Shown here: piece after piece, positions 1-64,000 of the stretch | How the letters are laid out: each line of letters begins with the position of its first letter | How positions within the stretch are numbered: the stretch's first letter is position 1 | NCBI RefSeq assembly: GCF_964355755.1 | Contig: NC_092680.1 | Location: 16,315,045-16,379,044 of the forward strand | Direction of reading: 5' to 3' | Source: Antedon mediterranea | Taxonomy: Eukaryota > Animalia > Echinodermata | DNA: 64,000 bases | Notes under the pieces: generated by a model | Seen by the model: only the letters and a program-made list of their open reading frames with translations | Database searches by the model: none | Told to the model about the DNA's origin: nothing | Translations under genes and position numbers: made by a program

Positions 1-77
1 TTAGACGCACCTTCAAAATGTGAAGTATGCCACTGTTACAAAAGTGAAGTTCCGAAATAATATATTATTATTATTAT

Positions 78-620
78 TGAGCTTGTCCTTTGATTGTTGA
101 GTTTGTCCGTTGATTGTTCGACTTGTCCTTTGATTGTGCGACTTTTCCTTTGATTGTTCGACTTGTCCTTTGATTGTTCGACTTGTCCTTTGATTGTGCG
201 ACTTGTCCTTTGAATGATGAGCTTGTCTTTTGATTGTTCGACTTGTCCCTTGATTGTTCGACTTGTCCTTTGATTATTCGACTTGTCCTTTGATTGTTCG
301 ACTTGTCCTTTGATTGTTCGACTTGTCCTTTGATTGTGCGACTTTTCCTTTGATTGTTCGACTTGTCTTTTGATTGTTCGACTTGTCCCTTGATTGTTCG
401 ACTTGTCCTTTGATTATTCGACTTGTCCTTTGATTGTTCGACTTGTCCTTTGATTGTTCGACGACTTGTCCTTTGATTGTTCGACTTTTCCTTTGATTGT
501 TCGACGACTTGTCCCTTGATTGTTCGACTTGTCCTTCGATTGTTCGACTTGTTCTTTGATTGTTCGACTTGTCATTTGATTGTTCGACTTGTTCTTTGAT
601 TGTTCGACTTGTCATTTGAT
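78..620. repeat. 20-bp minisatellite (CGACTTGTCCTTTGATTGTT)n, about 27 units
   Basis: Directly visible tandem units. A second array of the same unit lies at about 44120-44365. Confidence 0.95.
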
Positions 621-636
621 TTCCCAAATTGTCCAT

Positions 637-1070
637 TGTTTTTTCCTTATTCTTTGTTTTTTAACTTAACTATTATTAGAATATGTTTTAGTTCTTTGTT
701 TTCTATATTTGTTTTCGTTGATTTTTATTTTCCTTTGTAGTTCTTTAGTATGTTCGTTGATTTTTGAAAATGATCGTTGTTTTTTAGTTTGTTCGTTGAT
801 TTTTTTAAAACGTTAGTTGTTTTTTACATAATTCTTTGTTTTACTATTATGGCCCTAATGGCCGTCCATAGATATGTCAAAAAACTAAGGAACGTTTTCA
901 AAAATCAACGAACAAACTAAAAAAACAATGAAACGTTTTAAAGAATCAACGAACATAAACTCAAAAAACTACAAAGGAAAATAAAAATCCAGGAACAAAA
1001 TATAGAAAACGAAGAACTAAAACATATTCTAATAATAGTCAAGTTAAACAACAAAGAATAAGCAAAAAAC
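637..1070. repeat. Imperfect inverted repeat (foldback) with arms of about 190 bp, 637-830 and 873-1070
   Basis: GTTTTTTCCTTATTCTTTG...TTTTTACATA is the approximate reverse complement of TATGTCAAAAAAC...CAAAGAATAAGCAAAAAAC. The same family occurs at 39915-39955, 43870-43935 and 44365-44545. Confidence 0.8.
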
Positions 1071-1139
1071 ATTTTTGTTCAAGTATTTCTGTTTATTAAA
1101 CAACATTTTTTCATTCATTTTTATAGATACTAAACTTAC

Positions 1140-1195
1140 CAGGCATAGTTTCATCAAGTATTCGCTTGGTCATTTTAGATTTGTATCCAAATGAT
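1140..1195 (-). other. Candidate first coding exon of a minus-strand gene (MTKRILDETMP, phase-1 donor)
   Basis: Minus strand reads tttcag|ATCATTTGG...ATGACC...ATGCCTG|gtaagt with canonical acceptor and donor. Near-identical copies at 38269-38324 and 44611-44666. No downstream exon is visible in the window. Confidence 0.4.
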
Positions 1196-1604
1196 CTGAA
1201 AGAGAAGATTTCTTAGGCACAAAACAGTGCTATTTCTATTTAGGAATTGTGCTCAAGAGTGATTGTATTTTTATTTTTTATGAGGCAATCTATTGAAATA
1301 AAGTTCCTATTTTTGTATTTTTAAAACTATTTATTGAACTTTGTAAACACAAGTTATACAATTTAGTTAGTTTACAAACAATTGAGACTGATAGAAAGAT
1401 ATTCCCCATCAGCCTAAGATGTTTTGTCTTAATGAATTTCCAGGCTTGAAACTAATGGAATAGAAAATATATTTTAAATTACAAAAGATGTACTGTATTG
1501 TACACCAAAAACATACAAATGAAGATTATTAAAATCAGACTTTGAATAGGCCATTTTGCAGTTTAAATAAAGTTATTCAATTCCGTAGTTAAAAATCCAC
1601 AAAT

Positions 1605-2200
1605 ACTAGAGGGTACTCCGAGAGTACAAACCTCCGCCTACTGTAAAATTCCCCAACATAAAATGCCCCCTGAATATTTTTTTTTTTACATTTTTTTTTA
1701 TTAGTTCTAAGTGTAAATATGTTAACTGCACACTACAAAGTTGTGGATGACAGTGTGTAATGGTTATGTGTCCAGCCTCTCACAGTTGAGATCGCTGGTT
1801 CAAGTCACACTGAGGGTTTTTTTTTTAATTATTTTTTTATTTATTTATTTTTTTTTTGTGGACATTGATCTTCCTTTAAAATTTAACCACAATTATATGA
1901 TGTGTCATTGATTATTGTGGCTAAGTTTGGTGAGAATCGGATCAAAACTGTGGTCTCTAGGCAGTAAAATAGTTTTTTGTTAGTTGTGACCTTGACCTAT
2001 GACCTTTCCCCCTCAAAGTCGAACTCGTCCGAGCTTTTTGGGCATAGATCATTGTGTCCAAATTTGGTTAGAATCGGATAAAAACTGTGGCCTCCAGGCT
2101 GTTCACAGACACACACACAGACATCCACACACACCCCCACACACACAAACACACACACAAATATACAGGGGTGAAAACATAACCTCCTTGGCGGAGGTAA
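1605..2200. mobile_element. Non-autonomous Helentron-associated (HINE/DINE-like) element, family B
   Basis: Absent from the paralogous site near 38710, with no TSD. Subterminal inverted motif ACCTCCGCC / GGCGGAGGT, terminal hairpin ACCTCC-TTGGC-GGAGGT, and a (CA)n tract near the end. Confidence 0.75.
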
Positions 2201-2929
2201 TAATGATTTCACGTATAACCCAAAATAAATGGTTCATTGTCTTTTCGGATCCAATTTCTGGAAAGAAATAAGATAAAGTAATTTTCAAGGGATAGGATAG
2301 GCAATTATCTAATAACTTCAGATTCTACAAACTTTTATTTTATTTACTCTCTATTTTTAAAACATATAATAGTAAATAGTGATATAATTAATATACAACT
2401 GATGAACAATGGACTATTTTAAGAACTTTACTAAGATATAAAATAGATAACTATTATTAAGTAATGAATCACCTTTTACTATGAGAATAAATATAATTGT
2501 TAATTGAAAACCCATTGACATTTTTTCTTTCTCCAAAACCGGACGTTGAGCTAATTTATATTTATTTTAATATCTTTGAAATGTCTAGCCAGTTTGGATT
2601 GACGTATTATTATGCATTTATGTTCGACTACGCGGCCAATTTCCTACCAATTTATAGATGACGCAATATTGTGTCTCTACATCTATCCTAGATTATAAAT
2701 TGTGAGTGGGTAAATTCTTGTCATTTTATTGGAGCAGTGGTTCTTGAAATAGAGGTGGGGTGTGGGGAGGAAATTGAAATTAGTGTCCTTTCTTTTGCAA
2801 TACATTTAGCAAAATTTAGAGGAATAATTACCATTGAACTCAGGTGCGGACCTAGGGGTGTTGTCCACATATAGAAGGATCGGCCCTTGGGTTAATTGGG
2901 GAAAATCCATTACCGATCATCTATTAAAC

Positions 2930-3317
2930 TGAATACAAATGTATATCTTAGAACAATTTGCTCCTAGTTTGAATTCTTTCCGACCTTCTTCCGTTACTAG
3001 CGGAAGAGGTCAAAGGTCAAAATTGCTAAAAATAGGGTTTACGGTCAATTTTACAAAACAATTTCTCTTAGAGCTAATATAAATATATACATTGTGAACA
3101 ATTTGACACCAAAATTATCTCACTACGTCCAGTATTTCCAGAAATATATCATGTTTTATGACAATAGTGGCAATTTTGTTTATGCTAATTATGCAAATTG
3201 CTCAATGCTGACAGCCGTCCAGTAAAAACATTATTCTTTCTGATGATATCAAGAATCAAAATACATAAAAAAACTATAGAAAACATTGCAAGGTTAAACC
3301 TCTTGGCTGCCTGACTA
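2930..3317. mobile_element. Probable right-end fragment of an Academ-like DNA transposon
   Basis: Ends in GGCTGCCTGACTA, a TAG-type terminus resembling Academ TIRs from memory. Duplicated at about 39420-39800. Left boundary approximate. Confidence 0.35.
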
Positions 3318-3459
3318 GGAGATGTATCTCTCCCCTAATGAGAGTAATTGATTGAAATCTATATTTATTGGTACTTAAAATAACTATTTTACCATTGATA
3401 ATCCATCGTATATTATGAAGTTTGCAGTATTTATACAATAGAAAGGAGGCCAACACACA

Positions 3460-3965
3460 TTGTGTTCAGAAAAAACCCGTCATATGTGTCGTCGATTTGT
3501 TCATAATTATTGATTTTTTTTCCGTAATTTTTTCACAAACCATAATTTTACGTATAGTTTTATATTTCCGTGTAGTACCCTATTTATCTTCATTTCCGTA
3601 TACGTCCATAATATAGTAGCAGAGCAAATTTTGCTTCTTTCTGCAAATTTGCTATCATTATTTTCTTTGTTTTATATTTATTATTTATTGTAGTTTAGGA
3701 TAAACAAAAATGAATTTTTGGAAATTGTGGTTTTTTAATTAACTGCTGACTTATTTAGCATTTATTTCAAAATAATACAATTTAACGTTTTACCCCCTCA
3801 ATATTTATAGCAGCAGCTTCATATTTTGTTTTCTAACTTTTTTATAACATTATTTGATAATAATAATTAATTTACATTAATTAATAGTTATTAGAATTTT
3901 TTACCGTACCAGAAGTACCTTCATCATTCGCATTGAACGCAAAAAATGTTATCGTATTTTTATTC
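3460..3965. repeat. Interspersed repeat (unclassified DNA element)
   Basis: A diverged inverted copy lies at about 9600-10120, e.g. GTGTAGTACCCTATTTATCT vs AGATAAATAGGGTACTACAC. Confidence 0.6.
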
Positions 3966-4766
3966 GCGTGTTTAAACATTATACTACAAGTTACAATAAT
4001 AATTATTATTAGTAAGAAAACGTGTAATAACATGGTAGTATTTCAAACAAGCTACCCTCTCGGATTAATAATGGAACGATCCATTTGAAATATATCTGAG
4101 ATCTGAGTTTTCTAGACACCCAAAACGATTATCCAGATACAATTCTATCTACAGAATATTTATGACCCCTATCTGAATGTTTGGATGACGAAAGAGCCAT
4201 TCCGGATGGTTTAATTTACAAGAAACAAAATTACCCATTTTGCTAAATTGTATTATAATTAAATTGCATAATTTCTATAATTCGACTCGTCAATTAAAGG
4301 ATTAAGTATTTAATAGTTTATCGTGCTTATAAATAAAGTCTTATTTGAGGCTTAAGGAGTGATCAAGTTGAAAGAGTCGGTCGATTTACTTTTTAACCAG
4401 CAGATTTAAACAGGCTGCGATTGTATTTGCATGGGTCGTATGTTGCATAATTTCTGACTGTAGGCCTATTTCCTAAATTCAAATGAACCAACCCCTAAAC
4501 TCTAAATCATTTTTACGCTGCAGCATAAAGAACAAACTATATTGAAATGCTTTTTACTCAATATACAAAATAAAAATATTGTCAGAACTAAATCATAAAC
4601 CAATCTGTAAAAGCAAATGGGTCATATTTAATTTAATTTAAACAGAAGCATTACTACCGATGGTTTGTTCAAATTCAACACTGTAACTAATTCCTTACTA
4701 TTCAATTAAAACGATATTATAAAATAATCGTTATTTTACTATTACTATTACGGTTGAGATATAATT

Positions 4767-5501
4767 AAACAAGGCCAACAGCCATTAAGTCGAGTTCTAC
4801 AATGCATAGTGATACCGGACCGACAGACAAACAGACCGACAGACAGACAGACCGACAGACAGACCGACCGACCGACATAGTGAACTATACTGACCGAAAT
4901 TACTGAACATGTTTAAAAATGTTGAAATGTTTAAAAACATTTATATTTTTTTAATTTACACGTGCGTAGCCTGTCACTTTTGACGTGCTCGTATAACGTA
5001 ATTTCGAGTTGAAAAGTAAGTCAAGAAAACAGAAATCGGGCAAGAAGAATGCGCAATAACATTTAACGCGCAGTGCGCGCGCAAAAATCTGCGCACTCAT
5101 GGCAATTTTGTAAACGCTTAAAATTGCCTGAAACGTACTCTTATTTCATCGAAAATAAATTTTGAAAATTTTAAGCGCGCTTACGCATGCGTTACATGCG
5201 CTATGCACGTAATTGTATTGCCATTTGATGATTTATGCCCTGAAATTTATGAGTACCAAATTTTATTTAATTGTGATTCATGGTTGTTAAGATATGATTA
5301 CAAACGTGATTTCGTTAAATCGTGCGTAGACCGCGTAATTTTTTATTGCGCACCGTGAAAACATAACCACATCGATTCCTGGCCATAAGGAATATTCTGT
5401 GAAAAATTAACTTAGCTAGATTAAACTGATATCAAGATAAGGTCATAAAGCGATAAAACGCATAGTGATACCGGACCGACAGACAGACCGACAGACAGAC
5501 C

Positions 5502-5532
<31 letters not shown>

Positions 5533-5574
5533 CGACCGACATAGTGAACTATAGAGTCGCTTCCACGCGACTAA
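4767..5574. mobile_element. HINE/DINE-like element, family A, copy 1
   Basis: Near-identical to 6155-6951 and 30339-33501. Two (GACA/GACC)n blocks, 3' hairpin AGTCGC-TTCCAC-GCGACT, subterminal AGTCG(C)GTG/CACGCGACT, A-rich ends, no TSD. Confidence 0.85.
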
Positions 5575-6154
5575 TGTATTTTATATTATTATACTATTAT
5601 ATTGTTGAAAAATGGAATGTATTAACAAAGATACGTTCTAGTCTGATTATTAGGTACCATGCACTAATGAAGCGGAGAATTTTTCTGTAGCGTTCCATTT
5701 AAAATTAATTTGTTTACAAAGTAATATTTTGCTGTGAAGGTCGTTAAATTCATTGGCGCCAGCAGTATTTCTTTTACTAATTTTCACAAAAAATCTAGCA
5801 ACAAAACATTTTAACAATGATAACATGCCCTGCAACTCTGTAACCTGCTTTCCCACTGTCGGTTTTTTTCTTCAGTCTTCCAAATGGACACTGTATTGAT
5901 TGATGGAAAGTGCCTGTTTTCAGTTTCCTTTGGGGTTAAACCTATTATTTTAACTGCTCCCTTGTGTATAAAAAAAAAAAATAATCACTGAAAAGTTCTA
6001 TTGGATGTCTTATTACTGAAACGGACACCGTTTTTTACACCACTAGCCAATCTGATGGGCAGAATTTTGGGTTCGTAGGGATCAACATCTGAATATTAGC
6101 AGAGAGATATATTGAATGGAATACAAAGATTGTAAAGTAAATTAAAATAATAAT

Positions 6155-6951
6155 AAACAAGGCCAACAGCCATTAAGTCGCGTGCTACAATGCATAGTGA
6201 TACCGGACCGACAGACAGACCGACAGACAGACCGACAGACAGACAGACCGACCGACCGACATAGTGAACTATACTGACCGAAATTACTGAACATGTTTAA
6301 AAATGTTGAAATGTTTAAAAACATTTATATTTTTTTTAATTTACACGTGCGTAGCCTGTCACTTTTGACGTGCTCGTATAACGTAATTTCGAGTTGAAAA
6401 GTAAGTCAAGAAAACAGAAATCGGGCAAAAAGAGTGCGCAATAACATTTAACGCGCAGTGCGCGCGCAAAAATATGCGCACTCATGGCAATTTTGTAAAC
6501 GCTTAAAATTGCCTGAAACGTACTCTTATTTCATCGAAAATACATTTTGAAAATTTTAAGCGCGCGTACGCATGCGTTACATGCGCTACGCATGTAATTG
6601 TATTGCCATATGATGATTTATGCCCTGAAATTTATGAGTACCAAATTTTATTTAATTGTGATTCATGGTTGTGAAGATATGATTACAAACGTGATTTTGT
6701 TAAATCGTGCGTAGACCGCGTAATTTTTTATTGCGCACCGTGAAAACATAACCACATTGATTCCTGGCCATAAGGAATATACCGTGAAAAATTGACCTAG
6801 CTAGATTAAACTGATATCAAGATAAGGTCAGAAAGCGATAAAACGCATAGTGATACCGGACCGACAGACCGACAGACAGACAGACCGACAGACAGACAGA
6901 CCGACCAACCGACCGACATAGTGAACTATAGAGTCGCTTCCACGCGACTAA
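6155..6951. mobile_element. HINE/DINE-like element, family A, copy 2
   Basis: Same structure as copy 1. Absent from the inverted paralogous segment at about 41050-41200. Confidence 0.85.
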
Positions 6952-7005
6952 AAATAAAATTGGTCCACTGTAAACCAATATTAATTATAAATCCAGAACT
7001 TATAG

Positions 7006-7305
7006 CAAAGAACTTATAACACAAGAATCTCCTGTTCTTCAATTTGCATTCAAAACACAGTATCGGAAGTACAGGGTTAAAAGGTCAAACTGGGCGACGC
7101 CATTTCACAGCATGGAGCAGCGCCCCCTCCAAACTAGAAAGTCAATTACTCTACCCCCTAGAGTATTAGCAGATCCCCTCTATGATTTTGACTTTCTAAT
7201 TTGATGCGGGCGCCATACTCCATGGCTCACAATGGCGCCACCCATTAGCTCTATTCTATCCCACAATGCCTTTCGAAATGAGATTCTTGTGTTATAAGTT
7301 CTTTG
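7006..7305. mobile_element. MITE with 26-bp TIRs and 7-bp TSD (P-superfamily-like)
   Basis: TIR CAAAGAACTTATAACACAAGAATCTC and its reverse complement; CTTATAG flanks both ends. CA...TG ends with a 7-bp TSD suggest the P superfamily. Confidence 0.85.
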
Positions 7306-8048
7306 CTTATAGATAGTAAACAGGTTTTTTGTTTGTTACTGTTAATCATTGGGCTGTTAGTGACCTACATGGGGTACTGTACAGTACAACCACAGTGAAA
7401 GTTAACAATGTTGGTTTGTAGATCAGTGAATACTTGCTTTTAGCACAGTTAAGTTAAAATTAAAAGTCTAGATATACAGGTCAGAATGACAAAACTAAAA
7501 TTGTCTACAGAATTGATTGATTATCATCGAAAAGAAGTGTTATGGAATAATACGTAGCCACACCTTGTTTCTTTTACAGTCGTTTTTCTTCTGCTTGCTT
7601 TTATTTAGTTCTCTTACCAACCATTATACAAAATAATCAAAACTTTCAAAAGTAACGCTACATCCATTTTAATTTTAATTAACAATACACGTACAATATC
7701 ACACTTGAATTCTGAATGATAAATGAACAGCAGAGCAGAGAAAGTATTTCAACACAAGGGTTGATATACAATTGAATATTGCTTTGATCAGGGAGTTGTA
7801 AAAAAAGATAAATAATTATTTTACAACTCCCTGCTTTGATCAACACTAATGTACAGTTTTTGGCAAATCCTTGAATACCTATTAGACTAGTCCAGATAGT
7901 CATATTTCCACTCTAATAAGATGCTGGAGGCATTTCGTGTTAAAAGCGAAAAAATATGTGTTTTAGGGTAATTTTGGGGTGCTAAATTCAAATCTGCTGT
8001 TTACCCGGCTCAATTTTTAGATCTTCACCCTTAAAATGTGAAAACAAA

Positions 8049-8640
8049 ATGGCCGCCATTTCAGACTTATTTTGGCTTATAACTTGACTTTTAAGTGACG
8101 TAGCAAGTTAAAAATGGTATCTATACCCATATTTGTGATACTGAGGATTCCAAATATATTGTTATTAAAGTTGTAAATATTCTATTTCAGCCGCCATGTT
8201 GAAATCCGATATGGCCGCCATTTTAAACGTATTTTGGCTTATAACTTGACTTCTAAGTGACGTAGCAAGTTAAAAATGGTGTCTATACCTATGTTTGTGA
8301 TTATGAAGATTCCAAATATATTGTTATTAAAGTTGTAAATATTCTATTTCAGCCGCCATGTTGAAATCCGATATGGCCGCCATTTTAAACGTATTTTGGC
8401 TTATAACTTGACTTCTAAGTGACGTAGCAAGTTAAAAATGGTGTCTATACCTATGTTTGTGATTATGAAGATTCCAAATATACTGTTATTAAAGTTGTAA
8501 ATATTCTATTTCAGCCGCCATGTTTGAAATCCAAGATGGCCGCCATTTTAAACATATTTTGCCTTATTAACTAATTGACTTTTAAGTAACATAGTAGGTT
8601 AAAAATGATGTCTTTACCTATGTTTGTGATACTGAGGATT
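8049..8640. repeat. 162-bp subterminal tandem repeat of the Academ-like element
   Basis: GGCCGCCATT recurs at 8051, 8213, 8375 and 8538. A further partial unit lies at about 8960-9075 after an insertion. Confidence 0.9.
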
Positions 8641-8681
8641 CTAAACAATAAAAATGACGAAACCTGTGAGAATGAGAGAAA

Positions 8682-8754
8682 GCCCCTAACTGAGATTCGA
8701 ACCCGGAACCTTCTGCTTGATATGCAGATGTTCTAACCATTAGACCACCGGGGC
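8682..8754 (-). pseudogene. tRNA-like sequence (anticodon loop ATATCAA), diverged copy
   Basis: A box TGGTCTAATGG, B box GGTTCGAATC, anticodon stem TCTGC/GCAGA. Related to 11744-11815. Confidence 0.55.
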
Positions 8755-11743
8755 TTTCATTGTATTGTTCCAATTCGATTGGACAGACTCTCGGTGGGGT
8801 ATGGCTGAATGTATCTGTACATAGCTGTGCCTACTGTATACTGGTGGATGTATATATTGCTGCTACTAAATTTGTCGAGTAATTTTACGTATCTCCTCCG
8901 AAACCGCTGAATGGTACGTGCTCACATTTGGTACACTTATGTTTCTTTTTATCAATAAAATATTCTATTTCATCCACCATGTTGAAATCCAAGATGGCCG
9001 CCATCATTTTAAACGTATTTTGGCTTATAACTTGACTTTTAATTAACATAGCAAGTTAAAAATGGTTTTTATACCATAGTCCAGTAAAAGTATGGTTGCA
9101 CCTAGAACAATTAATTGCAACAGAATTTCTTTTGTTTTGTCTGGTTGATATGGTCCAAATTAACATCATATCCAAAGTTTACCAAAATCGGACATCGGGA
9201 AGTGGGTTCATTAACATAAATTAAAAAGGCCGCCATTTACCATTTTGAAGTCTTGTATATTATCTCCTTAACGGTTTAACTTATAGACCGCCTACTGTAA
9301 GTGCATTACAAGTAGTTATAAATGTATAGTTTACATTAGGCCTATAGCATTCGATTATTTTTTTCTAGACCACCAGCCGATACGTAGGCCTACTCAACTG
9401 TATTAATACCACCTATTTACATTGATATATTTAGTTTCCTCAACAAATTGCTGTAAATAAATATAGATAGAGCTATCAGGAGCGGTCGCAAGACTATTTT
9501 AAGAGGGTTTCCCAAAGACTCCAGGGCTGTAAACACTGAGTATTTGAGCAAGCAAATTGTTAAATGACACCCCTTATAGATGGCCGCAAATGGTACTCTC
9601 GCACGTAAAATTCATGATAAATTTGTTTTCGTTCAATGCGATGTCACGGGGAAGTCCCCGATGAAGGTACTTTTGGTACGGTAATACATTCTAATAACTG
9701 TACTCAATTAATGTAAATTAATTATCAATTAATAATTTTAAAAAGTTATACAAAAAATATGAAGCTGTTGCTATAAATATATTGAGCGAAAGGTTAAATT
9801 GTATAATTTGGAATTTTAATTCATTTAAAAATGCTAAATAAAGTCAGATGTTAAAACCACAATTTCCAAAAATTCATTTTTATTTATCCACTATAAACTT
9901 GACAAAAGTTTTGTTTTAAACCACACTCCAAATAAAACAAAGCAAATAATGATAGGACATTTGCAGAAAGAAGCAACCTTTGCTCTGCTACCGGTATAAC
10001 ACGGTTCAAATTTCGGAACGTCTATAAATTACTACGGAAATTCGGCCTAATATTTACGAACGTACGAAAATTAAGATAAATAGGGTACTACACGCATCGG
10101 AAATACAAAACTATACGCACAATTATGATTTGGCCTAAAAATTGGCCTTAGATTATGGAAAACCCCAGGCAAAACGCAATAATTATGGACAAATCGATTA
10201 TTAGCCTTGGCAATATGCCTAATATTTAAAAGGAATGAATATAAGCTATATTTCGTTTGTCGATGAATTTTTGAATTCATGTGTGAATGATTGATCCATT
10301 AGAGGTAATCTGTGATGGCTCTAGTAACACTGCTATGCGTGGGTACTTTGTGACTAACTTAGTATGCTACATACACGAGCCTAGATAGGGAAGATCTGTA
10401 CTGTCGTTCATTGCGAGAGGAGGGGGAAGTCTGGTAATGTGTCATGAAAATTGTAACAAGCCAGAGATGAAATAAAATCACTAACATTTAGCTGATTGTC
10501 GTTGTTTTAGTCGTCGTCAGAAGTTTATCGACCGACATCTATTTCTCATGTGTAGTAGAGCGTTTCTTTGATTGAATACTGTTGTTTGTATTATAACACA
10601 AGTTCATTTTGGATTTTCAGTAAATTACCAATGGTTTATTCAAATTCGTGTTTAATTTCCCGATTGATCGTAATCAAAACGGTACTGGGTATGGTCTACT
10701 AGTTTTTCTGCTCCCAACCAGTACATCCATTCATAGAAGCTTTGATGAAGTAAGCCTACCTGGTGGTAACCATAGAACGGTTCCGAGATAACGACTATAC
10801 CTCGGCTTTAGTCGACAGAAGTTTGAAAAAATTGTTAGAGATAGAGTATACGATGTTTGATTATGTACGTGTAGATGTGTGATTTGTTCTTTTATTCAAA
10901 TGATGTTATTTATTTAATTAATAAACTTTTTTATACCAATTAATTGAATTATCGTAGATTGTATATTATGCGATAAATATTATTTAATAATTTTTTGATA
11001 TATTATTGTTATTATTATTATATTAAGATATTTGTTAGTATAAATTAAAAAATATAGATATAAGGAAGAAAAGCAAAGAGATTATGGAGCGGCTGCACCA
11101 GAATATACAACACTAAGTATTGTAAAGTTATAATACTAAAAAAATTAGGCGATCTTGTCAAAGGTCAAGCGCCTTCAGCCTGCCACGTTTCGATATTCAA
11201 TATTGAACTTGACCTGACGTGGTTCCACAATATCTTATTATGAAAATGGTAGAGTGTAGATAATTAATATTGATAACTATTAAATAAAAATATTTTGTTA
11301 TTAAATATTATAATATGCAAAAAGTCTCGGTCTTACCTTCTTAAAAATAAATTTTGCTTGAGGATTAAAATAGTATTCGTTTCAGTATTGGTTTCAGTAT
11401 TGATATGTTTCTGCGTTTATGGAAAAAATGTTTTTATATAGGTCTATGTTGAGAATATTATATATAGTAATTTTATAAATTCGTTTAATTTAATATGTCA
11501 TATGTAATAATTAATTTGATAAATTCGTTTTATTCTATATGCTAAACAAATAATAAAGTAAAACAGCCAGAAAAGTTAGCAGAGCTTTCGGGCAACACTA
11601 GCCCTTCATCTTCATATATATATATATATATAAAACACAAGAGGCAAAGAACATTAATTCTAAACCGCCCGGTGATATACTGAAATTTAATTAATTAATT
11701 TGAAACGATAAAGATGAGGAAATCTGTGAGAATGAGAAAAAGT

Positions 11744-11815
11744 CACCCCAACCGAGACTCGAACTCGGACCGCCTGCTTGATATGCAGATGTCCTAGCCA
11801 TTAGACCACTGGGGC
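11744..11815 (-). pseudogene. tRNA-derived cloverleaf, nominal anticodon ATC (probably a repeat head or tRNA pseudogene)
   Basis: GCCCCAG/TTGGGGT acceptor, GTCT/GGAC D stem, TCTGC/GCAGG anticodon stem, CCGAG-TTCGAGT-CTCGG T arm, then TTTTT. The 5' half resembles vertebrate tRNA-Arg(CCT) from memory. Confidence 0.6.
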
Positions 11816-12107
11816 TTTCATGGTATTGTTCGAACTCGATTGTATAACGACTCTTTAACATTCTTGGCGTGGTACGGCGGAACAGCACTAGTCCTCAGTT
11901 GTACGCACGCGCAACAGAGATCAAATTGATACGCCCTCATCTTTCAGTATTTTTATTCACGAGGCGGGATCTCCGAAGAGATACTTTTATATATATAAAC
12001 ACAAGAGGCAAAGAACATTAATTCTAAACCACCCGGTGATATACTGAAATTTAATTAATTAATTTGAAACGATAAAGATGAGGAAATCTGTGAGAATGAG
12101 AAAAAGT

Positions 12108-12179
12108 CGCCCCAACCGAGACTCGAACTCGGACCGCCTGCTTGATATGCAGATGTCCTAACCATTAGACCACTGGGGC
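12108..12179 (-). pseudogene. tRNA-derived cloverleaf, second tandem copy
   Basis: Same as 11744-11815 but with a G1-C72 pair. Confidence 0.6.
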
Positions 12180-12451
12180 TTTCATGGTATTGTTCGAACT
12201 CGATTGGATAACGACTCTTTAACATTCTCGGCGTGGTACGGCGGAACAGCACTAGTCCTCAGTTGTACGCACGCGCAATACATATATGGCGGCTGAAATA
12301 GAATATTTACAACTTTAATAACAGTATATTTGGAATCTTCATAATCACAAACATAGGTATAGACACCATTTTTAACTTGCTACGTCACTTAGAAGTCAAG
12401 TTATAAGCCAAAATAAGTCTGAATTGGCGGCCATTTTGTTTTTCACATTTT

Positions 12452-12898
12452 CAATTCAATTCATCGACATTTTTATTCCATAATCAAAATAAAAACATAT
12501 ACAAATACAATACAAATAATAAGATAATGGAATGGGATACAAAATAAGCACAAGTGCTTTAAGCATGTAACCCTAACAAAAAGATCAAACAATTAGTACA
12601 CACAAAAAGAACAAACCAAAATAACATAATGTGATTTACTTAACTTAAATATTTCTATTGTTATAATATTGCTTTAATCTCTGTTTAAACAAACTTAAAG
12701 TGGGGGATTGTTTTATAGAGTCTGTTAAATTGTTCCAAATATGTGGTGCTTGGTAGGAAATACATTGTTGTCCGACTTTGGTGCGTTTTAGTTGTGGACA
12801 GTAGTTTGACCTGTTTCTAGTTGAGTAATTATGGAATGAGGCAGATGTACTAAATAAGTTATTAAATGATTCAGATAATAGATTATGTTTATTATTAT
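12452..12898 (-). mobile_element. 3' fragment of a CR1/L2-group LINE inserted in the right arm of the Academ-like element
   Basis: Minus strand translates HNYSTRNRSNYCPQLKRTKVGQQCISYQAPHIWNNLTDSIKQSPTLSLFKQRLK, a typical CR1/L2 ORF2 C-terminus. It splits the arm sequence CACATTTT|AAGGGTG. Confidence 0.75.
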
Positions 12899-14989
12899 TT
12901 TAAGGGTGAAGATCTAAAAATTGAGCCGGGTAAACAGCAGATTTGAATTCAGCACCCCGAAATTACCCTAAAACACATGTTTTTTTTGCTTTTAACACGA
13001 AATGCCTACAGCATTTCATTTTTCTCAAATCTGGACTAGTCTATATGTTAAAATGTGCTCTCATTGTACAATAAATGTTCATTCACCTATATAGATGATA
13101 AGTGAAAGTTCCTGTTAGTAAAGAAAAAGATGATATACCGGAACTGTCCCCAGACCACAAAGCAATCCATCATTGCTTTGCTCACTCCTTAAGATAGATA
13201 ACTTAACATTCTTCTATGTGAATCACTCTTCCATATTTATTCTTATTACAATAAAGTTATTATAGTTCTAGATAGAACATTTGTATATGCGTCAAATACT
13301 GTTATCGATATGGCTCACAATCCTACAACCTTAACAACCTATACAAAAATTGTCCCTAAATTGCAAGCATATTGACATTCTATTCGAAAAGTAGGTCATT
13401 AGTAACCAAGTAAAGAAATAACTGTGGGATCCGGACCATCTTCTCTTGACATCCTATCAATCAATACAAGTCCCTTTCGAAGATTGAATGAAAAAAAACG
13501 GTAGTGGGACTGGAGCTATACAGTGTTGAATTTGAATAAATCATTGGTAGTATGCTCCTGTACAATAAATTAAATATTACCCATTTAGTTGGGGAGCCAG
13601 AAAGGGTTCACCTGCACCTCAAGTAAACTATGTTAACAATGTTTTTTTGCTTCCTTATATCAATACAAATCAATTTTTTGCTGTTGGCCGAAAAAGAATT
13701 GGTATGCTTGGTCAGTGCAGGGGCCAAACGGTCAATATGGTCAAAGTAAGGACTGTGCGTAACTCAGAAGGCCCATATTTCTATTCACTCTAATGGGAAA
13801 CTTTTGCCAAAAGTGGACAGAAACCCCTTTCTGACCACTGGTCAAGAAATTGGCCATATGAATATCTCATCAACTACTGGTCTCAATTTACTCGCAAAGT
13901 ATATGTTTGTATTTGTTCTAATGGAATAAAAATCATAAACTGTCAATAAACCCCTAATTTTGACCTTTGACATATAGCCGGCACAAATATTTTTGGCTTG
14001 GAGCACACTTTTCATAAATCAGAAATTGTTGGGCGGATATGGTCGTAGTGGGTGTCAAAATACTCAGAAGATACATATTTCTATTCTATTTGACCATTGG
14101 TCAAGACAGTAGCCATATCAATATCTAAGCAACAACTAGTCATAATGTTATAATTTTAGTCTCAAATTACTCGCAATATATATATTTATATTTTCTCTAA
14201 TACAACAGAAATACACAAAATGTTAAAAAATACCTTATTTTGACATATAACCTATAGCTGGTATGTACCTATATATAGGAGACTAGTTTTAGTTATGTAA
14301 TTGAAAAGTAAATCAACCGACTCTTTCATCTTGATCACTCCCTAAGCCTCAAATGAGACATTATTTATAAGTACGATAAATTATTAAATAGGCCCACTTA
14401 ATCCTTTAATTGGCGAGTTACTCGCTGTTGAATGCGTTTGAAATAAAAAGAATTATAGAAAATATGCAATTCAATTGTAATAGAATTTAGCATTCAGATA
14501 GTGAGACATTCTGAACTGAACCATTACATAGATATTTATATAACGTATCAATTAATGCTACTACTTCATTTGCTTCAATGCACATGCATAGAGTAAGTTT
14601 GAATCAAGAATTGTGTTGTGTCGTAAGGTTTGTAATACAGTATTATCCTTATTATTATACGGTGTTTTTTTAACATAGATTTAGACGGGAACATATTTTA
14701 ACACAGGACTCTAGATTTTGAAATATTTTCTTTAGTGAATTTTGCAACCAAAACAAACTTAAATGCATAGGTATCGTGAGCTGTTTAATTATTATAATGC
14801 TTATAGATTTGGATAGGCTAGAGTATAGGAATAGAAATTTCTTATATAGGAAATGTAGGAAAAATATTAGATAAGTTTAAAACCGTAATTTATATAAATT
14901 ATAGTCTATAAATGTTAACCTAGTTTGCGTCGGTTAGTATTGAAAATCGCATTTTTCGGTATTTTTACCATTTAGATTTAAAAGTCGAG

Positions 14990-17900
14990 ATGCCCGACCA
15001 AAATCTGATCGAGAAGCAGCCGTTTTTGCGAGATAATGGTAAGATACGTTGAAAGTTTATGATGCAACTGCCTACTCAGTTCCTATTTGTGTACATCCAT
15101 ATGTGTTTGAAAACTTAAATTAATAAATACTCTTTAATTTATAACTATTTCGAACAGTTAAAAAAAACCTTTAAATCACTTTTGAAAAGTTCACCTTACT
15201 TGTCAATTCATTCATTCATATCATTCATGTCGTTATATTTCGTATTATACAAAATAAATTAAGTTGATCAAAACGTTGAGATTAAAATGAAATATTATAT
15301 GCAAACTAAAAACAAGTTTGTTTCCAGAGCAAACTTATTACACCCAGTGTTATTTGCTCTTTGTTTTTCTACATTTTTTAGATAATTCACGAACGTTGAA
15401 AATTCGCTATGTAATAACATTTCTATGTTTTGTTGGAAGTACTTTAATTTATGCTGCCAGAGTAAACTGGAGTATAGCTATACTGTATATGGCACGTCAA
15501 GAAAGTGACAATACGAATTCCACAGATTCTGAAGTAAATGAAGGCAGCAGCCAAATAGTAAGTTTCATTTTTGACACTACTATTGGACTAGGCCTATATA
15601 TTTCTATTCATGTTATATTAAGTTCTTTAACGTGCACTATATGTACACACGGGACAAAGCTTATCAAACACTAAAAGTACGATTTATTGGTTCTCATTGA
15701 ACAGTAAATGATATTTCAATAGCCTTCACTCTTGTTAAGATTGTAAATAATCACGGGATAAACAGCTTTCATGTTTATGAAGATTGTATAGGCTTATAAT
15801 AGAAAATACTCACGGTAGACAGTTCTTTTCTTTTTCCACAAAGGGCCTACTCTAATTCTATGCTAACCCATTACATCAGACCTATACTGTATTTCCAGTA
15901 AAAAAATTCTTTACATACGATAATAACATTTTGTTGCATTGCGGGAGCTGCTGCTGCCCACCTTATTAATTTACATTCTTCAATGATATAATTACTATAG
16001 TTTCAATTTTTAATTTGTAGAATTACGGTAACGATATTAGGTAGGTTTCGCAACCTTACGAATACGATAACGAAAACGGATAGGTCACACATTTGTGAAA
16101 CTTTTGAGCTGATCCCCATTTCATATTCGTAAAGCGTATTCGTGTTGACGAATCGTCGTCGTGGTCCTGTGAGTCATGACTGACCCTTTGTGCTCCTGCC
16201 TATGATGACATTCCACCCATATCTATCCTGAGCATAGAGAGAAGCTGTGCACACATCCAATCCTGTGATCTCTCTAATACCATCAGTCCATCTTATCTTC
16301 TGTCTACCACGTTTTCGCTTGCCTTCTACATGACCTTGTGCAATTACCTTTTCCAAGTTGTCACCTTCTCTCCTGGCAATATGACCAAAGTACTGAAGTT
16401 TGATCTTATCAACCTTCTGGCATAGGTTGACTCTGCTTCCAATGTGGTTGTTAACAAATTCATTTGACTTATGCTCCTTCCACGATATCCTCGACAATCT
16501 CCTCCAACACCACATTTCAAAAGCTTTGATCTTCTTTCTATCTGCAGCTCCAAGAGCCCATGTATCAGATCCATAAGTGGCAATCGGAAATACCAATGCA
16601 TTCATGATATGAATCTTTGTGTTTCTTGAGATCCCTCTATCCTTCCAAATGTTGGTACGACCTATTGTGGATGTTCTAGCCATAGCGAGACGACGTTTTA
16701 TTTCCTCTGAGCTTCCTCCAGTGTCAACAATCAGGGAGCCAAGAAAGTTGAAGGTGTTGACTACTTCTATGTCCTCTCCATCTGCTTGAATGCGATTTTC
16801 ATTCTTCCTTCCACTTATCATTACTTTCGTCTTCTTGACATTGAGGTAAAGACCATATTCCTCACTGGATTGCTTTACTTTTTCAATCAGATCTTGGAGT
16901 TCTGCCGCAGTTCTTGCAATTAAGGTTGTGTCATCTGCATATCTCAGATTATTTAATTGCCGGCCACCGATAGATATCTGCCCCTCGTAGCCATCTATGG
17001 CAATCCGCATGATGTATTCTGCGTAGACATTAAAGAGATACGGTGACAGGATACATCCTTGGCGTACTCCTTGACCTATCGTAAACCAGTCGCTATCTCC
17101 ACAATCTGTTCTGACCGTGGCTTCCTGACCATCATATAAGGATTTTATTAAGACAATCAGATATGTTGAGAAGCCCATTTTGCGCATTACTCTCCACAAT
17201 TTCTGGTGTTGAACACAGTCAAAAGCCTTTGTGTAATCTATGAAGCAGAGGAAAGTGGCTGCTGAAATTCCATGGTCTTCTCCATCAAATTCCTCAAGTT
17301 TCCAATCTGATTTCTCGTTCCTCTTCCTCTCCTAAATCCAGCTTGCTCTGGTGGTAATTCACTTTCTAACTTATTCCTGATTCTATCTGCTATAGGCCTA
17401 ATGTGGAGCAGGACTTTACTAGCATGAGAGATAAGTGAAATGGTACGGTTGTTAGCACATTCCCTTACATCCCCTTTCTTCGGTAATGGGAGAAACACTG
17501 CCTTTTTCCAGTCTTCGGGCCATTCTTTACTCTTCCAGATCTTGTTGCACAATCTATGGATGATAACAACACCTTCCTCTCCACTTTCCTTCAGCAATTC
17601 TGCCTGGATGTTATCTACTCCTGGTGCTTTACCATTTCTTAACTTCTTCATTGCATTATCAACTTCACAGAGAAGAATATCTGGGTCATCTTCAAAATCT
17701 TGCTGTTCTCTCTCCTCCTGTGTATCATCATCTTTGGATGCATACAACTGTTCACAGTATTCCTTCCACCTTGTTTTGATTTCATCTTCTTCCGTCAAGA
17801 TGTTACCATCTTTGTCCTTCAGAACATTGATCCTGGTGCTAGGTTTTGAAGTCAGTAGCTTGATGTTTTTATACATGTCTTTGGTGTTGTTTGTAGCGCT

Positions 17901-20900
17901 GTCTTTCTCCACCTCGGCACATCTCTGTCTGATGAACTCTGTTTTGTCATTTCTGATTCGTTTCTGGATTTCTCTTGATAAATCCCGGTATTCTCTTTTC
18001 CTCTCTGCACTTTCCAGTCCTTTTTCTTTGACCTCTCTCCTCTGATCAGCCAGGGCAAATACCTTGTCACCAGTCATATTCGTAACTACAAAACGAGTAT
18101 AGTTTTTGATCTATTTTGCACATTTTGCATTTGAAACAGGAATGATTCATGATTATAATATAATTATAGATTTATTGAAAGTAATTTACTAAAGTAATTT
18201 ACTAAAATGCCAGGTCAATTTTGATAAATAGCAGTTTTTAAAGTCCTCACTCGCTTTGATGTTACGCTAGGCCTAGGCAGCCAAGCACCAGGCAACACGT
18301 ACCTGCACTTCGCTCAAATTTACCGCAGTCATATTTTGGACGGCGCCCTCAATATTTCGTTACCATGTGAAACAGATTTTTACTGGCTTACGAAAACGAA
18401 TACGTGTGACGTGCGTGACGTATCCGTTTTCGTTATCGTATTCGTAAGATTGCGAAACCTCTCTAATATTTACTAACTTTTGAACCCAAAGCTGCTAATA
18501 ACTATAGGAACGATTTATTATAAAATTGCGGGTATAAAAACAAAAAGTACTATTACACGTTCGTATAATTTAGTAGGCCTATACGTATACTAAAATTGCA
18601 CACCATGTGACTAAAAATCGTTCAGTCAAATGACAGAAATGTATTTATATGTTATATAAAACAAATCGGTGTTTAAGGATGACCAATGTTAATGTGACGA
18701 CCTTCAGAACGTGTTCAGCACAAAATCAGTTTGTAATGTTGTCTATGTTTCAAAATGGTGTTATTAAGCTAATTTTGTATTCTAAACTGTAGATTTAAGA
18801 AAAAACAATCAGAAAAGATAATTATATCTATCGCAGGAGCGCAAGCAATATTATTTTTAAATTAAATGTCTTTCGTTGATTAAACAGCATGCTTAACCGA
18901 GTTAGTATTGTTACAGGTATATACGTTTGACTGGAACATGAAAACGCAACAAATCATTTTAGGTTCTTTCTACTGTGGCTATTCAGTTGGACCTATTCTT
19001 GGAGGTTGGTTAGTTGGAAGATTTGGTGGGTTTTCTATGCTCATGACTGGAATATTGTTTACAACTTTTCCCATGCTAGTAACCCAGTTTGCTGCACATT
19101 TTGGCGTTGGTTTTGTAATATTGACCAGAATTATTGATGGCTTTGGACAGGTATATTATCCAACTTTATGTTTTTGAAACTTGATTTAATTGAGACATTA
19201 ATGTTATTATTATTATATATTATTATAATTGTATGAAGTTCAATATAGAATGTATTGCAAAAAGTCACAAATGTCAACGTTCTGTTATTACCCGAATGCT
19301 ATTTTTTCTAGGGTATTGCATATCCAGCAAATTTAGTCTTGATTAGAAATTGGTCAAAAGCAGATGAACGTAATACGCTATTAGCTATTGCTTTTTCAGG
19401 TATATTTTATATTTACTGTAGCCTACGTTTCATTTGCATGTAGGCCCTATCTGTTTAATGTATTATCGTGTTTTTTAATCTTGGAATACAAATTTCAATT
19501 ACTGTGTATTTGACAATAAATTTGAACTTGAAGCCACTTTTGAAATGGATTGTACTCACTGTTGTAGCCCTAGTGTTACAAAAATATGTTAATTGTATTT
19601 TAGGTTGTAGTGTAGGACCAATACTAACCAGTTATATCTCCACCTGGCTGTGTTCATCTGAGTTTATGGGCGGTTGGCCCTCCACATTTTATTTATATGG
19701 TAAGTTTGAATCTTAATCTTCTTGAATTTAAAAGAAGATGCAAGTGCTATGAACAATTTAGTAAATTAATAACAAAAAATAAAACGATCGAAATGTCATT
19801 GACTAACAATATCATGTGGAAATAACTGTACGTTTACGTCTTCAAAATCTTTAAGTTTGTACCATCCATACATTTCGAGATTAAACACAAGAATTGAAAT
19901 AGCGAAGGTAACACCAAGAGACTTGATTCCTGGTAATGTGGTAGACCTAGGATGTATATGTATGTTTTTTCTACGCTGCAATATCTTACAAATGTGTTCT
20001 GTTTACAGGGACGATTGGTGTTGTCTGGTGTGTTGTGTGGTGTATTGTGGGATCAAAAACCAATATGCAGTCAAATTTACAAGTAAGACATTAATATAAA
20101 CTTAACAATGAAATAGGCCTACACAACTCATATTGTGATACAATAGGATGTCTGATCTAAAAATAGAAAATTTTGGATGTTGAAAGTTTCATTATTGCTT
20201 TATAATTTAAGTAATTACTCTTTTTTCGTAATTTAGATGTATTCAGAAGCTGTAAGGTTTTTTTTTACAGTGTATACTGGTTATTGATTCATCATTTAAA
20301 AAAAGTATATTAATTATTTCCTTTAATTGATTATTAACATCATTTTGAATCATTGCATCTTCTAAATCTGTAAGCAACTTCTAATTTAGTTATAATTTAT
20401 TATAAGTCTTTATACTTTAAGATTATATAATATTTATACTATGATACTACAGCATATGCCGTTCATAACTTTCACGTAGGCCTACAGGTAACCACACAAG
20501 TTAACTTCATTCGATTGGATTCTAATGTTTGGAACAGAAACCGGAGAATAATGTACAGAGTGTCGAGAAAGTGCCTTACCCCATGTCACATTATCATTTA
20601 GACAGAATTTATAATCCCCAAATTGAATGTAAATTTCTAAACTCGCCAATATGTAATGGATTTACATTATGTTATATTAACATTATAGCCTACTCCCAAA
20701 ATCAAAGGACTGTTACAAGAAATTACCATGACATGCGAGCTGAGCATCCCGTTGTTAGATTTTCTTGATCATACTCTGATCCCAGCTGCATCATAATATT
20801 ATGTTACAAATGTATATTTTTATTTTTATTAAACCATAGGACAATTACAATTACGAAGTTCCATGGAAATTGATGACGTCACCGCCTGTTATTACTTTGT

Positions 20901-23236
20901 ATTTCGTACATTTTGTCTTTGATGCTGGATACATATTACTTATTACAGACATTCCGACGTTTTTTAACTCAATTTTAAATTTTGATTTAGAATTGGTAAG
21001 TTTCTAAAACAGTGAAAATTCAATAATACTAAGCCAAATAAACTTGTTTTTCTTTCGTTGTATAAAAATGTGTACATTAACACGTGAAAACATAAAACTG
21101 TTGGTTTAAAGAATTCTGAATATGGCTCTGTATAGGTCTGTTTATTGAATAATATACTGCTAAATAGAATATGTTAACGTTGATATAAAGTAATGTTAGT
21201 AAGAGTATACACATTTATAATTGTCTGCAATATTTGACCACTGTCAATACACAACACTTATTACCTGACTGGGGTATAATAATATAAAAACATTTTTAAA
21301 GTTACAATCTAACATAAAAACAATCAAGTTTAAACGCAAGAAAAAGTGTTTTTTCAGCTTGTTAATCGTTTTTGCGATATGAATGTTAAGACATTTATGT
21401 TCCTTTAATAAGTGTTGAGAAAGTCATATTGCAACTCAAAATGAGTAAGGCATGACTGAGCCAACATCATCAAATGTAAGCATTTTATGATAGAAAACTA
21501 TATTTAAATCATTGTTCAAAATCACGTGATGCTACGTCTAGTTGTCCGACCAACAAACCCCATAATGAAAGGAACGAAGTATACTGCTTCATACATTATG
21601 CAAAGTTTTGTTTAAACTATTGTCCCCATGCAGAATGATAAATCAATACAAATTGTTTAATATTTGACTGTTCATAACAATAATGCATTAGTAAGTCAGG
21701 AAGAACTTAAATTATCAATACATTCTTTTTATTTCTTTTTTTTACAGGCAGGATTACTAAACATGGCGCCTCATCTGTGTGTGCTGTGCATGACAGTCAT
21801 AGGTGGATTGCTTGGAGACTATTTGATTTCACACGACAAATTGAGCATACTAGGAACCCGAAGATTACTCAATACATTTTGTACGCACAAAACATGCTAG
21901 CAACTTTAGCTCCTATACTGTCTCGACTAGCATATAAATATCGAACACTGTATGAGTGACATAGCTATGCAGATTATCTGCAGTAATTAGTGAATACATT
22001 GCATTATTTGATGTTGGAATAACATCATCAAATACTCAATCATTAGGGCCTAACCACCTGGTGAATGAAGTATAGGCCTACTCCTCGTGAAACAGAACCG
22101 ACGTAGGCCAACGTTACCGTCGTTTACCAAAGCAAAGTTATCTTCACTTGACATTGGTCAGCTTGCATGCGATGAACTGCGCTCGCGTCCTTACGTTCGT
22201 CCTAGTGTGATCGGAACACGTTTAAAGATTGGTTCCTACTTGATAGAACGCAAGTACTGGTTAATTAATTGATCAATCACAATAGATTAACAGTTTATCT
22301 TATTCAATGAAAACCAACAGCGATAATCACCGGCACTTACATCTGAACTGTCGCAATTGATTGGTCAAATCACTTACGTTGGGCCACGTTACGTTGATAT
22401 TTCCAAGAGAGAAACAATCATTACATTAAACTACCTTTTTATTATTATAATTCTATACGGTAGGTTACATCTTTGCACAATGTCAAAAATCCTCTTTCTC
22501 TCTCTCCCTACCTTACAAAAAAAAACCCACCTCAATCCCACAAACCACACAATATCTTGAGTACATTGCCATTTTCGAGAAAGAAAATGTACTTGAGTTG
22601 CAGTCTTTTTTTTTTTTTCTCAAAGGCTTTGGTCTGACTGCGGTCTTTATCATCATACTGGGCTACGTTTACAACAGCGATCTCTCATTGACCATAATGG
22701 TATTTGCTTTTGGAATATATGGATTCAAATTTGCTGGAGTAAATGCTAATGTACTAGACATTGCACCTTTTCACTCAGGCATAATCATTGGAATGATGAT
22801 TTCGATAGGAAGTATTGGAGGACTGGTTGCAACGACTTTACTGGGAGTATTGACAGAAACAAACGTAAGAACTCATTTTTTCATTTATTTTTGTTTTACT
22901 TTTTATTTTTCAATAAATCCACACAAAAATGTCGGATATGCCACAAAGTGTTGTGTAGAGAAGTTAAAAGATCTATTCATTTTAGCTGTTAAGCCTCAGA
23001 TAAATTAGTCCCAAAGTAGGCTGTAAATAGACTCATACACCATTTTCCTGTAGAAAATATTTACTATAATCTTACTTTACTTTCAGAATACTCTGCGCCA
23101 ATGGAGAGTTGAATTTTGGACTCAAGCTGCATTACAAATATGTGCGTTACTCGCATTTTTTATTTTTGGCAGTGATAAACCGCAAGAATGGGCAAAACCA
23201 CCAGAGGAATCTGCAGATATAGAACGCCAACATTAA
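14990..23236 (+). CDS. SLC17A5-like: SLC17 family (sialin-like) MFS organic anion transporter, paralogue 1, 464 aa, 10 coding exons; exact orthology not established
   Basis: Exons 14990-15038, 15382-15557, 18917-19150, 19312-19399, 19604-19699, 20009-20082, 20840-20995, 21748-21880, 22626-22864, 23087-23236. All introns are GT-AG with consistent phases, total 1395 nt. Motifs: RY..YAARVNWSIA, FDW..Q..ILGSFY, W....ER, GGWPSTFY, VPW, NVLDIAPFHSG, W..F, GS...QEWA. Confidence 0.92.
16037..18466. mobile_element. TIR MITE in intron 2 of paralogue 1 (host of the RTE insertion)
   Basis: About 50-bp TIRs TTAGG(T)AGGTTTCGCAA(C/T)CTTACGAATACGATAACGAAAACGGATA with a TA duplication. Empty site in paralogue 2 at about 46650. 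Confidence 0.85.
16133..18073 (-). mobile_element. 5'-truncated RTE-clade LINE (reverse transcriptase, frameshifted)
   Basis: ORFs 17238-18077 and 16174-17199 encode GKAPGVD, PKKGD, EQAGFR, GVRQGCILSP, YADD and FEMWCWRR. Frameshift near 17255, no endonuclease domain, (ACG)n tail, 12-bp TSD TCATATTCGTAA (16121-16132, 18074-18085). Confidence 0.95.
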
Positions 23237-24499
23237 TTTTCTATTTCATTCAGTAGAAGAGTCGATTAACGGGTGGATTATGTCTATTTGTTGGTCAGTG
23301 TATTCCCTCGGCTGGGTATTTTTTTCCTTCCCAAAACATCTTAGAAATGACCAGAGCTAATATTTGATTAATATGGAATTCCACAGTCAGTCCATTTTTT
23401 TAAAAGTTTATTGAATAACATTTTTTATTCTATTTTTCTGATCTTTAAGTATTATTTTATTTTATTTCATAAAAACAGTCACAAATATATTTTTTTTTGT
23501 CTTACGTGGGTTCATCCCACTTTTATTCCATAAATACATAATATAATAATTTTACAGTACAGTTCTTTTTGAGTTCATCTTTTTCATTGTTATCTTTGAA
23601 CACTTAACTTTTTTTGTTTATTTACTATTAAACATATTATGTTTAGAGTATTTACCTTCTTTTTTTTTTAATCCATAATTTATTTTCCAACTAAATACAT
23701 AGTTTATTTTTCAACTACATTTCTACTAATGTTATTCCATTTACATATATTTTATAGCATAAACATAATTTGATATTAAAAAATTATCTTTGTATCATCA
23801 TACATATATTTTCTGCTTGAATTAAAAAAAAATGTTTATGTTAACTCAATTTATCAACATGTTTTATTTTTAAAAACTTTCTGTATTATCTATTCAGATA
23901 ATCTGTGCTTGTATTCTTCTCCTATTACATATTTTTTTTTTCTAGTTATCCATTAACATACATATTTTGTATTCGTTAACATACATTTTTTTTTTGCATT
24001 TACATATATTTTCACTTACATTACATATTTTTATATTTTTAAAATATATTTTGAAAAATCATCATAAACATATTTTCTGCTTGTATTGTTTTCTCTTTTA
24101 TGTTAACTCATAATATAATTTATCAACATTTCTTATTTTGTATTTGTTAACATATATACTAAAGTTTTGTTTTCTGCTCTTTTTATTTTTTTTCTTCTTT
24201 AACACATGTTAATCTATTATATATATGTTCCTTATAATTTAACACATTTCTACTCGTATTTACTTCTTTAAATATATTTTCATAAACACTTTAACCTTGT
24301 TTAATACTCCTTTATTTATTATACAATTCATTTTTTATGCATTTAGTTTACATAGCCTATAAATATATTTTGTAGTAGTAGTATAATTCCCCGTACAGTC
24401 CAATGAATGAATAATTAATGAGTTAGTTTGAATAATAATAGGCCTATTTGTATTTATTAGGGTATTTTTTATATTTAAATTATTCTGTACAAAATGTTT

Positions 24500-25480
24500 C
24501 AGTGGGCATCATAATATAACGCAAACAAGGTTCACACCTGTATACGTGTAAACTCTGTAAATGTAATGATTGCTCACCTGCGATGAATGCAATAGAAGTT
24601 AAAAGTACGCGTTGTTTTGATTCATGAAAATGGTATAACGTCAACGTGTAAACAAATTAACACAGAAATGCAGAGTTTGCAACCTTTCTGTATCATCACC
24701 ATAACTGTGTCAAGAAGGTACCCGTAGGCATACAGTCAGTGAACGTTTACGTATTACAAATGTTCCTTCAGTAATGATTTAAAACTGCATCCTAATCTCA
24801 AACGGATCTCAAAACCATTATATCTTGTGAAGTTGGTTTAAATGTCTTACTGAGAAACTAAACTGTGATTTAGCACACAAAACAATTAAAAGTTTGTCCA
24901 GAAGCTAGCCTCATGTCATCTAACACTAATGAAATTCCCGCCTCAATGGACCAGTCTACATGGCAGTCCTATCAAGCTCACTCATGTACAGTCAGGATAT
25001 GCTTTCACTCATTGAAGATAAAACCAAAACAGTTAAATTGACCATTGATGGCTGAACTTATTGGTAAGCTAATTAATTTATTAATTAATAAGCTAGTTTC
25101 TCAAATAAAACATGTATTAGGCCTAACTTAATTAACAAAACCTTTGAGACGACTATAGACAAACTCGACCTTGCTGAAGGCTCACTATTTGTTTGTGAAA
25201 GCAGAATAGCAGATTTAACAAATGGTTTCGCTAATAATTGTAAACGTTACTTCATATAGAAGTACGCATGAAATTGCACTGTCGTATGGCTATTTCGGTA
25301 TAAAAAAATTTACAATCGAAGCAACAAACAATCTATTTCACCACTTTCTTCCGTACCGGTCGAACGGGAAATTGTTATTTCCGTTATGTAAAACATGCGC
25401 CGATACACACACCAGGAAGTTGTAATTAGCCTGGTTACAACTCTTTGTAGGCCTACACACACAAGTGATGACAAAAATCA
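24500..25480 (+). mobile_element. Degenerate Polinton/Maverick protein-primed DNA polymerase B fragments
   Basis: ORF 25222-25425 contains YFGIKK..LFHHFLPYRSNGKLLFPLCKTCA, resembling the pPolB LYHPVLP..NGKL.FPLC.TC motif. Cys/His-rich remnants at 24540-24710. Partial copy at 53230-53750. Confidence 0.65.
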
Positions 25481-25791
25481 CAGATACCCAAAGAAGGATC
25501 GAAAGTTGTGGACATTCTAACGTTTTTTGAATGCACAGTAATGTCAGCGTACAAAAACTGGCGATTTAAAATATACGTACCACACGACTAAATAATATAT
25601 TTTCCTTTACAGAAATGAATAAATAGACACGATGATTTATGTAGTAACTAAAATTAGCACCCTGGGAATTACTTCAGAAAGAGAAACTTGTCATAAAATG
25701 ATTCACAATCAAAAATCTGGACTCATTTAAACAAACCCAATTTGTGTTTTGTATGTAACAGTAAGGTTGAGGGATGGGGGGGGGGGGCGAT

Positions 25792-25880
25792 GGGGTGTCA
25801 CGAAACCTAAGACCACGAAAGCTAAGAACCCCCTAAGACCTAAGAAGATCACGAAAGCTAAGACCAAGACCTAAGATTAC
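25792..25880. mobile_element. Orphan Mutator-like TIR end with CTAAGA subrepeats
   Basis: GGGGTGTCACGAAACCTAAGACC..., the same terminal style as the elements at 31876 and 41388. Duplicated at about 53756-53840. Confidence 0.45.
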
Positions 25881-26309
25881 AACATTCTAAGATATACTAC
25901 AGCTTAAAAACAATACTTGTTTATCCATACATAATTTTAAACATATATAGGTTTCATTTATTACCATAAATATAATTAAATACTACCGCAAAAATAGATA
26001 GACTCACATTATTTTTGCCCGTTGAGTAATGTATATTTGTTCTTTACAACAAACAAACTTCACGGGTTGTTTGTTGGTATATATTTACTCCATTATGTTG
26101 GTTCAGAGGATGTTTTTCTTTCGCGCCTGCCTTTCTTGTATTTTGACTCCAAATTTGTTAACTAATTTTATCCTGAATACCACACTTTAAAATTAGAACT
26201 TATAAGTACTTTAAAAAAGGAGAAACACATAAAAACAAATTAATAAATCCTTTAAATTGATGATTTTACAGACATGTTTCTAGCTTTGTATACTGTAACT
26301 CCTCGAGCT

Positions 26310-27561
26310 CCCCCCATGCTCAATGTTTTTGTTTCTATGGAGCGCCAAAAGAGCAACAATAATAGTACAAGTATAAAAACAGAAAGAAAACGAAACAAAT
26401 CATGATTTTTAAATTAAAATTTATTTGCCAGTATTTATTTCTTCCTACTTGCATGATTATACTATTATCATTACAATTTTAATTTTACATTGTTCCATCC
26501 ACACTGTAGATGGTAGTCTGAGTTCCAGACGGAGTTTTGTCTTAATATTAGTAAAAAGATAAATATTTTGGCACATATGGCGTTTCATACGTATACTACT
26601 TGATTTTGGATACTCCGTCTGGGGAAACACGCACAAGTCACGTGGTTTGACACCAAGAATTCTTGGTGCATACGATTATCCGGTTGACTAGTTTCAGCTG
26701 CATGCGATTGGCTACTCACTCGTACACTGTTTTAATATTCATATTTCAGAATTTCAAAGACTCAACAACTAAGATGATGCGCATGCGCTATGTTACGTTT
26801 AGACAATGTGTACTTGGGTACATTTATGAAAGTTTCTGAAGGCTAGAAATTATTTTATATGCCTAGTAGTCTGGTAAACATTTGATGGGATTTTTTCCCA
26901 AGAACATGAAAACTCGTCTTGATATGATAGGCTAGCTTCTCCGCAAATCAAACATTGAATGGATCATTTATTACGAGGAGATAATTTTGATTTAATTCCC
27001 ACCCAGACCCTGTCCTGTTGTGTGTGGTGGTGTAGCCCTGTTGTGTGCCGGTGGTGGTATGTACTAGTAGGGCTACTTTATTGGCGTTTTATTTGGCAGG
27101 TCATGCGTGCGAGTTGAGTGGGACCTACGAAAGAGGCCTAGGCCAAGGACTAAACAATTAATAAACAAAACAGCTTGGCATTACGATTTTATATTTCAAC
27201 AGTCTCGATCATACATTCAGCACTGAACGTACGTCTTGATATTTTTCATTTTGAAACAAAATGATCATTGGTTGATTCGAAATCCATATTAACATACCGC
27301 CCGCCCCATATAGCCAAATACGGTATGATAACCTACGTCATTCTTATCGGATGTTTGCGGTCTGCAAATCGATTTCTATACGTGTTTCACAAGTCTGTAT
27401 TTTCAGACAAAAATCGCGGTCGAAATAAAAACAAATAAATTAAAAAAAAAGATAATACAGACTTGGGGCAAGTCTATGTAGATGGACTCCACAGAGTTTT
27501 CAGCCCTCTATATAATTTTTGCTCTTTTGACGTTCCATAGAAACAAAAACATTGAACATGG
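26310..27561. mobile_element. TIR element, CCATG(C/T)TCAATGTTTTTGTTTCTATGGA ends
   Basis: Inverted ends at about 26314-26357 and 27515-27561. The uninterrupted 280-bp version is at 54238-54518. Confidence 0.65.
26514..27476. mobile_element. Nested unclassified DNA element with TAG...CTA termini and 9-bp TSD
   Basis: TGTAGATGG at 26505-26513 and 27477-27485. Absent from the paralogous copy near 54430. Confidence 0.75.
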
Positions 27562-30500
27562 TAGGCCTACTGCTAACTGTACTGTAGGCTAGTCATGCGA
27601 AATTCGCAAACAGTAACTGGTTTTTACGAACGTTATAACACTTGACCTACTTAAAATTTTCAAAATATTTTGGTATGAATCGATCACCCTTTATCGTAAC
27701 TATTAATAGTGTGCGCTTTTTAATTGTTAATATTAACGGTAACAGTATTAATGAATATGTTAATTTTGCTGTTATAAGGTGGTGTAAACTGTTTTTAAGT
27801 AACAGTTGCTGTAATGAAATTTGAAAAAAAAAACATTAGTTCAGCTTTGGTTTTTTTTTGTGCGCTTATACAGGCGCGGATTTAGAAAAAAAAATTATCA
27901 GCCATGTCTTTTTAAAATAAAATAATGACTATTTTTATTTGTCTGCAACACGTCGGATCGTTTATCATTTAGACCCGGGCCTAGTTTAATTATTATTAAG
28001 TTATCTTAATAAACGGTGGCTGAATAACGAACGTTGTGTGTGATCTATTTGACGCACACGCACCCTCTGATAAGAAATTTCACACGACGTCTCTCGTACG
28101 TACGACGACGAAGGATCGTTGAAAAAACAATTCCTTTTGACGTACACGCACCCTCTGATAAGAAAATACCATGCGCGTTCCAGCATGGTGTAGTCCATTA
28201 TACGTGTGAAATTAGGGGTGTCCACTTTTTGGTATTAAATTTTAATACCAAAGTTAAACACGCACACCTCAACCGAAGATCGTTGGAAGTATATTATATT
28301 TATATGTTATCGCACCCACCTCAATAATCCAGCCGACAGATCATCGAAAAATCTTGTTTAACAACGTCATATTTGTTTGTTGTTGCTAACGTTTTCCGTC
28401 TTCCGACATTACGCTTTCCACAATTTGTTTCCATTTTTTCCTGTTTATGGCAGGATGGTTTGTTATTGTGTTAGTGTCTACTAGTCCTTGTAAGTCTTTC
28501 TTTATGTTTTAACAACGTCATAGGCCTACACTAAATTAACGAACGCGTTTTTACCGAACTCAAGGAAATATGGATTATACTAACAAAAAAGCTTCAGAAA
28601 TCGAAACTCGGAAAATAACTATAATTTATATTCTACTACATAATGTCATTGGCTTAATTTTTATCGTGGTTAAAACTCTGTGTATGAATAGTTGTAGTTA
28701 AGGCCTACAAGCAAATTTTTTTTGTATCATGTTTTCTCCGTTCGTTGCTACTAGCAGCTATTAATTAGGCTAAGTAGCTTGCTGTTAGGGTCTTGGTTGG
28801 CTTCACATGCCTTTTTTGATCGCATTGTTTGAAACTAAACGAAACATTCAACACAGGACGGTAGACGCTAAACATCGTATCTTATTTATTATTATTATAT
28901 GGATCGTAAGATGTAGACAGTCCTCTCCTACTATTACGTACGCTATCTGATGAATAGGGGAAATCCCCCAAAAAATGTTTGCGGGTAGAATTTTTTTTTA
29001 ATTCCACCCGGGCGCTCAACCGGAAACAAGCTATATTTTATTTTGGCCTAGTTATTAAAATATTTTTTAATGTTGTCCTTGGTGCCCCTTCGATTTAAAA
29101 CAAATGGCCTTGGTGCCCCTCAAATCAACGAAAACCAGAGGCCAAATGGCCTTGCCCATAAAATCCCCAAATTCGAGGCCTGTTTAAATAATTATGTGAC
29201 ATTTAATTGGCAAATTCAACAAAAGACCCTCCCTACAATTTGTGACGTTTCAAAAACATTAAGCCATGTCATTCCTTGTCTTAAATGTACGTTTATGGTA
29301 AATATGATAAAAAGAGAGAAACATGCACTAGGCCGACCCAAGTAGCTCGCGGTGAATCCTCTCGTGGACGGTCTTTAGGCCTAGCCTTTTTGTAGGCCTA
29401 ATTATTTGTCGGGCCGGGGAAATTTCTTTATGATGTTTCTTTGGCCATGGTGTTGAGGAGATAATTTCATAGCAATAAACAATATCTACAAATGTCATTG
29501 TACTCTTATTTATTCAGTGCGAGTTTTGTGATCCTCTTGACAAAAAATACATGCGGTTTAATTTATGCCGCCTTACAGTATGTTCGTTTACATATTTTGT
29601 ATAGCTGCATTCACTGAAGCTGTTGTTTTTGTGTGTGATATTCTGATGGTCATCGATAAAATAACAATCCATAAATTAGTCTTGAAAGCGTCAGATACCG
29701 AAATTTTTCCCGGGCCTTCGGCCCTTGGACTCCGACCGGGGACACTTTGGCGGCCCCCTGGCCCCCAGCTACTTACAGTTCAACATTACATTCGTTACAT
29801 TACAATTATTGTATTGTTTTTAAAACAACTTTCATCACCCAGGGAAGAATGTGCGCTTTGTAATTGTTAATTAATAAAGGATTATTAATGAATATGTTTC
29901 ACATTAAAGGTTAAAGGCCTATTTCACAATATGTTAATTTTGTTGTTATAAAGTCTATAAGCCTAAACCGTTTTTCAAACAATATTCCACCCAATTTAGT
30001 TTGTGAGGTATAGAAGGGTACTGTGCAAATATAGTTTTAAAAATATTACTGTATATTGTGTTTAAACGACTATTATCAATCAATGAATAATATTGTCCGC
30101 TTTTTAATATTCATAACAGTATTAATGAATAATATGTTAAGTTTGATGTTAGGTAGTGTAAACTGTTTTTAAGTAACAGTTGCTGTAATGACATGACAGA
30201 TTTGTTTTGTTTGTGCGCTTTTATAGAATGGATACTGTAAGCACGTTTAAAAAGATATTACATTTGATCGATTGCAACTGTTGTAATTAACGAGCAAAAA
30301 TAGCCCGGCTTAACATTTAATGAAGTGGGGCGGTATTGAACAAGGCCAACAGCCATTAAGTCGCGTGCTACAATGCATAGTGATACCGGACCGACAGACA
30401 AACAGACCGACAGACAGACAGACCGACAGACAGACGGACCGACCGACATAGTGAACTATACTGACCGAAATTACTGAACATGTTTAAAAATGTTGAAATG

Positions 30501-30932
30501 TTTAAAAACATTTATATTTATTTTAATTTACACGTGCGTAGCCTGTCACTTTTGACGTGCTCGTATAACGTAATTTCGAGTTGAAAAGTAAGTCAAGAAA
30601 ACAGAAATCGGGCAAAAAGAGTGCGCAATAACATTTAACGCGCAGTGCGCGCGCAAAAATCTGCGCACTCATGGCAAATTTGTAAACGCTTAAAATTGCC
30701 TGAAACGTACTCTTATTTCATCGAAAATAAATTTTGAAAATGTTAGGCGCGCGTACGCATGCGTTACATGCGCTACGCACGTAATTGTATTGCCATATGA
30801 TGATTTATGCCCTGAAATGTATGAGTACCAAATTTTATTTAATTGTGATTCATGGTTGTTAAGATATGATTACAAACGTGATTTCGTTAAATCGTGCGTA
30901 GACCGCGTAATTTTTTATTGCGCACCGTGAAA

Positions 30933-33303
30933 CGTATCCGGATATTCACCCCCTGGACATTTACCCCCCGGACAACTACCCCCCGGACAACCACCACCTG
31001 GACCACTACCCCCTTAGGACAACTACCCCTTTAGGACAACTACCCCCCGGACAAATACCCCCCGGACAACTACCCCCTTAGGACAACAACCCCCTTAGGA
31101 CAACTACCCCCTGGACAACTACCCCCCGGACAATTACCCCCTAGGAACAATTACCCCCCGGACAATTACCACCCGGACAATTACCCCCCGGACAATTACC
31201 ACCCAGAAAACTATCCCTTTAGAACACCCTAACCACCCAGACCATTCAACAACCTGACTCTGCAACAGTGTATAATAGGAATTAATAACTATATTTTAAT
31301 TCGTTACTTTGACGAATTACTATTCATTATTGTAAACAAAAGTAAAAGATTGAACATAAATATAGCCTGGTATAAACTGAAGATCGTCACACATGATCAT
31401 AGGATAGTCGAACGTATTATATAGTACTCCCTGTATTTACTGTAAAGACTGGGTTCGCTAATAATAATAATAATTTTTGCGTCAGGACAATGCTTCGATA
31501 ACCACTGGTCTTAAAAGAATTAATATTTGTCTCAAATTTGTCATATATGTATTTTTGTACACTTGAAGAATAATATCACTTTTGATATTTGACCTCAATG
31601 TTCACTCACCGAATAAACGTCGATCTTTAAATAAATTCCCCTCAAATAAACGGTGACCATGTCACTCCCATGAAACATCATATGGAATAATCGGCGTCTA
31701 TTTCCATTAGATTATACCCCCTCCCATTGAATAAACAACTTTCTTCCAATAAATGTCCACCTAAAAACCACCTAAACAATAAACAGCCCAGGCCGTTTTT
31801 TCAATAAATACGGTACTTTAAATCTAGCACATCTAGGGTCTAGCGTGCTGTTAAACAGAATAATCGGTTAAAAACGGGTGTTTCGAAACTAGAGACCCGA
31901 GACCAGAGACCAGAGACCCGAGACCCAATACGAAAAGGGAGACCTAAATATACGAAAAGGGAGACCCACGTACGAAAAGGGAGACCCCACTATACGAAAA
32001 GGGAGACCCCACTATACGAAAAGGGAGACCCTAATATACGAAAAGGGAGACCTAAATATACGAAAAGGGAGACCCAATTATACGAAAGGGAGACCCAAAT
32101 ATACAAAATGGGAGGCCCAAATATACGAAAAGGGAGACCCACTATAAGAAAAGGGAGACCCACTATAAGAAAAGGGAGACCCCACTATACGAAAAGAGAG
32201 ACCACACTATACGAAAAGGGAGACCCTAATAATATACGAAAAGGGAGACCCAAATATAGGTCTCCCTTTTCGTATTGGGTCTCGTTTCAGGTCTCTGGTC
32301 TCGGATCTCTAGTTTCGAAACACCCGTTAAAAACAGATGATTTCATTTTTACAGAAACCGGTCCTATATATTTGTCTACTTTTGGATGGGGGGGGGGGGG
32401 TAGTTGACCGGGGGGTAGTTGACCGGGGGGTAGTTACCCGGGGGGTAGTTATCCTAAGGGGGTAGTTGTCCTAAGGGGGTGGTTGTCAGGGGGGTAGTTG
32501 TCCGGGGGTTTGTTATCCTAAGGGGGTAGTTGTCCTAAGGGGGTAGTTGTCCGGGGGGTAGTTGTCCTAAGGGGGTAGTTGTCCGGGTGGTAAACATCCG
32601 GGGGGTAACTGTCTAGGGGGTAGGTGTCCTAGAACCGAAAAGGGAGACCCCCCTATACGAAAAGGGAGACCCTAATATACGAAAAGGGAGACCTAAATAT
32701 ACGAAAAGGGAGACCCAATTATACGAAAGGGAGACCCAAATATACAAAATGGGAGACCCAAATATACGAAAAGGGAGACCCACTATAAGAAAAGGGAGAC
32801 CCACTATAAGAAAAGGGAGACCCCACTATACGAAAAGAGAGACCACACTATACGAAAAGGGAGACCCTAATATACGAAAAGGGAGACCCAAATATAGGTC
32901 TCCCTTTTCGTATTGGGTCTCGTTTCAGGTCTCTGGTCTCGGATCTCTAGTTTCGAAACACCCGTTAAAAACAGATGATTTCATTTTTACAGAAACCGGT
33001 CCTATATATTTGTCTACTTTTGGATGGGGGGGGGGGGTAGTTGACCGGGGGGTAGTTGACCGGGGGGTAGTTGACCGGGGGGTAGTTACCCGGGGGGTAG
33101 TTATCCTAAGGGGGTAGTTGTCCTAAGGGGGTGGTTGTCCGGGGGGTAGTTGTCCGGGGGGTTGTTATCCTAAGGGGGTAGTTGTCCTAAGGGGGTAGTT
33201 GTCCGGGGGGTAGTTGTCCGGGGGGTAGTTGTCCTAAGGGGGTAGTTGTCCGGGTGGTAAACATCCGGGGGGTAACTGTCTAGGGGGTAGGTGTCCTAGA
33301 ACC
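30933..33303. mobile_element. Mutator/Foldback-like element with GGACAACTACCCCCC minisatellite arms
   Basis: TSD CCGTGAAA (30925-30932, 33304-33311). C-rich arm 30938-31230; inverted G-rich arms 32390-32636 and 33025-33303. Confidence 0.8.
31876..32325. mobile_element. Nested Mutator-like MITE
   Basis: TIRs GGGTGTTTCGAAACTAGAGA, 9-bp TSD GTTAAAAAC (31867-31875, 32326-32334), internal 21-22-bp repeats TATACGAAAAGGGAGACCC. Confidence 0.9.
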
Positions 33304-33784
33304 CCGTGAAAACATAACCACATCGATTCCTGGCCATAAGGAATATTCTGTGAAAAATTGACTTAGCTAGATTAAACTGATATCAAGATAAGGTCATAAA
33401 GCGATAAAACGCATAGTGATACCGGACCGACAGACAGACAGACAGACAGACAGACCGACCGACCGACATAGTGAACTATAGAGTCGCTTTCACGCGACTA
33501 ATAACTATCAGTGTGTCGTCACATGTTGACGTAAGAAGTTATTTATTAGTTCTAGTTTATATACTACGAGAGAGCTTACTTTAAATGCTGTTTTAATTTC
33601 AGGTAGTCATGTTGTACTTGTGTTGAAAAGTTTTAATGAATCATAACGGAATAATAACTTGTGGTTATCGTTTATAAGCAAACTGTTGTATTTTTGTTTG
33701 CTTCAGAAATTATCTTCTAAAATTGCATGTTGTAACAAGTCAAAACAAAACTAAAATGAATTCGCCATAAAAGGACATAGGTAC

Positions 33785-34415
33785 AAGTTCGCGGAACTAG
33801 TTTGGCAAATGGTAAAGTAGTCAAGGGTCATCTACCCATAACAAATTACTTATTCGCCGTAGAAGGCGTAGATGCAAAAACTATTTTGAAAAAATTAAGT
33901 AGGTAAGTAAGTGTTATAACGTTCGTAAAAGCCAGTTACTTATTGGCCGTAGAGGGCGTATGCGCAAAAAGTTCGCGGAACTGGGGTGGCAAATAGTAAA
34001 GTAGGTCAAGGGTCATCGATTCATACCAAAATATTTTGAAAAAATTAAGTAGGTCAAGTGTTATAACGTTCGTAAAGCCAGTTACTTATTCGCCGTATAG
34101 GGCGTAGACGCAAAAAAGTTCGCGGAACTGGGGTGGCAAACGGAGAGTAGGTCAAGGGTGATCGATTCATACCAAAAATAATATTTTGAAAAAATTAAGC
34201 AGATCCGAGTGTTATAACGTTCGTAAAGCCAGTTACTTATTCGCCGTAGAGGGCGTAGATGCCAAAAAGTTTGCGGAACTAGGGTGGAAAATGGTAAAGT
34301 AGGTCAAGAGTCATCGATCTATACCAAAATATTTTGAAAATATTAAGTAGGTCAAGTGTTATAACGTTCGTAAATGCTAGTTACTTATTCGCCGTAGAGG
34401 GCGTAAATGCATAAA
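33785..34415. repeat. Tandem repeat of about 148 bp, about 4 units
   Basis: Recurring GTTCGCGGAACT...GTTATAACGTTCGTAAA...TTCGCCGTAGAGGGCGTA. An inverted single unit lies at about 27605-27690. Confidence 0.85.
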
Positions 34416-35737
34416 ATGTTATTGAACTTTCAAGGCTAACATGTTGATGCAATAACAACTCAATTAGACAGTTATTACGTATTAAAATCTGTTTTTAAAA
34501 ATATTTGTGACTGTCCCTTTAATTGAATTTGAATAAGGAACTAGGAACTAGTAACCAACTTCACAGACATGTAAAGAACACAATCATTCATACACTAGTA
34601 ATGTATTTCTTTAAAAAAAATGTAGTCAAGTAGGAACCTTTTAAATAATGTCATGTCATGTCATGTCAAATGCACAAGCCAAATGATACTATAGAATAGT
34701 AGTAGCTCCCCTTCTTAGGCCTATTTCTAAAATCCTATATTTACCACTCACTGGTAACCTTAAATCTGTACCATACAATGTAATTACCGGTTATTTTTTA
34801 TTTTCAGCCCATCATGTTTAGTCATTTTCAAAACTGGAAATACACAGAATGTTCCTTACCTCCCATTTTTGATGAATTTAGTAAAGTAAGTATCTTCATT
34901 ATTCATTGTTTTGGTTTTATTTGTACATGAATTTTAAATTCATCCAAATCGACATTTTCACTAAATAAGAATATTATGATATATATATTACATACATTAT
35001 TTTAATATACTGTAGCATGGTGATCTTTTAGAGTTCTTTGTTGTATATTTTGTATTCCTTTTTTTCTGACAGGTTCCAAATTTTCTAGGCATCCCAAGCT
35101 GCTTAATAAGACTGGTTTTGATTTACAAGTACACAGGTTCTACTAACCAGTATGAGGCTATAACTTGTCTTAATATTATTTCTTTTTACCATTAATATTG
35201 AATATTTGACAACATTTAGAAAATAGACTTAATATCACAAAAACATGACTACTTACTCCTAAAGAATTGTTACCCTAGTAGCACCCTAGTTATATAACCA
35301 GTACAGTACCAATGTCACTACCCACACAGTTACAATTCCAATACTGCCATCTGCAGTGTTAACACTGCCACCACCCAAACTACACTGCATTACACCAGCT
35401 ACAGACCGTGCAATTACCTCAGCTAAAACACCAGTTACCCCAGCTAAAACATTCTAGTACAGTGTCACTACCTACAAATCTACAGTCCTACTACCGTAGT
35501 GTAATCTATAGTGTCAACACTCCACCACCCTAAGTACACTGCTATTACCCCAGCTACAGATCATGCCATTACCTCAGCTACAGCACCAGTACACCAGTTA
35601 AAGAATTGTTACCCTAGTTACAATGCCAGTACAGTGTCACTACCCACAAATCTACAGTTCTACTACTTCCAAGTGTCAACACTGCCACCACCCAAACTAC
35701 TGTACAGCGACATTACTGAAACTACAGTGAGTACACT

Positions 35738-37495
35738 ACCCCAGCTAAAGTATCACCATTGGCGTACCCCAGCTATTGTATCACCATTGGTGTACCCCAG
35801 CTATTGTATCACCATTGGCATACCCCAGCTATTGTATCACCATTGGCGTACCCCAGCTATTGTATCATCATTACCGTACCCCAGTTATTGTATCACCATT
35901 GGCATACCCCAGCTATTGTATCACCATTGGCGTACCCCAGCTATTGTATCACCATTGGCGTACCCCAGCTATTGTATCACCATTGGCGTACCCCAGCTAT
36001 TGTATCACCATTACCGTACCCCAGCTATTGGATCACCATTGGCGTACCCCAGCTATTGGATCACCATTGGCGTACCCCAGCTATTGTATCACCATTGGTG
36101 TACCCCAGCTATTGTATCACCATTGGTGTACCCCAGCTATTGTATCACCATTGGCATACCCCAGCTATTGTATCACCATCGGCGTACCCCAGCTATTGTA
36201 TCACCATTACCGTACCCCAGCTATTGGATCACCATTGGCGTACCCCAGCTATTAGATCACCATTGGCGTACCCCAGCTATTGTATCACCATTGGTGTACC
36301 CCAGCTATTGTATCACCATTGGTGTACCCCAGCTATTGTATCACCATTGACATACCCCAGCTATTGTATCACCATTGGCGTACCCCAGCTATTGTATCAT
36401 CATTACCGTACCCCAGTTATTGTATCACCATTGGCATACCCCAGCTATTGTATCACCATTGGCGTACCTCAGCTATTGTATCACCATTGGCGTACCCCAG
36501 CTATTGTATCACCATTACCGTACCCCAGCTATTGTATCACCATTACCGTACCCCAGCTATTGGATCACCATTGGTGTACCCCAGCTATCGTATCACCATT
36601 GGCGTACCCCAGCTATTGTATCACCATTGGCGTACCCCAGCTATTGTATCACCATTGGCGTACCCCAGCTATTGTATCACCATTGGTGTACCCCAGCTAT
36701 TGTATCACCATTGGTGTACCCCAGCTATTGTATCACCATTGGCGTACCCCAGCTATTGTATCACCATTGGCATACCCCAGCTATTGTATCACCATTGGCG
36801 TACCCCAGCTATTGTATCACCATTACCGTACCCCAGCTATTGTATCACCATTACCGTACCCCAGCTATTGTATCACCATTGGCGTACCCCAGCTATTGGA
36901 TCACCATTGGCGTACCCCAGCTATGTATCACCATTGGTGTACCCCAGCTATTGTATCACCATTGGTGTACCCCAGCTATTGAATCACCATTTGCGTACCC
37001 CAGCTATTGTATCATCATTGGCGTACCCCAGCTATTGTATCACCATTACCGTACCCCAGCTATTGTATCACCATTACCGTACCCCAGCTATTGTATCACC
37101 ATTACCGTACCCCAGCTATTGTATCACCATTACCGTACCCCAGCTATTGTATCACCATTACCGTACCCCAGCTATTGTATCACCATTACCGTACCCCAGC
37201 TATTGTATCACCATTACCGTACCCCAGCTATTGTATCACCATTACCGTACCTCAGCTATTGTATCACCATTACCGTACCCCAGCTATTGTATCACCATTG
37301 GCGTACCCCAGCTATTGTATCACCATTAGCGTACCCCAGCTATTGTATCACCATTGGCGTACCCCAGCTATTGTATCACCATTGGCGTACCCTAGCTATT
37401 GTATCACCATTACCGTACCCCAGCTATTGTATCACCATTGGCATACCCCAGCTATTGTATCACCATTGGCATACCCCAGCTATGGTGTCACCATT
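35738..37495. repeat. 28-bp minisatellite (CCCCAGCTATTGTATCACCATTGGCGTA)n, about 62 units
   Basis: Directly visible, with variants GGCGTA/GGTGTA/GGCATA/ACCGTA. Preceded by a degenerate related tract at 35260-35740. Confidence 0.97.
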
Positions 37496-38199
37496 GTCCA
37501 AAGTTCAGGGCTGTATAAACACCCACAATGCCACCACAATGCCACCACAGGACCACTATAGTACCATCTGCAGTGTCAACAGTACCGCCACAGTCCCCAA
37601 GTCATCTCATTTATTTAGTCAGAACCATACAATAAAATACAAAAGTACATAACAACTTTAATTTCAAAGTTGGCCAAGGAAGACAAACTAAATTACTGTA
37701 GCCTGCTGGCCTGCAGTCCAAACTAAGAAATTCAAACAATAAAACAGTACCTAAGTTACTCCGTAAGGTGTATCAGAAGTGATCATCATTTTAGCTAGAT
37801 ATTATCAAATTCTGGATTATGAATGATGATTGATTTCTTAGAATTAATGCATGTCTTTCGTATATAATTATAAAAAAGTTGAGGAAGAGTCATTGCACAT
37901 AATTCATGTATTAGAATTAATTTTTTAAGATTATCAAATCTTTACTCTTTACAGTATTTAATGTTTTTCAAAATCAAAATTCCAACTTTTAAGGATACTT
38001 CCGAGTTTCAATTTTCTATTGTTTATTATAATGTATAAAACTCTACAACATTTATTATAACCCCAACATATTTTACAATAACTTTGAAGCAGAAGGAGCA
38101 TCATGAAAAAAGTTGGTGATGCTCTACTTTTTTCTAGTGTGAAAAGATAAGAAATTTACCAAAATAAATATAAATATATAAATAAGTGGGCATTCTTAC

Positions 38200-39910
38200 A
38201 TTTTTGTTCAAGTATTTCTGTTTATTAAACAACATTTTTTCATTCATTTTTATAGATACCAAACTTACCAGGCATAGTTTCATCAAGTATTCGCTTGGTC
38301 ATTTTACATTTGTATCCAAATGATCTGAAAGAGAAGATTTCTTAGGCACAAAACAGTGCAATTTCTATTTAGGAATTGTGCTCAAGAGTGATTGTATTTT
38401 TATTTTTTATGAGGCAATCTATTGAAATAAAGTTCCTATTTTTGTATTTTTAAAACTATTTATTGAACTTAAAGTAAATACAAGTTATACAATTTAGTTA
38501 GTTTACACACAATTGAGACTGATAGAAAGATATTCCCCATCAGCCTAAGATGTTTTTTCTTAATGAATTTCCAGGCTTGAAAATAATGGAATAGAAAATA
38601 TTATTTAAATTAAAAAAGATGTACTGTATTGTACACCAAAAGACTTTGAATAGGCCATTTTGCAGTTTAAATAAAGTTATTCAATTCCGTAGTTAAAAAT
38701 CAACAAATATAATGATTTCACTTATAAACCAAAATAGATGGTTCATTGTCTTTTCGGATCCAATTTCTGGTCAATGTGAATAATTTTTTAATTTTTAAAT
38801 GGCATGTTCAACAAAGAAAAATAAGATAAAGTAATTTTCAAGGTATGGGGGAGGCAATTATCTAATAACTTCAGATGCTACAAACTTTTATTGTATTTAC
38901 TCTCTATTTTTAAAACATATAAGAGTAAATACTGATATAATTACTATACTACTGATGAACCTTTTACTATGAGAATAAATATAATTGTTAATTGAAAACC
39001 CATTGACATTTTTTCTTTCTCCAACCCGGAGGTTGAGCTAATTTATATTTATTTTAATATCTTTGAAATGTCTAACCAGTTTGGATTGACGTATTATTAT
39101 GCATTTATTTTCGACTACGCGGCCAATCTCTTACCAATTTATATGATGCAATATTGTGTCTACATCTATCCTAGATTATAAATTGTGAGTGAGTAAATTC
39201 TTGTCATTTTATTGGAGCAGTGGTTCTTGAAATAGAGGTGGGGTGTGGGGAGAAAATTGAAATTAGTGTCCTTTCTTTTGCAATACATTTAGCAAAATTT
39301 AGGGGGAATAATTACCATTGAACTCAGATGCAGACCAGGGGTGTTGCCCACATATAGAAGGATCGGCCCTTGGGTTAATTGGGGAAAATCCATTAAAGAT
39401 CATCTATTAAACTGAATACAAATGTATATCTTAGAACAATTTGCTCCTAGTTTGAATTCTCTCCGACCTTCCGTTACTAGCGAAAGAGGTAAAAGGTCAA
39501 AATTGCTAAAAATAGGGTTTACAGTCAATTTTACAAAACAATTTCTCTTAGAGATAATATAAATTTATACATTGTGAACAATTTGACACCAAAATTATCT
39601 CACTATGTCCAGTATTTCCAGAGATACATCATGTTTTATGACAATAGTGGCAATTTTGTTTATGCTAATTATGCGGCAAATTGCTCAATGCTGACAGCCG
39701 TCAAGTGAAAAAATTATTATTTCTGATGATATAAAGAATCAAAATCCATAAAAAAAAACTATAGAAAACATTGCAAGGTTAAACCTTGGCTGCCTGACTA
39801 GGAGATGTATCTCTCTCCTGATGAGAGTAATTGATTGAAATCTATATTTATTGGTACTTAAAATAACTATTTTACCATTGATAATTCATCGTATATTATG
39901 AAGTTTGCGG
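38200..39910 (+). repeat. Direct segmental copy of 1068-3430 (without the 1605-2200 HINE)
   Basis: Continuous high identity, e.g. TTTTTGTTCAAGTATTTCTGTTTATTAAAC through TATATTATGAAGTTTGC. Confidence 0.95.
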
Positions 39911-41387
39911 TATCAAGGAACAAAATATAGAAAACAAAGAGCTAAAACATATTCTAACTAGAAAGACACTCCGAGAGTGCATACCTCCACCTACTGTAAA
40001 ATTCTCCTACATAAGATTTCTCCGGTAAAAAAGAAATATATATATATATATATATATATTTGTCTGTGTCTTAATGCTGTTTGTGATTTAGGCTAATTTC
40101 ACTACAAGCATGTGTATGCGAGTTTGGTGTAATGGTTATGTAACAAGCCTTTCAATTAACAATAGCTTCAGTTGACTAATAATAGAACAGCAACGTGAAA
40201 ATCAAACGAGTGAATTTGAAAAGAAATAGGTTTTTTAAACTACTCGCATAAAAAAAATGTGCACATTAAATCAAATTATGTTTTAAATTTACAAATCTTG
40301 CCTCTTGTACAAAAATGAAGTTTTTTGGACAAGTAGTTCTCGAGAAAATGCAATTTTAGTTTATTTGTTACCTTAAGACTGCTCGCCGGCTTTTGTAAAA
40401 TTCTGTCCTATCTTTTAACACTAGCAGGTCTGAACAGTATACCGAAAAAGTGGTCCAGAATTGGGACCATGGTCCCAAATGGTCCCAGAATTTAATGGAA
40501 TGGTCCTTGACCACATATCTATCCGTATATTCATTTTGGTAAAGATCTTGTAATTACTTTTTGAGTAATCCTGCTAACAAACAAATGAAAGCACTCAGAA
40601 ACTGAGTGAAGTACTTGGCAAAATATTATATCCATTGATTGAGAGCATATTGAAAATGTTTTTGATTGAGTAGGTATTAGCTTTACATGGTTCAAATCCT
40701 GCTAGGGTTTATAATTTGGTTAAATAATTTTTAATACAAATAATGACCTTTCTGAAGATCTCAAGATTGAACTGGGAAAATGTGGACGTCTAAAGGGAAT
40801 GATTACAATTAAATAATACTGAAAAAATACATATGTGGTTTAATTTTTTCTTCCCGATAATAATCAATTAGTTCTGCAGACAATTTTAATTTTGCCATTC
40901 TGATTTTATCTGAACTGTGCTAAAAGCAAGTGTATTCACTGGTCACCAAACCAAGAATGTTAATTGTCCTGTGGCTGTACTGTACAGTACCTCCATGTAG
41001 GTCACTAGTGTAGCCCAATGGGATTAATAATAATAAATAAACAACCTGTTTATCTATAATTATATATAAATATATAATATATTTGATTGATTATGACTTT
41101 TAATAACACTTTATAATCTTTGTATTCCATTCAACTCCTAACTAAAGTTATTTCAGGTATCTATAATCAAAAGATATATAGTGAACTATATTATATCTCT
41201 CTGCTACAATATTCAGATGTTGATCCCTACCATGGATTAAAGAATATTCTATTCCAAGCCAAATTCCTGCCCATCTGATTGGCTATTGGTGTAAAAAACT
41301 GGTGTCAGTTTCGTTAATAATAGGACATGCAGTAAAACTTAAATACACAAGGGAGCAGTTAAAATAATAGATTTGACCCTAAAGGTG

Positions 41388-43125
41388 GGGTGTGTAGAAA
41401 GCGACGACCTCGAATTGGACGACCCCCAACGACCCGGGCGACCTCGAATTGAACGACCTCGAATTGAACGACCCATAACACGAAACCGACGACCCCTATA
41501 GCCTAGCCTAGCCTAGGCCTAAGTGTGGTATAACATCCCGAAGCCGAACATAGCCAAAGATCTTTAAACTATACCTTATTATATAATACTCGCAAGCAAG
41601 CAATTGATTGAAAAAATAGGCCTACAGAAATATCGCCATTTGATACTGATTGTGTCGACACGAACAAACGAAAAGATATGGAACGCCAAAAGTGCATCAT
41701 TAAAACTGCATTCGACATATTAAAAATAAATTAAAAAGAAATAAATATTATACAATACATGGTTAAACCATGGACGTATAATTACATCTCGTCTTCTTAT
41801 AACGAACACTATAGGCCTACCAAGCAGCGTAACATGTGCATGGGGGGATATGACCGGTTGGGCCGCCGACAAGTTGAGCCGCCGGTAATTTCTATGAAAC
41901 GGCCAGTGCGTCTTTTACGACATTTCGCGTAGTGATAGAGTGGTGTCCTATTGTGTCTTGAAAATAAATAATAATGACATACTACAATTTTGTTGGTTTG
42001 AAACAGCAAAGGAAAGTAGTCATATTTAATAATTTAATTGTTTTTAATCTTTCAAGGTAAAAATGCAGTGCACTCCATAATATTTTTCTCGCGTGTATGC
42101 CTACCACGTAAAATCACGTTGTCTCTCAGGACTAATAGAGTATTGATATTCTTCGAATGAGGTTAAATAATTATTATTTTTTATTTACTATCTTTTAATA
42201 TCATATTTTATTGAATTTTACAATGTTAATACACAAAATATTTTACTAAAAAACGGTGATTTTATGCAATTATTTTACTTCAACTGCCGCCTGAGGGGGG
42301 AACATGTTTACGTCATTTTTGGCTAAAAACGATCATTTTCGGTCATGTTTTAGGCCTTATATTTTGGAATCTACAAGTCAGATATTCATAATTATTTCTC
42401 TTTAATTATAATATTTAATAATATATACTAAAAACCGTGATATATAAACTTTGGAATATACATCGTTATATCTAATAATTAATATAAATAGAACTTCTAT
42501 TAAATAGAAACGAGCACCGGCGAAAGTAAGCATTTGGCGTTTCATAGAAAATAACGTTTTTCTGGCGGCGCCTCAACTTGTCGGCGGCTCAACTTGGCCT
42601 AATCCTGCATGGGGAGGGCCATAAGAAAGCTTTACATTTCACACATGCATTGTATACGGTCAAACCATGGAGGTATAAAAATATTTTTACCAAACCATGG
42701 AGCTGGTCAAACCATGGAGGTAATACCTCCGTGGTCAAACCTTACCTGCCACTGAAAAAGGGGCCTGGTTTGCCCTGTTTATGATATTTCGTGTGCTAAT
42801 CGAGTCGAATGCAGTTTTAATGATGCACTCTTGGCGTTCCATATCTGTTCGTTTGTTCGTGTCGACACATTCAGTATCAAATGGCGATATTTCTGTATTT
42901 TTTCAATCAATTGCTTGCTTGCGAGTATTATATAAGGTATGGTTTAAAGATCTTTGGTTATGTTCGGCTTCGGGATGTTATACCATACTTAGGCCTAGGC
43001 TAGGCTAGGCTATTATAGGGGTCGTCGGTTTCGTGTTATGGGTCGTCCAATTCTAGGTCGTCCAATTCGAGGTCGCCCGGGTCGTTGGGGTCGTCCAATT
43101 TGAGGTCGTCGCTTTCTACACACCC
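41388..43125. mobile_element. Mutator-like non-autonomous element with about 330-bp TIRs
   Basis: GGGTGTGTAGAAAGCGACGACCTC... mirrored at 42803-43125. Target duplication (C)CTAAAGGT(G), 8-10 bp. The empty site is visible, inverted, at about 5920-5940. Confidence 0.9.
41846..42605. mobile_element. Nested Mutator-like MITE
   Basis: Imperfect TIRs GGAT...GCCGCCGACAAGTTGAG and 9-bp TSD TGCATGGGG (41837-41845, 42606-42614). Confidence 0.85.
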
Positions 43126-44119
43126 CCTAAAGGTGACTGGAAACAGGCACTTTCCATCAATCAATACAGTGTCCCTTTGGAAGACTGAAGAAAAAACCAG
43201 ATCGTGGGACTCCAGAAAAGAAATAGGTTTTTTAAAACTACTCGTATAAAAAACCTGTACATTAAATCAAATTATGTTGTTAAAATTACAAATCACAATT
43301 TATAACTCTTGCCTCTTGTGCAAAAATGAGGTTTTTTAGACAAGTATTTCTCGAGAAAATGCAATTTCAGTACACTCGTTACTTTAAGACTACTCGCCGG
43401 CTTTTGAAAATTGTCTCCTATCTTTTAACACTAGCCGGTCTGAAAATAATATCATTTTTGTTATTTGTGAAGTTATTAATAAACCAATTGTCATGATTTT
43501 CAATAGGCATGGCCTGAGAGTATATACCTATCTACACCAAAAAATTCAGAATGATAACTTGAAAACTGTAGGCGCTATCGTGCTAACAAACAAATGAATT
43601 TATTAATAAACCAATTGTCATGATTTTCAATAGGCATGGCCTGAGAGTATATACCTATCTACACCAAAAATGATAACTTGAAAACTGTAGGCGCTATCGT
43701 GCTAACAAACAAACAAACAAACAAAGTAAATACTATACTTGGCAAAATTCTTTTTGCCAAGTAACAAACAAAGTAAATACTGTACTATACTTGGCAAAAT
43801 TCTTTTTGCCAAGTAACAAACAAACAAACACACGCTACCGATTACATATACCTCCTTGGCGGTGTGTGGTAAATAATAATCAAGTTAAACAACAAAGAAT
43901 AAGCAAAAAACAACGGACAATTTGGGAAATCAAAGATAACACGTACGTACGTACTATTATTATAAAGTTACTACGAACATGACTCTACATAGGAATATTT
44001 GGACACAATGGCTTCTAGTCCATTCAAAGTCATAACTCTTTCAATATTAATATTGCTCTGCTCGCGTGTCATCATGAGTACTGCCCTCAAACGCCGAAAA
44101 TTAGTTAGTATTTTTTTGC

Positions 44120-44365
44120 AAATGTCCTTTGATTGTTCGACGACTTGTCCTTTGATTGTTCGACTTGTCCTTTGATTGTTCGACTTGTCCTTTGATTGTT
44201 TGACTTGTCCTTTGATTGTGCTACTTTCCTTTATTTGTTCGACTTGTCCTTTGATTGTGCGATTGACCGACTTGTCCTTTGATTGTTCGACTTGTCCTTT
44301 TATTGTTGAGCTTGTCCTTTGATTGTTCGACTTGTCCTTTGATTGTTCGACTTGTACTTTGATTG
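44120..44365. repeat. 20-bp minisatellite, second array
   Basis: Same unit as 78-620, followed by GGCCCTAATGGCCGTC as at about 851. Confidence 0.95.
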
Positions 44366-45409
44366 GCCCTAATGGCCGTCGATAGATATGTAAAAAAACT
44401 AAGGAACGTTTTCAAAAATCAACGAACAAACTAAAAAAACAATGAAATGTTTTAAAGAATCAACGAAAATAAACTAAAAAAACTACAAAGGAAAATAAAA
44501 ATCAAAATATAGAAAACGAAGAACTAAAACAACAAAGAATAAGCACAAAATATTTTTGTTCAAGTATTTCTGTTTATTTTTTCACTCATTTTTATAGATA
44601 CCAAACTTACCAGGCATAGTTTCATCAAGTATTCGCTTGGTCATTTTACATTTGTATCCAAATGATCTGAAAGAGAAGATTTTTTAGGCACAAAACAGTG
44701 ACGACTACGCGGCCAATCTCCTACCAATTTATAGATGACGCAATATTGTGTCTACATCTATCCTAGATTATAAATTGTGAGTGAGTAAATTCTTGTCATT
44801 TTATTGGAGCAGTGGCTCTTGAAATAGAGGTCATTCAAACATTCAGATAGTGAGATATTCTGTAGACAGAAATGAAACTGGATAATCGTTTTGTTAGAGA
44901 AATGAAATGAACCATTACACTATAGATATTTATATAACGTATCAATGAATAAAAGACCTACTCCATTGGCTTCAATGGACATATATAGAGTAAGTTTGTA
45001 TCAAGAATTGTGTTTTATCGTAAGGTTTGTAATACACTATTATTATTATTGTTATTATTATTATTATTATTATACGGTGTGTTTTTTAAACATAGATTTA
45101 GACGGGAACATATTTTAACACAGGACTCTAGTAGTTTTGAAATATATTCTTTAGTAAAGTTTTAAACCAAAACAGAGGTCTTAAATGCATAAGTATTGTG
45201 AGCTGTTTATTAAAATGCTTATAGATCTGGATAGGATATAGAAATAGAAATTTCTTATATAGGAAATATAGGAAAAATAGTAGATAGGTTTAAAACCGCA
45301 ATTTATGTAAATCATAGTCTATAAATTTGTGTAATTTTAACCTTAACTTTAATATTGAAAATTGCATTTTTCGGTATTTTTACCATTAGATTAAGATTTT
45401 AAAGTCGAG

Positions 45410-48400
45410 ATGCCCGACAAAAATCTGATCGAGAAGCAGCCGATTTTGCAAGATAACGGTAAGATACAATGAAAGTTTATGATGCAACTGCCTATCTAGT
45501 TTCTACTTTTGGACACCTATGTATGTGTGAAAACTAAAATTAATCAATGCTCTTTAGCCACTATTTAGAGCTATTTCGAACAGTAAAAAAAAACCTTTAA
45601 ATGACCTTTGAAAAGTCCACCTTTCTTGTCAATTATATTCATTCATTCATATCATTAGTCATTATTTTCCCTTTTATACAAAATAAAATAAATTGAAAAC
45701 CTTGAGATTAAAATAAAATATTATATGCAAACTAAAACAAGTTTGTTTCCAGAGCAAACTTATTACACTCAGTGTTATTTGCTCTTTGTTTTTCTATAAT
45801 TTTTAGATAATTCACCAACGTTGAAAATTCGCTATATAATAACATTTCTATGTTTTGTTGGAAATACTTTAATTTTTGCTGCCAGAGTGAACTGGAGTAT
45901 AGCTATACTGTTTATGGCACGTCCAGAAAGTGACATTACGAATTCCACAGATTCTGAAGTAAATGAAGGCCGCAGCAAAATAGTAAGTAATTGGATTAGG
46001 CCTATATATTTCTGTTCATGCTATATTACGAAAACTGAAGATCTGGACATTCATTTTTTACATGTTATTTAAAACAAGAAATAACATCATCTCTCGATTG
46101 GAGAAATAGTAATCCCTTTGATCATGTGGTGATATCAATAAGTCAGTACTCTCACTGTCTGTGTAGGCCTACAGACCAAGTTCTTTAACGTGCACTCTAT
46201 GTACACGGGACAAACAGCTTATCAAACACTAAAAGTACGATTTATTATTTCCCATTGTACAGTAGGCTAAATAGTATTTTAACAGCTTTCACTTTTGTAA
46301 AGATTGTAAATAATAGAAAATATTCACGGTAGACAGTTATTTTCTTTTTCCATATCCTACTCTAATTCTATGCTAACGCATTAAATCAGAACAAGCCTTC
46401 ACTTTTGTAAAGATTGTAAATAATAAAAAATATTCAATGTAGACAGTTCTTTTTTCCCCACGTAATGGCCTACTCTAATTCTATGCTAACCCATTTTACA
46501 TCTCCAGTAAAATAAATACGTCCTTACATACGATAATAATGTTGTTGCATTGCGGGAGCTGCTGCTGCCCACCTTATATTAATTTACATTCTTCAATGAT
46601 ATAATTAATACTACAGTTTCAATTTTTACTTTGCATAATTACGGTAACGATATTCACAAACTTGTGAACCCAAAGCTGCTAATAATTATAGGAACGGTTC
46701 ATTATAAAATTGCGGGTATAAAAAGTACTATGACACTTTCGTGTAATAGTACGTATACTGATATTGCACGCAATGTGACTAACATTCGTTCAGTCAAATG
46801 ACAGAAATGTATATGTTATGTGTTATATAAAACAAACCATCGGTGTTTAAAGGATGACCGATGTTAAAGTGACGACCTTCAGAACTTGTTCATCACAAAC
46901 TCAGTTTGTAATGTTCTATGTTTCAAAATTGTGTGTTATTAATCCAATTTTGTATTATAAACTGTAGATTTGAGACTAAACATTAAATAAATCCCAGAAA
47001 TGATAAGTATATCTATCGCAAGAACGCACAAGTAATATTATTTAAATTAAATGTCTTTCGTTGATTAAACAGCATGCTTAACCGAGTTAGTATTGTTACA
47101 GGTATCTACGTTTGACTGGAACATGAAAACGCAACAAATCATTTTAGGTTCTTTCTACTGTGCCTATTCAGTTGGACCTATTCTTGGAGGTTGGTTAGTT
47201 GGCAGATTTGGTGGGTTTTCTATGCTCATGACTGGAATATTATTTACAACTTTTTCCATGCTAGTAACCCAGTTTGCTGCACATTTTGGCGTTGGTTTTG
47301 TAATATTCACCAGAATTATTGATGGCTTTGGACAGGTATATTATCCAACTTTATGTTTTTTAAACTTGATTTAATTGAGACATTAATTGTAGGAAGTTCA
47401 ATATAGAATGTATTGCAAAAAGTCACAAATGTCAACGTTCTGTTATTACCCGAATGCTATTTTTTCTAGGGTATTGCATATCCAGCAAATTTAGTCTTGA
47501 TTAGAAATTGGTCAAAAGCAGATGAACGTAATACGCTATTAGCTATTGCTTTTTCAGGTATATTTTCTATTTACTTTAGCCTACATTTCAGGATCTCTTT
47601 CCTCATAATTTGCATGTAGGCCCTATCTGTGTAATGTATTACCGGTATCGTGTTTTTTAATCTTGGAATACAAATTTCAATTACTGTGTATTTGACAATA
47701 AATTTGAACTTGAAGCCACTTTTGAAATGGATTTTACTCACTGTTGTAGCCCTAGTGTTACAAAAATATGTTAATTGTATTTTAGGTAGTAGTGTAGGAC
47801 CAATACTAACCAGTTATATCTCCACTTGGCTGTGTTCATCTGAGTTTATGGGCGGTTGGCCCTCCACATTTTATTTATATGGTAAGTTTGAATCTTAATC
47901 TTCTTGAATTTAAAAGAAGATGCAAGTGCTATGAACAATTAGTACAAACAAATAGTAAATTAATAACAAAAAATAAAACGATCGAAATGTCATTGACTAA
48001 CAATATCATGTAGAAATAACTGTACGTTTACGTCTTCAAAATCTTTAAGTTTATACCATCCATAAATTTCGAGATTAAACACAAGAATTGAAATAATGAT
48101 GTATAGCGAAGGTAAAACCAAGAGACTTGATTCCTGGTAATGTGGTAGACCTAGGATGTATATGTATGTTTTTGCAATATCTTACAAATGTGTTCTGTTT
48201 ACAGGGACGATTGGTGTAGTCTGGTGTGTTGTGTGGTGTATTGTGGGATCAAAAACCAATATGCAGTCAAATTTACAAGTAAGACATTAATATAAACTTT
48301 ACAATGAAATAGGCCTACACAACTCCTATTGTGATACAATAGGATGTCTGATCTAAAAATAGAACATTTTGGATGTTGAAAGTTTTATTACTTTATAATT

Positions 48401-51400
48401 TAAGCAATTACTCTTTTTTCGTAATTTAGATGTATTCAGAAGCTGTAAGGATTTTTTTACAGCGTATACTGGTTATTGATTCATCATTTAAAAAAAGTAT
48501 ATATAGCATAAAAAGCATAAAAAAATGGGAAAAAGTAAAAAATATTATTTTAGCAATGTAAAAATGTATAATTGTTAAACAATAACAGGCTAAAAACAGT
48601 ATAAATACTAAAAATAAGAAAAACAAAAAAAAACTTTAAGCTGCAGAGATAGTTTTCTACTGAAACAAAATTGATATAGATTATTGTAACAAATGTAAAA
48701 GAATGAAATAAAAGTGAGTGAATCTCACAAAAGACAAAAAAAAATAAAAATTATTTCCTTTAATTAATTATTAACATCATTTTGAATCATGGCATCTTCT
48801 AAATCTGTAAGCAACTTCTAATTTAGTTATAATTTATTATAAGTCTTTATACTTTAAGATTATATAATATTTATACTATGATACTACAGCATATGCCGTT
48901 CATAACTTTCACGTAGGCCTACAGGTAACCACACAAGTTAACTTCATTCGATTGGATTCTTTAAATGTTTGGAACAGAAACCGGAGAATAATGTACAGAG
49001 TGTCGAGAAAGTGCCTTACCCCATGTCACATTATCATTTAGACAGAATTTATAATCCCCAAATTGAATGTAAATTTCTAAACTCACCAATATGTAATGGA
49101 TTTACATTATGTTATATTAACATTATAGCCTACTCTCTATGTCAAAGGACTGTTACAAAATCTTACCATGACATGCGAGCTGAGCATCCCGTTGTTAGAT
49201 TGTCTTGATCATACTCTGATCCCAGCTGCATCATGTTACAAATGTATATTTTTATTTTTATTAAACCATAGGACAATTACAATTACGAAGTTCCATGGAA
49301 GAAATTGATGACGTCACCGCCTGTTATTACTTTGTATTTCGCAAATTTTGTCTTTGATGCTGGATACATATTATTTATTACAGACATTCCGACGTTTTTT
49401 AACTCAATTTTAGATTTTGATTTAGAATTGGTAAGTTTCTAAAACAGTGAAAATTCAATAATACTAAGCCAATTAAACTTGTTTTTATTTCATGTATAAA
49501 AATGTGTACATTAACACATGAAAACATAAAACTGTTGGTTTAAAGAATTCTGAATATGGCTCTGTATAGGTCTGCTTATTGAATAATATACTGCTAAATA
49601 GAATATGTTAAAAATGTATTGTCCCTTTGTCAAATTCCAAAAAAAAATTAAAAAAAATATTTCGAAAAAATCATAATAGTTATTAATTTTTACCAAAAAT
49701 GAGTCGGAAAAAAAATCATTTAACTGAAATACAGACGTTTTTTGGTTCAAAAAATAACTTTGACTTCCAGTCAAAGTTTTCTATCAAAACATATCTCATA
49801 ATGCAACAGGCTTGCTTGGCTACTCTGTATGCATAATCATAAAACTTCCTCACGATCTGTGTTAAAACACCTTCTCATCCGTGACGAGTTGTAAACAATC
49901 CTAATTAGCATCATGCATAATGTATACTCATGGTTTGAAATCTTTGTTTACTTTCGTTCGGCGGAACGATTATCCAGACGAAATGTTATCAATTTAATTT
50001 AGCTGTTAATTACGTAAAATTGTTGTTTTTGGCTCGAATTTTCGACTTAAGGTGAATAACTTTAATATTACTTTGATATGGCCAATTTAAATTTAGAATA
50101 TTTTGACCTTTATTTTTTTGTGTTTCAAGGGACAATACATCTTTAACGTTGATATAAAGTAATGTAAAGTAATGTTAGTAAGAGTACACCCATTCAATTG
50201 TCTGCAATAATTGACCACTGTCAATACACAACACTTATTACCTGACTGAGGTATAATAATATAAGAACATTACAAGTTACAATCTAAGTGTAAACGCAAG
50301 AAAAGGTGTTTTATCAGCTTGTTAATCGTTTTTGCGATATGAATTTTGAAATCTTAACATTAAGACAATTAGGCCTATTTTCTTTTAATACATGTTAAGA
50401 AAGTCATATTGCAATTCAAATTGAGTAAGGCATGATTGATGATTGCATAATTGATATCTATTTAAGCATTTTATGATACAGAAACTATATTAAAATCATT
50501 GTTTTGTTTAAAAGTTCAAAATGACGTGATGCTATACGTCTAGTTGTCCGACCCACAAACCCTATAATGAAAGGAACAAAGTATACTGTTTCATACATTA
50601 TGCAAAGTTTTGTTTAAACTATTGTCCCCATGCAGACTGATGAATCAATAGAAATTGTTAATATTTGCCTGTTCATAACAATAATGCATTAGTAAGTCAG
50701 GAAGAACTTAAATTAATATTTTTCTTTTTTTTACAGGCAGGATTACTAAACATGGCGCCTCATCTGTGTGTGCTGTGCATGACAGTCATAGGTGGATTGC
50801 TTGGAGACTATTTGATTTCACACGACAAATTAAGCATACTAGGAACCCGAAGATTACTCAATACATGTTGTACGCACAAAACATGCTAGCAACTTTAGCT
50901 CCTATACTGTCTCGACTAGCATATCAATATCGAACACTGTATGAGTGACATAGCTGTGCAGATTATCTGCAGTAATTAGTGAATACATTGCATTATTTGA
51001 TGTTGGAATAACATCATCAAATACTCAATCATTAGGGCCTAACCATCTGGTGAATGAAGTATAGGCCGACTCCTCGTGAAACAGAACCGACGTAGGCCAA
51101 CGTTATAAAGGCCAATTTACAAAGATGAGCGGTAACGGTAAGCGGTAATTGTAAGCAAAAAACCGCGTGGCTTTTTCCATTTTACACAGCGCGCGGAGTT
51201 CGCGAACGGAGTGGTGGAAAGTAGGTGCGTGTATGCCTCGAGGATAATGCATGTTACAGTCACTGCTGGCCTGGATGTGACTGACTGTCAGTAGGCCTAG
51301 CACACACAGACCTAAGTTTTAGAGGGAATTGTTGCCTAATAACCTACTAAAATGTATATTTTCTTTTCACTATCCTTATACGAACATTAGTCACGTCGTA

Positions 51401-52881
51401 GGTGTTTGTATTGCTGAATAAAAAGAAGTTGCAAACTAGGCTAGGCCAACTACGGCACTCGTATTTATTGTCGTCTTTCACTCGACGGACGCAAAACAAA
51501 TTGTTGATAGATGACGTCATTTCAATCATGTCGTTGGTTTGCCAGAATCCATAATTACCGCGCGGTATTTTCACAAAATCGAATCTGTTTTGATCCTGAG
51601 CGGATTTCCGCTCAACCGCTTGTCCGCTCCGCGTTCTGTGTAAATGGTCATAAGAAATAACATAGATTCTATTTTTGCGTTTTCCGCTCAACTTTACCGC
51701 TTACCGTTACCGCTCGTCTGTGTAAATTGGCCTTTAAATTGGCCTTTACCGTCGTTGACCAATCATCACAAGCAAAGTTATCATCACTTGACATTGGTCA
51801 GCTTGCATGCGATGAACTGCGCGCGCGTCCTTACGTTCGTCCTAGTGTGATCGGAACACGTTTACAGGTCGGTTCCTACTTGATAGTATGCAAGTACTGG
51901 TTAAGTAATTGATCAATCACAATAGAATAACAGTTTATCTTATTCAATCAAAACCAACAGCGATAATTCACCGACACTTACATCTGAACTGTCGCAATCG
52001 ATTGGTCAAATCACTTACGTTGGGCCACGTTACGTTGTTATTTCCAAGAGAGAAACAATCATTACATTAAACTACCTTTTTATTATTATAATTCTATACG
52101 GTAGGTTACACCTTTGCACAATGTAAAAAATCCTCTTTCTCTCTCTCCCTACCTTACAAAAAAAAACCCCACCTCAATCCCACAAACCACACAATATCTC
52201 GAGTACATTGCTATTTTCGAGACAGAAAATGTACTTGAGTTGCAGTCTTTATTTTTTTTTTCTCAAAGGCTTTGGTCTGACTGCGGTCTTTATCATCATA
52301 CTAGGCTACGTTTACAACAGCGATCTCTCATTGACCATAATGGTATTTGCTTTTGGAATATATGGATTCAAATTTGCTGGAGTAAATGCTAATGTACTAG
52401 ACATTGCACCTTTTCACTCAGGCATAATCATTGGAATGATGATTTCGATGGGAAGTATTGGAGGACTGGTTGCAACGACTTTACTGGGAGTATTGACAGA
52501 AACAAACGTAAGAACTAATTTTTTCATTTATTTTTGTTTTACTTTTTATTTTTCAATAAATCCACACAAAAATGTCGGATATTCCACAAAGTGTTGTGTA
52601 GAGAAGTTAAAAGATCTATTCATTTTAGCTGTTAAGCCTCAGATAAATTGTTCCCAAAGTAAGCTGTAAATAGACTCATACACCATTTTCCTGTAGCAAA
52701 TATTTACTATATAATTTTACTTTACTTTCAGAATACTCTGCGCCAATGGAGAGTTGAATTTTGGACTCAAGCTGCATTACAAATATGTGCGTTACTCGCA
52801 TTTTTTATTTTTGGTAGTGATAAACCGCAAGAATGGGCAAAACCACCAGAGGAATCTGCAGATATAGAACTCCAACATTAA
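45410..52881 (+). CDS. SLC17A5-like: SLC17 family (sialin-like) MFS organic anion transporter, paralogue 2, 465 aa, 10 coding exons; exact orthology not established
   Basis: Exons 45410-45458, 45807-45982, 47102-47335, 47470-47557, 47786-47881, 48205-48278, 49272-49430, 50737-50869, 52269-52507, 52732-52881. All introns GT-AG, open frame of 1398 nt. About 33 substitutions plus one codon indel versus paralogue 1. Confidence 0.92.
49612..50142. mobile_element. MITE with TTAA TSD (Kolobok-like) in intron 7 of paralogue 2
   Basis: TIR A(A/G)ATGTATTGTCCCTT, TTAA on both sides, empty site in paralogue 1 near 21175. Confidence 0.85.
51109..51733. mobile_element. PIF/Harbinger-like MITE in intron 8 of paralogue 2
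   Basis: TIR AGGCCAATTTACA...GAGCGGTAACGGTAAGCGGTAA with TAA/TTA flanks. Empty site in paralogue 1 near 22115. Confidence 0.85.
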
Positions 52882-55814
52882 TTTCTATTTCATTCAGTAG
52901 AAGAGTCTATTAACGGGTGGATTATGCCTATTCGTTGGTCAGTGTATTCCCTCGGCTTGGTATTTCTTAGAAATGACCAGAGCTAATATTTGATTAATAT
53001 GGAATTCCACAGTCAGTCCATTTTTTTTAAAGTTTATTGAATAACATTTTGTATTTTATTTTTCTGATCTTTAGGCCTAAGTAATATTTTATTTTACAAA
53101 TATATTTTGTAGTAGTATAATTCCCCGTACAGTCCAATGAATAATTAATGAGTTAGTTTGAATAATAATAGGCCTATTTGTATTTATTAGGGTATTTTTT
53201 ATATTTAAATTATTCTCGACAAAATGTTTCAGTGGGCATAATATAACGCAAACAAGTTTCACATCTGTATACGTGTAAACTCTGTAAATGTAATGATTGC
53301 TCACCTGCGATGAATGCAATAGAAGTTAAAAGTACGCGTTGTTTTGATTCATGAAAATGGTATAACGTCAACGTGTAAACAAATTAAAACATAGGTAACA
53401 CCTGTAATCGATTAACACAGAAATGCAGAGTTTGCAACGTTTCTGTATCATCACCATAACTGTGTCAAGAAGGTACCCGTAGGCATACAGTCAGTGTACG
53501 TTTACGTAACAAATGTTCATTCAGTAATGATTTAAAACTGCATCCTAATCTCAAACGGATCTCAAAACCATTATATCTTGTGAAGTTCCATCGATGGCTG
53601 AACTTATTGGTAAGCTAACTCGACCTTGCCGAAGGCTCACTATTTGTTTGTGAAAGCAGAATAGCAGATTTAACAATGGTTTCGCTAATAATTGTAAACG
53701 TTACTTCATATATAAGTACGCAGGAAATTGCACTGTCGTATGGCTATTTCGGGATGGGGTGTAACGAAACCTAAGACCACGAAAGCTAAGACCCCCTAAG
53801 ACCTAAGAAGATAACGAAAGCTAAGACCCAAGACCTGAGATTACAAATTCTAAAATATACTACAGCTTAAAAACAATAGGCCTACTTGTTTATCCATAAT
53901 TTTAAACATATATATGTTTTATTTATTACCATAAATATATAATTATATACTACCGCAAAACATAGATAAACTCACATTATTTTTGCCCGGTGAGTAATGT
54001 ATATTTTTTCTTTACACAACAAACAAACTTCACGGTTTTTTGTTGGTATATTTACTCCATTGTGTTGGTTCAGATGATGTTTTTCTTTCGCACCTGCCTT
54101 TTGTATTTTGAATTTTATCCTGAATACCACACTTTAAAATTAGGACTTATAAGTACTTTAAGAAGGAGAGACACATAAAAACAAATAAAAAAATTGATAA
54201 TTTTACAGACGTGTTTCTTTGTATACTGTAACTCCTCCACATGCTCAATGTTTTTGTTTCTATGGAGCGCCAAAAGAGCAACAATAATAGTACAAGTATA
54301 AAAACAGAAAGAAAACGAAAAAAAAAAAAACTTTTGAAATTAAAATTTATTTTCGAGTATTTATTCCTTTGTACTAGTATCGTAATATTATCATTACAAT
54401 TTTAATTTTACATTGTTCCATCCACACTGTAAAAAGATGGACTCCACAGAGTTTTCAGGCCTCTATATAATTTTTGCTCTTTTGACGTTCCATAGAAACA
54501 AAAAAATTGGACATGGGGTAGGCCTAGGTTAGTCAAGCGAAATTGTATTGTGTGCGAGAAAAACGTCTGTAAAATCATCAATTTAAAAATGTATTTTTTA
54601 CTTTTATGTGATTATTAGAATTATATAATGCTAGACATGTAGATTTGACCAAAATTGTCAGGCGTCAATTTTTTTTCGCTAGAGTCTACGTCTACGTCTA
54701 CGTTGTGACGTAGTTTACTCTTTTTGTACGCAATGATGTGTTTGCATATTTTCCACCTGTGAGTTGGTTTAAAATAGTTGTACAGTAGGGGAGTTCCGGG
54801 CAGGAGGTTGTGCACGATGGAAATAACGTGAACGGTACCGAGTAATTAAATGTGTTGCGTATTTATTGCTTGAGCATAACAAGAGCATAGTAGAAACTAC
54901 AACTGTGTAGGCTTCTATATTTATTATTTAATAAGCTTTAAAATTGGCCTTTGTTTATTAAAATTGGTTTATTATATGAAGAGTTATTATTGAAAACATA
55001 CGAGATACTTTTAACTCAGGAAATCTTCATTTTGAGAAAATCAACAACGAAGTAGCGACGCCGATTGGCCTAGCCTAGACCGCCGATCAACGCGACAAGA
55101 CGCTCTGTCAAAACTCGATATTTTCTTCTCAATAACGGCAAACTAGTCGAAAATGTATCACTATGTGGTACATAATATTATATTTTTAGTTATTTTTAAA
55201 AAAATATACGGATAAAAATAACGATTAACTTCCTAAATATTCACAAAATGTTTAAACGTTCATTCGAGAAACTACGATGGAAGACATGCTGATTCATCTT
55301 AAACAAAAGGGTCAGCCAGAGAGCGTAATTTATCTCTCTAGCCAATCACAATCAAAGATTCACAAATTCTTGTTAGAAATTTCAGCAACCTAACACCTTA
55401 ATAAACCAATTTCCATGGCTAGATTAAATAAGGTTAGGTTGTTAAAAATTATGGTAGCTGATATATTTTCGAACAGTTAGGTACCAAACATGACGTGATT
55501 CGGATTAGCGGTTTGTTTACAAAAGCGCCGTAAACAAAGTTGATTTTTGAGTGAACAAAGTTGATTTTTGAGTGAACAAAAATAGAGTTTCCTAATGATT
55601 TTCAATGGAAACGACTGCAAAAAAATACACATACTTGTGATATTTTTTATGAACAAGAGTTTGATATGTTAAAAATAAGTGTTTATAGTATCGTTTTTTA
55701 TTGAAATTTTAAAATGGATAGGTTAGGCCGTTTTCCACATTCTGAACTTCAAGGCTAAATATCTCAAAAGTGCGAGTTACGAATCTGCGTCGCTTTTGTG
55801 ATGCCAGGCCTCAT

Positions 55815-56497
55815 ATTCAGTTTCCATCTCTGCCAAAATTGATTGAACACGTCGTCATCTTCTTCTACAATACATGTCTTCTGACTGAAATTCTCCTGGA
55901 GGAGGAAGGAACACATTTGACTTCATTGTCAATAGATGATTTGGTGTAAGTGGCTCAGGAGATTTATCAACTGACAGTGACATATGGCTTGCTGTAGGAA
56001 CGTTGAACATCCACTCACATTGCTGTTCACGAAGATAATGTTCTATTTTTGTAAATTCATTATATGCACCAATAAAATTAGTACCTTGATCTGATCTCAT
56101 CTGTCTAAGCTAGCTGGACCTCTCGCATTCAAGAAACGTCGAATTGAATATATATATTTATACTGGGTAACCTCTTCAGTCAAAGACTGGTCTCCCAGAG
56201 GGCCCAGTTGGTGATCAGTGGCTGTAATGTACTAATACACCGGGGTAACCCCCTACTCGTCTCGAAAGATGTACTAGGTTCTTTAAAGTGCACACAAGCT
56301 AGATGTGTACACTGGACCTACGGTTTATAGTCCTTATCCGAGAAGACTCGTTCTACCACCAGAACCATGGAGTGAGTGAGCCTCGAACCCCTGCCGATGT
56401 TATGGCTACGTAATTACGGTTCCACTGTCTTAACCGCTCGGCCACTCACTCCCTTCTTAACCGCTCGGCCACTCACTCCCGAAGAGCATTAATAAAG
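55815..56497 (-). mobile_element. BEL/Pao retrotransposon integrase remnant, interrupted by a SINE and a Gypsy element
   Basis: FINALRRFLNARGP..RQMRSDQGTNFIGA..W.FNVPTASHM..EPLTPNHLL..RRR, typical of Pao integrase, with internal deletions. Confidence 0.85.
56143..56480 (-). mobile_element. tRNA-derived SINE with Deu/Nin-like central domain
   Basis: A box TGGCCGAGCGGTTAAG (head duplicated), B box GGTTCGAGGC, core GGATAAGGACTATAAACCGTAGGTCC...TTAAAGAACC...GAGTAGGGG, AT-rich tail. It splits the Pao codons CTT|CGA. Confidence 0.8.
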
Positions 56498-57080
56498 TGT
56501 AATATAATGTTGCGTTGTTGAGGTACTAATGAAAGACTCTAACTCGCTTGACTGTCCTAACACATATATTGTTTATTCAGTATAATACTTCAGTACAATA
56601 TACAACTATAAGTATAGATAAGGAACGGACGTCAATGATGCTGTCGGTGAGGTGTGAAGTGTGTAGGTCTGCTTCTGAAGAAGTGGCTGTGAGGTGTGTC
56701 TGGGCCCTTCTGAAACTTGGGAGTATATTGGCTCAGTTCATTTGCATATGTCAATTACGTAATCTGTGAGGGTAACGATTGGTCCTAAGTTGATCCAGGG
56801 GTGTTTAAGTGGGAGTGATTAACGGTATAATAAGGTATTTCTGTGATGGATGACACTGTCAAATCTGTACTTAAATAGTGTCAGTCACTCCTGGTTTAAC
56901 GATGGGAAAGTCACAAAATTAAGCTAAGTGTTTTCTTTAGGGACTCTATTATAAACTAAATGGTCATTAAAACATCTGGACAAACTCTCCTCTGGACTTT
57001 CTGGGTCAAGTTTGTGAACCTATTTAAATTCCGATACAGAGGTCGATTTCTTAAATATAACAGTATATCGTTATATTACA
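56498..57080 (-). repeat. 3' LTR of the Gypsy element (583 bp)
   Basis: TG...CA with 9-bp terminal IR TGTAATATA, directly preceded on the minus strand by PPT AAAAAAAGGGAAACAGAGGGA. Confidence 0.93.
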
Positions 57081-57938
57081 TCCCTCTGTTTCCCTTTTTT
57101 TTTCTAATCTATTTAACATATAAAAATGGTTATAATAGTGGCATGCAAAATTAAAGTTATATGAAAGGAAAAAACATTATTATACATATAAGCAAAAATT
57201 GAGTTAGCCAAAACCATTGACTCTGAAGTGTAACCTTATCACTTTCACTCTCTCTCTTCTCTCTCTTAAAAAAAATTAAAATTATAAAAATGAATTTGGT
57301 ATAAAATTCGCGTAAATCAAACATAAATTAGTTGAAAATAAAAATACAAAACTTAAAAATAGTATGTTACATTGAACATACATCAAATCGTGCGACAACT
57401 CATCGCGTTCTAATGGTCTTCAAACATAAATCATCAAATTAAAATATAAAACTCAAGAAACTGTGGCTGATTAGCCTAAAATCAAAATATCAAACTTAAT
57501 CACTTAAAACTTTAAAGAAACAAATGTGTGTGTCCCGTTGACACAAACTTATCCACAATATATCGTTATCGTCACAACTTTATCGATTTAAGCATTTATA
57601 TTCACAGGTAATTACGATTTCAATCAATCGACAAATTCGACTTTTGTACTCAATGTCAACAAAATTACAATTAAAAGTACTAAGAAAATCTCCTGTTATT
57701 GTATATCAATTAATTAATGCTTGAGATTAATGACTCAAAGGTTAAACAAAATATTTGTTACAAAATGATTGTCGTTCCTTTTAATATCTCAATATATCGA
57801 TCATTCAAAATTCAAAATTAATCATTATCAAACTCGTTACAAAATCAATACTTAAACATAAATTCAATTCTCTTTTAACTGAAATCACATTATTATTTAA
57901 CAAATCTCATCAAATACGTAGACTATGCTATCATTAAT

Positions 57939-60900
57939 TTAGCAAATGTCGTAATTAAAAAAAATTTCTTGCAAAAAATAACTTGTTGCATTATACAAAC
58001 GTTTTATGAATCGTTTTGGCGATCCACTTATCGGTATCTGTTTATCATTAATGATCTCTTTAATTAATTTATCTGTATTGTTATATCTGTCAATATTCCA
58101 CCAAAATTTGCGATCATTAGATTCTTGTTTTGTTTTATCAGTGTTGCGTTTGACTGAAGTCGGTTTAGAATACGAAACTAAAACTTGGAAATGTCCTGCT
58201 TTAAATCTACCTCGGTTTAATGTCATATTTGAATCATTAGGTGCTGTCATAATTAGATTAGTTTGTTCCTTTATTTGTTCTTCTTTCATTTGGAATGGGG
58301 CTGCTAATCCCATGTTATTCTCTACACAGTCAATGTAAGGTTGCAAGTTAAGGGGTTCTACTTTAGTTGGATGTGTAAGGGTATCTGATTGCAATTGGGC
58401 TGGTGTCCTATCATGTTCGTCTACAAATTCGACATTGGTTTCATCATTTACTACATTAATGGTGTTTTGGATTTTCTCGTTATTATCATCAGTTGGTTCA
58501 TTCAACAATTGTTTAAGTTTTTGGAGATGTGTAAAATTTTTGCGTTCTTTGGGTGTTCTCATAAAACAGGGTTTCAGTCTGTTATAATTGAATACGTCGC
58601 GAAGTATTTCTCCTTTAATCGTCGCTAGGATGTAGTGTGTTCTGTCTAGTACTTCATGAATTACTAATGGTCCGACCCATTCTGCGGCGATTTTCTTTGA
58701 ATTTGCTGTTAGTGATGATGATGTTGGCTTGTATAAATATACGAGTTGTCCTACTGAGTAAATTGGACTTTTTTCTAAGCGTTGGGAAATCTTTGAGTTT
58801 TGGACGTTTTGTTGTGTTCGCTGTAATTGTAGCATTGTCTGTGAAATGTTTTGAAATTTCTTCTTGAGATGTTCAAAGTATTCTTCATAGGAATGAGACA
58901 ATCCTGAAATAGGGTTAAATGCTAATGAGGTCAAACTTGGAGGTTGGCGGCCAAAAACTAATTCGTAAGGGGAGTGGTTTCCTAGATGTGGGGATGTAAA
59001 CGAGTTATAAGCATAACATGTTGTTGATACTGTAATATAACGATATACTGTTATATTTAAGAAATCGACCTCTGTATCGGAATTTAAATAGGTTCACAAA
59101 CTTGACCCAGAAAGTCCAAAGGAGAGTTTGTCCAGATATTTTAATGACCATTTAGTTTATAATAGAATCCCTAAAGAAAACACTTAGCTTAATTTTGTGA
59201 CTTTCCCATCGTTAAACCAGGAGTGATCGACACTATTTAAGTACAGATTTGACAGTGTCATCCATCACAGAAATACCCTATTATACCGTTATTCACTCCC
59301 ACTTAAACACCCCTGGATCAACTTAGGACCAATCGTTACCCTCACAGATTACGTAATTGACATATGCTAATGAACTGAACCAATATACCCCCAAGTTTCA
59401 GACGGGCCCAGACACACCTTACAGCCACCTCACGGAGCACACACCTCACAGCCACTTCTTCAGAAGCAGACTACCACACTTCACACCTCACCGACAGCAT
59501 CATTGATCCTCCGCGTTCCTTATCTATACTTATAGTTGTATATTGTACTGAAGTATTATACTGAATAAACAATATAGTGTTACGACAGTCAAGCGAGTTA
59601 GAGTCTTTCATTAGTACCTCAACAACCCAAACACTATATTACAATACAAATCTAACCCAATCTGTTCCGAATTGGTTAAGGTTGACCTTTAACAGGTCCG
59701 ATACGGTGCGGATATGACGTTCAACTTGTAAACTACCGTGATTGTGGACGCTGATGATTTTCCTATCAATATTAAGGGTGTTACATAATAGTGTTAATAA
59801 TTTTCCTGTAAGGGAGGTTGCTGCATCTGAAATAAGACGAGATGGGGGTCCAAAAATACTGATGACCTTTTGAATTAGTGCTTCACAAATTGTTTCGGCA
59901 TCAATGGATTTCAAAGGTACACAAATCAAAAATCTAGTTATCTCATCACATACTACCATAATATGTTTAAAACCTGAAGGTGAAGTTGGCATACTCTTAA
60001 AATCTAGACTGAGTGTATGAAAGGGACGGTAAGTTGCTGGTACTCGATCGTGTAAAGGACGTAATTTATCGGTTTTGGGACGAAATTGTTGACATCTAAG
60101 ACACGCTTGGGTATAATTGTTGACTTTCTCGAACATAAGGGGCATGTAAAATAATTTCCTAATAGTAAGGTAAGTACGCATCGTACCTTGGTGGCTACTT
60201 AACAAATTGTCGTGATACTGAGAAATAACAGTCTCTGCTAAGTTTTCAGGAACAGCTAATTGCAATACAAATTCTCCACCTTTATCTTGGAAAAATAAAC
60301 GGAATAGTAAACCGTTGCACAATATGTACTGCTCTGACTTATTCTGAACTGCACGAGCTGCTTTCTTATCAGCTGGAAGGATATCATGAGCTAAATAATC
60401 GTAAACTGGCTTAAAAAATGGTGAAGTTTCTTGTTCAACACGTAATTGTTTAACATCTACTGGGAGGTTATAATCTCTAATTATCTTTCTTTGAATAACA
60501 TCCATTAATCTATCTAAGTCTTGTTGTTTTGGGATGTGTGCTGACTTAAATTCAGTTATGTTTGGTACTAGTGGTTTGGGCAATGTATACAATTCAACTG
60601 GTACATTTCGATGTGTAGTATCTTTGCTTTGCTTATTTTTGTCTACTAGTCGTTCCTCTGGAGGTTGTCGAATGTTTACATTACGTATTGGGGGTGGCGT
60701 TACGATAGGTGGCGTTATGATAGGCGGTGATCGATGTGCTGCGGTGATCGATGTTTGTTGTCTCGTGATTATCTGTGGTGTAGCGGTAGGTTGAGGTGTA
60801 GGTCGCGTGTTTGGTGTCACTGGGTTTTGATTAATGACGGGCGTTTGTACTGGTTTGGGTTTATGTAGGTCAGGTATATTTATTCCCATTTGCTTGGCGT

Positions 60901-63229
60901 ATGACCTTGTTACTGGTCTGCTAGTAGATGTGTTTGTAATCGGGTTACGAGATTCAGTCTCTGTTATATTAAATGCAATGGGTACAACTTGATCGATTTC
61001 GGAATCGTCATCACGAGGGGCTCGGGAGAGAAAATCTGCTAAAACTAATTCAGTTCCTTTCTTATAACCAATTTGGAAAATGTATCCGGACAATCGTAAT
61101 ATTAGTTTCTGTAAACGGGGTGTACATGGCTGATCTTTTGAATTCCAAATTTGTACAATTGCTGAGTGGTCTACGAATGCATCAAATTCGCAACCCTTTA
61201 GTAAATGTCGAAATGCTGAAACGTTAATGTAAAGTCCAAATAACTCTAATTCTGTGACGCTATATCGTTGACAGGCTTGTGGTAAGATTTTGGAATAATA
61301 ACCTATTATGTGTTCTTTACCGTTTACTGTTTGTGTTAAATATGAACCTGTTGCGGTTCTTGAAGTGTCGCTATATAGCGTAAATCTACCTTCTTTTCTA
61401 GGCATTTGAAGAGTTGGTGGTTTAACCATTAATTGTTGTTTAATTTCGTCAAATGCTTTCTGGTGTTCAGTAGACCAACAAAATTTTCGGCGTTTGCTTG
61501 CGAGTGTGTGTAACGGACGTAAAATTGATTGTATTTGAGGGAAAAAATGGGATACATAATTTACTGCACCAATAAATCGTTTAGTTTCTTTATGGGTTCG
61601 TGGGACTGGCAAATTTCGGATAGCTGCACACCTGTCGCCTAATGGTGTTATACATGCGTGTCCTGAAGAATTAATCAGGATGGTGTGTCCCATATATTGC
61701 ACTTTATTCTTGAATAACTTGCATTTCTTTGGGCAAATTCTAAAACCATTTAATTGTAGGGCTTGTAAAACGGAAACAAGGTGCTGCTTATGAGCAAATT
61801 TGTCTTGGCTAAATAAAATAATATCATCATGATGGGCGATACAGAATTCTCTAGAATTTGGGATTTCATTTAAAATTTCGTCAATCTTTGCTTGAAATAT
61901 ACCTGGCGAAACGTTTAATCCTTTTGCTAATCTCTTATAATAATAATGCTTTCCACCATGATATGAAGCTATACCTGTATATTGTTGGGCATGTTCGGCT
62001 AATGGTACACAGTGGAACGCTGATTTCAAATCAATTACGCTAAGAATCTGTGCATTAGCGTTACCTATTGTTTTCAGAGTTTCGGCTAATAATGGGAATG
62101 GGTGATTAATACGTTTTATCCTGGAATTTAGATAGCGAAAGTCTGTGACAACTCTTTTATCTTTTGAATTTTTCTTTGAAACAAGAAGGACAGGGGAAGT
62201 ATACGATTGGTGTCCTACATAACTGCTAAGATTCCTAATTTGACTAATTTGTTCAATTCGGCCTCAATAACATGTTTGTCTTTGTCTGTCGCGAAGTATG
62301 GTCGAATAAAAAATGGTTCATCGTTAGAGAGGTGTATGTCAGCTTTGAAGTTTGGGCAGCTAGATAGTTCACCATAAAGTGAAAATGCGTTTCTGTTTTG
62401 TTGTAAGGTTTTATACAAATCTTCTTTTTCTCTATGTGTTAAAACGCTGTCTGTTAAATCAACTTGTTTTCTAATTATTTCTTCCTCGGTTAAAGATAGC
62501 AATGGGTCTGTACGTTCTAAATGTGGGTACTTGTTTGCGTTGTCATTGGTCAACTTTATTCTATCAATTGGTAGGTCGTTAGTAACTGTTACAAGGTTGG
62601 TTAAGTGAAGGCTCGCGATAGGTTGATGTGTATTTAGAGATACGTTTCTGTTTGTGTTGTTAGTGATATCAATGTTGGTTTCTCCTCTATGTAATTTTAC
62701 TAACATATCTGATGGACAAAGTTTTGAAATATTGGTGGTTGCATGTAGAACAACATCGGAATTGCGTACGAAGGCAGGAACCCTTCCTTTTAATTTAACT
62801 GTTTTGGTATCACCGGGTTTAAGAAAAATCTTGTGTACAGGACGAAAGCTAAAAATCTTTGGTCTAATGCGAAATGTGTTTTCCTTAAAATTTAAAGTAC
62901 CGTCGAGTTCAGACAATGTTTCGGTTCCAAGTATCAGGTCAATACCTGTCAAATTTTTAACGATTAATGCTGAAATTTTAAATTTGTGTCCTTGGATAAA
63001 TAATTCGAATTGCACTAAGTGGTTGGCATATAAGAAGTCACGACTCACCGTTACCTAATCGAAATTTAGTTGTGTTCACTTTAACTGGCTTTAAACGCGA
63101 TAAATAAAGTGAGGAATTAACGTACGATTGCGAGATTATAGTTCTAGTTGAACCACTGTCAAATAAAGTTAAAACATTTCTACCATCTGGTAAATTTCCT
63201 TTAACGTAATTTCTGTCGTTAAGTAACAA
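57939..63229 (-). pseudogene. pol: Gypsy pol (protease, RT, RNase H, integrase), disrupted
   Basis: Protease LFDSGS; RT LDLKSAF...HHDD; RNase H LYSDTS..YSVTELE..DH..ADFLSR; integrase HHCC, D-D-E and WVGPL. Frameshifts near 63045 and 62220, solo-LTR insertion at 59031-59643. Confidence 0.93.
59031..59643 (+). mobile_element. Solo LTR of the same Gypsy family, inserted antisense into the integrase
   Basis: Inverted near-identical copy of 56498-57080 with about 30 extra bp. TG...CA ends, 4-bp TSD ATAC (59027-59030, 59644-59647), AATAAA near 59564. Removing it restores ...WVRFVSTTCYAYNSF...SPYELVFGR. Confidence 0.95.
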
Positions 63230-63320
63230 ATCAATATTATCTGAATTCCCTAAGTATTTTGCCTTAAAATTGTCGTATTTAGTATGGGGGCCAGATTATA
63301 GGCGGCATCTAGTCCCCTTT

Positions 63321-64000
63321 TTAAAAATCCTGCTGGTGGCTAGGGTAGTAATTGTTTGACTGTTGGTATGGGTATGGCGGGGGATAGTTTCCGTAAGAGC
63401 GGTTTTGTTGTCGGCAGTGCCTTGCTATGTGGCCTGGTTTCCCGCAGTAATAACAGGTTGGGGGAGGTTGTCTATATCTTGGGGTCGGTGGGGTCTGGAA
63501 TCGGGGTTTGTATGGGCTTGGGCTTCGGTTTCGTCTTGGGATATAATTTCGGGTGGGGGAACGTGAGCGTCGAGTATCATCATTAAGGGATCGTTTTGTT
63601 GTGGCCATGTCTAACTTGAGAGAATTTATCTCATGTTGGAGCGATTCGAGACTATTATCTGTTTCCTTATTGATATTGAATGAAACTTCCCGTGTGGCAT
63701 CATCTACGGAAAGGTCAAGGTAATTTTGTGTGCTATTTACGATATTTTCAATAGTGGCATCGATTGGGGTGGACATGGCTACAGCTGCTCTACATTTTGG
63801 TGGAAGGGTCGAAATAAATTTATTCTTTATCTGCTGGTCAGCGTATCCAATTCTGTCTGCGGCTTGTTTGATTTTGGTTAAGTGCTTTTCGGCGTTGTCG
63901 CCAGTGGTGTATGTAATTGAATCGTATTCTCTTATGTGCGCATAGATTGATTTGTTTTTACTAAACCTGTTGAAGAATTGGGTTTTTAAGGATTCCAGTG
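63321..64000 (-). CDS. gag: Gypsy gag, C-terminal part, with zinc knuckle
   Basis: Frame is open from the window edge (LESLKTQFFNRF...) to TAA at 63321. Contains CYYCGKPGHIARHC and an RS-rich segment. Confidence 0.88.
   Translation of the reverse strand, partial: LESLKTQFFNRFSKNKSIYAHIREYDSITYTTGDNAEKHLTKIKQAADRIGYADQQIKNKFISTLPPKCRAAVAMSTPIDATIENIVNSTQNYLDLSVDDATREVSFNINKETDNSLESLQHEINSLKLDMATTKRSLNDDTRRSRSPTRNYIPRRNRSPSPYKPRFQTPPTPRYRQPPPTCYYCGKPGHIARHCRQQNRSYGNYPPPYPYQQSNNYYPSHQQDF

What the first reader, a model, noticed from the sequence alone, without database searches (positions are those of the whole stretch)
4461..54526. Recurrent TA to TAGGCCTA micro-insertions: a footprint-like mutational system
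Seen: I counted at least 32 exact TAGGCCTA octamers by eye, a few of them duplicated pairs (e.g. 4461, 9337, 9385, 15589, 17393, 18268, 18574, 25118, 25448, 28521, 29376, 29393, 34716, 41617, 41812, 50370, 53072, 53877). About one is expected from base composition. Internal comparisons show they are insertions at a TA: 53877 AACAATA-GGCCTA-CTTG vs 25911 AACAATACTTG; 53072 CTTTA-GGCCTA-AGT vs 23443 CTTTAAGT; 50370 vs about 21395; 41617 in one TIR vs its partner TIR near 42895; and 17393 adds two codons (RP) inside the RTE RT. Related 5-bp forms also occur as polymorphisms: TA-GGC-TA at 46263 vs about 15705, and TA-CTG-TA at about 43778 vs 43731. Established: Tc1/mariner excision leaves TA-CAG/CTG-TA. 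Inference: TAGGCCTA, TAGGCTA and TAGCCTA are excision scars of a very active, unidentified TA-targeting cut-and-paste element with GGC(C) ends, or of another templated insertion process. The 6-bp form preserves reading frame and could add dipeptides to proteins.
Basis: partly seen in the sequence, partly recalled or inferred. Interest (0 to 1): 0.8.

Follow-up and report, generated by a model that had tools for sequence, protein, structure and literature searches.

The report
Pogo transposon exit scars, feather star
The eight-letter word TAGGCCTA is about fifty times too common in this stretch of DNA, likely from a feather star, and where copies can be compared it is repeatedly six letters added at a plain TA; these are likely scars left when pogo-type jumping genes with GG…CC tips cut themselves out, which would make the genome a natural record of past jumps.

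Summary
Observation confirmed: 32 exact TAGGCCTA (26 independent) against 0.66 expected. Three clean TA/TAGGCCTA indels lie between duplicated copies. A fourth, in an RTE reverse-transcriptase frame, is absent from 120 of 120 homologues and from all four sequencing runs laid, so it is an insertion.

No intact donor or transposase is in the window. Elsewhere I found TA-flanked elements with GGGG…CCCC tips that encode a DD35D HTH_psq/DDE_1/PHD (Fot-like pogo) transposase. The best match to one full-length copy is an Antedon mediterranea protein, and the window's sialin-like exons match that species at up to 100%. DNA around those tips is 11-fold enriched for TAGGCCTA, without a control set, and tips and scars share a G before the TA.

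Best reading: end-joined excision footprints (TA+GG+CC+TA) of GG-tipped pogo elements. GGC-tipped donors remain possible. No filled allele was seen, and none of the 32 lies in a host exon.

The mechanism is known; accumulation at this density was not found in my ten paper searches. The scan noted the same scar before in at least three other genomes.

The parts
4461..54526 (.). 32 exact TAGGCCTA palindromes (26 independent): 4461, 9337, 9385, 15589, 17393, 18268, 18574, 20114, 20477, 22073, 24439, 25118, 25448, 27562, 28521, 29376, 29393, 34716, 41514, 41617, 41812, 42990, 45997, 46164, 48310, 48914, 50370, 51292, 53072, 53169, 53877, 54519
   Evidence: duplicated pairs
17393..17400 (-). 6-nt insertion inside an RTE retrotransposon reverse-transcriptase frame, adds Arg-Pro; the one site whose direction is proven
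   Evidence: 120 of 120 homologues lack it; 6 letters left out in contigs of 4 of 4 runs, two studies
53877..53884 (.). TAGGCCTA where the duplicated copy (~25914) has a plain TA
53072..53079 (.). TAGGCCTA where the duplicated copy (~23446) has a plain TA
41617..41624 (.). TAGGCCTA in one arm of a MITE; the partner arm (~42897) has a plain TA
46263..46269 (.). 5-nt form TAGGCTA where the duplicated copy (~15705) has a plain TA
   Evidence: 'TAGGC put in behind 15704' in 3 runs of one sample
22073..22080 (.). shared old scar; the duplicated copy at 51062 reads TAGGCCGA (one substitution)
19441..22052 (.). longer forms TAGGCCCTA (19441, copy 47617) and TAGGGCCTA (22044, copy 51033): 2 independent sites, about 0.2 expected
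41499..41521 (.). stack of three TAGCC units ending in TAGGCCTA, mirrored in the other arm of the MITE at 42990-43012
43778..43784 (.). TA to TACTGTA insertion, a CAG-tip type footprint of another family
47640..47647 (.). TA to TACCGGTA insertion (plain TA at ~19464): the same 2+2 layout with CC…GG tips
54786..54815 (+). orphan sequence resembling a GGGG-tipped pogo end; no partner end; resemblance not significant
   Evidence: 4 of 60 simulated windows score as high

Best explanation
TAGGCCTA is a six-base insertion at TA sites and is most likely the end-joined excision footprint of Fot-like pogo transposons whose ends read TA|GG…CC|TA. The element inserts at TA and duplicates it (shown for the family elsewhere). 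On excision the transposase would cut the non-transferred strands two bases inside each end (inferred from Tc1/mariner), leaving a GG overhang on both donor ends. These cannot pair, so end joining would keep both and fill in, giving TA-GG-CC-TA; losing one base gives TAGGCTA or TAGCCTA, and an occasional 3-base cut gives TAGGGCCTA or TAGGCCCTA (inferred). Scars then drift, are copied by duplications and decay by point mutation (shown: shared, copy-specific and decayed scars). Confidence in 'footprint of a TA-targeting IS630-Tc1-mariner element' is about 0.85; in 'GG-tipped Fot-like pogo with a 2-base overhang' about 0.68.
For: Insertion polarity. Only TA is duplicated, and the plain alleles have no GG or CC nearby to copy from. 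The G-C spectrum peaks at G2C2 (32 vs 0.53), with G2C1 11 vs 2.5, G1C2 10 vs 2.7, G3C2 and G2C3 2 each vs 0.1. A donor family exists: 7 of 8 loci examined hold a full element with TA outside GG…CC tips, 0.5-3.2 kb; DDE_1 in 4 of 7 ORFs, HTH_psq in L034, PHD in 2; DD35D spacing. Among 121 related transposases, the best match to the full-length L034 protein is P0186, labelled Antedon mediterranea (47%, 595 bits), and exons of the window's first sialin-like copy match A. mediterranea P0243 at 98-100% where the alignment stays inside the exon. In 71 non-redundant tip-bearing loci (224 kb) TAGGCCTA is 17 vs 1.5 expected. A feature not in my search pattern is shared: G before the TA in 35 of 74 tips, 21 of 54 window scar flanks (background 19%, p 6e-4) and 17 of 34 locus scar flanks, but only 27 of 126 CAG/CTG scar flanks in those loci (p 0.002). 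Published basis: Tc1/mariner footprints equal the first or last 2-4 bases of the element (PMC6943129, passages); Tc1 leaves TACATGTA (PMC3520976, passage); the pogo element Passer leaves 0-4 bp footprints (PMC9976928, passage).
Against: No intact GG-tipped element and no transposase in the window. No filled allele seen at any scar; the read output shown was cut. The ends of the Antedon element behind P0186 are unknown, and all 7 animal Fot-like rows I saw in the PMC7386202 table have other tips (6 CCG, 1 CAA). The 121 proteins were selected by likeness to L072, not L034. The 11-fold enrichment in tip-bearing loci has no control set of animal DNA without such tips, and CAG/CTG forms are enriched there too (63 vs 29). 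The purine bias at -3 of tips (53 of 74) is not seen in scars (29 of 54, p 0.04; 18 of 34 in loci). Inside the window the G bias of GGCC scars does not differ from that of CAG scars (p 0.33). The 54786 tip is not significant. The overhang length of this family is untested.
Confidence: 0.68

Rival explanations
1. Footprints of a different TA-targeting element with GGC…GCC tips and 3-base overhangs: pairing of the terminal GC bases gives TAGGCCTA, and full overlap with a central mismatch gives TAGGCTA or TAGCCTA.
For: Predicts the same three words. Micro-homology would explain why one product dominates. Analogous to Sleeping Beauty's 3-base footprints (PMC6943129, passage).
Against: No convincing TA|GGC…GCC|TA element in the window or among the fetched AT-rich loci. 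The Gao 2020 table has no TA-flanked family with GGC at both ends among 4 of 5 'GGC' places seen. The GGCC-ended MITE at 51103-51745 sits at a TTA/TAA site, which does not fit plain-TA alleles.
Confidence: 0.15
2. Hit-and-run marking: a pogo-type transposase, perhaps domesticated, inserts and re-excises within one germ line or aborts integration, so scars arise without filled alleles ever segregating.
For: At least 26 scars and no intact donor in 64 kb. Stacked scars suggest re-use of one TA. The Antedon protein P0186 is a full-length 671-aa frame.
Against: Ordinary transposition seems enough: scars arise at 0.5-0.9% of the substitution rate. With assumed values (about 3 substitutions per gamete) that is 0.02-0.03 scars per gamete, matched by some 300 copies excising at 1e-4 each. 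The stack may be slippage of a 5-base unit.
Confidence: 0.1
3. A non-transposon cause: a selected protein-binding motif, local template switching, telomere-type addition, or a library or assembly artefact (StuI-like AGGCCT junctions).
For: The word is a perfect palindrome, as many binding sites and ligation junctions are. Sites cluster in and near the two genes (about 10 per 1000 TA there, 0-2 in the other large regions).
Against: It is gained inside a retrotransposon coding frame and a MITE arm. Plain alleles offer no local template. Short-read contigs carry window sequence across 18574 and 20477 without change (table 8). Scars are shared by copies 94% alike and decay by substitution (31 one-mismatch neighbours vs 15 expected). 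The metazoan telomere repeat TTAGGG (recalled) does not give GGCC.
Confidence: 0.07

Closest known systems
Tc1 excision footprint TACATGTA of Caenorhabditis elegans (PMC3520976, one passage citing earlier work)
   Same: TA + two terminal bases + two terminal bases + TA; an 8-base palindrome, +6 bases
   Different: CA…TG tips instead of GG…CC; called rare there, while here it is 0.5 per kb. TACATGTA itself is absent from this window.
Sleeping Beauty footprints TACAGTA/TACTGTA (PMC6943129 passages; bioRxiv 10.1101/659086 abstract)
   Same: TA target, 3' overhangs of element bases, end joining; these words are also enriched here (31 vs 12) with one clean indel
   Different: 3-base overhangs that pair, +5 bases; the abstract's eight SB footprints include no 2+2 form
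Fot-like pogo transposons, DD35D (Gao et al. 2020, PMC7386202; passages and rows of supplement file 3)
   Same: DDE_1 with 35-residue spacing, HTH_psq, TA target, short TIRs; GG tips are listed for red algae, oomycetes, Fusarium FotD and Entamoeba (the last with TA/TA)
   Different: The animal rows I saw have CCG or CAA tips; the GGGG-tipped, PHD-bearing animal-type group found here was not among the rows seen; the passages read give no footprints
Passer, pogo DD35D (PMC9976928, passages)
   Same: pogo element shown to leave 0-4 bp footprints
   Different: another pogo family; assayed on plasmids in human cells; the footprint sequences are in a figure I could not see
Natural excision sites in rice (PMC4423477, abstract and passages)
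   Same: genome comparison used to read past excisions
   Different: rice excisions are mostly heterogeneous deletions and fillers; here one fixed product dominates

Membership tests
IS630-Tc1-mariner excision footprint | TA duplicated around the added bases, with a plain TA as the empty allele | tested here: met
   3 clean 6-nt indels, one 5-nt indel, and 17393
IS630-Tc1-mariner excision footprint | derived state (insertion, not deletion) | tested here: met
   one site polarised: 120 of 120 RTE homologues lack Arg-Pro; the other indels are not polarised
IS630-Tc1-mariner excision footprint | added bases equal the terminal 2-4 bases of a TA-flanked element | tested here: inconclusive
   met by GG…CC elements in other animals' DNA; none intact in the window
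IS630-Tc1-mariner excision footprint | filled allele at the same TA | tested here: inconclusive
   not seen in one 9.6-kb read lay, output cut; no genome held
Fot-like pogo as donor | DDE_1 transposase, DD35D, HTH_psq, inside TA-flanked TIRs | tested here: met
   L034 and L061 full elements with DDE_1; L034 has an internal deletion that removes the first catalytic Asp region; L072 and P0186 keep it
Fot-like pogo as donor | family present in the host lineage with GG tips | tested here: inconclusive
   P0186 (A. mediterranea) is the best match of L034 among 121; its DNA ends could not be fetched
Fot-like pogo as donor | target-site preference matches scar flanks | tested here: inconclusive
   -1 G shared, -3 purine not shared
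Fot-like pogo as donor | 2-base staggered cut | not testable with these tools
   needs an excision assay
PIF/Harbinger footprint | 3-base TAA/TTA target duplication (recalled) | tested here: not met
   only TA is duplicated, and two plain alleles are not TAA/TTA sites (41617, 53877)

The most novel reading that the evidence does not exclude
A widespread GG-tipped, PHD-bearing pogo lineage has acted as a steady, sequence-programmed mutator in feather stars and other animals. It writes one fixed palindrome into about 1% of intronic TA sites, perhaps by hit-and-run excision steered by its PHD finger to chosen chromatin, and it seeds Arg-Pro, Gly-Leu or stop insertions in genes. The scars would then be a datable, genome-wide map of where a transposase has been.
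Probability: 0.2. Interest if true: 0.75.

Novelty: new variant of a known kind. Interest (0 to 1): 0.45.

Why it matters
Excision is the half of cut-and-paste transposition that genomes rarely record in countable form. A fixed 8-base scar at about 0.5 per kb would let one count and date past excisions, map target preference and read germ-line end-joining outcomes straight from assemblies. It also warns that a top 'motif' in echinoderm DNA may be a mutational scar and not a binding site, and it points to an animal pogo group with GG tips that I did not see in the one survey table I read.

Tried and rejected
Genome-wide counts: no genome is held. Reads could be laid on only one 9.6-kb stretch, so most sites were not checked in other individuals. 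No transposase among 138 window ORFs of 62 aa or more; tblastn of six pogo ORFs against the window gave nothing better than E 0.78. TA|GG…CC|TA pairs in the window were interiors of larger repeats or weak matches; the 27139-27983 pair has a weak match and straddles another MITE's end. The orphan tip at 54786 is not significant, has no partner and its flank has no DNA match in the loci. Two scans of viral contigs gave 3 unrelated-looking hits and 0 hits. No clean scar-versus-plain pair was found among the metagenome loci. CpG ratio per 2-kb bin showed no evident link to scar density by inspection; the low density outside the genes is confounded with young repeats (0 scars in 772 TA beyond 55 kb, p about 0.03). 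Harbinger, local template switching, telomere addition and library artefact were rejected (see rivals). Ten paper searches found no report of this scar; for I saw 40 of 283 listings, none on transposon scars by title.
Full report
Setting. The window holds two tandem sialin-like (SLC17/MFS) genes, 14.5-27.6 kb and 44.9-54.5 kb, 94.3% alike over 7,771 aligned bases. Exons of the first copy match a protein labelled Antedon mediterranea at 98-100% where the alignment stays inside the exon, so the DNA is very likely from that feather star or a very close relative. The rest is MITEs, satellites, an RTE fragment and a Gypsy element. No whole genome is held.

The count. TAGGCCTA occurs 32 times, against 0.66 in dinucleotide shuffles, none of 100 above 5. 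Six are copies in duplicated DNA, leaving 26. It is the commonest palindromic octamer in the window, and 32 of 134 GGCC words sit in this context. The spectrum of TA-Gn-Cm-TA peaks at G2C2, with G2C1 11 vs 2.5, G1C2 10 vs 2.7, and G3C2 and G2C3 2 each vs 0.1. TACAGTA+TACTGTA are 31 vs 12.

They are insertions. Pairwise alignments give clean 6-base gaps at 53877, 53072 and 41617, a 5-base gap at 46263, TA to TACTGTA at 43778 and TA to TACCGGTA at 47640; 50370, 18574, 14814 and 15789 are messy. Direction is proven at one site. 17393 adds Arg-Pro to the RTE protein; 120 of 120 homologues that span the column lack it, and contigs of four runs (two samples at most, two studies) leave out those 6 letters at full depth. 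Scars are also old DNA: five exact ones are shared by the two gene copies, one has decayed in one copy (22073 vs 51062), and one-mismatch neighbours are 31 vs 15 expected. Short-read contigs match the window across 18574 and 20477, which argues against an assembly artefact. The plain alleles have no GG or CC nearby, which excludes local template copying.

Looking for the donor. The window has no intact TA|GG…CC|TA element and no transposase. Earlier scan notes on other genomes pointed to pogo elements with GG tips, which moved me from my first idea of GGC tips. One orphan sequence at 54786 looked like such an end. 91 loci under 50% GC carry one conserved end type beginning TA|GGGGAG (three loci were dropped by hand: one duplicate, two that looked non-animal). 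Seven of 8 loci examined hold a complete element, 499-3,194 bp, with TA outside both tips. Their ORFs hit DDE_1 (4 of 7), HTH_psq (1) and PHD (2), with DD35D spacing, which matches Fot-like pogo as defined in PMC7386202 (passages). Ten of 128 loci match the A. mediterranea transposase P0186; this protein is the best match of the full-length L034 element among 121 relatives, 47% over 664 columns from N-terminus to PHD. The ends of the Antedon element could not be fetched. The orphan at 54786 itself is not significant: 4 of 60 simulated windows score as well.

Links between scar and family. In 71 non-redundant tip-bearing loci (224 kb), TAGGCCTA is 17 vs 1.5 and the 7-base forms 34 vs 15.6; CAG/CTG forms are also up (63 vs 29), and there is no control set. 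The base before the TA was not in my pattern. It is G in 35 of 74 tips, 21 of 54 window scar flanks (27 sites; one duplicate pair was left in) and 17 of 34 locus scar flanks, against about 20% background and 27 of 126 for CAG/CTG scars in the loci. Against: the -3 purine bias of tips (53 of 74) is missing in scars (29 of 54; 18 of 34), and within the window GGCC and CAG scars do not differ at -1 (p 0.33). In the published table, GG tips occur in Fot-like and FotD elements of algae, oomycetes, fungi and Entamoeba, but the 7 animal Fot-like rows I saw have CCG (6) or CAA (1) tips (I read search hits in supplement file 3, not the whole table).

Mechanism. Tc1/mariner transposases cut the non-transferred strand a few bases inside the element, and end joining leaves footprints equal to its first or last 2-4 bases (PMC6943129, passages). 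Tc1 leaves TACATGTA (PMC3520976, passage) and Passer 0-4 bp (PMC9976928, passage). With GG tips and a 2-base stagger, the overhangs cannot pair; keeping both gives TA-GG-CC-TA, and losing or gaining a base gives the minor forms. That step is inferred. GGC tips with a 3-base stagger and GC micro-homology predict the same words; the two distinguishing 10-base forms are both absent. The TA to TACCGGTA indel at 47640 fits the same 2+2 rule for CCG-tipped relatives.

Rate and consequences. Two to four copy-specific TAGGCCTA arose while 444 substitutions accumulated, 0.5-0.9% of the point-mutation rate. With assumed, not measured, values this needs only some hundreds of copies excising at about 1e-4 per generation, so no special machinery is required. 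Density is about 10 per 1000 TA in the two gene regions, 23 in the MITE at 41.4-43.1 kb and 0-2 in the other large regions; age and chromatin cannot be separated here. None of the 32 lies in 2,431 bp of host exons, about 1.8 expected. By codon phase the insertion gives Arg-Pro, Gly-Leu or a TAG stop.

Novelty. The footprint mechanism is textbook. Ten searches found no paper on this scar or on its genomic accumulation; the library lacks most subscription journals, and Repbase/Dfam were not available, so the GG-tipped family may be catalogued there. The scan holds 20 earlier findings of the same word in at least 3 genomes, none in this one; I did not use them as evidence. Verdict: real feature, new variant of a known kind, donor family probable but not shown in this genome.

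Noticed in passing
window 41380-43137: 1.75-kb MITE with ~330-bp arms 93% alike, GGG…CCC ends and a 10-base direct repeat outside them (Mutator-like by recall). Both arms carry the same stack of TAGCC units, so the stack predates arm copying or homogenisation; a multicopy MITE like this would inflate genome-wide scar counts.
   Followed up: partly
window 47640-47647 vs 19464: Clean TA to TACCGGTA indel; animal Fot-like pogo elements in PMC7386202's table have CCG tips, so this may be the sister scar. Only 2 such words in the window (0.7 expected).
   Followed up: partly
window 51103-51745: 643-bp insertion specific to the second gene copy, AGGCC-type ends at a TTA/TAA site with a 12-base tandem duplication at its right end; Harbinger-like MITE by recall.
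   Followed up: partly
window 16034-18465: 2,432-bp insertion specific to the first gene copy: a high-copy MITE with a 5'-truncated, frameshifted RTE retrotransposon nested in it; the RTE is 89% identical in protein to an intact element elsewhere (P0001).
   Followed up: partly
window 56524-59616: About 550 bp present twice in inverted orientation (97% over the longest 401 bp) around the 3' part of a Gypsy element; inverted rather than direct terminal repeats.
   Followed up: no
window 14990-23233 and 45410-52878: Tandem pair of sialin-like (SLC17) genes, both with open exons in the parts matched.
   Followed up: partly
window 35737-37496: 28-base satellite, 63 copies, 94% matches, open in several frames for over 400 codons.
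   Followed up: no
L034:76-3273, L061:63-2129, L014:3083-6023: Full-length GGGG-tipped pogo elements in metagenome contigs; the transposase ends in a PHD finger, which could read histone marks and steer insertion (untested).
   Followed up: partly
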